NCBI RefSeq assembly: GCF_001447785.1
Contig: NW_015172595.1
Coordinates: 251,036 to 314,829 of the forward strand
DNA from: Gekko japonicus
Taxonomy: Eukaryota
Direction of reading: 5' to 3'
Length of the DNA: 63,794 bases
Below are positions 1 to 63,794 of the stretch, one piece after another; the stretch's first letter is position 1, and the number at the start of each line of letters is the position of its first letter. A program made the position numbers and the translations under genes. The notes beneath the pieces were generated by a model. It ran no database searches. It saw only the letters and a program-made list of their open reading frames with translations, and was not told the origin of the DNA.

Positions 1-410
1 TACAGCTAGAATACTACTAGCTAAATACTGGAAACAGGAGTCCCTTCCCTTAAGAGAGGAATTAGTGTATAAATTATTAGAGACAGCGGAACTTGATAAA
101 TTAAGCATCATGCTTCAAGGAAAAGAATTTTTGATAATATTTATATTGACTACAGCTAGAATACTACTAGCTAAATACTGGAAACAGGAGTCCCTTCCCT
201 CAAGAGAGGAATTAGTGTATAAATTATTAGAGACAGCGGAACTTGATAAATTAAGCATCATGCTTCAAGGAAAAGATGAAAAAAATTGTTGAAAGGTGGA
301 AGTGTTTATATAGATGGATAAATAATCAGTAGATGTTATAGAATCAAAAGCATATAGATTTGTCTGTATATACTTTGTATGTATTTAGAAAACCGAAAAT
401 AAAACTTGGG
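1..410 (+). mobile_element. L1-type LINE, 3' end of ORF2 and 3' UTR (contains a 150-bp tandem duplication)
   Basis: Peptide ILTTARILLAKYWKQESLPSREELVYKLLETAELDK resembles the C-terminal tail of vertebrate L1/Tx1 ORF2. It is followed by an AT-rich UTR with AATAAA near 398. Confidence 0.7.
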
Positions 411-679
411 GGGGGAAGAAAGTTAATTTGCCTATAGTGCCATTTCACAAGAGTTTATAAAACAGGACAGCTCCTGTATTTCCCTCAAGTTCCTGTACTG
501 GGTCTAAAGTCTAAACAAATATCTGTGATAGTGGGACAATTTAAGCTTTATCAAACGACACAGATGTTGAAGGTACGCGGCGACGCCGGTACAAATGGCC
601 ACTTAAAACCATAGCTCCGCGATCCCCCCCCACTCCTTCTAAATCTCTCTCAGCACACAGCAGCTAAATAACCCAAATA

Positions 680-1108
680 ATGGGCAAAAACGATGGTATA
701 ACCACACAGAAAAGCACACCTAAATCCGGACATAGATGGTCCACTGTGAAAGATAGCAAACTTGAAATCAAAACAACGGATGGTGAGACAGATAAGATGA
801 TGGGCAGGAGTAACCAGGTACAACTGTCAAACCTAACCTTTAACATACAAGACCTGCCCGCTTTACTAGAACAGATGGAAATAAGAATTGGGGATAAAAT
901 TCAAACAACAATAATTCCGATCAAAGAACAACTTCAAGAAATTCAAACTACCTTAAAAGTTACTGCTCAAATGACTGACACAGCACTGAGAATTAGTACA
1001 GTAGCCAAAACTGAAATAAGGGACCTGAGAAAATTCAAGTCGCTAAGTAAAGATGGCTTTATTATGCAACACTCTATAAGACTCGAATACCTAAAGAAGG
1101 GGAGATAG
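680..1108 (+). pseudogene. L1 ORF1 N-terminal/coiled-coil fragment
   Basis: 142-aa ORF directly after the 5' UTR with heptad-like content (LLEQMEIRIGDKIQTTIIPIKEQLQEIQ). No RRM or C-terminal domain is visible. Confidence 0.6.
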
Positions 1109-3606
1109 GACAATATCTGGACATCATGTAGATATGATGGATGGGCAAATTACTCCTATGGAATTGGAAAAAACAATAAAACACCTCAAAAATAATAAAG
1201 CCACTGGCCCAGATAGGTTTCCATCAGAATTCTATGAAGTTTTTCAACAACCTTTGTTTGATCATTTCCTCAACACCTGTAACAAAGTTCTACTGCAAGG
1301 AGTCATGCCTAATACATGGTCGGAATCAACCATAACAGTGATACATAAAGAGAACAAGGATCCAACTATCCCCACCTCATACAGACCTATTGCGCTTCTC
1401 AATCATGATAATAAAATATTTACAACTATTATGGTCAATAGACTGAAAACCTTTATTTTAAAATATATTAACCCTGACCAGACAGGTTTCATACCGGCCC
1501 GACAGATTACAGACAACATCCGCAGGACTTTAGATATCATTATCTACAGGGGGAAAAATCAGGAAGAAGCATTAATTCTTGCACTAGATTTTGAAAAAGC
1601 GTTTGATTCTGTGGAAACTCCCTACATTATATCCCTCTTTTAAAAACTTGGTTTTGGCAGTAATTTTTTAAGGGTTATACAATCCATATATTCAAATAAC
1701 ACAGCCAAGATAATGGACTTAGTTCTACCTCATTCAACCTCACAAGAGGAACAAGACAGGGTTGTCTGTTATCACCACTGATTTTTGCTCTCGTAATAGA
1801 ACCATTAGCAGAAAAACTTCGCCAAACTGAGAGATTTACTGGAATACCCATTAATGGGCTCGAACATAAAACAAATTTGTATGCGGACAATCTCACATTA
1901 TACATCTCCAACCCGCTTAGTTGCTTTACAAAACTTTGGTGCGATCTCAGGTCCACAAATCAACCATAGCAGATCTGAAGTATACCCTATTTACATCAAG
2001 CAAGCGATGGCGGAGTCGCTTCACAAACTTTGCCCCTTCAACTGGATTCAGGAAACCTGGAGACATCTAGGTGTCATGATACCGATCAACTTAAAAGACA
2101 TGTCCAAATCTAATTACAACGCTCTACATCTAAGAAATAAGGCTGATTTCAATAACTGGAATTATCTTAAGCTGACCTTACCGGATAGACTGCATCTATT
2201 TAAAAGTTTTATATTCCCAAAATTCCTCTTCCTCTTCCAAGTGCTGCCGATTTTCATCACAAAAAAAGATATATAAAGTTGGCAAAAATCCTTGACAAGC
2301 TTCTTATGGGAGGGGAAAAATCGAGAATAAATAGTAATATATTGCATAGACCCGCTAAACTAGAAGGCCTAGATATTCCTTTGTTACAAGCTTATCATCA
2401 AGCTGCAATACTATCTCAATTGATCCAAATGCAATACAAGGATGATCAAAAGCAATGGAGACAAATCGAACTTTTATACACAGCTCCTTACGATCTTCAA
2501 GGAATTGCCTGGATTAAAACCAATTTTAGACCAAGATCAATCAAAGAAAATATTTTATTAGCAACAGCAATCACAACATGGGATAAGAACAAGAATCTCC
2601 TCCCCAAGGGATCTCCCAATTGTTTGCATTTACTGGTCAAAGTTGGTTTCAGCCGGGTCTACTCCCACATTCTTTTGAAGACTGGAAGGATGCAGAATTT
2701 AGATGCCCTTATGACTTAATAGATAAAGGAACAATACGAGACAAGCAATACTTTGATCAGAAAATGGGTGAACAGACTCCATGGTTAAACAGACTCCATG
2801 GTTTATTTGCAGTTAAAGAACCTCATTGATCACCTCACAGAACTGGGTACGTTTCAAAGAGAGCTAACGAACATGGAAAAAATCATTAAACTCTACCCCA
2901 ACTTTCCAAAAGGCATTTTGTCTAAATTATATAATACAATCATCTTGGAGGGAAGCCATCTAAAACTCAAATATCAACATCGCTCGAAGAAGACCTGATG
3001 GTACAATGGAATGATGCAGATTGGGACACTATTTGGTCTTCACCAGCCAATAGCTCTAACATTTTCAATATTCAACTACATTTTTTCAAACTTTACTCTA
3101 GATGGTACATAACCCCCTCATCAATTACAGAAAATAGACTCAAATAACAATCCGCAATGTTGGAAGGCTGTGGGCAGGTCAGCACTTATCTACATTGTTG
3201 GTGGGAGTGTCCAAGACTCGGCAAATTTTGGGAGGAGGTTCGGAAATAGATCGATTATATAACCTCGCATAATCTTAATTTAAAACCTGAGATTCTCTTA
3301 TTAAACCACTGGGATACCATCATAGACCATAGAAATAAGGAAACAATCTCTTTACTCCTTGCAACAGCTCGCCTGACAATAGCTTTGTGTTGGAAATCCC
3401 CATTGTAACCATTGTTATCCGCCTGGCATGAAAAATTGTGGGAACAATTTGTGATGGCAAAAATCACAGATAAAGTACATAGAGCACAAACATCCCAGAC
3501 ATCCAATTCCAAATTCAAATCAATCTGGTTTCCAATATTTTCATATCTCACGACACATGATATACTACGTGCAAATTCACAATATTATAAATGGTTAACG
3601 TTGTGA
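1100..3606 (+). pseudogene. L1 ORF2 reverse transcriptase and C-terminal region, frameshifted
   Basis: Motifs [47 protein letters not shown] and a C-terminal HCWWECP-like segment, spread over several frames with stop codons. Confidence 0.92.
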
Positions 3607-3678
3607 AACATTACTATGAAAATTTGTTTGGAAAAGACAGTATACGTAATCCTTACTTCTCTAAATCTGCAGAACAAT

Positions 3679-4290
3679 CCTCCTGCCCAGTTAACAGTTC
3701 AGGCTTCAGCTGGTCGCCCGGGTAGGGGGCCAAGTAGGAATTTTTCACCTCTTCCCAGATTGGCCTAGGGAGGGGGTGTTTTTGCCTACTTTGAACTGTA
3801 GCTGTAGCAAGGGTTTTTTATAGGGTGGGGTTGAGTTTAAATAGGTGGTCACTTCTGCAGGCAGTTTGTTATTCTGAGCAGATGGCGGCATGGTGAGCAC
3901 TGGCTTATAACCCGTTTGGGAATTAGGGGTCTAGTCGGTACAGTCTTTGGGCTCTGCGGCCCGGGGCGGGGAAAACAGACCGCCTAAGGGTTTGCTTGGG
4001 ATTAGCCTTCCTTTGAGCCTTGCGGCTCGGGGGTGGTTTTTTCCCTGGCAACTACCCTAGCCGTGCTGGCCGGAGGCAAGGCATTCCATTTGCCTTGCTT
4101 ATGGAACTGGGTGCTCGCCCTAGATCATTATGGCGAGGGAAGGGTCTTTTGACCCCTAGCCTCGCCATGCCCCATTCTGCATATCCTTTTTCAGGATGTG
4201 CCATTATGCTTGTTATGCTGGTTGTGTTAATAAAGTGGCCCGTTAGTACCCAGTATTGTTGTCTGACTCGTCATTCCGGCTAGGGGGGCA
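3679..4290 (+). mobile_element. 612-bp insert resembling the terminal region of a DIRS/Ngaro-like (tyrosine recombinase) retroelement
   Basis: GC/CpG-rich block unrelated to L1. It ends in AATAAAGTGGCC...TGTCTGACTCGTCATTCCGGCTAGGGGGGCA, similar to ends of vertebrate DIRS-like elements as I recall them. Bounded by a 207-bp direct repeat. Confidence 0.45.
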
Positions 4291-6491
4291 AAAGTACATA
4301 GAGCACAAACATCCCAGACATCCAATTCCAAATTTGAATCAATCTGGTTTCCAATATTTTCATATCTCATGACACATGATATCCTACCTGCAAACTCACA
4401 TTATCATAAATGGTTAACGTTGTGAAACATTATGGTAAAAATTGGTTGGGAAAAGACAGTATAAGTAATCCTCACTTCTCTAAATCTGCAGAACAATGAC
4501 CTTAAGTATAATAGAAGATCTTTCTGTTGAAAGGTTAAGTTTTACAATAATTTTGATTTAGTTTTCAAGTTTTAATGAGGTGCACTGTTATGTTAATGTA
4601 TCTTTGTTATTGGCAATAGATTGTTACTACTTGTTTTGAAAAAATAAAATAAATAATAAAAAAGCTTATCAAACAAAGAAGAAATACATGCTACTGGGGG
4701 GCAACTCAGTCACTGAGGGAAACGAAAATATTTTTGGTGGGGAAATTTTGCCTGGGTGTTGGGAAAGAGACAGGGGTTTGTCATAGCAGGTCTTGCCTTC
4801 ACATCTCCAGGCCATTTGACACACTGAGGCCTTGCTCTCTTACTGGGATGTTGCTACGTGGAGCCACGTTGGCAGCTGCTTTTGTTGCCTGGAGATGAGT
4901 GTAAGTTGTAAGAATACTGAGGCTGCCATAACAGCTTCTTCCTAACAAGGCTGAGCTGGGGTAAGTTGACCCTCAGGTTGCTACCTCCCCTGGAGAAAAA
5001 TGTTCTGTCTTTTCTTTTCTTTTTTCCAAACAGTTTTATTCTTTTTCAAAAGGAATACAGAATTCAACATTATAATACACAAATATAGGTTGCTTCACTT
5101 AGAGAAGAAGAAAAAAAGAATACTATAAGATTTCTATCTCATAACAAATGTTCTGTCTTTTCAATAGAGGTTTGATGTGTGGAAATGGTCTCTCTGTCTT
5201 GAGAGTTGCCAACACATCTAATATGTGGTAATGGACAGTTGAAGCTTGTAAAGGCATGGAGGTAAATAATAACATCACCTGGTACATGGCATCACATTAA
5301 GCCTCTGGTTTTTCTGTAGGACATTTTCTTCAGGCCAGTTGGTATCCATATTTGATCCCTGGGTGTTATTGCTGTGCAGTGGAACCAGTATTTCTGTGTT
5401 GTTTTCCATGGTAGCAGAAGCAAAAACCACTACCACACCACTTCCCAAAACATAGGACCAATCCCAAGGAGCTTACAGCCCTCCCCAAGCACCACCCCCA
5501 AATCTCCAGGAGTTTCCCAAGCCAGAGTTGGCAGCCCTGTGTAGGGTTGGTGACAGAGACACATACCCACACCCACCAGCTCTGGCTTTGACTTTAACAG
5601 CAGCCAGTCTACAGAAAGCCTAGGAACAATCATTTCCCTGGCTAATAACTTCTGCTAATGAAGTTATTGCTAAGGACAGCTGCCTCTAAAAACAAAGGCA
5701 GTCCTAGTTGGATGTGAACAAATGCAGTTATATGTACTGAGGACACTTTTTAAATGACATACTTTAAAGTCTTGAAGAGGGGGTAAAACTCCACTTCTAA
5801 GAAACATGGAGCTTTCCCTCTAGAATCCCTAGGTAGGTGTTACCACTAATTAGTGATGGTGCTAAAGTAATGCTCAGGATTTAAAGAACAGTGGCAGGGT
5901 CTGAATTTCACACTTTCACAATGACTGCTGCTGAAAATGAAGAGGTTTACCTTGAATGTCCCATGCTGGCAATAGAAGGTGGTGGTCGTTTTTCAGAAGA
6001 TTGTCGAAGAGGATTGTGAAAATTTTATTATCTGGGGCTGTGGAAGAGCCTGAAAAGCCATCAGATTTAAAAGCTGAGGAGGGATGTAGACTTGGGCAGT
6101 AAATGCATTCTCCTGAAGAAATACTGTACATGATGCAGGCTTTGTGACTAAAATCTCTTGGGGTGTTTTTAAAGAAGGAAGAGCAGATAAGGATGTGTTG
6201 GTCTATGAGGTAAATATCAGTTCCATGAGCACCCACAGCAATTTGCATTGGGAACATGCCATAGAGAAAAACGTTTACCCCCTCCCCCTTGTTCTAATCA
6301 ATGTCCCCTGACTGAATTATTTGCTAAGAAAATGTATATGCTGCTTCTGCAGAGGCAGCTAATTAAAGTAAAAATGATACAATAAAATCATAAAGAACGA
6401 CAGCATCAGAATGATTAATAATAAAATGAGCTCTAAAAAAAGCAAAGGACATAAAAACAGCATAAATGACAATAAAACGTTCACCAACCAA

Positions 6492-7339
6492 AGAAGAGAT
6501 TGGATTCATACCCCGCCCTTCACTACCCAAAGGTGTCTCAGAGCGGCTTACAAACTCCTTTCCCTTCCCCTCCCCACAACAGACACCCTGTGAGGTAGGT
6601 GGGGCTGAGAGAGCACTGACAGAAACTGTTCTTTTTCAAGAACAGCTGTGCCAGAATTATTTTATTTATTTTTATTTATTTATTTATCTTTCAACTTTCT
6701 ACCCCGCTCAAACCCCCTAGGGGGTCTCTGAGCGGCTACAGTTAATTAATTATCCTTAACCTATGGCCACAGATACTGGGGGTGGGGACAACCCTACCGG
6801 CACCCAGTGGAGGGACTGGTAGATCTTTCTTCCCAGGTCAGCTTGTCAGCTCGGCGTCTTGGCTTCTGGCTCCTCCCCTTCCGGTGGTCTTTCGGCGGTG
6901 GATCAGCAGGGCCCTTCCGTCGTGTGGCATGCTCCGGCGCGGCTTCGGCTCAGTCCTCCAGGCTCCACCACGCCTGCGCCTTCCATGCTCCCCACGTCTT
7001 CCTGGCTCCGCCTTTCCACCGACGTCTGTTCCACCGTAGATGTTGTGCCTGGTCGCCATCTTTTGCCGCTCGCCGCTTGCCGTTCACTGTTCTCCGATGC
7101 TCCAACAACCCCCTCGGGGGAGGGTGCCCCCTACCATCTAAGGTAGGTACCCATTTATCTACTCGCGGATTGATGTTAATTGTCGCTTTCGAACCACTGG
7201 GTTAGTGGGAGCTGGGACAAGGGCCAGGTGCTCACTCTTGCCCAAGGTCATCCAGCCAGGTGTAAGTGGAGGAGTGGGGAATCAAGCCTGGTTCTCCCAG
7301 ATTAGAGTCCACGCACTTAACCACTACACCAAATTGGCT
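6492..7339 (-). mobile_element. Squam3-like (Ther1/MIR-derived) tRNA SINE, split by a nested SINE at 6657-7238
   Basis: Segments 6492-6656 and 7237-7339 join into the same consensus as the intact copies at 16062, 21358, 42002 and 52811. Confidence 0.85.
6657..7238 (-). mobile_element. 5'-truncated chimeric SINE (Sauria-type head, variable GC-rich core, L2-type tail), copy 1
   Basis: The minus strand carries GTGAGCACC..CCCAGCTCCC..GGTTCGAAAGC..GTAGATAAATGGGTACC, a CCGCTC...GAGCGG 3' hairpin and a (TAAA)n tail. Confidence 0.8.
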
Positions 7340-7540
7340 CTCTCTAGTAGTACCAGAAGGAAGATATTATTCATAAGAGTCCTCAGACTAGAAGCAGATA
7401 AAAATACAAAAAAGTTGGATGCACTCAGTTAAAAGTACATTTTAATGTTTTACCCTGATGTCAAGAGGTAGACCTGGCAAGCCTCAAGGGGATGGGCATT
7501 CCAAAGGCTAGGTGCCACCACTGAAAAAGCCTAGTGTCTC

Positions 7541-7732
7541 ATTGGCCACTTCTGCACTGCCATTTTTGTCACTCATTTGTCTCTATTGCTTCATAGTCGT
7601 CCACCCCCCCCCAATGTGCTTTGCTCTCTCTAGTAGTACCAGAAGGAACAAAACACATGTGGAAAAGGGGGAGGGGACCCAAAGCAATAGGGACAAATGA
7701 GTGACAAAAATGACAGTGCAGAAGTGGCCTAT
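7541..7732. repeat. 51-bp inverted repeat, probably internal to a non-autonomous DNA transposon
   Basis: 7541-7591 and 7682-7732 are reverse complements with 3 mismatches. Confidence 0.85.
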
Positions 7733-8416
7733 TGTCACCCACCACAATTAATGGGTGTGCGCTGAAAAAAAATGCATTATTTTGAATCTAGGCTTTTTTT
7801 CTTTTATTTTGGGGAGGGGTTTGTACTATAATTGCTTATTTGGGGGTAAGACATTACTGGTTCAGATTCAAACCTGTGTGGTTTTTTCTGGTTATGGAGC
7901 TCAGGACCATAATTTTAAGCAGATATTCTATATGAAGGTCTGGGGCAGCTTTCGCAAAGTGAAAGTCACCTCCTTTGCAGACCCTTCCTTCCTTTCTCCC
8001 ATCAGTCTGCCCATTATTCCCTATGGGGGACATTTTTGGAGAGCTGAAGTGGCTGTTTTTCAACTGAATAACACCAAAATTACAGTGGAGTGAGTGTTGT
8101 CTGTCCACTAAAGAACCACCAAGTTTCAAGAGAATTGGACCAAAGGGTTGAGTTCTGTGTGCCCCTGGACAAGTTGCCCCCAGCTCTCTATTTTCCCAGC
8201 CATAGTACTTGCAAAGAACAATAGTGGCAGAGGAACTGAGCAGCGCAGTGGAGAACAGCCTCTGCAGCAGCCAGAGGGAAGTGCAAGTGTCAGAAGATCC
8301 ATGCTGAGACCTTAGAGTTGTGTATTAAGTTTCTCCTGTAGAATCTTAACCTGGCTGCACATCCGAGAGAACCCAAAGCCCAGGCTAGCCCAGTCTCTTC
8401 AGATCTCGGCTGCTAA

Positions 8417-9198
8417 TAGGCCCATAGCCACGGTGGGGCATTTGGGGGTAGAGCCCCACCCTGGGAAGATGCCAGACCAACCCCAGACCCCCCACCCCAC
8501 CTCCACTGCACTGTGCTCCTTACCCCTGCCCCTCTGCAGCCTCCCCGGTTCTTCCAGGGAAGCGCCCTGCTGCTTCTGGTCAGTTTCACTCCCCTCCAAT
8601 CTGTTGTCAGGAGGAGTGAAACTGACCAGAAGTGGCAGGGTGGCTTCCCTTTCCTTCCCCAGCCTCCCTGCCCCCACGGGGTGGGTCAGGGTGTGGGGAA
8701 AGAAGAGAGAGAAAGAGAAAGCATTCCTTCTCTCGCACTGTTTTCTTCCCCAGCCCCCCACAGCAATGCTCCCTTCAAGCTGTGGAGTCTTGTGAGCAAA
8801 AATTCTACTTTGTGAGCCACTGGCATTAAAGTTGTGAGTGAGCAATTTGTGAGCCACTGCATAAATTAGTTTGCTCTGGAGCCATCCTTCCTGAGCTAAG
8901 ACAAAGATGTGTGAGCCGGAGACTAAAAAACTGTGAGCTAGCTCACACTAACTCAGCTTAGAGGGAACACTGCCCCACAGTGGTGGGGAGACTGGGGAAG
9001 GAAAGACAAGCCACCTAAGGGGATGGAGGGGAGTGAAACTGACCAGAAGCAGCAGGGTGGCTTGGGAAGGGAAGGTCCCTAAGTGACCTTTCTGGGGAAC
9101 TAATGTAATCAAATCAGTAACTTAATTAAGTTCCCTGCTCCCCTGCCCCAGCACCCAGGGCCCTGCCCCACCAACCAAAATTTTCTGGCTCAGGCCTG
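8417..9198. mobile_element. Non-autonomous hAT transposon
   Basis: Imperfect terminal inverted repeats (TIRs) TAGGCCCATAGCCA / TGGCTCAGGCCTG. Degenerate 8-bp TSD GCTGCTAA / GCTGTCAA. Confidence 0.7.
8764..8972. mobile_element. ~210-bp hAT MITE family A, copy 1
   Basis: TIRs CAATGCTCCCT / AGGGAACACTG and perfect 8-bp TSD CCCCACAG. Homologous to the copies at 32467 and 41044. Confidence 0.92.
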
Positions 9199-9780
9199 GC
9201 TGTCAAGAAGAGTCAGTTCTGGTCAGTATTTGGATGGGAGAGCACCAAGGAATCCCAGGGTCAATATGCAGAGGCCAGCAATGGCAAACCACCTGTTAGT
9301 TCTTGCCCTTGAAAGCCAACAGGGTCACCACAAGTGGACTGTGACTTTGGATGTTTGTTTATGTTTGGAGGCCTACATTAAATGGCCTTGGTGGCCCTTG
9401 TAAAGGCAGAATGCAGAAAAGTGGGATATAAATGTTGTAAATAAATAAATCCCAGCAATCCTCTCTTTGAGGTCTACTTCTCACTGGGATGGTAGTCCTG
9501 TGTCTGGGCTGTACATTCTCAAATATTTGGNNNNNNNNNNNNNNNNNNNNNNNNNNNNNNNNNNNNNNNNNNNNNNNNNNNNNNNNNNNNNNNNNNNNNN
9601 NNNNNNNNNNNNNNNNNNNNNNNNNNNNNNNNNNNNNNNNNNNNNNNNNNNNNNNNNNNNNNNNNNNNNNNNNNNNNTATCATGTAAACGATAATAGTTT
9701 TATATGTGCAGGAATTTTGTCCCACCTATAGTCTGAAATGGTATAGTCCAGACCAGGGATAGACAACCTTTCCTGTTATG

Positions 9781-12210
9781 AGAACATAAGAAGAGCTCTG
9801 CTGGATTAAACCAATGGGCTATCTAGTCCAGTATCCTGTGGCCCCTAGTTACTCTGGAGGGCCAATGACAAGGCATAGAGGCCAAGGCCTTTCCCTGATC
9901 TTGCCTTCTGGTACTGGTATTCAGAGGTTAACTGCTTCAGAATGTGGAGGTTCCTTTTAGTCTCCATGGCTAGAAGTTGCTGATAGATTTATCCTCCGTT
10001 AATCTGTCTAATCCCCTTCTAAAACTCTTTAGGCCTATTGCCACCACTGCATCCTCTGGCAAAAAATACACATTTTAATCACTGCTTGTGTAAGAAAGTA
10101 TTTCATTTTCTCTATCCTGATTCTGCTGCCCATCAGCCTTACTGGATGCCCTCAACTTCTAGTACTTTGGGGAAAGCACAAAACATTCTCTCTACCCTAT
10201 GCATAATTTTATAAACCTCTAAGGAGACCCTGGTTATCTCTTTTTTAAATTGAAAAGTCCCAGGTTCTTCAGCCTTTCCTCATAGGAAGGGTGCTCCAAT
10301 CCCTTGGTCATCTTGGTTACCCTCTTCTGTACTTTTTCCAGCTCTGCAATATCCATTGTGAGATACAGTGATCAAAACTGCAACTAGTATTCCAAATGAG
10401 GCCATGCCATAGGTCTATATTATAATATTGCCTGCTTCATTTTCAGTCCTTTTTCTAAAAATCCCCAGGATAGAGTTTGCGTTTTTCTCTGCTTTGGCAT
10501 AATGGATTGGCATTTTCATTGAACTATTCACTACAACCCCAAAGTCACTTTCCTTTCAGTCTTAGCAAATTCTGACCCTATTAGCATATACCTAAAGTTG
10601 TGCACCACCTTACACTTGCCTACAATGAACTTCATTTGTCACATTGTTGCCCACTCACTCAATTTGTGTAGATCCTCCTGGAACTTTTCAGTTATCCTTG
10701 GTTTTCATCATGCTAAATAATTTTGTGTCATCTGCAGACTTAGCCAATACACTGCAGTGCTTACCCCCAGTTTCTGATCATTTATGAACAAATTGTATAG
10801 CACCAGCCCCAATACTGATCCCTGTGGAATCCCACCGCTTACTTCCATTGAACAAACTGTCCATTTATTCCTACTCTCTGCTTCCTTTCATTTAACCAGT
10901 TTTAATCTATCAGAAGACCTGTCCTCTTATCCTGTGACTGCTAAGCTTACTCAGGAGTCTTTGGTGAGGTACCTCATCAAAAGCCTTTTGAAAATCTAAG
11001 TATATAATGTCTATCGAGTCACCTTTACCAATCTGTTTCTTCACCTCCTCACAAAACTCAAAAAGGTTAGTGAGGCAGTACTTCCCATTGCGCAAGCCAT
11101 GCTGATTTTCCCTTAGCAAGTTCTGTTCCTCTATGTGCCTAATAATTCTATCTTTGATTACAGTTTGAACTAATTTGCCTGGGAAAGACATTACGCTAAC
11201 TGGCCTGCAATTTCCTGGTTCCCCTCTAGACCCCCTTTAAAAAAACAGTATAACATTTGCTACTCTTCAGTCTTCTGGTACAGTGGCTGACTTTCATGAC
11301 AAGTTACATATACTGGGTAGTCAGTCGATCAACAGTCAGCCATTTGAGATCTCTAAGCATCATTGCAAGTATGCCATCAGTACCTGGACACTTATTAACT
11401 TGTAATTTTCACAATAGGTCTTCATCTCTCATCACCTCAATTTGACTCAATTCTTCAGACTCTCTCCCTAAAAATAGTGGTTGTGGCATGGCTTCATGCC
11501 CCATACATTCCATTGTGAACACATATGCAAAAAATTCATTGAGCTTCTCTGCCATGTCCCCATCTCCCTTTAGCCATCCCTTTGTTCCTTAGTCATCTAA
11601 AGGCCCAGCTGCTTCATTGTGGTTTTTTGCTCTGGATATTTAAAGAAATCCCTGTTGTTCATCCTGATGCTTTTAGCAATCTGCTCCTGAAATTTTATTT
11701 TCACATGCCTAATTATTAACTTACTTTTCTTTTGCCAAACCTTGTGCTCCTTTCTGTTCACTTTGTTGAGCAGACCTTTTTTTAAAAGCCTTTTTGTCTT
11801 TTATGGCTTCCTTTTAAACTTGCCAGTACCTTTCCTAATCTGGAGAACACATTACATGTGGGCTTCAGTTTCCATGGTTTTAAATAGCTTCCAAGCATCT
11901 TCTAGGGATTTTGTTTGCTTGAGTTTCCCTTTCAGCTTCCTTCTAACTAGACTCCTCATTTTTGTAAAGTTTCCTCTTTTGAAATAAAATGTTGCTGTTT
12001 TGGACGTTAGGGGTAATTTCTGTTGACATGAAAGCTGAAATTAACAGCTCTGGAGCCACTGCTCCCAATTGGTTGTAACAGCATCTACATGTCACACTAG
12101 GCTTTGAGCCCTGCTCAGAACCAAGTCCAAGATCACTACCCCACTGGTTGGCTCTTTGAGTAATGAAAAATATCCTGAACTACTACTCCTCTCCCATCAC
12201 GTTACCAAAT
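9781..12210 (-). mobile_element. Decayed CR1 LINE
   Basis: Minus-strand peptide PGKLVQTVIKDRI...NQHGL...YLDFQKAFDEVPHQRLL (CR1 RT). The CR1 3' end (CTTATGTTC) is at 9781-9790. Confidence 0.92.
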
Positions 12211-13060
12211 TTTGCTGTTCTAGAAATAGAACATGGATTTGAACGTGCACCAGGAATTCAGCTATCAGCTAAGCGGCACAGAGAAAAATCCTCGGAAAGA
12301 GAAATATTTTAAAAAGAAAAGTCTAGAGCAGATCTTTTTGCAATTTTTTTTCTCTCTAGGGGATGCACAAGCTACTCTGGAGTAGCTTGCAAGCCACTGG
12401 GAGTTCATGACCTACCTATTGGAAGCCCCTGATTCAGTGTCAGACACAGGGCTATTGTTTGTTTGTTTTTACCTCATTGAGACCTAAAGCTAAGAAACCT
12501 TTCAAATCTTGTAGTCTAACCTGCCACACAATGTTGGAGAAGGGGAGAAAAAGATAGAGGAATGGTCCACAATGGCACAAACAAGATAAGTGCTTTATGA
12601 GTGATAAAGCAAATGAAAAATGGAAAGGACACAATACTTCTGGCTCAAATACCCTCCCCCTGTATTAACACAGTGCATGCCCCTTTCTCAACAATAAGCT
12701 GGTCCCAGTCAATTGTGTTTTGCTGATGATTAAACCTTGGAGATATTCATGAATATGAATGGAGCTTTCTGACCTGAAGCATATTGTTGCTTTGCATGAA
12801 TGGGGTTATAGTTACCTATTATAGTTCAGCTAATCTTACCTGTAGCTAGATATGAAGAAACAACACATTTTGTCTTTGTTGCTACAATCCTATCATTTCC
12901 CTATTGGAAGAGAATAAAAAAAATCAGTTGCACTAAACATTGAGGGTACATGCTTCACAATCCCCTTGCAATCAATGGTACTTGAAAAGAGTTAATTGCA
13001 GGTGGACTCAGCCTTCTCTTCCATCCCACATATATCTCTCCAAATCAGAACAGGTATTTG

Positions 13061-13148
13061 TACAGCAATCCTAAGCCAAGTAGCATCCTTCAGTGGCCAT
13101 AGACTGTAATGGAATTATAAAGGTGCAGCTCTGTTTAGGATCACAGTG
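13061..13148. mobile_element. Degenerate ~85-bp palindromic MITE
   Basis: Same self-complementary consensus as 24060-24140. Confidence 0.55.
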
Positions 13149-13833
13149 TTAGTGGTGTCAGAGATACTAGATTAGTTAAGATAAAAGTAAGGAAAGAATG
13201 GATATTGGGCAAAAAAACTGCCAACCCTGTAGCAGTGTTGCCCTCCCAAGACCTATCAGCACCGGCGGGAGGGTGGGGGGGATGGTCTTGAAATGAAATC
13301 CTTGTGAAGGTGCAATGCTTTAGCTTTCACCCCAAACCCAGCCTCCTCTTGGCATAACCAGTGAACTTTGGGCACATGCTCGAGTGTCGCCCCTTCATGG
13401 GGACATGACTTCTGGGTCCCACCAGAAGTGACTCACTACATTACTAGCAAATTCCCCTATTTCTCCCCTGCTGGCCCAGCAAGTGGCAGCAAGGGAAGAA
13501 GGCTGCTATCAGATGTTTGCTGTCAATCTGGGAGACGTAACAGCTATACCCTCTAGTCATCATTTTAAAAGCCTTTACAAAGTAGACAAAATGGACATAA
13601 TCAGCTTCCTTCCAGTGCTATCTATTCCTTTCCATACAAGTTTCTATGACCTAACTACCCAGGACTTTGCTTGTTTTATTGTGTAACCTAATGCCATTAG
13701 CTACCTTGGCTCAATGTGTCATTGTTTCTAGCACAGATAATATGCATGATAAAATGCATGATATTTCCTTCATCCTGAAACATTTTGGATACTGTGAAGC
13801 ATCTGAGGGCCCAATATGGCCACTCCTTTCATA

Positions 13834-14504
13834 ACATACATACATACATTCATACATGCATATTAGATTTCTATACTGCTCCTTTTTCCGTAGACTCGGA
13901 GCGGTTTACATAGTTTATACAATTATCTAACCTAGGGGCACATAGATAGGGGACGTGAATTCCTTACCCAGGCACCCCCCCTTATGGGCAGTATCTTTTC
14001 TTCTTAGCTTTTTCCCTGGTGGATTCTTCTTTTTGTTGGTACTGGCGATGTTACCGACGTAGGTCTTCAGGTCTTTCCGGCGCAGGCACAGATCTTTCCA
14101 TCTTTTCAACAGTGACACCTCCCGGTTACGGCAGCACACGATCTTGCCGCGCCTCGGCACCCCTCCAGTCAGCCAGCCTTCGCCTCAAATCACTGCCGCG
14201 CCGTCCTCCGGGGCCGATCGCTCCTGCTTGCTGCCTCACTGCTGTTGCCGCCATCTTCCTCACAGCCCGCTCGCCAGCCTGCCGTTGTTGCTGCCGCCGT
14301 GGAACTTCAGCCAAGGGAGTGCCCCCCCACTCCTAGTGAGTAGGTACCCAATTTATCTAATTGCTTAAGGCATTCGAACCGCTGGGTGGGCGGGAGCTGG
14401 GACTAGGACCGGGAGCTCACCCTGGCCATGGTGGGACTCGAACCACCTAAGCTGTTTGGTCAGATGGAATACTGTAGGCATTTACTGCTTGCACCACCGC
14501 TCCC
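13834..14504 (-). mobile_element. Full-length chimeric SINE (Sauria-type head, variable core, L2-type tail), copy 2
   Basis: The minus strand starts GGGAGCGGTGGTGCAAGCAG (A box) ... GGTTCGAGTCCC (B box), then has a Sauria-like body, a CCGCTCC...GGAGCAG hairpin and a (TATG)n tail. Confidence 0.85.
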
Positions 14505-14931
14505 AGGTAACAGTCACTGAAGTTATTTAGACCCTATCTAGAGTTGGCAGGAAAAAATCTGCCAAGGGGCATAGCCCAGCCCGGTGTCCAGCCACCAAAG
14601 GGAGGGACCAGAGGGCTCATCAGCTAAAGGACAGAGCTGAGCAATCAAAGCACAGAGCAAAAGAGTCAAAAGGCAGAGCCCATAGAAAATACTATCCTCA
14701 TTTATCTCTTCAGTGCTCTCTCTCTGGCTGCCTCTCTCTGTGTGCCTCTGTGGCTGATAGGAGATAGCAAGAAGGAAAGAGAAGCAAAAAAAATGCAGGT
14801 AGTGTTTGGAAAAGCTGTTTTTGAACACAGGAAAGCTCGAGTATATAATGAAAGTCAAAATTGGTTGCAAGTCTAGTGTTGTAAAGTCCTTAAAAGGCAC
14901 TACATCACAAATTCCTGTGCCTTATGATGTG

Positions 14932-15686
14932 TGTAGCAAGGCCAGCAGTCCCTCTGGGCCCAGACAGCAGCTGGAGCCTGCCAACGGCCTGGTGGGGGGT
15001 GGGAATGTGTGGGCCAAGAGTGAACAATCACTGCTGGAGGAAGGGTGGGACTGAATAGGCCCACCAAGACAAATAAAAGGGGAGCATCTGGCATGTGAGG
15101 GGGAAATGGTGATGGAGGAGAGCTGTGGCAAGGAGAAAGTGGCCACAAGAATACGGGAGCATGATCTGGGAGCTACACAGACCTCGAGATTGGCACCGGA
15201 AGCTGGGCTGGAGGCAGTCAAAAGCCCTGCAGCAGAAGAGGACTCGGGGCGAGCAAGCAGCCACCGAGAAGGCAGTAGCAGGCCAGGTAGTCAGTGGCAG
15301 ACATGGCCTTTTGGGGGACGCTTTGGGCCAATGCAGTGGAAGAGAGCCATGGAGAGGACTGACCTCCAACAACACACAAGGAGTGCCAGGGCATGCCGTG
15401 GTGTGAAGGCACAGTAAATGCAGAGGCAGCAGAGGGGGCCCACCCCCCAAAGTGAACTGGACTGACAACTGGGAAGTCCCAGCCCTGGAAGGACTGTTCT
15501 TTGGGATTGGCTGGGTGAGGGATGCACATTGAAGGATGGGGGGGGGAGGTTTAGCATAGGATAGTTAGGGCTGTAGGATGTGGAGCTGTTTGTGGGGTCT
15601 CTGGCTGATGAGGATCAAGGGGAGGAGGGCCCCCCCAAATGAATATGCTGGAGGACCTCTGGTCTGAGGCCCTTTAACCCATGACA
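14932..15686 (+). mobile_element. Probable solo LTR
   Basis: TGTA...GACA termini, near-TSD ATGTG/AAGTG, internal TATA-like ATAAAAGG (~15074) and GC-rich composition. Confidence 0.5.
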
Positions 15687-15785
15687 AAGTGTTAAATAGT
15701 TTTAAAAACCAGTCTGTTCCTTTCCTTATATGATAACTTCTGCCTATTGGCCATCGGAGGAAATTGACTTGCCAGTGAAAACTGA

Positions 15786-15982
15786 GAGAGAACCACAGCT
15801 CAAAGATTAAGCATCTGCTTTATAGGCAGAAGGTTTCAAGTTCGACTGAAGTTAAAAGGATCAGGTAGCAGATGAGGGTCTTCACATGAGATCCTGGAGA
15901 GCGACTGGCAGCCAGTGTAGGCAAGACTGGCCTCAATACACTAATGATCTGGCTGAGTATAAGGCAATTTTGTGTGTTCATG
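15786..15982 (+). mobile_element. Squam2-like tRNA SINE (degenerate)
   Basis: Shares GCATCTGCTT..CAGAAGG..GTTAAAAGGATCAGG..CCTGGAGAG with the copies at 40207 and 54594. Confidence 0.7.
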
Positions 15983-16061
15983 TTAAACATTTCTGGTTGG
16001 CAACCCTAATCCTGCCTGTCCTTAGAACTCCTTCAGCTCTTTGTCAGAGGACACACTGTAT

Positions 16062-16353
16062 AAGAAGAAGAAGAAGAAGAGAAGAGATTGGATTTATACC
16101 CTACCCTTCACTACCCAAAGGTGTCTCAGAGTGGCTTACAAACTCCTTTCCCTTCCCCTCCCTACAACAGACACCCTGTGAGGTAGGTGGGGCTGAGAGA
16201 ACTCTGACAGAAACTGCTCTTTTTCAAGAACAGCTCTTATTAGAACTACGGCTTGCCCAAGGTCATCCAGCCAGGTGCAAATGGAGGAGTTGGGAATCAA
16301 ACCCGGTTCTCCCAGATTAGAGTCCGCGCACTTAACCACAACACCAAACTGGC
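16062..16353 (-). mobile_element. Squam3-like SINE
   Basis: tRNA-like head AGCCAGTTTGGTGTTGTGGTTAAG on the minus strand and a (TTC)n tail. Confidence 0.9.
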
Positions 16354-18469
16354 TACACCAAATTGGCCAGTTGTCCTTCAAATGTGTCATGGGCTTTCTG
16401 GTGGGCTCCCTTGCCATCTTGATTGCTTGGGGCCTCCAAACTAGTTCACAAGTTCCATGTATGTAGTTGGTCTTACACGGTGCTTATAAAACTGTAGAAT
16501 TACAAAGACTGAAAGAGATTACACAATGACATTGTCTAGGCCCTCTATTTATATCTATGACAAGCCCCAAACAGGAAGGACATGCAAGGCATTATTTTGT
16601 TTGGAAGGAATCCACATCTATGAACAACCACAGGATTCTTTTTGTCTCCTTTCTCCTTCTGCTCTCTGATTCATCCTTCCTGGCCACATACTGCTCTCAT
16701 CTGTGCTACCCCAATCACATGCTTTGCCATCTGGGCTTTTTTCCCAGCATGGAGAGGCAATTTTGCAACCGTCTCATTTTCCTGGTGTGGTTGTATTTTT
16801 AAAAAAGAGGAGATTTAACAGGGAAAAGGTCATAAAGGAGGGGGGGGATGACCGTCCTTACGCTCATCCTACATTGCCCTGTGGTGAATGGATTAATGTT
16901 AACATCCCAAAAGATTACCTTTGACGTTGCTCCCTGCACTTCCCATCTGGAATGAAAAGATGTTAGTGATGGTGTGACTGACAACCTGAATGATAGTTAG
17001 CACTACAAACACCCTGATTTAGCCCATCTTTTCTCCTTTACTTGCACCAGATGATAAAGACTATCTTAAAACCAGAGTAAAATACTTTGGAGTGTATGTT
17101 TCTCAATGCTCCACCTTACTTCACAAAAGACAAAGTTCCCTTCTTAATAATTTGCTTGAGTCAAGCAAAGGTGCTCTGTGATTTCCATAGCTGTCATAAT
17201 ATGTGGGGAGGAATTGATTTAGAGCCCCAGGCAGGAAATATGGAGGACAGAGCTCCCACCTGCACATAAAGGTGCTATCAGATAATTTCATTAGAACAGG
17301 AAGCCAACTTGTTTCAAGTTCCATTTTGTTACAGACAATGGTGGCTACAATGTTGGATGAAACTCTCAGCAGAACAAGAAGCTTTCAAGCTTGGCTGATA
17401 TCCACCAACAGGAAGCATTATAATGGTAAAGGAGGCATGCTTACAAAATTCTCACCTGCTATTTCTCAGATTTGGGGATTCTGAATTGCAGGAATGTTTT
17501 ACCAAAGTGGCGCCAATGATGTCAGATTCTACTGTTCCTCCAGATCCATAGTTTGAAAATCTCTGATATAAGTAATAATGAATTGAAGAGGAAAAGAGGT
17601 CATTATGTTAAGATAAATCCTGGGATACTGTTGAAAAGCAAAATTATAAATAATCCAGGAAAAAATACATTACTTCCAAAAAATTGTGTGTGTGTGTGCG
17701 CGTGTGTAATTAAAATATTTGTTCTTTCAGCTGGGGAGGAGATAGCAGAATTTACTGAGAAAATAACGGGCTGACACTAGGCATCTATCAAGGAATTAGA
17801 AAGGAGGCATGGCTGGATATGGCAGAAGCTGGGCAAAATGAAAGCCATTGAGATCATGAATGAATCTTAGGCTGTTTGATTAACTAGACACTTTCAGTCG
17901 CCTGTGTCTTTGCCTCTCTCCAGCCGTTTCTCCTGGGAATTCATAGCTCAGGACTGAGCTAAAGCCTATGCTGTACCACTACTTTATGACTCCACAGAAA
18001 GTCTTTTCAGTATTGGTCTATACAGCTTGGGGCAGGACAGGCATGTGTCATTGGCTAGGCACCTGGAAGGGTACATCTGTACACTTGAAGCTGACTTATG
18101 CCCCTTGTCAGGCTAGACCATCTATCCCTGGAGTGCGGTCTACTCTGCCTGGCTTGCCAGAATCTACAGCAAGGTTTTCCCCAGCCCTGCAACATGTAGA
18201 TACAGGGACTGAACCCTGCATCTTCTGCCTTGCTGAGCTACGACTTTCCCTAAGGTCCCCTTCTCTGCTTCTGTGGCCCTTGCTTCTTTTCCCACCCAAA
18301 TCTATTGTTGGCTGGATACCCAAAAGATAGGCTTTTCCTTGTAGAAGACATTTGTATCTTGAACCCCCACCTCCAGTTCCTCATTGCCTTGTTCTTTAGG
18401 TCTGAAAGTCTAGCCAGGTCTCAGTTTTGACTTTTATGTGTTGAATCATTCATCATTGAAGATGAGGGG

Positions 18470-18805
18470 CATTTGATTCAGGAAAGGCAAAAAGAAAAAC
18501 TTCAATGGCTAATTAAATTTTGGAATCCACTACCAGTGGACATATTGATGGCCACAAGCATGGATGGCTTTAAAAGGGGGGTCAGATAGATTCATGCGGG
18601 ATTGGTCCATCAGTGGCTAATAGCTATGTTGAATAAACGTAACCTCCATATTCAGAGGCAGCCAATGTCTGAATTCCAGTCTATGGGTCAGCATCAGCTT
18701 TTATGCCCTATTTCTTGGCCCTCTGAGGCAATTGGTTGGCTACTGTGTGAGGCAGGATGCTGGACTAGATGGATCACTGGTCTGATCCAGCGGGACTCTT
18801 ATGTG
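18470..18805 (+). mobile_element. CR1 3' fragment
   Basis: Homologous to the 3' ends at 46100-46490 and 61680-62048. Confidence 0.75.
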
Positions 18806-21357
18806 CTCATCACTGTCTGTGAGAGTTAGTGTGATGTAGCCATGAAATACATCGGGTGACCTTGGGCCAGTAGTTTCAGCCAAATCTATCTCAGAATTGT
18901 TGTGAAGATGAAAAAGTGGAGGGCAAAAACTGTATATGCTACCCTGAGCTCTTTGGAGAAAGCATGAAATAAAAGACAACTGACAAATAGTGCCCATGTT
19001 TCTCCACTGGAGGGGACCTTGTTCCCTCATACAAAGAGACCCCAAAGCAAATGTATTTGTGCGCTCTCCTTGGTACCTCAGCAGGATTCATTATGCAGGT
19101 ATCCTCCTGACCTAGTGGACCATATAAGTCTCTGATAGTCTGTGACTGTCCAGTGTTCTGGCAGCCCACTTTTATGCTATATGTGGGAGAGTGTTTAAGA
19201 ATCTTCTGTGGGGTAATCCTGGTTTCCTAGCAACTGCTGCACTTTTATTGACACATGGTGAATGTGGGTTGATGAGGAGCTGACAGGAACACTTGGGATT
19301 GGCTGTTGGTTTGTGTTTTTTTATTTTGTTTCAATTGCTATGATTGTACAACTGTTCTGGAATTGGTCATACAGGATTGGGATTGCATGATGCTTCCGTA
19401 ATGCTGATGTCGTGGATGCCCAATTTAGTGAGACCATGGGATTTCCTGGCCTGATAGTGTCTTTTCATCCATTGTTTAATAACAATTGCAGATAATGGAG
19501 GTCCTAGTAGTGTAAGATCCGTTAAGAGAAATATCTATTGTAAGCAGTCACTTTGGATTAGAATCTACAGAAATGAAACCAGTTTAAGCAAATAGAGGAC
19601 CCATGTAAAAACCAATAAAAGTTCCTTCATTTCCTATATTATAGCCTTCATGATTGTTCTTCCAGCCTAGAACAAGACAACCAATCCTGTATGGCAAATA
19701 ATAACACTCATCAATTCCATAGGCCTACCAAGGAAGAGGCTTCATAGCAGGAAAGAGTTCCTTTTACCTCTAGGAGTAAATAAGTGTTTGAAATAGTTGG
19801 CTTCATTGCTATGTACACAAAATTCAGATTCCTTATGTTGTGACCTGCAACTTTTCTATGCAGATAATGTTATGGTTGTCCAGAGGTTGTGTGGGCAGTC
19901 TTTCTTGAGGAAAATACAGGAAGACAAGGGTGTCATGGGCTAGTAAACAATAAAGAGTAGCAGCTCTGGAAACCACACACAGCACACAGATCCCTCACAG
20001 CAGAAGGGACATATGAGGGGCATTACCACCACTCTCCTCTTTTATCTACCAGTTTCCGGCTTCTCGTGATAACCCTCTGAGCTACTGCACAAATGTATCA
20101 TTTTAGAGGGCATGTTTAAGATGATTTGCATGTATGCCAAAAAATATGGAATGCAGATGAAACAAGCATACACAGAAGTCAAGTGTCCTGTATGAGTACA
20201 CTTGTCAAGGAGTTGTGGTTATTGTTTTTTCTTCTTGAATGCATACTTGACAGAAAGTCTGGATTTGCTTCTATGTAACATGTGAATAAGCCAGTTAGCT
20301 TTTGCGCAATGCCAGTTTCAGAAGGAGAGGTTTGCATCAGAGGCCCACACATGCCAGTGTCCAGCCTTCACCCTAGGCCTGAACAGAAGCCCCTTGATAG
20401 ATGCATAAGAAAACAAATGAAAACAAGAATAGCAATATGTACAGTGCTTTTAATTAAGGATGTGTGAATCAAGTGACAGCTCCTGATATTTTGCTGCCTG
20501 GGGCAGTAGAGGCAGCAGATTATGCCCCCCCATCCCCTGCCTTGACTTAATGCCCATTCTCAGCTCCCTCCCCCCCCACCTTGCCTCTGCTTAGAAGCTT
20601 GAGGCTCCAGTCTTACCTCCTCACTCCCTCAGCCCTCTTTAAAAACAATGCAGCAAGCCACACATGCTGTATAGGACTCCTTGAACTCTTGTGAGAGTCC
20701 TTCCTCTCATATGAGTTCAACCACCATTTTTGGTTCTCTTGACAACAATCAAAATGGCAGCCAAATTTTTCCAGAAGGAATCTTGCAGCATTTGGGGGGC
20801 TGGAATGCATGACCGGCTGTGGTATTTTTAAGGAGCCTTGTGGGAGCAAGGAGCTAAATAGGTTTGTGTTCTTCAGCACCCAGACAGGAGGCAGGCTAGC
20901 AATGGGAGGCTGGCAGTGGGTGGAATGCTTCCGAATCTGCTACCAGAGGCAGCTTCTCCAGGTCATTTCATTATACAGCCAGCCCTGCGTGGGTTTTCCC
21001 CCATTCCTTTAGAACTCTAGTTGAATTTCACTTTTCCTGAATTCTAATTTAACTATGAGAATTTTTACAATTCCAGACTGAAGAATTGTCAGTTTCCTAC
21101 CACTTTTAGCTCCTTCGGTTCATTAGCATCCCCCCCTCTTTGTGATTATATGTATGATAGAATAAAGATTCTGTGTGTTGTTTTGTGTGAATGTGTTCCT
21201 ATAGACTTGTACTCCTTGATAACCCACAATATAATCTCACTGAAACATTTGCCCACAAGCACACCAGCAACTTTCTACCCCTCCATATTTTGTATCCAGG
21301 TTAATATGAAGAGCAACCACAATCTGTCCATGTTGCTACTTCTGAACCTACCTGATG

Positions 21358-21643
21358 CTTGGTGTAGTGGTTAGGTGTGTGGACTCTAGTCTGGGAGAAC
21401 CGGGTTTGATTCCCCACTCCTCCACTTGCACTTGCTGGATGACCTTGGGCAAGCCATAGTTCTGGCACAAGCTGTTCTTGAAAAAGAGCAGTTTCTCTCA
21501 GAGCTCTCTCAGCCCCACCTACCTCACAGGGTGTCTGTTGTGGGGAGTGGAAGGGAAAGGAGTTTGTAAGCTGCTCTGAGACTCCTTTGGGTAGTGAAGG
21601 GCGGGGTATAAATCCAGTCTCCTCCTCCTCCTCTTCTTCTTCT
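21358..21643 (+). mobile_element. Squam3-like SINE
   Basis: TGGTGTAGTGGTTAGG...GGTTTGATTCCCC head and a (CTC/TTC)n tail. Confidence 0.9.
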
Positions 21644-21754
21644 TTTTAAAAATTTCTGTACAACCTCTTTGTATAAACAGATTCCACTCCATTTTTTTTT
21701 TTTTAAAAAATCTGATTACTCTTTACGTACCAGCTCATCAATGGTTTGTATATT

Positions 21755-21983
21755 GGATTGCCAGCTCTGGGTTGGGGAAAACCTGGAGATTTGGTGGGGT
21801 GAAGCCTGGAGAAGGCGGGGTTTGGGGAGGGAAGGAACCTCAGCTGTACCTCAGTTGGGTACAATGCCATAGAATCCACCCTATAAAGCATCCATTTTCT
21901 CCAGGGGAACTGATCTTAGTCATCTAGAGATCAATTGTAATAGCAGGAAATATCCAGCTGCCACCTGGAGGCTGGCAACCCTG
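21755..21983. mobile_element. hAT-type MITE (..GTTGCCA / TGGCAACCCT family); related pieces at ~22290-22545, 32083-32280 and 37630-37880
   Basis: Shared internal AACTGATCT...GAGATCA..TGTAAT and GGCAACCCT termini. Confidence 0.65.
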
Positions 21984-22977
21984 TTTGTATATGTAGCTTG
22001 GAAGTAACTGTAGAAGTATGCTGTAGGGCTATCTTTCGGCTATGCTCCTGCAGAGTGCAGGGGGTTGGACTAGATTACCTGCAAGGTCCCTTCCAACTAT
22101 AACATTCTATGATTCTATGACATAAACCAGACAAGACATTTCCTCAGACCACTTGTCAGTTTCACCTGTGTAGCCCAGGGACTTTCTGCAGAGTTTTCAT
22201 GGATATTTGATACCGAGGGGTGGAGGAGCAGAAATCCCTGAGGAACATATAGTTGATGCCCCTAGATAAACATGCTCAGGTTGGAGCCTCAATAAATGTC
22301 ATAGAGTCCACCTTCCAAAGGAGCCTTTTTCTCCAAAAGAACTGATCTCTGTTGCCTGGAGATCAGTTGTAATTCCAGGAGGTGCTTTAGAGCCAGTACC
22401 CTTGCACTCTATGGCATTATATCCCATTGACGTCCCTCCCCTCTCCAAACCTAATGCTGTGCCAACCTCCAGGTGATGACTGGAAATGTCCTGGGATTAC
22501 AACTGATCTCCAGGCAACAGAGATCAGTTCACTTGGCAACCCTAGATGTGGGTGGGGATAGGGGGGGCATAACACTAGCTGTGATGTCATGCCTCATCCA
22601 ATACAAAAAAAATAGGAAGCTCTATGAATTTCTGGAAACTCGATGGTTTCTGAAGATTCCAAGAGCTACCCTGAAAGTAACAAAGGGTATGGCAAAAACA
22701 TAGAGTTTCTGGGAATTCCTAGAGCTACCTTTTGTCACTTCTGGTTTTTTACTGGAAGTGATGAGATGCCACAGCCAGCGTCCCACCACTTGTAATGGGA
22801 GCAGGGGCAGTACATCCCCCTAACAGCCCTGGCAAAAACTGTGCTCATGAAGCCAAAAACCTGTTGAGAGATGGTTGTATTTTTGAAGAATATGCATGCA
22901 TCTTCAAAATCAATGTCAGAAAAGTCTCCACTGACCTCTTTAGTGGCATCCAAAGTGGCTGACATAGTTCTCCTCTC

Positions 22978-23132
22978 ATCCAATTTATCCTCACAACAAC
23001 CCTGTGGGGTAAGTTAGTCTGAGAGTGTGTGACTGGCCCAAGATCACCCAGCAGTTCCATGGCAGAGTAGGGATTTGAACTTGCGTCTCCGGGCTCCTAA
23101 TCCAGCACTTAAACCTGTACACCAGACTGGCT
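22978..23132 (-). mobile_element. Older Ther1/MIR-like SINE
   Basis: ATCCTCACAACAACCCTGTG core and GGGATTTGAAC B-box remnant. Confidence 0.7.
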
Positions 23133-23769
23133 CTAAGTTATAAGATTCTTGTTTTGGGGGGTAACAATATGCGGACTTTGAATCAGATGTTCAGTTGGAG
23201 TTTGGTGCTTCCCAGTTTCACGTGTCCATTTCTTCTTGTGACTGGGCTACACGCAGAGAGAGAAGTAGTGGTTGCAGCCTTCCCCTCCATACTGTTTTCT
23301 GCTCCCTGTGGACTGGCTGTTACTATTGGTTCAGTTTGCAAAATCACCTTACATACATGGCCGCACATAAGTTTTGTAACAGACCAATAGGGGCTGCATT
23401 AATAAAGCCTAGCTTACTTGTTACTTATTCATAGGGTCACCATAGGTCGGAAGGGACTTCCCAGCACTTAACACACACATTGATTACTTGTATCTTCACT
23501 CCAGGTGCTGTTATGACCATTCTAAGCCATTGCCCTAATAAAGGTCACAACATTAGTATTATGGATCACAGTGGAATATTTAGTATGAGCCCCCGATGGG
23601 GGATAATGACTTCCGAGTTACAAAAGAAAGAAAAGAAGAATGTGCAGGTATGGTAGCCCTCCACCCCAACAAGAGAAAAAATGGAAAACAGACGATAAAA
23701 GGGAAGATAGCAGAGAATTACATTAGAAATACATTTTTTTAAAAAAAAAATCTGAACTGGTCAAATGTG

Positions 23770-24600
23770 AGAATGTTTAATTTTACTATTATTTTTTTTA
23801 ACTGCAAAAAATACTTTTATCCATCAACTTAATTACAGATTTCAGATTTCTCATAAAGAAGAGAAAAGCGACAGATAACACCAGATACATTACAAAATAT
23901 AACTGCAGATCCATCTCCTAAATAAATAAATGGATAAATAAATAAGCAGACAAATCATCTTTGCAGTGCAAATAGACAGGGACAATTATATTTCAATTAC
24001 AACAGAGTCCATCTTCTTAATCATAGGTTTCTAAATTCGGTCCATCTTGTGTCTCCAACAGTGCAATCCTCAGAAGAGTTGTACCCTTCTAAGCCTGTTG
24101 ACTGCAATGGATTTAGAAGGGTGTAACTGACATTGCACTGCAAATCTCTGCTATTCAGTCAGTCTAATTAATTTAGACAAATCCTTCACTTCATTCACAC
24201 AATCATCCTTAATAGGAAGAGGCTTGGATTTCCAGCATTTGGCAAATTTCAGTCTCACAGCCATAAGAACATTTAAAACCAATACTTGTAATCCCTTAGG
24301 GACCATCACCATGTAATTCAACAATACATTTTCAAGACCACAAAGAAGCTCAGTGCCTAATCCCTTTGAAATAACAGATGAAATAATCAACCAGCACCCT
24401 TGCACTCATGTGCATAACCACCACAGATGATAAAAAGAAGCCACTCCTGAATTACAAATCGTTCGTATTATTATATATCAGTGCAAGTTTCCATGGTGAT
24501 AAAAATATAATGGAATTGTGATAAAAATATGATAGAAATATGTTTGCACCCAACCTTTGACAAGTGATCATACAAGTGCAATTGTGCTTTGTCTGTACTG
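23770..24600 (-). mobile_element. Decayed L1 3' end
   Basis: Minus-strand peptide NVLMAVRLKFAKCWKSKPLP is similar to the L1 ORF2 C-terminus. A T-rich tail lies at ~23780-23800. Confidence 0.6.
24060..24140. mobile_element. ~80-bp palindromic MITE nested in the L1
   Basis: CAGTGCAAT...ATTGCACTG termini and internal CCCTTCTAA/TTAGAAGGG symmetry. Confidence 0.75.
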
Positions 24601-27097
24601 GAGTAAGAAAACAACAACAACGAACCACCCAAACACTGTGGCCTGAATTGGGCGGATAAACCTGAAGGTAAACCTGAAAATTTGATTTTCATTCCTACAC
24701 AAAATACATTGAGGTCCACTTAGGTTGGCTAAAATCTTCCCAGCATATTTGTATATTTCCTCAGAAAGTTTCATCCAGTGCTGCTGTGTCGTTACGTTGC
24801 ATCCCTTTGTGTTGCTGAAATACCTTCGGCAACATGAAGACCACTGTGGATCTCTTTGGGCATGTAAAGCCTTGCAAATGAAAGGACTCTAGGAATTGGT
24901 GGAATTAGTTTGGGCTTTTAAAAATTCTCCTCTGTCACGTCCAGAGTGCTGAATAGTGTGATGCCTTTTGTATCACTTCCATTTCTCTTTCACAGTGTTC
25001 AATATTGAAGGGGGAAAGTTTTCCTTTGGCCTCTTTGGGGGATATTCATGCGCAGCTGGAAGTGCCCAGAAGGGCGAAGCAGAAAGACGGCCAAGATAGT
25101 CATGATGTCCAAAATAGAAAGCAATTTACATGGACAATTAAGATGGAATCACCAGGGGGCTTGGAGGAGGAGAGTTTGGATTATGAAGCTCGGAAATTCA
25201 AGGGGTTTTTTTTTTAATCACTGAATTCACCTGAGACCAGGAAAAATGAATGACAAAAATTGTGAAATGACATTGTTTCTCCATTCACCTGAATATTGGC
25301 CAGCAGCTTAGCCAAGATGCTTATCTTATGATGGCCACACTTTGATTTGGAAGACAAGACAAGACTAGAAATGAATGCAATTGCCCCTTTCTGAGGAGTC
25401 TGCAGATTGAAGAGGCAGAGGAGGGTTGTTTTCCTTGCTTTCCCCTTCTCCATGCAGCTACCTGTGTTTTTGTGGCTTTGCATCCAGGTGGCCTCCCCAG
25501 TCTTCAGCACCACCTCTTTGAGGCTTAGGGGTAGCTACTTGGAGAAAGAAGAGGAAGGAAAAATCCTCATCCACCAGCCTTTTCTGCCTAGTAAGTACTT
25601 CAATTTCACTGTGAACAGATCTAATTTTTCTTGTCTTCAGATTGCCAACTTCAATTCACTTTATAGTTTACTTAGAGCTCCAGATCTCATTCTCTTTCTC
25701 TCTCTCTCTCTCTCTTAGTAAGTACTTCCATTTGACTGTGAACAGATCTAATTTTCTTGTCTTCAGATTGGCAACTTCAATTCACTTTATAGTTTANNNN
25801 NNNNNNNNNNNNNNNNNNNNNNNNNNNNNNNNNNNNNNNNNNNNNNNNNNNNNNNNNNNNNNNNNNNNNNNNNNNNNNNNNNNNNNNNNNNNNNNNNNNN
25901 NNNNNNNNNNNNNNNNNNNNNNNNNNNNNNNNNNNNNNNNNNNNNNNNNNNNNNNNNNNNNCAGTTCTTTGGTTCATTCCAGTACAAAATGGATTAATGA
26001 CCTTTTTTTCTTGCACATGCAATCCATTTTTGGAACAACTCCCATTCATTTTCATGAGGCTCGAACAGAAGTTGTCCTATCTGAAATGTGCTATGTGTCA
26101 ACCCTATGTAATGTCATACTTCATAGATTAAAAACTTCTGCTTCTCATTTTCTTCTTTGTGACATGGATGCCCAGGAGGGGTTTTTCCCTGTATTTTAAT
26201 TGTCAGGGTTTGACATGAAACACTGAAGTTTATTTACTATAGAAGATATCCGATATGTTATTCACAAGCTTAAGTGAAGCAAGTGAGAACCACTAAAGTC
26301 AACATGAAGCATTAGCTACTTCAAGATACTTACTGTCCTCATCACATTCTATGCCAGCTACCAGTGGAAGACAGGGGCCCCTTGCCACCAAGCTTCACCC
26401 CCTGGCCACCAATCAGCTTGCCAGCAGGGGGGACTTACTTGGAAAAAGAGCAAGGCCCAGTCAACGTTGCAGCAACAAGTCTACATCACTTCCAACGTGT
26501 CCTAGAAGTGACACTATCGCATTGGTGACATCAGACACTCTGATAGTTGGGCAAAAACTCTGAGGTAGAGTTTTTGCCCAAATACCAGAGTGCCACCCTG
26601 ATGTTGCTGCATGATGACATCACTTTTGGGTCACATCAGAAGTGATGTAGACACATTGCTGCAATACTAGCTGGGCCTCCCTCTCGCTCCCAGTAATTCC
26701 CCCCATCCCTCTCCAGCTGCCAGGAGTATATACCTGCAGTATTCTAGAGGTGCATTTGGACTCTGATTTTTCCACTGGAATACTCCTTACAAATGAGCAC
26801 TGTCCTATCTCATCACCTTTGTGTTATATCTAGAGACTGGTGAAGACACTAGAACAACTAATCAGGAAAACCTCCTGTGAGGTATCATTTAACAAATGAA
26901 AACCATGCCATGAAACCATCTCTCACACAGCATGATGCCTTTCCCCCTACATGTATGCCTTGCTACTTTTTAAATGCTTGTTTCCCATACCTTTTGCTTA
27001 CACACACGCACACACTCATGCACACACACTCCCCCCATCTACTATCACACATTGATTTTCAGACTAGATATTCCCTGGAGCAGATAGTAGACATCTT

Positions 27098-27260
27098 TGC
27101 TTGTAATATTGCATGAAAACACTGAGGGATTGTAATATTGCTTGAAATATTGCTTGAAATATTTCATGAAATATTTCATGAAATATTGCATGAAATACTG
27201 AAATGCATGAAAAAAATGCTTGAAAAAAATGCTTGTGATATTGCATGAAAACACTGAGGG
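27098..27260. repeat. 12-bp minisatellite bracketed by a 31-bp direct repeat
   Basis: AATATTKCWTGA units lie between two copies of TGCTTGT(A/G)ATATTGCATGAAAACACTGAGGG (27098-27128, 27230-27260). Confidence 0.9.
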
Positions 27261-30200
27261 GTTGAACACCCCATATACTCACCCACCAAAAACCTAGCTG
27301 TGGCTATTAAAGAATATGTTTATTTCTGTTTTCTAGAATATCTCCTTCAGCAGAAGACAGAACACAGCCGCTAGCAAGGACAGAAGGCGAATGTTGTTGG
27401 CTGAGGGGACTGAGCATTACTGAGCCCGAATCTGGCCTAGTAACGAGGCAAGGTAGGAGATCTGATTGGAGGAGAGGGAGTTTACAGTTACCACCTCCTC
27501 CACCTGTACTTGTTCCTCTCACCCAGAACCTACAATGGGTAATGTTCTTTCCCTCCTTGTTCTCCAGATGTCTTGTACCATCATGTGCCAAGCCACAAAT
27601 TTGTACTAAGGATTCTCCAAGTTTCATGAGATATGAGAATCTGAGAAGCTCTATTGAGCATGAGTGGCTTTCCATGCTTCATATCGAAATACCTGGAGAA
27701 TGACAAGGGCAGAATAATTAGTTCCTGGGTGGGGGCAGGAGAAGCAGGTGGCTCAGCCATTGGCCAAGCCCTACCCCCTCATCCTAATGAGAGAGGGATA
27801 ACTAAACTCAGCAACCCTGAAACCAATTTTGCTCCCGCTACCTGTGACTTTTTCTGATGGAAGGGGAAGCCTGGTCTTCCTTTGATTTAAAGTCTACTAT
27901 TGGGACCGAAATTTGGCTCAAAAGTCAGTGTGCCAAACAGCATTCTGATTCTGAGCCCAAGTTCTTCCCTTCAGTGGTCAGCTTGAGCCTTCCTTCCTTT
28001 CCAAAGCAAGAGTGGCTGTGAAAGGGAACTTGGTTTTAGGGGCAGCTTTGAACCCAAGTAATCTTTCATCCTGGATTGAAAGGGAAGGTTGGGGCACAGC
28101 CTCCTTCATCCTGTGGTGACTATTAGCAGGAAAAGGTTAATGGTTTTCATTCCTCCAGAGTTCATGGCCCTGCACATATTTTATGGGAGCCCCATCTCTA
28201 CTTAGGATTATTATTAACAATCAGCACAACTTGACTTTAACTCTAAAGACCATTCAAGAAAATTTTCTCATGCAGCGTTACACCTTTCTAAACTTGTTGA
28301 CTTTAATAGATTGAAGAAGGTACAAGCAGGGACCTACAAGGAACTTGCAGGAAGGGGGTATCCCATTCCCCCATCCTCTCTCCCACCCCTTCTGTCACTT
28401 TCTAACTCTGTCTCTCTCCTTCCCCCAATGCCTCCTCTCTCTCTCTTGCTTATATCTCTAGGAAGAAAGAGACTGTGAGGATGGGGGTTGTGGCAGCACC
28501 AACACTGTTTCCTCCACCCAGCACCCCCCACTTGCAGTACCAGTGCTGGAGAGGATCACTCCTCCTTCTCCTCCATTCCTCCACAGCACCTGCAGCAGGA
28601 GGGATAGCAATGCCCCCCACACACTTATAGAGCCTCCTCAGCTGTGACAACGGGGCTAGCGGGGGTGGTTCCTCCAACTTCCCTGTCTGCAGTATGTCCA
28701 CAAGCTCTCCAGCACACAGAACTGTATGAGTATCAGTTCTGCATAAATACAAACAAATTTTCTCTGCTTTGAGGTTCTGCAGGTCTCTCAAGTTTGCAGG
28801 AAAATCTTCCTTCTGTGTAAGCAGCCCTTATCCATGGATTTAAGAATCCACAGATGGGGTCACACTTCACTATTAGAATATCTGATCATTCTGTTTAGGA
28901 TTACACTATTGGTGAAGAATACTGCTAAGGTGTGGGACTAATACGGGGCTGGATGAGATGAACTCTACTTTATTTGATTTGTAAAACAATTAAGTATTTG
29001 CTCATATGTACTACTACCATAACCGGGCTTTAAAACAATCTGTTTGGAGGCATGGCCAGTGGAAATTGGATTTATCATTATTTCCTTCCTTCCACGGCTC
29101 TCTGTCAACACAACAGCATAGTCACTACCCAGATATGTGATATTATAAACGGACTCTGAATTGTGTGGGCTGGCTGCACATCTGTTGGGTAAAGTTTGGT
29201 GTTTTTAAGACTATGTAGCCATTTTACTTCCTGCACAGAATGTGTGTATGTGTGTCACTTGCACCAGCGCCCACATGTAGACGTTCCTAGTTGGAACATC
29301 AGGTGGTAGCCAGGAAAATTTCCATTGCTTATTATGATTCATGTGCAGTGGCCAGTTCAGACAATCATGAATACCAGAGTGAAAGAGAGACCCCAAATTG
29401 GATGTATGAATCAAAGAACACATCTTGTGCATGAGGTTCTGTTACTGAATGGCCACTCTTTGTAGTTAATTCTAATTCAGTAAAAGTGCATTTTTAAATG
29501 ATGGCTTTATTACAGAAACCCCTCATTTGCAATAAAATACACCGCTTTAAAAGGTAGAGAGCATTTACTGTACATTCAGATAAAAATCTCACTATACGAA
29601 GACATTATCAGAGTTAGGAAAGTACCTCTGAATACAATGTAGCTCTTCCATCTGCTCAGGTGTTTCAGAATGAAAGGGCTGGCAGACTGAGATACGGCAA
29701 TGGAACTTTTTTTTGAGGGGGGGGGAGAAAATGTTCAAATAATACCCAGGCAAATACTAATACTGGGAACTATTATGAAGACAAGGTAGAATTACAGAAG
29801 GTACCCAGAAGCAGATGTCATTATACATACAATGAAATATCAGGCCAAGTTGCATAGCAGGCAGCAGCTTTGTCAACTGAAGGAAGGCAAAGGGGCAAGG
29901 CAGGCAGCAGTTAAAGAGCTGGCAGATGCCAGCATGCCAAACCCTTAACAAGATTCACTAGCCTTGTTGAACTTTCAGAATACACAAGAAGGATTACAGG
30001 GTGTATGCAGACACAGTATTGACAAACACACTGTAATAAAACACAAAATTATTCTAACATAAGTTATGTATTAATAAAAGATAATGAAAATATATGATGC
30101 ATAGAATAAAATAACAGAATCCTAAAATACAATGGTCAAGCAAGATGGAAGGGAGGGGGAAATCCAGGCCCACACGCTCCCTCCCTGTTCTGTTTTCTTT

Positions 30201-30842
30201 CCCTCCTTCTCCATAGGCAAAAGGGGACGTGTCCTCCCATTCAGGCAAACTTTTAAAAAGCCAGAGAGATCATAAGAAGGAATCAGTAAATATAAAGGAC
30301 TAGGGGATTCCCTGCTCCCAAATGTGTCAGTCTTGCATTGTGGGCCTGGATTTTCCCCCTCCCTTCCCTTTCTTTTTGAAGAATTATAGAGGAAGGGAGG
30401 GGTTGGGTCTGCAGCTGAAAGTTTTGAAAGATGTTTGCCTTTCCCTTCATCTTAGACAAAGTGGCCAGTTAGCTCAAAAAAAATGCAGGTTTTGCTTGTA
30501 GATGCAGAATGCATACAGAATACACAATAAATTGGAGGGGGGGGGAAACAGTGTAGAGGGAATCAGGGCCTGCCCCAGGTTTTTTTGCACACCAGGCAAG
30601 GTTACCTTCTGGTGCGCCCCCCCCCCCAGTGCACCCACCAATTTTCAAACATAAGTGCATTTTAGGAAGAATTAAAAACACAAAATCTGAAGTTGCTAAT
30701 TTCTTTTCTTTTCTTTAATTGTGAGAACAAGTAATACCATCTCTGATTTTCTCTCTCAAACAGAAAAACAGAAATCACGAAGCATTTTGAAAAATACTGT
30801 TAATTGTGATGTTGAAATTTAAGTCTCTCTAATGTTTCCATT

Positions 30843-30929
30843 TCAGGCCTTTTCTTTAGCTAATGTTGTCACCAATTCCTTTAGGTCAAGCACTGATGCT
30901 TCAGCATGTTCAACTGAAATAGCTGCCAG
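30843..30929 (-). pseudogene. Remnant of the hAT transposase C-terminal dimerisation region
   Basis: Translation LAAISVEHAEASVLDLKELVTTLAKEKA* resembles the hAT/ZMYM1-type LAILSIE...LD...LI..FA..KA tail. Confidence 0.7.
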
Positions 30930-31040
30930 ATGGGGGGTTTTAAACAGCCATAACTCCCTAGAAAAATGACCAAATTTATAAAATTACTTTAAGATCAGGA
31001 AAGATGGAAATTGGTGTGTGCTTCTAAACCCTGCCCTTCT

Positions 31041-31266
31041 AAGCCAGTTTGGTGCAGTGGTTAAGAGTGGTGGACTCTAATCTGAGAACCGGGTTTGATT
31101 CCCCACTCCTCTATATGCATCCAGCTGGGTGGCCTTGGGCCAGTCACAGTTCTGTCATAGCAGTTCTCTCAGAGGCCTCTCTGTCCCACAGGGTGTCTGT
31201 TGTGGGGAGAGGAAGGGAAGAAGATTGTAAGCTGCTCTGAGACTCCAAGTGAAGGGCAGGGTATAA
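31041..31266 (+). mobile_element. Squam3-like SINE nested in the hAT
   Basis: AGCCAGTTTGGTGCAGTGGTTAAG head and a body matching the other copies. Confidence 0.85.
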
Positions 31267-32466
31267 CAAATCAATGAAGGCAAGATTTGAATTGGTGACT
31301 TCCTAGCTCAGAGTATGGTTGCTTAGGCACTACAGTCTCATCCCCATTGCTTCTTTCCAGTCTCTTTTTTTCCCGGTGACTTCCCAGGGGGAGGCTGCTT
31401 CATACATTAATAGCTCTCTGCATTTGAGTGGCACACCGCCATCTTTATACTATCCAGTGAAGGATCTCCATAACTGGATAGCTATTGCAAAGCACAACCT
31501 ATCAATATCTGCATGGCTCATAATAAGAACAATGCATTTGCCATTGGAAACCAGAGCAGGGCTCAGTCCTTCGCCAATGAATCTTTATTGTCTGTTTTAT
31601 ATACCCTCCATTGGGAAAGTAATGTGTGCAGAGGGGATGCAAGTGTGCTCCCTTAATGGGATAAATGGCAGGTAATCCAGGCCATTTCAGGTCAGTAAAA
31701 TAGTGCAGCCAGCTGGAAGACCTACACCCTCCTCTCTTTGCTAGCCATGGTTCCCATCTGAACTGCACCCATGCACACCTAAGAATCAAGAAACTCCCAG
31801 AGCACGGTGGTTTATTTGACCAGCAAACAAAACCAGGGAAAGTGCATCATATAGTTTGGTTCTTAGCCTGAATGGAAAGCTGCATTCAGACATAATGATA
31901 AGTCACGGTTTGCTTAAAGTTCACTATCTGCAACAAAGTTTGAGTTTTGAGAAGCTGCATTCACCACTTGCCACTGACACTGAAAGCTACTGCTTGCAGT
32001 TCACAATTGCCTCGTCTAATCTACATGACCTGGTAGAACTCTGAGGGAGTAGAATGGGCTGTATCCCTAGGGGAGCATTCACTAGGGTTGCCAACTCCAG
32101 GTTGGGAAATACCTGGAGATTTGTGCAATGCCCGAGGAGGGAAAGGACTCCAATGGGGTACAATGCCATAGAGTCCACCTTCTGAAGTGTCCACTTTCTA
32201 CAAGTGAACTGATCTCTGTTCCTAAATATCAGTTGTAATAGCATGAGATGTCCACTCCAGCCACCCCCTGGAGGCTGTCCTCCTACTCCGACTTCAGACC
32301 AGCATGGGTGCTCCTCCCAAGGATTTTTGGCCTGTGAGGGCTTGAGAGGGTTAAAGCGATAGAGCTGAGCTTCCTAGAGAGCTGGTGCAAGTCCTCCAAC
32401 TACCGTTTGAAACTGGCTTTGTTACAGGACTGAGACTTGAGCCAGACAGGGAGGAAAGGTTGGAGG

Positions 32467-32673
32467 CAATGTTCCTTCTAAGCTGTGGAGCCTTGTGAGC
32501 AAAAATTCTACTCTGTGAGCTACTGGCATGAAATCTGTGAGCGAACGATTTGGCTACTGCATCAATTAGTTGGCTCTGGAGTCATCCTTCCTGAGCGAGG
32601 ACAAAAAATCTGTGAGCTGGAGGATGAAAAACTGTGAGCTAGCTCACACTAACTCAGCTTAGAGGGATCCCTG
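32467..32673. mobile_element. hAT MITE family A, copy 2 (nested in the large hAT)
   Basis: 8-bp TSD GTTGGAGG. Homologous to 8764-8972. Confidence 0.92.
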
Positions 32674-35600
32674 GTTGGAGGGGTAAAGAAGATGACCTGT
32701 GGGGCAGCAGAGGCGGAGGAGGAGGGAGAGAAAGATCCCCCATGCCGACGGGCAGCCCCGTGGACTGATGATCAGTATGAGGAGGGGAGAGACGGGCACA
32801 CACAGTAGCTCAGCGCATGAAAGAGAACTCCCCCGGCTCCCTGCTTTTAGGAACCTTAATAAGGGGATGCTGATAATCCATCTTGAGAGTCACCTGAATG
32901 CTCTTTCAGCTGCAGCCACAGGGGCTATTGTACCATGTCCAAAAAGAACACAATGTTGTGGCCTCCTCCTCCTCTCCCCATTTCTGTCAGCGGGGGGACA
33001 GAGGGAGTGAAGCCTACTGAAGTGTTCTGGGGACTCGAAAGCATGGCACTTCTGGGCTGTTTTAGGTGGTCCTGACCTTTTAAAAAGCTATTATGTGGGT
33101 TCGGGGCTCTTTCTACCAGTAAGCAGACATGGCATTCAAAACACAAAACAAAACAACAAAAAAAGAAAAACCAAACACTACAGGCTGAATTTCTGCTCAG
33201 ACATTATTATGGGAACCACTGAACCCCCGGCCTCCTGGTAAACATGGGGCAAAATCTTACGTTCCGTCACCGCCATCCTTTCCGAGGGGTCTAAGCAGGC
33301 AAGGCTGGCTTTGACTATCTGGGCCATTGGGGGTGGGGGGCGGTCAGGAGGAGGCCAAAGATTCGAAGCGTGCTCCTTCACCCCCACTGATGTCATGAGC
33401 TGGAATTCCTCTTGGTCGGGGAGGGGTGGGAGCACGCATGGGAGCACTTCCCCAAAAGCTGGGAAGAGCTCATGTGGCGGGTGGGAAATCAGCCTTAGCT
33501 GTGCCATCCTTTCTGAGGGGTCTAAGCAGGCAAGGCTTCTCTTTTTCTTCCTGCCATGGCCATCTGACAGCTTCCCCCTGCAGGCGGTGACTCCCAGCCT
33601 CTGCAGTGGCTGCACCACATGTGGCCACCCATGGCCACCTCCGGCCTGGGGCTCCCCCTGCCTGCTAGCTGGCTTCCCGCCTGCCCCCCATGCCCAAATC
33701 CAGCCGGGACAGCCTTGGGTGGCCTCCGGGCAGGCAGGTGGGCAAAGGGACTTGGTGTACACTCCCACCTCGCCGCCTCCCTCTCCTCCTCCTCCTCGAC
33801 CTCTTGGCACAGCAGCAGGGGGAGTCTCAGGAGAGCAGCCAATCCCTGCTCCGCCTGAGCAGGCCAAGCCAAGGGGCACTGAGACGGCCCCTTAGAGCAG
33901 GGCTTTTGGGAGGGGTGGCAGGCCGGCGCAGCACCCCACCATGAGGTGGCACAGCGCCCCGCCATGAGGTGGCGCCCCAGGCAAATGCCTACCTAAGTTC
34001 TTCTATGGGCGGGCCAGCCCTGGAGGGAATGCATGCAACTGCAAAGTCAACCCTTAAGGCTTGACTCCTCAGATTCTCCAGAGCAAGCTGTCAATGTAGA
34101 AAGGGGCACAAAGATTACTCCTGGGTTCTTGTGAAATGCTTCCAGCTCCAAGGAAGAAGAGGAAGGCTGAGGCCTGTTCTTCGCTTTTGAGAAGAGATGC
34201 TGTTTTGGTATGAATTGCCAAAGAAATCTTCTAACTCTTATGTTTAGCTCCTGTCCTCAACTCTCCTTGAACTCTTCAAACCAGACTGCCAGGCTCCAAC
34301 AAAATGAGCAAGTGGATAAAACAAAGAGATCCTGTTCATTCATCATTATTCCCATTCATTTTTGTTACCTAACAAATGTAATGAGTGCGGCTTTTTCAGT
34401 TTATATTTCTTACTTCATTTGGAAATGAATGCATACCTTCACTAACTGTTCAATTGGCCTTCAGTGAGAATTTTTTTCATGTAATCTTTAAATTCTGATT
34501 AGGTGTTTACAACTATATATATATTTATAAAATGGTAAGTGGTCCTATTAGGTAACATAGCTAGTTTTTCTCGTAGTTGTTAGCTTTATGGAAACCAGAA
34601 ACTGCTTTTTAAAGTACTAATTACTGTTAGTTTCCTGCACCTCATCAGAGATTTTATCTTAAGTCACACATAGGGCTGGTTCTAAAGAGTTGGGTAGAGG
34701 ACTTCTGCTGGTGTACCAGGACATCGGAAGTCCCTCATACTAGTGCCACACACCATGTTCCTGGAACAGCTGCCATAGAAAATAGGGGCAGGTGCCTGAA
34801 AATGTCACTCAGTGTGTGATCAATCGCAGGCTTGTCTAGAAGTCAAACTGCCTCAGGTATGTGAGCGGTACCACAAGGTTGCACATGTTGGACTGCTTGA
34901 ATCCTGGTCAGTATTCTCTATAAAATCATGTATTGGTTTAGGATTATGTTTCATAAAACTGAGGGCAACACCCTGAGGGCGCTAAAGTTCTTTGATACCT
35001 GTTTCTACAATTCTGCTTAGTGGTTAACAATTTGCCAGTTTATTTCTGGAAAATCCCCAAAGCCATTTCCCAGAGGCCCTCTGGAATCCCAGCAATAATG
35101 AATAGATGATCATTTGAACTGCTGGGCTGCCTCTACAAAACTGTCCAAGCCAAAAAAAAAAAAAAAGCAAACACCCAATCCAAACATAAAGTAAGAAGAG
35201 CCCCTGCTGGATTAGACCAATAGTACATCTAGTCTGTTATAGTTCCAACAGAGGCCAAATAGAAGGGGGGAGATAGTTGCAGTGGGAGGGGAAGGAGTGT
35301 CCCCTAAAATCTCACTGTTGGTGGAATATGCCTGCAAATCATTTGTATGGATGTTAAGCCTTCTCTCCAAAAGTAAATGTTCAGGACTTCTGGGCTGATA
35401 ATACAGATCTATCTCTTTTTCAACTGAAAATACAAAATTGTAATAACGTGCAGTCAGATAAAGTGCTGATTATCCTCTCAATGATAAATGAAATGGGGGG
35501 GGGTTTAAAATGGGGATGATGAATGTGAAAAGTCAGAAATCTTGCTACAGCAGGCAAAGCCTCTTTTATGTACCCATCTCATAAAAGTGTCGTGGATATT

Positions 35601-35934
35601 TAAAAGAGAAATATGCTAAAATTAAAATGGAGTAGAAAAAAGTCATTTCACATACTTAATGGCATAATGAAGTCTTTTTAATGTAATTTTCTTTACTCTT
35701 CTGATTACATATTCCAAAAGAGATTCTTAACTTCCATCTTTATTAGGTGGAATGTTTGTCATCATTATGAGTTAAGTATTTTCATAAACATTTGATGAAT
35801 ATTAACCATTTAAAATTAAAAAATAATAGTTTACTCTCACTCTAATGACTGCTGGATATGGAAATGTTAATATCTAAGTAAGTGCAGACAAGATGTTTGC
35901 ATAGAACATAAAGTCCAATGCATGTCTAAGATTT

Positions 35935-37015
35935 GCATGTCTACAACAGCCTGGGTCCTTATGGGGGCCCCTGTGGCAGCATATATCCAATAAGTGCTTC
36001 ACCAGCGACACTGGCTCCAGGTTGAACACCGGATCTGATTCATGGTTCTAGTATTAACCTTTAAGGCCCTAAACAGTCTGAGACCAACATACCTATGGGA
36101 CTGCCTCTCTTGGTATACCACCAAAGAGCATTATACTCTAGAGCAGGGGTGTCAAACATGTGGCCCCAGGGCCGGATCAGGCTCCCGGAGGGTTTCCATC
36201 AGGTCCACAGTGGAACTGGCCATCTCCTGCTTCCAGTTCTGCTGCTGCTGCTGCATCATAGCTTGCTTTGCCAGACTTGCTTAATCGCTCAGCCATTTCA
36301 TGTTCTAACCTGTGTCCTAGACTCAGAACTCTGAGCATGAGACTTTTGTGGTGAATGTCAATAAATCAAAAGCAGGTTTGCAGCTTACAGAGCTAATGTT
36401 TTAAGCATGTTTTTATTTTAAGTAAAAAAAACCCCACCTTTGTGTTTGTGTCCTTTATAAAGTTTGTATCTCCACTACCTGGCATTACATTTTATGACAC
36501 ACATGGCCCGGCCCAACAAGATCTCATTTACGTCAGATCTGGCCCTCATAACAAATGAGTTCGACACCCGTGCTCCAGAGAGCAAAATCTCCTGGTAATC
36601 CCTGGCCCAAAAGAGATCCAGCTGTCTTTAATCACAGCCAGGGCCTTGTCGACCCTGGCACCGGCCTGGTGGAACTCTCTGCCTAGTGACATCCACGCAC
36701 TGTGGGACTTGGTCCAGTTCTGCAGGGCCTGTAAGACAGGGATATTCTTCCAGGCCTATGACTGGTGACAACAACGGTTTTGTCATTTGTCATTGAGCCT
36801 GGCCTCTGTTACTTCCCCACCCCCCACCCCAGAGAAGGGTATAAATTGGTAGTCAATGCCATCTGAACAAACTTTAACTTATATTGTTGTTGTTTTAGCT
36901 GTTTTAAATGTAACGGCTTTAATTGTATTTCATTATTATTTATTGATAAATAATATGTGTTTACTGAGTGTTATACACCGCCCTGAGCCCTTTGGAGGAG
37001 GGTGATCTATAAATT
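35935..37015 (+). mobile_element. L2 LINE 3' fragment interrupted by a MITE
   Basis: HWL...VLVLTFKALNSLRPTYLWDCL and APAWWNSLP motifs, plus a CCGCCCTGAG...GGAGGGTG tail. Confidence 0.8.
36144..36572. mobile_element. hAT-Charlie-type MITE
   Basis: TIRs CAGGGGTGTCAAAC / GTTCGACACCCGTG and TSD CTCTAGAG / CTCCAGAG. Confidence 0.9.
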
Positions 37016-38746
37016 TGGTGGTGGTGCTGGTAGCAGCGGTGGCGGTGGTGGCTGAGTTTGAGGGAGAATGAAATGGGTGAAGGCATTATTACCCCACTGT
37101 GTTCAGTGTCCTTGAAGCACAGACTGTAATGCTACAGGGGTCAGTTTGGTTTGTTCCAGGGCCATTTTCACCTCCCAGTCCACTCCAGAATCAAGGAATG
37201 CATGAATTGATGGCAAGCGTGTCTGAAACTCCCCAAAGAATTTTTTTAACTTCCATTTTCAGATTTTGAGGATCTGGTTTGCAGTGTCAGATTCCAGTTT
37301 CAATCTCTGCAAGACTGTATGTGTCCACCAGTTCTACAAGGTTTCACATTCCAAAAGCTATTGTTGCTATTAAGGATGCCTAGATGGGATTCTTACACAT
37401 TCATTCCCAATAGGAATTCTCTGTGGAGTACAAAATACCATTTCAAGTTGTCCATCGTGTCATCTTTGTCATGCAGGTGTTGGTATGTTTTTTGTAGTTT
37501 TGTTTTTTGGATATGCATTTGGATATTGAACGATAGACATACTATGGAAATGCAGATTGCAACATGTATCAAATATGTGCAAACATGTATAAAAGAGCAT
37601 TAAAATGTGCAGGTTTTTTGCCAAATTTGCAGAGTTGCCAACCTGCAGATGGAACCTGGAAGTCGCCTGGATTTATAACTGATCTCTGGACTACAGACAT
37701 CAGTTCCCCTGGAGAAAATGGCAGCTCTGGAGGGCAGACTCTGTGGGATACCATATGTCTAGGAGAAACAAGTCCTAGAGTGACAGCACATCTCTGCTGA
37801 GATCCCTGCCCTCCCCAAAGTCAACTCTCCCCAGGCTTCACCCTCAGATTTCCATAATTTCCCTGCCCAGAGTTGGCAGCCTTGTGGAAGTGGCTTCAAA
37901 CTCCACGCAGAGTGGAATGGTAAAGGGCACATGCCAGCATTCCCCCTGCTTCACCCTTGTGAGGTTTCAGTGAAAGAGATTAGCACAAATTTGAATATTT
38001 CCTGTTGCAACCTGTGGGACTTCCAAATGCATAACTTGGGCTGGATCGTGCCCTATATTTTTTAAATGATGAATAGTGCTCCAAATCCTCTGAACATCAT
38101 CAGTGATTGTTGTTGTTTTTTAATGTACTTTGCAGCATGGTTTTTTGGCATAAATAATTTTCCAGCTTCTTTAAAAGCACAGACTGACATTTACAATGTT
38201 GTCAGATTTTATGACAATGGTTGGGAGTGATAGAGAAGAGATGGTCTTCCTTTCCTGCCTTACAAGCTGTAAACGGGGTCACTTTAATTAAATCCTGTAT
38301 TAGTAGAGCCAGAATAAGAGGGCTAAACCGCCCAAGGGCCCTGTTTGAAAGACACTGCCCATGTCCTGATTGGAGAGGTTTAATAACAATTAGTTTTAGT
38401 TGCTTAATTGTTAGTGAATATATGGGGATTCATCACTGGGTTCATTTAGACTCAGTGAGGAATTCATATAGGATCTGTAATCTCTTATACTAGAGCTAAA
38501 GCTCCATCTGGAGGCAATAGACTCATAATTTGGCTCCCTTCCTAAATTCTGGTGAGGAAGGGCTGAATAAATACCAAACAACTAGGATGCAAAGGGAATA
38601 TTTTTGAGGGGGAAGAGAGTTCTCAATCATGTTCTAAAATGGCTAAAGTTTGTACTTTTATTGGTATTCCTTTCCAAACACTCTTACCCTTCCACGCCAT
38701 GTAGAATATTCTACTCTTGCAACAGACTCCCAATTTTAAACACATT

Positions 38747-38972
38747 GGCTGATTTCGCACTAGAGCTGCCTCAATGTTGCGTCGCCGTTTGCCCCGATAC
38801 TATTAGTCAATTTCACACCTGAAGCTTGTTTTTTGAGGATCACGAAACTGTGGAGGAAATTGGGTGAAGCCACGGGTCAAATGCAGCCCCACGGCTTCGG
38901 GTGTGAAATTGACCAATAGTATCGGGACAAATGGCGGCGCAACATCGAGGCAGCTCTAGTGCAAAATCAGCC
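38747..38972. mobile_element. Long-TIR MITE (PIF/Harbinger-like)
   Basis: ~79-bp inverted arms starting GGCTGATTT and a 3-bp TSD ATT. Confidence 0.88.
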
Positions 38973-39269
38973 ATTCTCTTGGACCAAGCCCCAGAATACA
39001 CATTATGATGCCCTGACCAACCTCTAGAATGAGGAGGTGGCCTAAACTGGCAGGCCCAATCAGTTCTTGAGGAATAACAAAATGGCAAGGATGGCAGCTT
39101 GATCATTAATAATGAACAAATCATGAGGAATCCAACAGAACATGGCCATAACTCACTCTTGAGCCTATTCTGTGCTTATTTAATACTAAAGATGCTGGTA
39201 AATAAAACATGTTTCCACCATCATTGTGTCTGCCCAGTTCCGCCCAGCAGTGCTATTCCAACTAGTTAG

Positions 39270-39570
39270 AAGCCTACAGTATCTTGGCTATACTCCAGTC
39301 ACATACAGATTAGACTACTGCAATGCATTCTATGTGGGTCTGCTTTTGAATACTGTTTGGAAACTCTGGCTGGTTCAGAATACAGAGGTAAAGTTTCTGA
39401 GTGGAGTAGATTATTGGAGTAGAATATCTCACGAGTTGTGAAAAAGCTTTACTAGGTTCCAGTTCATTTCTGAGCAGAATTAGGAGTGCTGGTTATTCCC
39501 TTTAGATACTTAGATTGCCCAGCTATTAAGTTTTTCAACAGAGCCCCTGCTCTGTGTGTCCATAATGCTG
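39270..39570 (+). mobile_element. Old L2 fragment
   Basis: Peptide VTYRLDYCNAFYVGLLLNTVWKLWLVQN. Confidence 0.75.
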
Positions 39571-40206
39571 CAATTTGAATAAACCATTAGGCTTTTCAGC
39601 AGTTGGTGTGATGGTTATAACAAGACCACTTCGCTCCTTGATTTCAGTGAAACTCACATCATTCTGATTCTTGGTACAAGGACTTGCCCTTCTAGCTTAC
39701 TGTGCCAGGAGATGGCTGATGCTGGCATGGATACTTTGTGCCAGGCACCAGAATGATGAGACAGCAATTATCCACAGTGGTTTCCCCCATTAGCTATGTA
39801 ATCTCTGTTCTACTGATCCTGCCCCCTTAAAAGAAACAACATTAAAATAATGTTGAATAAATGTTTAAATAATGACTATCCAATATGGATTTTACAGGTG
39901 GCTCGTAATACTATTTAAAAACACCTTATAATGAAGCAAACATCAGGGACCTTCCAAAAGCCCTCTGAAAATGTGCAGCCCATCTCTGCTCTGAAGCATC
40001 AGTAGTAAGGAGACACAATGCTCCTCCTTTGGCAGGGACTTCCATGACCTTTGTAACACTACAGAAAACGTCTGATCTCATGTAGTCACCCACTGAACCT
40101 CTCATTAAGCTGGATTTCCGTAGTTCAGTCTTTATCATGGTCATCTAACGTCAAAGGTCTCTCGTTTGTAACCTGGTGGAAACATGAGCAGTATTATTTT
40201 TGAGAA

Positions 40207-40392
40207 GGGGCTGTGGCTCACTAATAGAACATCTGCTTGGAACACAGAAGGTCCCAAGTGCAATGCCTGGCATCTCCAGTTAAAAGGATCAGGAAGTGGG
40301 TGATGTGAAACACCTTCACCTGAAACCCTGGAGAACTGCTGCCAGTCAGAGTACTCAGTGTTAACCTTAATAGCAGTGATCTGATTTAGTAG
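40207..40392 (+). mobile_element. Squam2-like tRNA SINE
   Basis: GGGGCTGTGGCTCA head and the shared body. Confidence 0.8.
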
Positions 40393-41043
40393 CTCTGAAC
40401 ATACGACTCCTCAATGCATTTGGTCAATGCAGAGAGAGAGAATTCATGAGCATGTTGGCCCCACTCCTGCATCTGTGCAATTGTTGGCTCCTCAGCACAG
40501 TGCCAATGTGTGGTGGAAGCACCCTTACATCCCAGGACATGCTGATTTCCAAACATCCCAGATCACAAACAGGGATAGAACATGCCCACATTCCTTCTGT
40601 GAATAGGTCCATTGCTGACAAGCCAGCAATCACACAGAGATGGAAACAAGGCCAAAGCATTTGTGTCTGATCTCCCTCCCCATTTGTTGACTGAATGCAT
40701 GGAGGGGGTTTGTGCTCAGGGCTAGTACAGTGCAGCTCCATGTGTGTGAGTTCATGGGTGCACGGGCAATTAGGGACGCACATAAAGATCATCTGAACAA
40801 GGTCTCAGTATTTAGGTAGATTTACAATGGGAGAGAGCTGCTAAAGTATGGTGGGCATGGACTTCTTTCAGTTTTCAAGTTCTAAAGCAGCACTTTGAAC
40901 TGGGCCTGGAAATTAGTGGGGAGCCAGTGGAGACAGCATCAGTCTGAAGTGGTATGCTCTCCCCTTTCAGTACCTGACAGCTGTGTTCAGGATCACTTAA
41001 GTCCCAGACAGGTAATGCAGCCATACACACAGCACATTACAGT

Positions 41044-41251
41044 CAATGCTCCCTCTAAGCTGTGGAGTCTTGTGAGCAAAAAAAATCTGCTTTCTGAGCT
41101 ACTGGCATTAAAGTTGTGAGCGAGCGATTTGGCTACTGCATGAACTGGTTTGCTCTGGAGCCCTCCTTCCTGAGCTAAGACAAAAATGTATGAGCTGGAG
41201 GCTAAAAATCTGTGAGCTAGCTCACACTAACTCAGCTTAGAGGGCACACTG
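41044..41251. mobile_element. hAT MITE family A, copy 3
   Basis: 8-bp TSD ATTACAGT. Homologous to 8764-8972. Confidence 0.92.
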
Positions 41252-42001
41252 ATTACAGTATGAGCAAATGTCACTAGACCCATCCTATCTAGGAAAGGGT
41301 GCAGCTCTCCTACCATTGGGAACTAGTAGAAAGCAATCCTGGCCCCCACAATTACCTACGCATCCAAGGAGCAGGATCACCCCAGACTGAGACCCGAAGT
41401 CTTAAAGAGGAATACTGCCCCTATATAATACTGCCAATATACCTATTCCCAGATCAGCCATATTTCCAACTAACATCATTTCTATCTCATATGCTTTAAA
41501 CGTTAGTTGATTGCCTTGATCCTAAGTGCTACTGCTTTCAGACATTAATTTCAAGAGTTCCAGTGCCGCCCTAGTATTTGATTGAAAAGAGAGGGAGAGG
41601 GCTGAATGTGATCAGCATCATGATGACATAGTAGCCTACGGGGGATAAGATGGAAACTAACCATGCCGGTCACACCCTCTCGTCCCATCATGTTGTGTTT
41701 TTTAAAGACTGCAGAAAGCACCCCTTCCATCAAGGAAGCATGTTTGGATCTCTCCCATGCAGGAGGCCAGACTCACAGTGGATCAAATCAAGTAAGAAGA
41801 AGGGCATAGTGTGCAGATAGGAGGCCTCATCTCTACAAGACCTCTGTCCACATCTTGTGGCTGCACATACTGAAAACTATCCAACAAAACAGTACATGGA
41901 CATCCAGATCAATCTCAATAATCAACAGAGTAGGGATGTATGTGAGGAATTTTATCTGCCAAGCACTGTGCAAAAACTGAGTTCCTCCAAATCTCTCTCT
42001 T

Positions 42002-42268
42002 GGAGAGGAGATTGGATTTATACCCCATCCTTCACTCGGAGACTCAGAGCGGCTTACAAACTCCTTTCCCTTCCCTTCCCCACAGCAAACACACTGTGAG
42101 GTAGGTGGGGCTGGGAGAGCTCTTTCAAGAACTGCCCTTTCAACGACAGCTCTTGTCAGAACTATGGCTTGCCCAAGGTCATCCAGCAGCTGCAAGTGGA
42201 GGAGTGGGGAATCAAACTCGGTTCTCCCAGATTAGAGTCCGTGCACTTAAACACTACACCATACTGTG
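42002..42268 (-). mobile_element. Squam3-like SINE
   Basis: Matches the other copies over its full length. Confidence 0.88.
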
Positions 42269-43327
42269 GCACCACAGACTTCTCTCCCTAACTACCTTCC
42301 TGTGTTGCAGTCTGGGACACAACAGCAACCCCAACCCCTACATAAACCTTTAAACCCACAACAGCGGACTTCTATGCTGCATCACAAACTTAATTCCACC
42401 TCTCCCAATCTCGCTCCTTTTTTCTCATCCATGATAGGAAAGTCTATTTCCTTTCCCCCCTCATCTATGATAGGAAGCTCTATTTTCTCCACCCCCATTC
42501 AACACAGGCAGTTGCTCACTTTCTCATCTCCTCCCATCCCCTTCCCCTGAGGAAAAACAGTTTCCCTCACACTCCTTCTTGCCAACGGAGCAGTTTATCA
42601 GAACTCACAGACTCATCTATCAGTCCGATTCATCTTTCCTTTCAGCCTTTGGGGAGAGTAAACCACAAGCTGCCTTTCTAAAGAAACTGGTAGTAGCCAT
42701 AGGCGTTGATATGAGGAACAAGGAAGGTGTCATTTTTCACTCAGGCTAACATTTAAGCTCTTTCATAAATACAAAATCAAACTAAGGGGTTAGATGGACT
42801 GCCATCCCTTCTCCTTTAGATAGAAATGACTGTGCATTCCTCATACTGGCTTTGTAGAGGGGAATGACAATAGGATTACATTCTTTGAACAGAGTAAATT
42901 GTAAGGGACACTCTAAATCTCAAAATGGAATAATTCAATAACATAATGTGAATGCTCATAGGCTTATCCTGGTCCTTGCTTTGAACGGTACATAGGATCT
43001 TCTGTTTGTCAGTCTTGGGCCCTTTCTTCACCTGTTATTTTGCCTCGGTTTCTGAGTGCATCATATTCTTCTGTTCTGCATTCCCTCTCGCTTTCTCTTC
43101 CAGTTTATGTTGGGGCTTTTTCTTGTTTCTGCATTTGTTTTACAGGAATCTGCATTCAGCCCACTTCCAGCACACTGTTGCCCTGCAGTTACCCAAACTC
43201 CTTTTGCTGCAATACTTTGTTCTTATCCACTTTTGAACCACTAATCCCTTCTAAAGTAGAATTGTTTCTGTGAGTATTTAAGTGCTGCCCACTTCCCTCC
43301 CCCATCTCTGCCTCTCTTTAGGTTGAT

Positions 43328-43804
43328 GCTCCCTCCCCATTCTGTTTTCTTTCCCTCCTTCTCCATAGGCAAAAGGGGACGTGTCCTCCCACTCAGGCAA
43401 ATTTTTAAAAAGCCAGAGAGAGCATAACAAGGAATCAGTAAATATAAAGGACTAGAGGATTCCCTGCTCCCAAATGTGTCAGTCTTGCATCTGTGGGGCT
43501 GTATTTCCCCCCTCTTTCCTTTCTTTTTGCAGAATCATGGAGGGAGGGAGGGAGGGAGGAGTTGGGTCTGCAGTTAAAAGTTTTGAGAGATGTTCGCCTT
43601 TCTCTTCATCTTAGACAAAGCAGCCAGTTAGCTCTAAAAATGTAGGTTTTGCTTGGAGATGCAGAATGCATACAGAATACACAAATAAATAAACCGGAGG
43701 GGGGGAAACAGTGCAGAGGGAATGCGTGCAACTGCAAAGTCAACCCTTAAGCCTTGACTCCTTGGATTCTCCGGAGCAAGCTGTCAGTGCAGAAAGGGCC
43801 AAAG
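43328..43804. repeat. Copy B (uninterrupted) of the ~475-bp duplicated block
   Basis: Roughly 90% identical by eye to 30176-30563 + 34031-34113. Confidence 0.9.
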
Positions 43805-45413
43805 TCTACCTATTTTGCTAGAACTGGGAGAATTAAAGACAAAATGTTATTGCTATATAACCATGTATAATGCTGTGAAATGCTCATGAGGGAGGACACA
43901 AGATGAGGCTAAGGCATCAGAAGGTGAGTATATGCAGAAGTGGTCAAAGACATATAAATGCCAATGGTGAAAGAAATTTAACATTCGATTTGAACTGGAG
44001 TTGGCTNNNNNNNNNNNNNNNNNNNNNNNNNNNNNNNNNNNNNNNNNNNNNNNNTGAGGTTACTATCACCCAACTTAGGTATTTCTCACAATTGTTTTGA
44101 GCATAAAATAGGAACCCTTGAGCATCTGCCACACAACATTCGCACATTGCAGAGGATAATGGGGCACGTTCTAGGGTTCACACTTGGTGCACCTAAGCCA
44201 TGGAGCAACATGCATGGACTGAAGATGAGACCTAAAACACACCCAATACTCCCTATGGCTGCACAATGTGGGAGACAACTGACAAAAGTGGGCAAGCAGT
44301 CGTCTAGAGAACTGTGTCCACCATTAGTGATCTTCTCATCTAGGAAATCTGTGGCATTCTGTGGAAGTTCAATTGAAATTCCAAACTAGGCCTTCATTTG
44401 AAAAAGATAGGAGGTAGCCATTCAAAAAGAGAAGCCATGTATTGGGCCAAGTCTGGAAGCGTTTTTTGCCTCCTACATTTGGGCTTTGTAATATAGTCAG
44501 GAAAAACATGGCATAGCTTGTATCTATTTGTGGTAAATATTACCAGCAATGACAAGGACCATAAGAGCCAGAAGCAACTAGCCACAGGTTAGAACAGCTG
44601 TGGAGTTACTCTAGAGCCTTAGAAGCAGCCAAGGTTGACCCAGATTTATGAAACTGATGGATATACTTACCATCTCTGGCTCAGCATCAGCTTAATCTTG
44701 TAGCTATAGCCAAGCAGTTGCACCTAAAGCACACTGGAAATCCTGAATGGTCATTCTGCCTGCAGTGCTCCAAGAAAACTAAGCTAGGCTGGATAGAAAT
44801 TGGTAAGGATTTTTTCTCCCCTCCAAAGATCACAGGGCTGAGTAATTGGGAAGCATTTAGGTATGATTATAAATATGCCTGGGATAAAATTAAAGGGTGA
44901 TGATTTTTCTTTGAAATGTCTAGCACGGTAATTTATGAAAAGAAAATTGGGTTTGTGTGTTGGGAAAGAACATCGGGATTCTGTAGCTCACAGATCCACA
45001 TAACTTAGTACTATTCAGCAATTTACAATACTAGATGGATTGTAATCTTGGCAAGGGACCAAAGAACCACTCAGCCAGGAATGCTGAGAACTTTGATGTG
45101 AACATGATCACCAAAAAACTTACTTTGATCGATCTGCTTGCTTACACGCAAGCTGAGCCTTCTTACCAGATGGCCTCTATGTTGATGTCTGTTCAGTATC
45201 TGGCACAAATGCTATGATGAGCAGCTTTGTGTCTGCACAGGAACCTCTTTGCTCTGGGGCAATGGTTAAGTTGTACTTTGGTAAAGCAGTAGTGTTTGTA
45301 TTACAGCCTGAGGCCAATTTTGCACTTGTGCCATCAGCAAATGGATCTTCTCAAGCATTGGAGAAGAGGCATATATTCCCTGGGGTCATGGCTGAGCTGT
45401 TAAATCAACCTAC

Positions 45414-46492
45414 TTGTTCATAAATGATTTGGAGTTAGGAATAAACAGTGAAGTGGCTAAATTTGTGGATGACACAAAATTGTTCAGGGTGTTGAAAAGC
45501 AGGGAGGACTGTGAGACACTCTAAAGGAATTTGTCAAGGATGGGCGAGTGGGCATCAATGTGGCAAATGGAGTTCAATGTGGCCAAGTGCAAAGTGATGC
45601 ATATTGGGGGCAAAAATCCTAACTATAAATACATGTTGATGGGGTCCGAACTGGCAGAGACTGACCAAGAGAGAGATCTTGGAGTCATAGTAGGTAACTC
45701 ACTGAAAATGCTGAGACAGTGTGTGAATGCAATAAAAAACGCCAACACTATACTGGGGATTATTAGGAGGGGAATTGAAAACAAATCAGCCAGTATCATA
45801 ATGTGCCTGTATAAATCAATGCTGCAACCTCATTTGGAGTACTGTGTGCAGTTCTGGTCACCACACCTCAGAAAGGATATTATAGCATTGGGAAAAGTGC
45901 AGAAAAGGGCCACTAGAATGATAAAAGGGTTGGAACACTTTCCCTATGAAGAAAGGTTAAAGTGCTTGGGGCTCTTTAGCTTGGAGAAACGATGACTGAG
46001 GGGGTGACATGATAGAGGTTTACAATATTATGCATGGGAGGGAGCAGATAGAGAAAGAGGTACTTCTCTCCCTTTCTCACAATAAAAGAACTCATGGGCA
46101 CTCAATGAAATTGCTGAGGAGTCGGGTTAGAACAGATAAAAGGAAGTACTTCTTCACCCAAAGAGTGATTAACACATGGAATTCACTGCCACAGGAGGTG
46201 GTGACAGCTACAAGCATGGATGGCTTCAAGAGGGAATTGGATAAACATATGGAGCAGAGGTCCACCAGTGGCTATTAGCTACAAGGTATAGATAGGAACT
46301 CTCAGTCTGGGGCAAGTGATGCTCTGTATTCTGGCTTCTTGGGGGGAGCAACAGTGGGAGGGCTTCTAGTGTCCTGGCCCCACTAGTGGACCTCCTGATG
46401 GCACCTGGTATTTTTGGCCACTGTGTGACAGAGTGGTGGACTGGATGGGCCATTGGCCTGATCCAACATTGGCTTCTCTTATGTTCTTACTT
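45414..46492 (+). mobile_element. 5'-truncated CR1 LINE
   Basis: FINDLELGINSEVAKFVDDT, FNVAKCKVMHIG and [12 protein letters not shown] motifs, ending in a TTATGTTCT tail. Confidence 0.95.
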
Positions 46493-48571
46493 ACCTACCA
46501 CTCACAATTCACCCTCTTTTTATACCTACACAGCTAAATGTCTGGGATTGGATATACTGGGTTGGATCCAAACGAACACTGCTATCCTGGGAGATGCGAA
46601 CCTGCAGAGGGACCCAATAAGGAGCTACACTGGCATATCCTTGAGATACGGGCGCGTATCCCCGAGATGCCCTGGTGGAATATCACAGCAGCGCTGGTGA
46701 AATATCACAGCAGCACTAAATCACTCACAGGTACTGGCGTGGCAATGGCGTGGAGCAATGCTGGTGCAAGTGGCTGCACATGAGGGAAAAGGGGCAGACC
46801 CAGAGGTGTGGGAGGAGTTAGTTTGCTCCCTAAGTTGCCACAGCCCAGGAACACCCTCCAGACCAGCATAAAATTACACCAGCAAAAACCACAGATGCCC
46901 ATACAATAGAAAAGGCAAAACACACCCATCCCTGCTGTGGCCACACCCACAGGCTCCAGCATAACACAGGTTGCTAACTACAGCTGCAGTCAATCAATCT
47001 TCTCTCCAGCACCGGCCAAGGCCCCTCTCCCCCAAACTACATAAATCCCAGCAAGGATGTCCCATAGTCCAGTAGGTAGGGCATGAAATGTAGGACTATC
47101 TTAGGGGTCTCTGCTGTGCACACTTAGAGCTTACAGCATTGCACTTTAGTGGTGGGAGAAGCACAGAGTGCACTGCACTCGGTACTAACACCCAAGGGGG
47201 AGAGCAAAGTCTAGGCTGTGTGGCTAGCATATCTCTCACACTAGTAAGCATAGCATGTGAGAGCTCACAGTGGGACGGAAGGGGTGGAATGTCTGTCTGC
47301 ACCAGCAGATTTTGCAAGTGGTTACATTGTGCAGTTCCTTCAAACAGATGAGACAGAGATTGTGCTCACCACTATGGGTCATTTTAGTAGCACATATTGT
47401 GCATTTTTTGAGAAGTGCCTTGGCACTATGCCTGAGACCACAGGCAGTCAAAACAGCAGAGACCTAGGGTAGGCTGATGAGAGTCACCTCACCCAGTCCG
47501 ATGTATCTCCCACAGAAGAAATGTAATCCCACTGGTACAAAAGGAGAGCAAGGAGGGAAAACCTCGAAGCAAAAAAACCATGACAGAATCGTACTGAACA
47601 GCTACACTGGGAAGCACCTATCCATGCAGTGACAAAAAAGCAACTGCGGTAGAAGGGGGTGCCCCACCTCTGGATCGTGTGACGGTTTAGGCAGGAAAAG
47701 CCATTAGCTCTGGCTCTGGAAGGGAGGGGCACCCCTCAAAGGGGCTTTTTAGCTGCAAAGAAAAATCTTTCCATTTTCTGAAGACAGAAAACGAAGGGGT
47801 AGCCATGAGCTAACAAATGGTTGCATGTGGGCAGTGCTCTTGCTTGTGGAGGGATGGGCATCCTGTCAGCCATATGGGTGACCTTCTTCTGTGGGCTTGG
47901 GGGGTGCTCAGGCCATGTGCCTCTTTGAGGGTTGCACTGTCACTGGGTCTTTCCTCCCAATCTGCTGTGTCTCTGTGGTGAGCAGGAGGTGTGGCAAAGT
48001 GAAGTAGCCAGATCAGTAGGCAGTGCTTTGCTGCACTTGTGTGTGCCACTCAAAGGAATGTCATTGGGTACTGTGGCCTGGTCAGTGGGTGCTGCTGGGG
48101 TTGCTATGGTCTCCAGCATGCTTGCTATACTATCCCTGCCTTGCAGAGGGGCAGGTGTTATTATTTACCCCCCGCAGAATGTCCACAGGAAACAGACCAG
48201 CAGTGCCTCCAACGTGCTGGTGACTAGCCAGCTCCACCATGGCAGTCCTCAGGATTTGGCTGCCCAATGGAAGGATGGAACTTTCTTGCCTTCCTGGTCC
48301 TACTGCAGCCCACTGGTCTCCATGAAATGCTGCTCCTGGAGGACAGGGGACCACGAAGAACGACTTAGGTGGGTCTGCAGTGGGAAGGGTGGAATTGGTG
48401 GAAATCACCAATGTAGCCTGGATCCAACCCCTTTTCAGAGTTCTCTGCTGCTGCAATCAGCAGCATTGATCATGACTGCAAGACCTGATTCATCACCTAG
48501 GTTTGTTAGTGAGTAATGCATCATTGTTTAAAGGAGACAACAAAGTAGTAAGTCTCAACTGTCAAATGTTA

Positions 48572-49240
48572 GGGAGTGGTGGCGCAAGCAGTAAATGAAG
48601 CCTGCATTCCATCTGTCCGAACAGCTTCAGCTGTTCGAGCCCCACCATGGCCGGGGTGAGCTCCCAGTCCAGATCCCAGCTCCCGCTCACCCAGCAGCTC
48701 GAAAGCCCGTATGGGCAAGTAGACAAATGGGTACCTGCTCTTAGAGCAGGGGGGGGCACCCGTCCTTCCCTTCGTGATGGCGTGGCAGCAGCATGAGCAG
48801 CGGAGTAACAGTGGCGGCAGTGGAGAACATGGCGGCAGTGGTGAGGCGAGCGACCGAGTGGAGACTGGGCTGGCAGAGCACGGACGCGGACCGACGCAGT
48901 AAGCCGGAGCCAACCGGACAGAGGCCGGCTGCGGGAGCATGCGCGGACGTGCACTATGGCCCATACCCGGAAAGGAGCCACGACGACCAGAGGAAGACCT
49001 GTGCCAGAAAAAAGATGACGCCAGATTGAAAAGACTTCCCGCAAAAAGAGACTATAACAACGAAGACTCCGCTATGGGTGCCTGTTAGGTTAGTCAATTC
49101 CCCCTCAATTGTATGTGTGTGGCCCTAGGAAGAGATTGTGATAAATTGTATATGCAAAACCGCTTAGAGCCCTTAGGGGGTGAGCGGTCTACAAATTGAA
49201 GGAATAAATAAATAAAATAAAATAAATAAAAGAAAAAAAA
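48572..49240 (+). mobile_element. Full-length chimeric SINE (Sauria-type head, variable core, L2-type tail), copy 3
   Basis: A box TGGCGCAAGCAG (48580), B box GTTCGAGCCC (48633), Sauria-like body, CCGCTT...GAGCGG hairpin (49160-49187) and an A-rich tail. Confidence 0.85.
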
Positions 49241-50018
49241 GCAATGTGCTTTTAAGTTGGAGACAGTGGCAGTAGACCCAGCTAAGGTGGGAAGTAGCAA
49301 CTGTGACAAAGAAGTGTGTAATCACACATGCTCAATCACCTTTTCATCACAATCAGACCCATTCAGACTGTTTGGATGTAGACAAATACTATGTCAAACA
49401 TTTGCTTTCCATAATTGCTGTGAGGAGAACGTGAGCTGAACCACTGAGTGCTTGAGNNNNNNNNNNNNNNCTTGAGGATTCCTGCACAAACTGTTTTTTC
49501 TGTGCACAAAGGTTCTTGTTATTGTCTAACAACACCTCTGCATGCTTACCCCCATGTCACCACAGTGGCAAGCTACCTGGCAAATTACTTTGGAAACTAA
49601 GAGAAAATGCAAAAGTAGTTTGTGAAGTGATGTGGAGTGTGTGTGTCGTTACACAAAAGCAGGGATCAAAAGCCCCATGAGGTCAGCATAGGATCCTGGC
49701 CATGGTTTGGTGATGAAAACAATAGGTATTCCCTTTGATAAAGTCACTTAAGTTTGTAATTACCTGCTTCAGAATATGAATTTATCCTTAGATGGGTTTC
49801 AAATTGTGTAGAATTTCCTCCAGAATTTCTTCTGTGGCACATAATGGCAAATGAGACTTTACACACTTGTTGTCAGTGTTTGGGCTGCTCTGTAAATATG
49901 TGACAAAAGTTTAATAATAGGCCTTCATTTTAGATTGGATGGATTGCTGTGAAGCAAAGACAGCTTCTTTTTAGATCCATGCACAGTCGTTCTTAGTATA
50001 ATGTTAACCCTTAGTAAT

Positions 50019-50135
50019 CTGAAGAAGTGTGCTTGCACATGAATGCTTATACCTTGAATAAAACTGTGTTGGTCTTAAAGGTGCCACTGGACTCTGTTCT
50101 TCTATCTCAGACTAACACAGCTACCCACCTGAATC
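50019..50135 (+). mobile_element. Penelope-derived short element with a degenerate hammerhead ribozyme motif
   Basis: 13-bp TSD AACCCTTAGTAAT. Begins CTGAAGA-AGTGTGC-TT-GCACAT-GAAT-GCTTA. Confidence 0.75.
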
Positions 50136-50757
50136 AACCCTTAGTAATGTTACCCTTGGGGCTGTGGTTCAAGAAATCTTCTCGGCATCTTCTAGAGATT
50201 AATTACTACTTCATGTGCCTTAAATCAAATCAGGGTCATGTGGGGAGGGAAGAGGCAGGTTAAAATAGCCACCCTATCCATGGTTTTAATAGTCAAAACT
50301 GACCTCCCTGCTCCCGCCCCACAATGCTGTTACAGGGTCTGATCTGTTTGTTTTTCTTTAAAGAGCTAACACCAATGTGGTAGAGCCAGTTTGGATTAGC
50401 AAAACCATGTGGGGTGAAAGGTTTGTGGGTTTTGTTTACTTTTAACTGAAAGAGTACCACTGAGACTAGATATTGGATGTCCAATGGACCAAGCAGATAC
50501 AGATGCTATAATTTTGTTTTAATGAATATGTTACTGAAAGAGGTCTTTTGATGGTATTTTAAAGTGGTATTTAATGAGAGGGTTAAAATACTTCTCCTCT
50601 GTCTCCAGGTATCCCTCATGGTGCAAGATTCATGATTTTCACCATGTGAACAACAGAGTGTGTTGCTTTTTAAAGAACCTGCACAGAAATTTCTCAATAC
50701 CACCCTTACTTTAAGTACAGCTCTCATGAATTGCTGTGAATTAGGGCACCCAACTAA

Positions 50758-51110
50758 GGCCCCGGCCAGACGTGCCGGAAAACGCGGGGGGGGGGGGAAG
50801 CACGGCTATTTGCACCGTCACATTCTGATGCACTATTATGCAATCAGACCTGATGGCGGCTTCCCCGCAGCAAAGAGGATGACGGGGGAGGAAGCCGCGC
50901 GCCGGCACGATCACACCGGGAGGCTTCCATAGGCGGCCCGTGGCAAAGCAATTGCTAGTACATGCGGTGTACTAGTTTTTTACTGTGCGGCTTTGGCGGC
51001 TTGCCATGGGGTCGCCACGGGAGTGCTATGCCTCCCAGATGTTCCCGTGTGATCGCGCCCGTGGGACTTCCGTGCCTTCAGCGGGGCAAATGCTCCGTGT
51101 GACCGGTGCC
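50758..51110. mobile_element. Harbinger-type MITE, CpG-rich
   Basis: TIRs GGCCCCGGCCAGACG / CGTGTGACCGGTGCC and TAA TSD. Confidence 0.82.
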
Positions 51111-51839
51111 TAAGTGAACTTTTGTTGGGTGAGTCTCTTCTCTGTTTTGGTGATTTTTCCCATTTTTGCTTTAAAATATTTTAATATTTTTGCTGTACCT
51201 TATCCAGCTCTAAAATCTTTTTTCCCCAGGTGTGTTTGCTATGGGATGGGATTGAATTTCCAAGGTGCTGTCAATACATGACTACAATTCCTAGGGGAAA
51301 ATACAGTAAGCCACCATACCTGCAGCACCACATGGGCCAGCAGTACAATCAGCAATGAATTTTCGTAAAGCAGTAGTTTTTTTTCTGAATGGTTGCTAAG
51401 AACATTTGTAATTACAAATACTAAAATGGAGTCAAGGGGACTACTCCCATCACTAATTCCCTTGCAGATCATCACACACATAAACCAATCCAAATTCTCT
51501 ATTTTTATATGTGTTCCCCTCATGCTCTTATTTACAGTCTCACAAATATTATTCCCACAGCAATAGCACTTTCAAGGTTGCCACGTTATCTGAATCAGTC
51601 CCTGTGTCAGGCCTGTCATACAGAAAGTGTCCTTTACATATAAAAACCTTAAAAACATGGATCACTGGGTAAAAAAACGGATTAAGTGTGTGGTATACAA
51701 GGGTCCAAGTTTAGTACAATAAACTCTTGGGAAGAAAAGATGGGAGGGAGACAAGAACTTAAGTAACTTTATTACTCTGTACAAGATATGGAAGAGAGAG
51801 GGTTAAAATCAAAGCATGTGTAGCAGTTATAATAATACT

Positions 51840-52201
51840 TAGGGTTGCCAAGTTGTACCTTAAGCTGCAGCGGGGGAGTCCCGGTTCGCTCTGGGATAGT
51901 GTGTGCACGCAGCGCATGCGCACCGCAAGCACATCACCCGGAAGTGACGCAGCCACGTCAGGCGCACTAGGGGCAGAGCTGCGGTCATCCAAGGGGAAAA
52001 CATAGAGTTTTCCCTCGGATGACTGTGGCCCCGCCCCCGGTGCGCCCGCCGTGGCTGCGTCACTTCCGGGTGACGTGCTGATGCCAGGCACGTCCCGTGA
52101 TTTGGAAGTGGGGTTTCCCCCGGGGCCCAATCCGCCGGCGGCAGGGAAGGGGCCTCTGGGGTGGGGTTTTCCCCGCCCCCCGGGGGGACTTGGCAAGCCT
52201 A
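51840..52201. mobile_element. hAT MITE, CpG-rich
   Basis: TIRs TAGGGTTGCCAAG / CTTGGCAAGCCTA and perfect 8-bp TSD ATAATACT. Confidence 0.93.
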
Positions 52202-52239
52202 ATAATACTACAGAAATTTATATATGTAATCCAGTAAAA

Positions 52240-52430
52240 GCCCTGCCCTGGATGGCCCAGGCTAGCCCCATCTCATCAGATCTTGAAAGCTAAGCAGGGT
52301 TGGCTCTAGTTAATATTTGGATGGGAGACCACCAAGGAAGTCCAGGGTCACTACACAGAGGCAGGCCTCTGAAGGTGTCTTGCCTTGAAGACCCTATGGG
52401 GTCTCTGTAAGTCAGCTGCAACTTGACACA
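52240..52430 (+). mobile_element. 5S rRNA-derived SINE
   Basis: ATCTCATCAGATCTTGAAAGCTAAGCAGGGTTGG...TGGATGGGAGACC is a decayed 5S internal promoter region. It is followed by an RTE-like tail. Confidence 0.8.
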
Positions 52431-52810
52431 CACAGACACAAAATCCAATAAAACAATGCAGATTTGCATAATCCTGGTGTGTTATTGTGTTGACTTTAAG
52501 CTAGATGCCAAAGGAAAGATTTTGTTACCCAAACTGTATTTCTCCTACATGACTAGTCCAGAGCAAACCAACCCAGAGACAGGAGACAAGTGAGGAGTTT
52601 CCCCCAAGACCCAAAAGGTATAAATGGGGAAGGATATTTAGATAGGAGGGGAAAGGAATCTCTAACCAGGTGAGAAGACTAAGGGGAAGGCTGGCTGGTA
52701 GTATGGCAGATCAGCCAAGAATAAGAGAGTTAAGGGATGGGAAATGGGTAGAAAGATATGGAGAGCTAGATCTGAGAAGGACAGTAGAATGGAAGAAAAT
52801 CTGCCTGGAT

Positions 52811-53094
52811 GGGAAGAGGAGGAGGAGATTGGATTTATACCCTGCCCTTCACTACCCAAGGGAGTCTCAGAGCAGTTTACAAAGTCCTTTCCCCTCCCCT
52901 CCCCACAACAGACACCCTGTGAAATAGGTGGGGCTGAGAGAGCTCTTGACAGAAACTGGTCTTTCTCAAGAACAGCTGTGCCAGAACTATGGCTTGCCCA
53001 AGGTCATCCAGCAGGTATAAGTGGAGGAGTGAGGAATCAAACCTGGTTCTCCCAGATTAGAGTCTGTGCACTTAACCATTACACCAAACTGGCT
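52811..53094 (-). mobile_element. Squam3-like SINE
   Basis: Matches the other copies. Confidence 0.9.
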
Positions 53095-53327
53095 CTCAAG
53101 AGGCACCATGCTTGTGGTGCTGGAATAAGATTCGGGGGGGGGGACTCATTATAAAGGTTGGGGGCTTGACCTTTTATGTGTTTAGAGTTGCTGGGGAATT
53201 TCTCTCATTGGCCAGATTCCATGCAGAATTTGAATCTGTAGCGGGATTGGGTTAAGAGTATGGGATCTTGTTTGAATTTCTGGGTGAATTTGTACCTTGG
53301 TACAGTCATCACAGGTGGGGTGATGGG

Positions 53328-53946
53328 ACAGATAAATATGATTACAAATCAAACAACACAATGCAGCCCGGAGGTGGCTTTGCTAAATTTATGGAATGAC
53401 AATATGACAGGGGACACCAAAGAACTCACCTCAATGATACTGGCCATGCCTTGACTGACAATAGCAGCAGCGTGGAAATCACCCTCACCGCCAACTATAT
53501 CAGCCTGGCAAGAAAAGATCTGGGATCAATACATAATGGCCAAAATCACAGATGCATTGAACAGAGCGAACAATAGTAATACACCAACCTACTCTAAATT
53601 TGTTTGAATATGGGCTCCAGTTCTTGAATATATGGTAACAAACGATATACTTTCAGCAAAACAAATATATCATAAATGGTTACACTCATAGGTCACTCTC
53701 ACTAAAGAAGATCTTAGAACAAATAAGATAACACATCATATAAACATCAACTTCAATTATTAGACAACTCACAGAAATATACCCTTTCTGTGTCCGAACA
53801 CGTGCTTTATATTATGTAATGCATATATATTAAGACTATGAATTATTATAAGTTATGACTGTATCACATGGAAATAACAGCTTGACATGTTTATTTGCAT
53901 TCTGTAAAGTCTTTAACAAAACCAATAAAAACAATTAAAACAAAAA
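53328..53946 (+). mobile_element. 5'-truncated L1 3' end
   Basis: PEVALLNLW...AWQEKIWDQYIMAKITD is homologous to 3255-3606. Ends with AATAAA and an A-rich tail. Confidence 0.85.
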
Positions 53947-54097
53947 GAATGACCTAGGTGGGATGAATTAGCTGAGTGGTGCACCAGTTCAGGGTGGTTT
54001 GACAAAGACTGAGCAGTGGTTTGCTGGCCAACCTTGAGATTGTGATTGAATTACCAGAGAAGGCTGTATTGTGAAGGAGCCTCTGGGATCTTAGACA

Positions 54098-54214
54098 GAT
54101 TCAGGTGGGTAGCTGTGTTGGTGAAGCAGCAGAACAAAGTTTGAGTCCTGTGGCGCCTTTAAAACCAACAAGGTTTTATTCACGGTATAAGCTTGCATGT
54201 GCAAGCACACTTCC
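54098..54214 (-). mobile_element. Second Penelope-derived short element
   Basis: The reverse complement matches 50019-50135. The hammerhead core is truncated or mutated. Confidence 0.75.
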
Positions 54215-54593
54215 TACAAACATGAGTTACTGCTTAAGGCACACGTATGAAGAAGCTCTGGAGGACTAAATAAAAGAGTCCCTAATGACTGTCCTCCTGG
54301 AACATTTAGGCAGCTAAGCTACTCCCTTTTGGGGATGCCTATGGGGAACTCCTACCTTTACTGAGAGACTCAGTCTGAATATCAAATTTCATTTCCTTAC
54401 CTCAGACATTTGGGGCCAAAGGATCTTGAGGTGTGAACTGACACAGGTCTCCGTGAGGAGAGCAAGAGGCCCCCATTGGTTAACACCTTAACTCATGGTT
54501 GGGCAGCATTAAAAACAATGAATATGCCAACCCATCTGTCCGTTGTTTGATACCATTCAACCAATACACCATATTTAGAATGCTGTCTTACGT

Positions 54594-54805
54594 AGGAGGT
54601 GCCATAGCTCAGTGGCAGAGCATCTGTTTTGTAAACAGAAGATTACGGGTTCAATACCTGATATCTCCAGTTAAAAGGATGCAGTAGTAGGTGATGTGAA
54701 AGACCTGTATTTGAAATCCTGGAGAGTTGATGCTAGTCAGAGTAGATAACACTCATCTTGAGAGGCTGAGTAGAATGATCTGACTGAGTAGAAGGCAGTG
54801 TGTAG
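54594..54805 (+). mobile_element. Squam2-like tRNA SINE
   Basis: TAGCTCAGTGG A box, GGTTCAATACC B box and the shared body. Confidence 0.8.
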
Positions 54806-56415
54806 TCACTGATATTTCTGAATGCTACAACATATAGGTTCAACAGCTAATGCATTTGACTGTCATTCCTGCAGGAGTCTCTGATGCCAGTGAAAGGTTT
54901 GAGAGGGCAAATGGCCTGTCCTCCCTACCGAAGCCATTTTATATTGTCACAGCAGACCATCGAGTGAGCTGTTTCTGTTCAAGTACATAAAATTAGAAAC
55001 ATTTTGCTCTGGGTAGGGAACCAAAAGATGCCCAGTAGGCTTCCCAGTTTGGCAGCAATTTGAAAAGAGTTCAAGACATACTGGAGCATTAGTCTCCCTA
55101 GCACTGGCTGCAGGAGAGCAAAGAGAAATGGTAGCCAAGGCAAACAGGAAAAGGTCTGAGAAGGCATCACTGTGCGCACCCCAGTCCTGCAGGGCTTATA
55201 AAGTGAAAATCACTTCTAGGAAAAAGAGCAGGGGAGGCTGGAAAGAGGCATTCGACAGGCTCTAATCTCATGCTACTAAGAACTAATTGAAAAAGGAGGT
55301 CCCCATCAAGCAGCAATAGGCACAAAACCACTTAAGCAATTGCACCCCCCCACCTACACACAAAGGATATTTGCTGTGATTTTTCACACATCATATATAT
55401 CAGAACTGTACAAAACCCAAAAAAGATGATGAGTTTAATTCCCCATTGCTTTTAATCATTCATACTTTTCAATAGGGCATGAAACTCCTACATTCTGAAC
55501 TGGTAATGTAGAAGGGTAACAAATGACATCTGCTTACACTTTCACTAGTGAATAGATATTGAAGCTGTAATTACATTGACAGTACCACCTGCTACCACTT
55601 GGGTTTAAACTCAGACTACCATTCAGCCAGCACTGTTGTGAGAGATCCCCTCACTGTTTGGGTCAACCACTAGAGGGAACCATGATTACAGGTACTATGT
55701 TGGTGCTTTTCACAACTGGCCCAAGAAGAATGGCGTCCTTGTTATTAGTTCATCTTTTTCTAGGAATGCAAAGATAAGAATGCTGGTTTTGAATCCAGGA
55801 ACACAGGCCAGAAGTTATTCCAGTGTGTCTGACTCTGCTATTCTTTTTGCTACATATATCCCCGAGATGAGTGTGTTATGATCTGCAATGTATTTAAGGT
55901 GGGGCTGTTCCTAGAAAATTCTAACTTTACTAGCAGAGTTGTTTTTTACAAGCATGTAGGATCTGGTAGGGCATATACATTGCTAGTTACTGTACTATTG
56001 ATCAGACCTTGAGCAAAGCCCAGAAGTCATGTTATTATGCAAAAACAATATCCAGTGATGTGTAAGTTCAAAGAAATTGGGGGTGGGGAATCAGCAACAG
56101 AGGTTCAGATCACAGACATTCAGGCCTCAGCTGTGATCCAAGAATCACCCTTGCATTTCCAGCTTTGTCCCTATGAATTCTCATTTGAAATCAATGGTTA
56201 CAAGGGCAGTCAGTTCATTAAAAATAACTAGTGATGTTTCTGTCAATTGCATCTGTTTAGCTAGGTGAATATTCTGTTGGTTGCAGAGACATGTAGAAGG
56301 ATGATAATCCATCAGGAAATTATCAACCCTGCCCCAGTTGTCTAAGCACCACCAGTTGCAGGTTGTCTGTTTTCCCTGCCTTTCCAGGAACCACCCTGCA
56401 CACCTACAACACTCC

Positions 56416-56771
56416 CAGAGGTCATTTCGGGGGGGGGATCGCAGGGGATTGCAGTTCCCCTGGGTGAGGTACGGGGGTGGGACACATGACGAAGCCCCGC
56501 CCCGCTTCCGGCCCTCATTCAGCCAGGAGGAGGCAGGAGAAGAGGGAGGGTAAGTTGCTTCCTCCCTGCCTCTCCCCACCCCTGCCTGCCTGCCTGGGGC
56601 CAGGGAGGGCCTTCACGGGGCTTCCTTGCACTCCCGCCGGCCTTGCTGCAACCGTTGGGGGCGGGATGTGTGGCCTTATGACACACTTCCGGTGATGTCA
56701 GGGGGTGTGGCATATGCTAATGAGTTATGCTAATGAGTTCCCCTAGCTCTTTTTCTATGAAACGACCCCTG
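56416..56771. mobile_element. hAT MITE
   Basis: TIRs CAGAGGTCATTTC / GAAACGACCCCTG and perfect 8-bp TSD AACACTCC. Confidence 0.92.
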
Positions 56772-57509
56772 AACACTCCAGAGCTTTGGGGGATAGACAG
56801 CCATACAGTCCCTGAACGCATCTGGCCAGGTTTTGGGAACCATCTCAGCCTAGCCACTAATGTTTTGCACAAAGCCTTTATTACTTTCTAGATTGCCCCT
56901 TTAGTTCCTTCACCTTTTTTGGCTTATAATGAGGCAACACATACGATGCTTCCCCCAAGACTCACTGTGAAATATGTTTGCACTGTGCATACAGGCAAAC
57001 AAGGGGCACATAGTAGCAAGCCAATTATGATTCAAGGTACATCACTTGGCTAAACATATGAAGCCGTCAGTCTAATCCTTCCTGACCCACTCTCTGGGAC
57101 AAATACAGCCCTTCTAGCTCTGCCTTTTTGACGGTCTGGCTGTGGAAGCAAAGTGCTGTGATGCCTGAAAGGAGACGCTCAGGCAGGCTTTCTAATTGTC
57201 TCCAACAGGACAAAAAGGATAAGGCAAAGTGGGGAAAGGAGGGAGGGGAAGAATGTGGGGGACAGACTGACAGTTTGAACCATCCTTTGATTTGCTGGAA
57301 AACATGTCTGTCGCTTCCATTGTAACAGGAGGCTGGAAGCATGACACCCTTTGAATCTTCTTGTTCTATTATTCCTGACTTCTTCCTGCCTCCTTGGCAA
57401 GCAGACCTCCCTCGCATGATATTCATCCATTTACACATTCACGAAGAACTATTAACCCCCCCCCCTCAAAGGCTGAATAAAAACCATGCCTTCCTGGTTT
57501 TATTAAAAG

Positions 57510-58085
57510 TAAAAGATTGAAAACAAAAATTGCCAGCCACATAATGCCTTTATATCGAGCTACACTGTGCCCTCATTTGGAATACTGTGTATAGTGCTGC
57601 TCACCTCATCTCAAAATAACATTGTAATTCTGGGAAAGGTGTAGAAAAGGGCAACCAAAATAATTACGAAGAGGTGGTGGTGTGGGGCACCTTCCCTAAG
57701 AAAAAGAGTTTTTTTTTTTGGGGGGGGTCAAAGATGACCTAGAGGCATATGAAAGAGATTTATAAAATTACACATGGTGTGGAGAAAGTGAATAGAAGGA
57801 ACTTTTCTGTCATGGCATTAGAGTTCAGGATCACTCTTTGGAAAGTGAATTCTGGACAGTCCCCTAAAATATAGTTGTGCCCAATGCAAAGTTAATGTCT
57901 AGAGTTCAAAACGAAATGTGATGATGGCCACTAGTTTAAATGTCTTTTAAGGGGACACAGTTGTGGAGGTTAGGTCAGTCATGAAACTTCCATGATCAGA
58001 GGTTAACCACTAATACCAATTGTAGGTGAGTGGAGCAACAGCAGAGGGAGACATTGGCTTCCATGCCTTACTTAAAGACTTTCCA
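57510..58085 (+). mobile_element. Old CR1 3' fragment
   Basis: CCTCATTTGGAATACTGTGT (PHLEYC) and downstream similarity to the younger CR1 copies. Confidence 0.7.
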
Positions 58086-59083
58086 TCCAAAGGAACATGA
58101 TTAAACATACTACTCCACTGTCCAGGTTGTTTTCACACGAATAGACTATATCTTAGTCTCAAAAAACCTACTGGACTGTATTCTTCAGTCCATCACTGGA
58201 CAGAGAATCTGTTCTGACCAGGCATGGTTAGAATGTAAGTTGCAATACTCAGACGCAAGGGTCTGCAGGCTGCACTAGTGCCTTGACAAATCACTTCTAA
58301 TTGACCAAAAGGCTTTTGATGAAATTGAATCTGAAATTCGGCATTTTTAAAAAAAAATCAAAATTGTGGGTAGGTATTGATGTCATCTGGGACGCAATGA
58401 AGGCTGTGGTTCAAGGAAAAGACATCTGCCTCACATCCTTCATTAAAACATCTAAAGAGCATCTCAGGAATGAGCTGCTACAGAAGTTATCTTTGTTAGA
58501 AAGAAAGCACAAAAGATATGGCAGTAAAAAATTTATAGGAAGCAATTGATAGAAAGAAACTGGAAACTCTTGAAACTTCCAAAATACAGAAGAACATCCT
58601 CTTTCTAAGGCAAAAATATTAGTACAAAAGCCCACGCACTTTGAGGATTTTATCCTGGAAAGTGAGACAGGTAAGCTGCAACCAGATTCATACAATTTCT
58701 CAAGAGAACACAAGGTCAGGTCCTTACTAGCTCAGAAAGCACTGTGGATTCATTTGTACATTTTTACATTATAGACATGAAAGAACCCCCCCCCCCACCA
58801 CCAGATCCTACAATTGAATTTCTTAGGTCTGAAAACTTAATAAAAAGGATACCCATAGAGCACAAAAATTTCATGGAGCAGCCAATAACTACACAGGAGA
58901 TCATTGCAGTCATTAAGTCTTTAAAAAAATAACAAAAAATCTGGTAGAGACGGGTTCCTTGCAGAGGTCTACAAAAAATATCTGCACCTACTAGAGGGAC
59001 CACTTGCAGACATATGTAACTCTATACTGCAGGAAGAGAAAATGCCCAAAACCTGGTTGGAGTCTAACATTGTAGTTATTCCC
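58085..59083 (+). mobile_element. Decayed L1 ORF2 fragment (end of endonuclease to start of RT)
   Basis: FTRIDYILVS...SDQ, WDAMKAVVQG, EQPITTQEIIAVIKSLKK and MPKTWLESNIVVIP. Confidence 0.85.
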
Positions 59084-59266
59084 AGGGGTCATTTGGACCC
59101 GGAATGATCTGGAACGAGTTGGAACAGTGTTCTGGCAGCCCAGGAGTGGACACATATGGTGGCGGCAGCAAGCCCCGCCCCCAGCTCCTAGTGGGCTGGT
59201 GGGGGAAGTGAAGAGAGAAGGGTTTTAAAGTTTAAAACCCTTCTCTCTAGAGTTGTGCTGCTACAG

Positions 59267-62048
59267 TTGGAGGTGGGGTAGCTCTGTATGTCAGAGAGGG
59301 TATAAAGTCCAGAAAGATTGAGAGGCTAAGATAATTGGATTTGCTTCTGGAAATTCTATGGGTTGAAATAGGGGGGCCAAAAGGAAACTTAACACTGGGA
59401 GTTTGTTATTGGCCACCAGATCAAAAGATAGAGGAAGATTATAAAATGATGAATGAATTAAAGATAGCAGCTAGACAAAAAACCTGTGTTGTAATAGGTG
59501 ATTTTAACTACCCACACATTGATTGGGTCAATATGTGTTCTAGTCGAGAAAAAGAGATTGAGTTTCTAGACTCTAAATGACTGTACTATGGAGCAGATGG
59601 TCACGAAACCTACCAGGGGTGAGACGATCCTTGATTTGGTCCTATGTAACACTCAAGACCTGGTGAGAGATGTAAAAGTGATTGTACCACTTGGGAACAG
59701 TGAGCATAATGTTGTATAAATAGGAAATAGGAAAGACTGACATAACCACTTTTAACTTTAAAATGGGTAACTTCTCTGATATGAGGGGTCATGTGGGGAG
59801 GAAACTGTAAGGAAAAGTAGAAAGGGTCAAAACCATTGGGGAAGCTTGGAGACTATTTAAAACTACAATCCTAGAAGCTCAAAAATATATATTCTGCAGA
59901 TTAGGAAAGGCACAAATAGGTATAGGAAAAAGCCTGCATGGTTAACAAACAAAGTAATGGAAGCTGTAAAAGGTAAAAAGGATTCCTTTAAGCAGTGGAA
60001 AGCTAGTCGCAGTGAGGCTGATAAAATGGAACACAGGCTATGGCAAATAAATGCAAGTCTGTGGTCAGGCAGGCAAAACGGGAATATGAGGAGCGTATAG
60101 CAAAAAATGTAAAGACCAACAATAAAACTTTCTTCAAATACATTGGAAGCATGAAACCAGCCAGGGAGGCAGTGGGGCCCTTGGATGACCAAGGGGTAAA
60201 AGGAGTACTGAAGGATGAAAGGGAAATGGCTGAGAAGCTAAATGCATTTTTTGCCTCTGTCTTCACTGTGGAAAATGAGAAGTGCTTGCCCACTCCAGAA
60301 CCGCTGAGTTCGGGATGGGTGTTGAAAGACCTGAGTCAGATTGAGGTGACGAGAGAGGAGGTCCTAAAACTGATAGACAACTTAAAAACTGGAAAATCAC
60401 CAGGCCCAGATGGCATACATCCGAGAGTTCTGAAAGAACTCAAATGTGAACTTGTGGATCTCCTTACAAAAATATGTAATCTTTCCTTAAAATCTGCCTC
60501 CATTCCTGAGGACTGGAATGTCACTCCCATCTTTAAAAAGGGTTCCAGAGGACAGCCGGGAAATTACAGGCCAGTCAGTCTGACATCGATACCGGGTAAA
60601 TTGGTGGAAACCATTATTAAGGAAAGAATTAGTAGGCACATAGATGAACAAAACCTATTGAGGCAGATTCAGCATGGGTTCTGTAAGGGAAGATCTTGTA
60701 TCACTAACCTGTTAGTGTTCTTTGAGGGGGTGAACACACATGTGGACAAGGGGGATCCAATAGATGTTGTTTACCTTGGTCTCCAGAAAGCTTTTGATAA
60801 AGTTCCTCATCAAAGGCTCCTAAGTAAGTTTAAAAATTATGGGATAAAAGGACAAGTCCTTTTANNNNNNNNNNNNNGGGTGTGCACCCCCCCCCCCCCC
60901 CCCGTCTTTTTTCAGGTTCAGTCGGTTCAGTCAGATCTAGCTACAGTAATCCAGGCTATAGTTACATCTAGACTAGGGGTGTGCATCCTCCCCAGCTTTT
61001 TTCAGATTCAGCATTTAAAAATGTCTTCTCCCTTCACTCATGGAGACCTACTGCTGCCACGGCACAACTCAAGGAGTGAAGGGAAGTCATTGTGAGGCAT
61101 TTCAAAGGGATCTGTTGAGGATGGGCGAGTGGGCATCAACACAGCAAATGGGGTTCAATGTGACCAAGTGCAAGGTGATGCACATTGGGGGGGAAATCCG
61201 AACTATAGGGTCCGAACTGACCAAGAGACTGACCAAGAGAGAGATTTTGGAGTCGTAGTGGATAACTCATTGAAATTGTTGAAACAGTGTATGACTTTAA
61301 TAAAAAAGGCCAATGCTATGCTGGGGATTATTAGGAATGGAATTGAAAACAGATCAGCCATTATCATAATGCCACTATAATAAATCAATGGGGCAACCTC
61401 ATTTGGAATACTGTGTGCAGTTCTGGTCACCACACCTTAAAAAGGATATTATAGCTTTGGAAAAAGTACAGAAAAGGGCCACTAGAATGATAAAAGGGTT
61501 GGAACACTTTCCCTATGAGGAAAGGTTAAAGCGCTTAGGGCTCTTTAGTTTGGAGAAACGATGACTGAGGGGTGACATGATTGAGGTTTATAAGATTATG
61601 CATGGGATAGAGCAGGTAGAGAAAGAGGTACTTTTCTTCCTTTCTCACAATACAAGAACTCATGGGCATTCAATGAAATTGCTGAGCGGTGGGGTTAGAA
61701 TGGATAAAAGGAAGTGCTTCTTCACCCAAAGAGTGATTAACACATGGAATTCACTGCCACAGGAGGTGGTGATGGCGACAAGCATGGATGGCTTCAAAAG
61801 GGAATATGGAGCAGAGGTCCATCAGTAGCTATTAGCCAGAAGTTATAGATAGGGACTCTGGGGCGAGTGATGCTCTGTCATCTTGGTGCTTGGGGGGGGT
61901 CAACAGTGGGAGGTCTTCTAATGTCCTGGCCCCACTGGTGGACCTCCTGATGGCACCTGGTATTTTTGGCCACTGTGTGACAGAGTGTTGGACTGGATCC
62001 AACATTGGCCTGATCCAACATTGGTGTTTCTTATGTTCTTATGTTCTT
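59267..62048 (+). mobile_element. CR1 LINE, most of ORF2 (endonuclease + RT), decayed, with a gap and a foreign patch
   Basis: GGGVALYVREG, IGDFNYPHIDW, KSPGPDGIHPRVLKEL, NYRPVSLTS and KAFDKVPHQRLL motifs, an (TTCTTATG)n tail and a short TSD TACAG. Confidence 0.95.
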
Positions 62049-63073
62049 ACAGCGGCAAGATCTCTTATTGTATCCTATAGCCCCATAGAATACAATGGAA
62101 AAATTGTACTGCTGCTGCGGCATGACTCCAGAGAGTAGAGTTTAAATGCAGCGGTGGCACAATCTTTCCATTGTATTCTATGAGGCCATAGGATACAATA
62201 GGAGATTGTGCTGCTGCTGTGGTGTGACTCCAGAGAGAAGGGGTTTAAACTTTAAAACCCTTCTCGCTTTGCTTCCCCTGCCAGCCCGTCTTGGCAGGCC
62301 GCTTGGAGAAGGGAAAGGGAGGCTGTTAAAGATGCATCCCCAACCTTTCTTTGCTTCTCCAGCCACCCTTCCAAGGCGGGCTGGCTGGGGAAACTAAGGA
62401 AGGTTGGGGAGGCATCTTTAAGAGACTCCCCTTTGCTTCCCCAACCAGTGCGTCTTGTCAGGCTGGCTGGGGAAGAGAAGGTGTTGTACAGATTAGATTC
62501 CATGTCAAAAATGAAGTCAAATGAGGAGGAACATCTATGTTTTATTTCAATTAACAAGGAAACTGACCAAATAGTCCATCCAAAATTGACTACTTTCTTC
62601 TCAGCATATTCAGGGAATATGCTTCAATTAACAGGCAAAGCAATTGGACCAAATAACTCATCAAAAGTTGACAACTTTCTTTTTCTTCTTCTTTTTCTTC
62701 ATCTTCTTCTTCTTGAACATATTCAGGAAATACATGATTTTTTATACATGGAATAACATCATCAAGAAAACAATATTCAAAAAGCATAATTGGTTACAAA
62801 AGACAGTGATAATTTGAGTAATAATCCTCTGATTGGCCAGATGTAAAGAAACATATATCTACGTCAATCTAAGTAAAACCTAGGTGTTTACTTAACCTAA
62901 CCTAAATGATAATGGGCAAGGATTCTTCATACCCTAAACAAAAGTATTCATTACTGATATGAGACTAAAATCGTCTCTGACCCAGACATTGCAAGGTTTT
63001 GCCCTTAAGAACTACAGAATCATGAACTTTGTACCTATTATATTGTCTGCTAACAATATCAGACCTACAAGAG

Positions 63074-63794
63074 TGTTGTGTATGCTGGCCGCCACCGGGG
63101 GCCAGCGTTCTACCTGAGCTTGAGTGCTAAGGGACAATAGGGACTAGGCTCCTAGTCCCTCCACTGGGGAACCAATGGGAACCATGGCGGGAGATTCAAA
63201 CCCACCAATGGTGACCAGGGGTGTGTCCCCAGGTGTGTATATAGTTGGCCTGCCGGCCGTTTGTTCCTTGTTCTTGTTGTGTACCAAATAAAGCGTGCCA
63301 TGCACCACGTCGTCGTCGGTCGTTTATCCATGCACTCCACTGGGGAACCAATGGGAACCATGGCGGGAGATTCAAACCCACCAATGGTGACCAGGGGTGT
63401 GTCCCCAGGTGTGTATATAGTTGGCCTGCCGGCCGTTTGTCTATTGTTCTGTTTGTACCAATAAAGCGTGCTATGCACCACGTCGTAGTCTGTCGTTCAT
63501 CCATGCNNNNNNNNNNNNNNNNNNNNNNNNNNNNNNNNNNNNNNNNNNNNNNNNNNNNNNNNNNNNNNNNNNNNNNNNNNNNNNNNNNNNNNNNNNNNNN
63601 NNNNNNNNNNNNNNNNNNNNNNNNNNNNNNNNNNNNNNNNNNNNNNNNNNNNNNNNNNNNNNNNNATCTTCAAGGCGGTGCAGGACTACTTCGCACCCAA
63701 ACCCACCGAGCTAACCTGCAGGGTCACTTTCTACACCCGCAACCAACTGGGCAAAGAAATTGCCGTGGAGTTCCTCGCAGAGTTGCGCCAGCCC
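63074..63794 (+). mobile_element. Gypsy/Ty3 LTR retrotransposon: 5' LTR and start of gag (runs off the window)
   Basis: TGTTGTG start, TATATA and AATAAA signals, then a gag-like reading frame after the gap. Confidence 0.8.
63666..63794 (+). CDS. Gypsy gag fragment (partial, open at both ends)
   Basis: IFKAVQDYFAPKPTELTCRVTFYTRNQLGKEIAVEFLAELRQP fits the Gypsy gag pattern F.P......R..F..R.Q...E....F...LR. Confidence 0.8.
   Translation, partial: MFKAVQDYFAPKPTELTCRVTFYTRNQLGKEIAVEFLAELRQP

What the first reader, a model, noticed from the sequence alone, without database searches (positions are those of the whole stretch)
6657..49240. Chimeric SINE family with a fixed scaffold and a hypervariable ~330-nt cassette (three copies)
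Seen: 6657-7238(-), 13834-14504(-) and 48572-49240(+) share a Sauria-type head region (full Pol III A/B boxes in copies 2 and 3; copy 1 is 5'-truncated), the A(G)ATAAATGGGTACCT block, a TGTG(G)CC..AGG block and a terminal CCGCT...GAGCRG hairpin with a simple-repeat tail. The central GC/purine-rich region is similar in length but not alignable by eye. All three keep many CpGs, which argues against simple ageing. Known: Sauria/Squam1 SINEs normally have an RTE/BovB-type tail, whereas this tail is L2-like. Inference: a LINE-partner-switched SINE with many rapidly diverging master lineages or an exchangeable cargo module. This is the best candidate for an undescribed system here.
Basis: partly seen in the sequence, partly recalled or inferred. 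Interest (0 to 1): 0.8.

Follow-up and report, generated by a model that had tools for sequence, protein, structure and literature searches.

The report
Long gecko SINE with fast-diverging middle
Three copies of a roughly 650-base mobile element in a gecko genome keep the same start and end but have middles that barely align; public sequencing data show that each middle type forms its own small subfamily, so this is an unusual retroposon family with many source lineages, not a cargo carrier.

Summary
Copies at 6657-7238(-), 13834-14504(-) and 48572-49240(+) share a Squam1/Sauria-type head, a short hairpin, a TGTGSCC..TAGG block and a stem-loop plus microsatellite tail. Their 373-399-nt middles are T-poor and CpG-rich, and blastn finds no match between them.

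New results:
- **The middles are homologous.** They share collinear 7/8-mers (P<=0.005), so they are not foreign cargo.
- **Copy 3's middle is a subfamily.** On Logan contigs of two samples of the same species, it has about 8-100 relatives at 80% likeness or more; the pieces listed are roughly 86-94% identical. Its head and tail have about 700-3300. Per-copy hypermutation is therefore excluded.
- **Copy 3 is a young insertion.** A contig from a related species spans an empty site there.
- **Copy 3 shows ordinary CpG decay** from an even CpG-richer source.
- **Copy 1 is a retroposition product.** It is 5'-truncated and nested in a Squam3 SINE.

Best reading: a long Pol III SINE moved by an L2-type LINE, with many recently active source lineages. 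Its ends are held by function and its middle diverges quickly. Why it diverges so fast remains open.

The scan already noted this family on at least seven other pieces of this genome. I rate it a new variant of a known kind, of moderate interest. Dfam and Repbase could not be checked.

The parts
48572..49240 (+). Copy 3, full length (669 nt including tail)
   Evidence: Contigs of two samples cross its two junctions. A related species has an empty site: X13 record 13 places 48558 and 49253 only 47 nt apart.
48572..48736 (+). Copy 3 head: box-A-like 48580-48590, box B 48632-48642, Squam1-type segment ending in AGACAAATGGGTACCT
   Evidence: About 790-3300 copy equivalents at 80% likeness or more in X1.
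48737..49117 (+). Copy 3 core (381 nt). Contains hairpin plus G-run/CACCC at 48734-48761, an 18-nt x2.3 tandem duplication at 48797-48841, ATGGCGGC at 48829-48836 and GGGTGCC near 49075-49081.
   Evidence: From 48777 on, depth is only 8-100 copy equivalents.
49118..49240 (+). Copy 3 block 2 (TGTGTGGCCCTAGG), stem-loop 49159-49188 and (TAAA)n tail
   Evidence: z -2.9; tail at about 690-990 copy equivalents in X1. for the microsatellite.
13834..14504 (-). Copy 2, full length (671 nt): head 14504-14342, core 14341-13943, block 2 plus tail 13942-13834. Box B 14444-14434, ATGGCGGC 14254-14247, stem-loop 13905-13875, (ATGT)n tail 13862-13834.
6657..7238 (-). Copy 1, 5'-truncated (582 nt): head remnant 7238-7145, core 7144-6772, block 2 plus tail 6771-6657. 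ATGGCGAC 7059-7052, stem-loop 6735-6704, (TAAA)n 6687-6657.
6470..7345 (-). Squam3B-type SINE split by copy 1. Its 5' part is 7345-7239 and its 3' part is 6656-6470. About 2-6 nt of target are lost and there is no clear target-site duplication.
   Evidence: Alignment with three intact Squam3 copies from the window.

Best explanation
This is a long (about 630-640 nt plus tail), non-coding, tRNA-headed SINE of a gecko.

**Anatomy.** The 5' 165 nt are a Squam1/Sauria-type head with internal Pol III box A/B. The 3' 110-120 nt are a stem-loop plus microsatellite of the kind read by L2/CR1-clade LINE reverse transcriptases.

**Movement.** An L2-type LINE copies it into new sites by target-primed reverse transcription. 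This explains the 5' truncation of copy 1, its nesting in another SINE, the lack of clear target duplications and the empty site in a relative.

**Family structure.** The family is a bundle of many source lineages that were active at about the same recent time. Selection for transcription and for recognition by the reverse transcriptase holds the head and tail. In the 370-400-nt middle only composition and a few motifs are kept: T-poor, CpG-rich, a G-rich 5' half and an A-richer 3' half. The middles are still homologous but have diverged almost to saturation, by substitutions plus slippage-type duplications and deletions of short GC-rich units.

**Shown:** the anatomy, retroposition, homology of the cores, subfamily structure, the young age of c3, and ordinary decay after insertion.

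**Inferred:** Pol III transcription, the L2 partner, and the cause of the fast divergence.
For: - **Anatomy and conservation:**
- **Head is Squam1-type:**; the canonical Squam1 body is absent.
- **Tail:** hairpins fold at z -2.7 to -3.6, and by my reading the closing pair changes on both sides (A-U in c1/c3, C-G in c2). The tail HMM hits Squam3 tails. Squam3A uses (TAAA)n.
- **Not coding, no known RNA:** no ORF is conserved. Rfam gives nothing even at E 10.
- **Retroposition:** empty orthologous site in organism B (record 13). c1 is 5'-truncated inside a Squam3 copy.
- **Cores homologous:** global scores z 3.2-5.8 against local shuffles, collinear 7/8-mers P<=0.005, with shared islands GGGGCAC, GGCGAGCG, A(A/C)ATGGCG, GGAGCATGC, GAAGACCTG and GGGTGCC.
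- **Subfamilies:** single-copy depth is about 90 (X1) and 62 (X2). Relative to that, c3's head is 790-3300x, its core 8-100x, block 2 about 100x and its tail 690-1250x. The listed core pieces carry 7-17 differences per 110-170 nt (roughly 86-94% identical), and changes across the stretch show a normal transition/transversion ratio of about 2.5.
- **Recent activity of several lineages:** core CpG o/e is 0.70-0.85 against a background of 0.20 and 0.04-0.27 in Squam3 copies. c3 itself shows CpG decay.
- **Slippage:** the 18-nt tandem duplication in c3, 10-14-nt gaps in its relatives over that part of the core, and excess internal k-mer repeats in the 5' half.
Against: - Substitution at the ordinary genomic rate cannot bring cores to 35-50% identity while the heads stay about 90% alike. 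That holds all the more because c3's subfamily post-dates a species split with only 4-8% flank divergence. An extra process is needed, and none has been identified.
- Only one short tandem duplication is seen. c1 and c2 cores have none.
- The tail groups c1 with c3 (85% identity), while the core alignment scores rank c2-c3 first. This hints at reassortment of parts.
- Pol III transcription and the L2 partner were not shown directly. RNA reads fall on both strands, and this locus itself is silent.
- Copy numbers derived from contig depth are rough.
Confidence: 0.65

Rival explanations
1. Module reassortment. The middle, or the middle plus tail, is repeatedly replaced by template switching or recombination. 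The donors would be related but long-diverged sequences, for example the 3' regions of different L2 lineages or other long-SINE lineages. The divergence would then be old and merely imported.
For: - Depth boundaries are sharp: a 34-fold drop within 40 nt at 48776/48777, and 11-12-fold steps at 49056/49057 and 49136/49137.
- Depth within the core is uneven (8-100x).
- The tail groups c1 with c3, while core scores favour c2-c3.
- c2 has a different microsatellite.
- Organism B has the head and hairpin at about 40-540x, but no core, block 2 or tail at 80% likeness.
- Module shuffling among SINEs is documented in molluscs (PMC4758252, listed).
Against: - No donor was found. The two LINE fragments in the window are reverse-transcriptase pieces; the first reads as L1-type by eye and neither has this tail.
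- All three cores have the same length, the same composition gradient and the same motif order. Donors would therefore have to be close kin of the SINE itself.
- Sharp depth steps also arise where similarity simply falls below the 80% cut-off.
Confidence: 0.2
2. Hypermutation at each retroposition. Error-prone reverse transcription, RNA or DNA editing, or another diversity-generating copying step would scramble the core every time the element moves.
For: Cores differ between all copies seen here and, according to other unchecked notes of this scan, elsewhere in the genome.
Against: - c3's core has tens of relatives, and the listed pieces are roughly 86-94% identical to it, with an ordinary, CpG-dominated substitution spectrum.
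- Merging A with G, or C with T, does not rescue the core alignments.
Confidence: 0.03
3. The element is not a Pol III SINE. It would be a non-autonomous element driven by Pol II, whose CpG-island-like middle acts as the promoter, with a conserved A(A/C)ATGGCG(G/A)C motif resembling a YY1 site. The tRNA-like head would be a relic.
For: - Core CpG o/e is 0.70-0.85 and was higher in the source.
- The ATGGCG motif is kept at the same position in all three cores.
- The element is at the upper length limit for SINEs (<700 bp, PMC3531059).
- RNA reads per DNA copy are about 10-fold higher on the core than on the head (my ratio depths; rough).
Against: - Both full-length copies start at the same GGGAG, 8 nt upstream of the box-A-like element. 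Box B is intact.
- The sense strand has no TTTT run in any copy.
- The head is conserved far better than a relic would be.
- The resemblance to a YY1 site is from memory, not tested.
Confidence: 0.07
4. Simple ageing of copies that all derive from one consensus.
For: Heads differ by 11-20% between copies.
Against: - Cores keep CpG at 3.5-4 times the background level.
- c3 is younger than a species split with 4-8% divergence.
- The core is 8-400-fold less populated than the head at the same likeness cut-off.
Confidence: 0.02

Closest known systems
Squam1 (Sauria) SINE of squamate reptiles
   Same: Both have a tRNA-related head with box B. The following segment is also shared: GGGTGAGCTCCC..CCCAGCTCC..CAGCGGTTCGAA..GTAGATAAATRGGTACC, followed by a short hairpin. 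This was checked against the published consensus and by motif hits.
   Different: Squam1 is about 350 nt, with a different body and a Bov-B/RTE-type end of (ACCTTT)n. The gecko element is about 650 nt, lacks the Squam1 body and ends in a stem-loop plus (TAAA)n or (ATGT)n. The first 60 nt of the head also differ.
Squam3 (Ther1/MIR-derived) SINE, with L2-partnered SINEs such as Anolis SINE 2
   Same: The 3' end has the same architecture: a CCGC..GCGG stem-loop, an ATAAAT-like box and a microsatellite. Squam3A uses (TAAA)n. Anolis SINE 2 is catalogued with an L2 partner.
   Different: The head and body are unrelated. Squam3 is 220-270 nt. Copies in this window are CpG-depleted (o/e 0.04-0.27) and carry (CTT)n tails.
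Modular ('jigsaw') SINEs of molluscs and composite elements with variable middles (SVA VNTR)
   Same: The element is built from modules of different origin. The middle is GC-rich and varies between copies, while the ends needed for mobilisation stay fixed.
   Different: In known SINE superfamilies the central domain is the conserved part and the ends vary (PMC4758252 abstract). Here it is the reverse. The SVA middle is a true tandem array (my knowledge), whereas only one 18-nt duplication is seen here.

Membership tests
SINE (SINEBase definition, PMC3531059) | Relatively short (<700 bp) and non-autonomous | tested here: met
   Copies are 582-671 nt with the tail. No ORF is conserved between copies, and the protein word search found nothing.
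SINE (SINEBase definition, PMC3531059) | [quoted passage not shown] | tested here: inconclusive
   Box B is perfect in c2 and has one mismatch in c3. The box-A-like element is 9/11. Both full-length copies share the same 5' end, and there is no TTTT in the sense strand. Rfam's tRNA model does not match the head. No Pol III data are available, and the RNA reads are not strand-informative.
SINE (SINEBase definition, PMC3531059) | Reverse transcription by a partner LINE (retroposition) | tested here: met
   There is an empty orthologous site in a related species for c3. c1 is 5'-truncated and nested in a Squam3 copy. The 3' stem-loop and microsatellite are conserved. The partner itself was not identified.
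Squam1 / Sauria SINE | Squam1 head and the adjoining conserved segment | tested here: met
   By eye against the published consensus, about 75-80% identical over about 110 nt from box B to GGTACC. Consensus motifs hit with 0-2 mismatches. The first ~60 nt differ.
Squam1 / Sauria SINE | Squam1 body (..GGCTTAGTCATGCTGGCCACATGACC..) and Bov-B-type (ACCTTT)n tail | tested here: not met
   The body motif has 0 matches with up to 3 mismatches. The tails are (TAAA)n or (ATGT)n behind a stem-loop.
L2-mobilised SINE | 3' end shared with an L2-clade LINE of the same genome | not testable with these tools
   There is only indirect support: similarity to Squam3 tails (E 2.6e-4). No L2 3' end lies in the window, and no repeat library (Dfam/Repbase) is on hand.

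The most novel reading that the evidence does not exclude
The middle of this SINE would be a true fast-evolving cassette. In transcriptionally active, unmethylated source copies, the G-rich, CpG-island-like core would mutate many times faster than the genome, through transcription-associated damage and slippage. Lineages that change it might also be favoured because they escape sequence-specific silencing (piRNAs or zinc-finger repressors). The family would then persist as a swarm of dozens of concurrently active lineages with fixed ends. That would be a retroposon counterpart of antigenic variation, which I have not seen described for SINEs.
Probability: 0.15. Interest if true: 0.75.

Novelty: new variant of a known kind. 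Interest (0 to 1): 0.5.

Why it matters
In known SINE superfamilies the central domain is the conserved part and the ends vary. A family with the reverse pattern, and with many source lineages active at once, runs against the usual picture of one or a few master genes.

It would give a natural system for three questions:
- which parts of a SINE RNA the Pol III machinery and an L2-type reverse transcriptase really need;
- how fast an unconstrained, CpG-rich transcribed segment can change;
- whether host silencing drives such change.

There is also a practical point. Repeat annotation of gecko genomes will split or miss these elements unless the variable middle is modelled.

Tried and rejected
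- **A/G or C/T hyper-editing.** Merging purines or pyrimidines did not improve the core alignments more than control mergers did.
- **Tandem-array (VNTR) core.** TRF finds only one 18-nt x2.3 duplication in c3 and nothing in the c1 or c2 cores. Only modest cryptic simplicity remains.
- **Coding cargo.** ORFs occur in all frames on both strands, as expected for a T-poor sequence, and none is conserved. The 160-aa antisense ORF of c3 has no relatives in the word search. I had also hoped this search would harvest further copies; it did not.
- **Known structured RNA or rRNA origin.** Rfam gives nothing at gathering score, and only chance-level hits at E up to 10.
- **Whole-element RNA structure.** Minimum free energies are no better than shuffles (z +1.0, +1.0, -1.4).
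- **The GGGGCACC..GGGTGCC bracket.** It is conserved in sequence but shows no double changes. It forms in the minimum-energy fold of c1, apparently in c2 and not in c3. GGGCACCC can also pair locally with GGGUACC.
- **The hairpin after GGGTACC.** It forms in all three copies, with one compensatory A-U to G-C change by my reading, but it is not more stable than shuffles.
- **A partner LINE in the window.** The two LINE fragments are reverse-transcriptase pieces. The first reads as L1-like by its C-terminal cysteine motif (by eye). Neither has this tail.
- **More copies in the window.** nhmmer profiles of the head, core and tail find none.
- **Literature.** No description of this long family was found. 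This does not cover Repbase or Dfam.
Full report
**What is there**

The three stretches are real copies of one element:
- c1: 6657-7238, minus strand, 582 nt
- c2: 13834-14504, minus strand, 671 nt
- c3: 48572-49240, plus strand, 669 nt

blastn and nhmmer profiles of the head, core and tail find no further copy in the 63.8-kb window. None of the assembly gaps inside the finding's range lies within 2.3 kb of a copy. A 14-N run at 49457-49470 is 217 nt downstream of c3. The copies are independent insertions, so continuity across the gaps has no bearing on the finding. Contigs from two public samples cross the two junctions of c3 (records 1 and 23).

**Anatomy**

Both c2 and c3 begin with GGGAG(C/T)GGTGG.
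- The box-A-like element TGG(T/C)GCAAGCA is 9/11 against TRGCNNARNGG by my reading.
- Box B is perfect in c2 (GGTTCGAGTCC) and has one mismatch in c3.
- The segment GGGTGAGCTCCC..CCCAGCTCCC..CAGCGGTTCGAA..GTAGATAAATGGGTACC follows. c1 starts inside this segment, so it is 5'-truncated.
- After GGGTACC comes a 6-7-bp hairpin: CCUACC/GGUAGG in c1, CCUACUC/GAGUGGG in c2 and CCUGCUC/GAGCAGG in c3. One position changes on both sides.
- A G-run plus CAC(C/T)CC comes next, then the 373-399-nt core.
- After the core come GGGTGCC, the block TGTG(G/C)CC.TAGG, an AT-rich linker, a stem-loop (A/G)CCGCT..GAGC(G/A)G and a microsatellite. The microsatellite is (TAAA)n in c1 and c3 and (ATGT)n in c2.

The tail stem-loops fold better than dinucleotide shuffles (z -2.9, -2.7, -3.6). 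Their closing pair is A-U in c1 and c3 and C-G in c2. The hairpin after GGGTACC and whole-element folds are not better than shuffles.

**Numbers for the claim 'fixed scaffold, variable middle'**

- Head identity is 86% (c1/c2), 77% (c1/c3) and 89% (c2/c3) over aligned columns. The c1/c3 tail is 85% identical.
- In E-INS-i alignments the core runs at about 30-50% identity per 40 columns, counting gaps as mismatches. blastn reports no core-to-core match.
- Core composition is the same in all three: A 25-27%, C 23-27%, G 34-36%, T 11-14%. The 5' half is G-rich (41-43% G) and the 3' half is A-richer in c2 and c3.
- Core CpG o/e is 0.70-0.85. The rest of the window is at 0.20, and five Squam3 SINE pieces are at 0.04-0.27.

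**The cores are homologous, not foreign cargo**

- Global alignment scores exceed controls shuffled within 25-nt blocks, which preserve the composition gradient. The z values are 3.2, 4.6 and 5.8, and 2, 0 and 0 of 300 shuffles reach the observed score.
- The scores also exceed those of the reversed sequences.
- Shared 7-mers lying within 40 nt of the diagonal are 3.8-6 times the control number (0 of 200 controls reach them). Shared 8-mers give P<=0.005.
- The shared islands come in the same order: GGGGCAC, GGCGAGCG, A(A/C)ATGGCG(G/A)C, GGAGCATGC (c1 and c3), GAAGACCTG/GAAAGACC and GGGTGCC.
- Merging A with G, or C with T, does not rescue the alignment beyond control mergers. Simple A-to-G or C-to-T hyper-editing is therefore not the cause.

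**Family-level evidence from public runs**

I laid contigs of two DNA samples of the same species (X1, X2), one DNA sample of a differently labelled relative (X13, 'organism B') and one RNA run (X20) on 48257-49456 at 80% likeness or more. Single-copy flank depth is about 90 (X1), 62 (X2) and 10.8 (X13).

Depth relative to the single-copy flank:

| Segment | Position | X1 | X2 |
|---|---|---|---|
| Head | 48577-48736 | 790-3300x | 660-2600x |
| Hairpin, G-run and CACCC | 48737-48776 | about 1500x | about 990x |
| Core | 48777-49056 | 8-98x | 11-79x |
| Block 2 region | 49057-49136 | 90-103x | 103-132x |
| Tail | 49137-49216 | 690-990x | 830-1250x |

Four conclusions follow.

1. **c3's core is a subfamily.** It is neither unique nor common. 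It defines a subfamily of tens of copies. The listed pieces carry 7-17 differences per 110-170 nt (roughly 86-94% identical). The changes recorded across the whole stretch have a transition/transversion ratio of about 2.5. This excludes scrambling of the core at every retroposition.
2. **Other cores exist.** At the same cut-off the head and tail are shared by about 10-400 times more copies than this core. Reads that leave c3 just after the CACCC continue with a different, poorly agreeing GGCGGCGGCGG-type sequence (loose end at 48765, agreement 0.62).
3. **c3 is a young insertion.** A single contig of organism B aligns to 48318-48558 and to 49253-49456 with 47 nt between, where the window has 694 nt. 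That is an empty site. The flanks differ by 8.3% and 4.4%, so c3 inserted after that split. Organism B has the head at about 40-540x and the hairpin bin at about 100x. It has nothing at 80% likeness for the core and block 2, and less than one copy equivalent for the tail.
4. **c3 decays normally.** Of the 22 best-supported sites where most family members differ from c3, 13 restore a CpG, including 8 of 12 in the core. c3 therefore decays as methylated DNA does, and its source was even richer in CpG (at least 36 CpGs in 381 nt).

Absolute copy numbers from unitig depth are rough, and probably low for the head.

**Retroposition of c1**

Aligning the flanks of c1 with three intact Squam3B-type SINEs from the window shows where it inserted. 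c1 sits between ..GACCTTGGGCAAG and (CC)ATAGTTCTGGCAC.. of such a SINE. About 2-6 target bases are lost and there is no clear target-site duplication. This, the 5' truncation and the stem-loop/microsatellite end fit target-primed reverse transcription by an L2/CR1-clade enzyme. That last step rests on established knowledge of stringent-type LINE/SINE pairs and is an inference here.

**Comparison with what is known**

- The catalogued squamate SINEs are Squam1 (= Sauria), Squam2 and Squam3, about 190-350 nt long (PMC10702118).
- The published Squam1 consensus (PMC10670947, supplementary file 1) matches the gecko element from box B to GGTACC, at about 75-80% by eye. Its motifs GGGTGAGCTCCCG and GTAGATAAATAGGTACC hit the copies with 0-2 mismatches.
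- The Squam1 body motif has no match in the window. Squam1 ends in (ACCTTT)n, and its listed partner is Bov-B (PMC3747384).
- The tail here resembles Squam3 tails present in the same window. The tail profile hits 42097-42011 at E 2.6e-4. (TAAA)n is the Squam3A tail (PMC7983390). Squam3 derives from Ther1/MIR, whose partner is L2 (my knowledge).
- The partner-switch reading is therefore reasonable, but it has not been tested against an actual L2 element.
- SINEBase defines SINEs as shorter than 700 bp (PMC3531059), so this element is at the upper limit.
- I found no paper describing this family. Dfam and Repbase could not be consulted.

**How the middle diverged**

Three readings are excluded: ageing from a single consensus, unrelated cargo, and hypermutation at each copying step.

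What remains is a family with many source lineages that were active recently and in parallel, all three cores keeping CpG at 3.5-4 times the background. These lineages have nearly the same ends but cores diverged almost to saturation.

Ordinary germline substitution is too slow for this if the lineages are young. So either the lineages are old and persisted at low copy number, or parts are reassorted among lineages or taken from LINE 3' regions, or the core mutates faster in active source copies.

- **Evidence for a slippage contribution.** c3 has an 18-nt x2.3 tandem duplication at 48797-48841. Its relatives differ by 10-14-nt gaps over that part of the core. The 5' halves of the cores have excess internal k-mer repeats (P 0.007-0.03).
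- **Hints of reassortment.** The depth steps are sharp and uneven. The tail groups c1 with c3, while core scores favour c2-c3.

Neither line of evidence is decisive with three copies.

**RNA**

Reads of X20 cover family members on both strands. The unique flanks of this locus have none, and no read is 99% identical to c3, so this copy looks silent. RNA depth per DNA copy equivalent is about ten times higher on the core than on the head. This is my ratio values; it is rough and may simply reflect how short unitigs are counted.

**Earlier notes of this scan**

The same family was noted on at least seven other pieces of this genome. One follow-up (s1-832976) left the cause of the divergence open. 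These are unchecked AI notes. I used them only as an indication that the family recurs across the genome.

**Verdict**

This is a new variant of a known kind, of moderate interest.

Noticed in passing
window 16050-16400(-), 21290-21650(+), 31230(+), 42054(-), 52790-53140(-), 6470-7345(-): At least six Squam3B-type (MIR/Ther1-like) SINEs, several with (CTT)n/(CTC)n tails. All are strongly CpG-depleted (o/e 0.04-0.27). One of them is the target of copy 1.
   Followed up: partly
window 680-3600(+): A degraded LINE: four consecutive ORFs, one with an RVT_1 match (E 2e-14). A C-terminal cysteine-rich motif reads as L1-type by eye. It is not the partner of the long SINE.
   Followed up: partly
window 60040-61095(+): A second reverse-transcriptase fragment (351-aa ORF, RVT_1 E 2.5e-12), interrupted by a 13-N run at 60865-60877. 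Its type was not determined.
   Followed up: no
window 3650-4300(+): A repeat-like stretch downstream of the L1 fragment. It contains GCAGATGGCGGCATGGTGAGC, which resembles the ATGGCGGC island of the SINE cores, and AATAAA near its end. It may be an LTR or another element. Not analysed.
   Followed up: no
window 54598-54669(+) and 40207-40278(+): A tRNA-Thr(TGT) gene (Rfam 52 bits, also found by ARAGORN) and a weaker tRNA-like match (32 bits, just above the gathering score).
   Followed up: no
window 36830-37060(+): Another element end with a similar stem-loop (CACCGCCCTGAG..GGAGGGTGATCTATAAAT), followed by a (GGT)n-type microsatellite. It may be a different L2/CR1-type tail.
   Followed up: no
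window 48297-48416: A short, high-copy repeat just upstream of c3, at about 130-450 copy equivalents in X1. It is also abundant in organism B.
   Followed up: no
window 48607 joined to 49157 (contigs of X1 and X2): A contig at about single-copy depth, seen in both samples, joins the first 36 nt of the head to the tail through 14 other letters. This is a deletion derivative of the long SINE somewhere else in the genome.
   Followed up: no

What the first reader, a model, noticed from the sequence alone, without database searches (positions are those of the whole stretch)
48735..49082. Covarying RNA structure brackets the variable core of the chimeric SINE
Seen: right after GGGTAC each copy has a short hairpin of different sequence (CTGCTC-tta-GAGCAG; CTACTC-actag-GAGTGG; CTACC-ttagat-GGTAG). 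This is followed by GGCACCC/GGCACTC, which is complementary to GGGTGCC ~320-350 nt downstream in all three (48755/49076; 14317/13971; 7122/6799). Inference: selection keeps a long-range helix that brings head and tail together and loops out the core as a free domain.
Basis: partly seen in the sequence, partly recalled or inferred. Interest (0 to 1): 0.7.

Follow-up and report, generated by a model that had tools for sequence, protein, structure and literature searches.

The report
Compensated long-range helix in lizard SINE
A family of long jumping-gene repeats in a lizard genome keeps two 7-letter stretches about 330 bases apart complementary while the sequence between them changes almost beyond recognition, so its RNA likely folds back on itself into a fixed shape that likely helps it get copied.

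Summary
The three copies belong to a ~610-710-nt SINE family (over 5,000 copies, ~100 core variants sampled) with a Sauria/Squam1-type 5' domain and an L2-type tail. The small hairpin covaries strongly. The 7-bp long helix is nearly invariant, but two subfamilies changed both arms in a matching way (GGTACCC/GGGTATC; GGCACCT/AGGTGCC), and other inherited changes at pairs 2-6 keep G-U pairing. Significance depends on the test: P=0.001-0.044 on multi-copy subfamilies, 0.21 with single copies included, not significant all-versus-all. Single-sequence folding finds the helix in only 5 of 36. Both end pairs tolerate mismatches in small lineages. The 'free core' reading is only partly right: the core is homologous across subfamilies and carries its own co-adapted hairpins. 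Squam1 has a similarly placed helix around ~60 nt, so the core may be an expanded loop (inferred, no sequence similarity). No ribozyme, ORF or core excision was found. A sharp 5'-truncation site in the head, shared with Squam1, is unexplained. Verdict: a real, probably selected RNA scaffold in a tail-swapped SINE; function untested.

The parts
48572..49230 (+). Copy 1, full-length element (about 640 nt plus (TAAA)n tail)
48572..48648 (+). tRNA-like head with Pol III box A-like (48580-91) and box B-like (48633-42) motifs, refolded into nested helices
   Evidence: sequence
48649..48670 (+). Covarying hairpin with conserved GUGAGCU loop, shared with Squam1
   Evidence: helix 6: 4 of 6 pairs changed on both sides
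48676..48684 (+). Strand that closes the head domain; 5'-truncation hotspot (cut after 48679 in Squam1 register)
48689..48732 (+). Stem ACCCA/TGGGT (ACCTA/TAGGT in Squam1) with loop-E-like GAA/AGTA motif
   Evidence: the loop E label is recalled
48734..48750 (+). Small covarying hairpin named in the finding
48755..48761 (+). 5' arm of long-range helix, GGCACCC
48762..49075 (+). Variable G/A-rich, T-poor, CpG-rich core (median 326 nt in the family)
48902..48926 (+). Conserved mid-core stem with GGAG/AC internal loop (GGAGCC..GGAC at 48906-19)
49076..49082 (+). 3' arm of long-range helix, GGGTGCC
49083..49128 (+). Conserved 3' module: irregular hairpin, C-run, TGTGGCCNTAG motif; family-specific, not LINE-derived in the sample
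49157..49230 (+). L2-type terminal stem-loop and (TAAA)n tail
   Evidence: PMC7983390 passages
13845..14504 (-). Copy 2, full length; hairpin 14326-44, arms 14317-23 and 13971-77
6660..7236 (-). Copy 3, 5'-truncated, inside a Squam3-like SINE (7237-7342 and 6488-6659); hairpin 7130-47, arms 7122-28 and 6799-805
   Evidence: the Squam3 name is recalled, tail type

Best explanation
The finding is part of a Sauria-derived, L2-tailed SINE family whose two 7-nt arms stay complementary through matched changes, and they likely form a helix in the RNA that would close the ~330-nt core into its own domain and set the conserved head beside the conserved 3' module, a fold likely selected because it keeps source copies competent for L2-driven retrotransposition. 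Shown: family anatomy, arm conservation, two matched double changes, covarying hairpins in head and core, T-run avoidance, rarity of target-site duplications. Inferred: Pol III transcription, L2 as partner, helix formation in vivo, and the benefit (shielding head and tail folds from a GC-rich core and building a protein-binding platform). Also inferred: the helix descends from the similarly placed Squam1 helix, so the core is an expanded loop rather than cargo between two unrelated modules.
For: Subfamily A reads GGTACCC/GGGTATC in 23 of 30 loci found with a core-only query (1 more with a private change, 6 without a parsed 5' arm); subfamily B reads exactly GGCACCT/AGGTGCC in 17 of 30 and its 3' arm starts with A in 30 of 30; each set includes the query locus. 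A second, divergent core carries the same pair-3 change (L474, L436). In 34 multi-copy clusters all majority changes at pairs 2-7 keep Watson-Crick or G-U pairing. Tree-shuffle P=0.001 (26 clusters) and 0.004 (14 clusters), 0.044 with a statistic allowing stepwise change. Copies picked for a change at arm position 4 show no partner change (0 of 26 readable), as expected for post-insertion decay or wobble. Cores are 59% identical between clusters (shuffled 52%, 5' domain 78%) while the arms barely change. Small hairpin pair 4 ranks first of 1,711 column pairs, E=0.045. Head domain: 93.8% of cells paired, 9 pairs with two-sided change, slid controls 34-47%. Squam1 has GGCGT/ACGCC (lacertids, PMC10058329 supplement) or AGCGTT/AGCGCT (17 of 30 here) after the same hairpin, also followed by GG. 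TTTT in 1 of 61 cores. TSD-like repeats 11 of 107 versus 9 of 14 in Squam1 and 2 of 87 control.
Against: With all 72 clusters and a base-blind null the long helix gives P=0.21; all-versus-all its pairs have E of 103 or more; the restriction to multi-copy clusters was chosen. Minimum-energy folds contain the helix in 5 of 36 copies; enforcing it costs 7.5 kcal/mol in copy 1 and the whole RNA has z=0.65. End pairs tolerate breaks: A-C at pair 1 in one 2-copy cluster, G-A in a 3-copy cluster, and C-A or a bulge at pair 7 in a sister lineage of subfamily B (L440, L473). No co-adapted inward extension (P=0.87). No sequence similarity between the Squam1 inner domain and the core (z 0.35, 0.69, -1.2). 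No clear truncation pile-up at the 3' arm. No full-length partner LINE was retrieved.
Confidence: 0.68

Rival explanations
1. The helix is real but only an inherited folding feature; it is kept because any misfolded RNA is degraded or poorly transcribed, with no specific head-to-tail function in retrotransposition.
For: Only 7 bp, tolerant ends; many copies lacking the 5' arm still inserted as truncated products; a similar helix in Squam1 goes with a different LINE tail.
Against: Arms and 3' module stay fixed across about 100 core variants while neighbouring bases change freely (substitution counts). Truncated DNA copies say nothing about the RNA template.
Confidence: 0.17
2. The two 7-mers are conserved as sequence motifs (protein sites on DNA or RNA, or local pairing with the palindromic GGGTACC just upstream) and the two matched changes are coincidence.
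For: Pairs 5 and 6 never change in multi-copy clusters; all-versus-all test not significant; in subfamily A each changed arm also pairs better with upstream GGTACC (sequence).
Against: Both fixed non-wobble 3'-arm changes at inner positions sit with the exact partner change; upstream pairing fails for subfamily B (C-A) and for GGGAACC subfamilies, and those bases are used by two covarying helices.
Confidence: 0.1
3. The element is an HDV-like ribozyme in which the long helix is P1 (starts with G, followed by GG) and the core is a long J1/2 insertion, as recalled for R2 elements.
For: 7-bp helix beginning with G and followed by GG or TGG; RTE-type 5' regions are reported to carry such ribozymes (PMC5786205 passages).
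Against: Own HDV-like descriptor 0 of 107 copies; no Rfam ribozyme match at E up to 10 in 20 loci or up to 5 in the window; no pile-up of copy starts at G1 (6 of 103 scattered within -30..+10).
Confidence: 0.02
4. The core is a captured Pol II promoter or small gene and the helix merely brackets that cargo.
For: CpG o/e 0.93; GC-box (46 of 61), CCGGAA (35 of 61) and A.ATGGCG (23 of 61) exceed shuffles.
Against: No conserved ORF; the mid-core motif was found only in this family (30 of 30 loci); motif enrichment is confounded by common descent; core hairpins are co-adapted as RNA.
Confidence: 0.03

Closest known systems
Sauria SINE / Squam1 (PMC10058329 passages and supplement part 2; PMC13295347 passages and supplement passages; PMC10702118 passages; the 2006 original was not held)
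   Same: Near-identical 5' body from GTGAGCTCCC to GGTACC, a hairpin after GGTA, and a helix followed by GG at about the same place; same truncation hotspot; 50,143 exact anchor hits in this genome.
   Different: Squam1 is about 350-360 nt, ends in (ACCTTT)n with a Bov-B-type 3' end and frequent TSDs; its helix encloses about 57-66 nt. This family is about 610-710 nt, has an L2-type tail, few TSDs, about 100 sampled core variants and lacks GAAGGTAA.
Squam3 (PMC7983390 passages)
   Same: L2-type terminal stem-loop (tail profile also hits 80 Squam3-like ends) and low TSD rate.
   Different: Different head and body; 218-271 nt; no long variable core.
Tail-exchanged chimeric SINEs such as ERE4B and WALLSI2 (PMC5786205 passages)
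   Same: Body kept while the LINE-derived 3' end is replaced.
   Different: The passages read give no covarying long-range helix or expanded structured loop.
HDV-like ribozymes of R2/RTE elements with long J1/2 (recalled; mentioned in PMC5786205)
   Same: A 7-bp G-initiated helix that spans a long variable insert and is followed by GG.
   Different: P2, P3/L3 and J4/2 not found; no evidence of cleavage at G1.

Membership tests
tRNA-derived SINE | Under 1 kb, interspersed, at least 100 copies | tested here: met
   610-710 nt; 5,364 and 6,632 anchor hits; criteria from PMC3531059 passages
tRNA-derived SINE | Pol III box A/B head, no coding capacity | tested here: met
   box-like motifs at 48580-91 and 48633-42 (sequence); no conserved ORF; ARAGORN and Rfam do not call the head a tRNA
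tRNA-derived SINE | Independent Pol III transcript | tested here: inconclusive
   Family reads occur in three RNA runs on both strands with no start pile-up; read-through cannot be excluded
Sauria SINE / Squam1 | Shared 5' body | tested here: met
Sauria SINE / Squam1 | Bov-B-derived 3' end with (ACCTTT)n tail and TSDs | tested here: not met
   tail type
Sauria SINE / Squam1 | Length about 350-360 nt | tested here: not met
L2-mobilised SINE | 3' 50-60 nt shared with L2-type ends | tested here: met
   tail profile hits Squam3-like ends and ends preceded by T-rich UTRs; the L2 label rests and recall
L2-mobilised SINE | Mobilisation by a named L2 | not testable with these tools
   no partner element retrieved; needs a cell assay
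HDV-like ribozyme | P1, P2, P3/L3, P1.1 and J4/2 in order | tested here: not met
   0 of 107 with own descriptor; no Rfam match
CORE-SINE | Sequence similarity to the CORE domain | tested here: inconclusive
   Body profile found no other family in the fetched DNA; no CORE consensus was on hand

The most novel reading that the evidence does not exclude
The Sauria-type SINE RNA is a large conserved scaffold with an expandable domain, like structured non-coding RNAs: one ancestral helix accepts a five-fold expansion and a change of partner LINE, and the head self-processes at CAG^CUCC through an undescribed ribozyme or processing signal shared by Squam1 and this family.
Probability: 0.12. Interest if true: 0.85.

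Novelty: new variant of a known kind. Interest (0 to 1): 0.55.

Why it matters
SINE bodies are usually described as of unknown function (PMC10702118, PMC7983390 passages) because most families have too few diverged source lineages to show covariation. This family has dozens, so selection on RNA structure can be read pair by pair, including a pairing across 330 nt. It gives exact mutate-and-rescue targets for asking what a SINE body does, and suggests how a SINE can swap its LINE partner and grow without losing its fold. No description was found in ten searches of the held library; Repbase, Dfam, subscription journals and the unreadable supplements of PMC3531059 and PMC10670947 could hold the family.

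Tried and rejected
Rfam scans: nothing over the elements. HDV-like descriptor 0 of 107. Conserved ORF: none. Core excision: no joints in RNA reads on copy 1. Run search: no RNA holder listed; raw-read runs were laid instead and show both strands about equally with no start or end pile-ups, so they are uninformative on transcript ends. Donor of the core: mid-core motif only in this family, 30 of 30; 3' module only in this family, 30 of 30; no similarity to the Squam1 inner domain. Position-only test of the mid-core stem failed (204 of 288 cells, P=0.95) because of linker indels; the alignment-free own-versus-cross test passed, with one of two controls borderline at P=0.05, and that test does not correct for relatedness. 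Small-hairpin same-branch test was P=0.009 with 26 clusters but 0.73 with 14 and 0.35 with 72. Inward extension of the long helix: none. Truncation pile-up at the 3' arm: about 6 of 48 within 8 nt, several breakpoints mis-assigned, inconclusive. Partition-function folding timed out. Swapped-core subfamily: L170 is a single copy. Recalled resemblances to the 5S rRNA 3' end, SRP helix 8, k-turn and adenovirus VA RNA were considered by eye and dropped. The copy 2 subfamily lacks the mid-core motif and was left out; it was included.

Full report
Observation. The hairpins are longer than stated because the CC of GGTACC pairs with the following G-run. Copy 2's GGCACTC is a private deletion; its subfamily reads GGCACCC. 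So the window alone shows invariance, not covariation, of the long helix. Copy 3 is 5'-truncated and lies inside another SINE.

The family. Searches of G000 show a SINE of about 610-710 nt: 5,364 hits for a 5' anchor (control 14) and 6,632 for a 3' module (control 7). Its 5' body matches published Squam1 sequences (PMC10058329 supplement) and this genome's own Squam1 (50,143 anchor hits). Its last 50-60 nt match Squam3-like ends and ends behind T-rich UTRs, which PMC7983390 (passages) ties to L2. TSD-like repeats are rare (11 of 107; Squam1 9 of 14; control 2 of 87). Sampled cores fall into 62, 72 and finally 97 clusters as loci were added, with 59% median identity between clusters against 52% for shuffles and 78% for the 5' domain. 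Cores are 11.5% T, with TTTT in 1 of 61, which fits Pol III read-through (inference).

Small hairpin. Across 72 clusters 416 of 432 cells pair; pair 4 is G-C in 36 and A-U in 28 and ranks first of 1,711 column pairs in an R-scape-like test of my own (E=0.045), pairs 3 and 6 at E 2.3 and 2.6. Own strands pair better than swapped ones (-11.6 versus -9.3 kcal/mol). A same-branch count was less steady (P=0.009, 0.35, 0.73). Squam1 has a hairpin of different sequence at the same place. The head domain is also structured: 93.8% of cells paired over 39 pairs, 9 pairs with two-sided change, slid controls 34-47% (28 sequences).

Long helix. In 90 loci taken in genome order, 87 were this family; 85 carry the 5' arm, and 58 of 68 parsed full copies form all 7 pairs. 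Two loci with changed arms were followed up using only their cores as queries. Subfamily A has GGTACCC/GGGTATC in 23 of 30 loci and subfamily B GGCACCT/AGGTGCC in 17 of 30, the rest being truncated or privately mutated: C-G became U-A at pair 3 in A and at pair 7 in B. A divergent core shares the pair-3 change (L474, L436), probably the same event. In 34 multi-copy clusters the other majority changes at pairs 2-6 are wobble-preserving (C to U at pair 2, A to G at pair 4; the latter clusters were enriched by the targeted search), and pairs 5-6 never change. A genome-wide pattern for changes at arm position 4 gave only 39 hits (control 4), and 0 of 26 readable ones had a partner change. Tree-shuffle tests give P=0.001 and 0.004 and 0.044.

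Against. With single copies included and a base-blind null P=0.21; the multi-copy restriction was chosen afterwards, on the ground that post-insertion mutations are not selected. All-versus-all the pairs are far from significant, as there are only one or two changes per column. Pair 1 is broken in two small clusters and pair 7 is mismatched or bulged in a sister lineage of B (L440, L473), so that compensation was stepwise. Minimum-energy folding finds the helix in 5 of 36 copies and enforcing it costs 7.5 kcal/mol in copy 1. There is no inward extension.

The core is not free. A motif GGAGCC-N3-9-GGAC sits mid-core in 58 of 62 clusters; a stricter form has 1,130 genomic hits against 4, 30 of 30 inspected in this family. 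Its flanking stem changes in step (GGCC/GGCC, GGTC/GACC, GATT/AATC, CAGT/GCTG) and own flanks pair better than swapped (-10.7 versus -8.8, SD 0.25; controls P=0.76 and 0.05), as does the first core hairpin (P=0.00015). A position-only test of this stem failed. One copy, L170, has the core replaced by a 113-nt piece of an LTR-type repeat, but it did not found a subfamily in the 40 hits seen.

Origin. In Squam1 the hairpin is followed, after GAAGGTAA(A)C, by a helix around 57-66 nt that also ends before GG: GGCGT/ACGCC in lacertids, AGCGTT/AGCGCT in 17 of 30 copies here. If it is the same helix, pairs 4 and 5 also covary between families and the core is an expanded loop. This rests on position and the GGC/GCC-GG frame only; alignments found no similarity beyond shuffles. 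I put it at about even odds. GAAGGTAA is complementary to Squam1's own (ACCTTT)n tail and is absent from the L2-tailed family, which fits loss along with the old tail (inference).

Mechanism. Most likely Pol III makes a full-length RNA that folds into a head domain, the small hairpin stacked on the long helix, an enclosed core with its own hairpins, and a 3' module plus L2-type stem-loop; L2 protein would recognise the tail and reverse-transcribe it. Selection acts on source copies. The helix would stop the G-rich core from mispairing with the C-rich head and 3' module and place these two side by side. Anatomy and covariation are shown; transcription, partner and benefit are inferred. RNA reads match family members on both strands with no joints or start pile-ups, so they neither show an independent transcript nor core excision. 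An HDV-like ribozyme reading fails.

Unexplained. 22 of 36 head-truncated family copies start within a 15-nt stretch at the strand closing the head, and 8 of 15 truncated Squam1 copies start at or one base after CAG^CTCC. This suggests a reverse-transcriptase block at the folded head (possibly a pseudoknot with the GUGAGCU loop) or a precise RNA cut; the data cannot separate these.

Novelty. Tail exchange in SINEs is known (PMC5786205 passages); described squamate SINEs are 190-350 nt (PMC10702118 passages). Ten library searches found no account of this family or of covariation in a Sauria-type body; repeat databases and closed papers were not seen. Two earlier unchecked notes of this scan describe the same family; they are not independent support. 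Verdict: new variant of a known kind, with a real and probably selected long-range RNA helix; interest 0.55.

Noticed in passing
window 48676-48684; L121-L240 and L091-L120: Sharp 5'-truncation hotspot at the head-closing strand shared by this family (22 of 36) and Squam1 (8 of 15 at or one base after CAG^CTCC): RT block or RNA cleavage.
   Followed up: partly
L091-L120 (Squam1 copies): GAAGGTAA right after the small hairpin is complementary to the element's own (ACCTTT)n tail and pairs with it in 3 of 5 folds; could explain why the tail differs from the Bov-B tail.
   Followed up: partly
L170/L301 and L302: A single copy whose core is replaced by 113 nt of an LTR-type repeat identical to the flank of a truncated copy at another locus; likely template switching or conversion.
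   Followed up: partly
window 14156-14162 (-): Second GGGTGCC inside the core of copy 2's subfamily, which also lacks the usual mid-core motif; a possible competing partner for the 5' arm.
   Followed up: no
family-wide: Subfamilies with an extra T after the 3' arm mostly have an extra G before the 5' arm, an indel pair that would add a G-U pair; seen by eye, not tested.
   Followed up: no
window 48649-48684: Loop GAGCT can pair with AGCTC ten bases downstream as an H-type pseudoknot competing with the head-closing helix; no covariation seen.
   Followed up: no
window 54598-54669 and 40207-40278: tRNA-like heads called by ARAGORN/Rfam belong to a two-copy repeat family (D11), probably another SINE rather than tRNA genes.
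   Followed up: no
window 52249-52351: Weak 5S rRNA match (25.9 bits) followed by non-5S sequence; probably a 5S-derived SINE.
   Followed up: no
window 45510-46498 and 61091-62050: Two ~1-kb copies at 83-94% identity, with related inverted pieces near 10233-11257; look like LINE 3' fragments.
   Followed up: no
L330, L342, L461, L299: Squam1 copies inserted into or beside copies of this family, so Squam1 was active after at least some of them.
   Followed up: no
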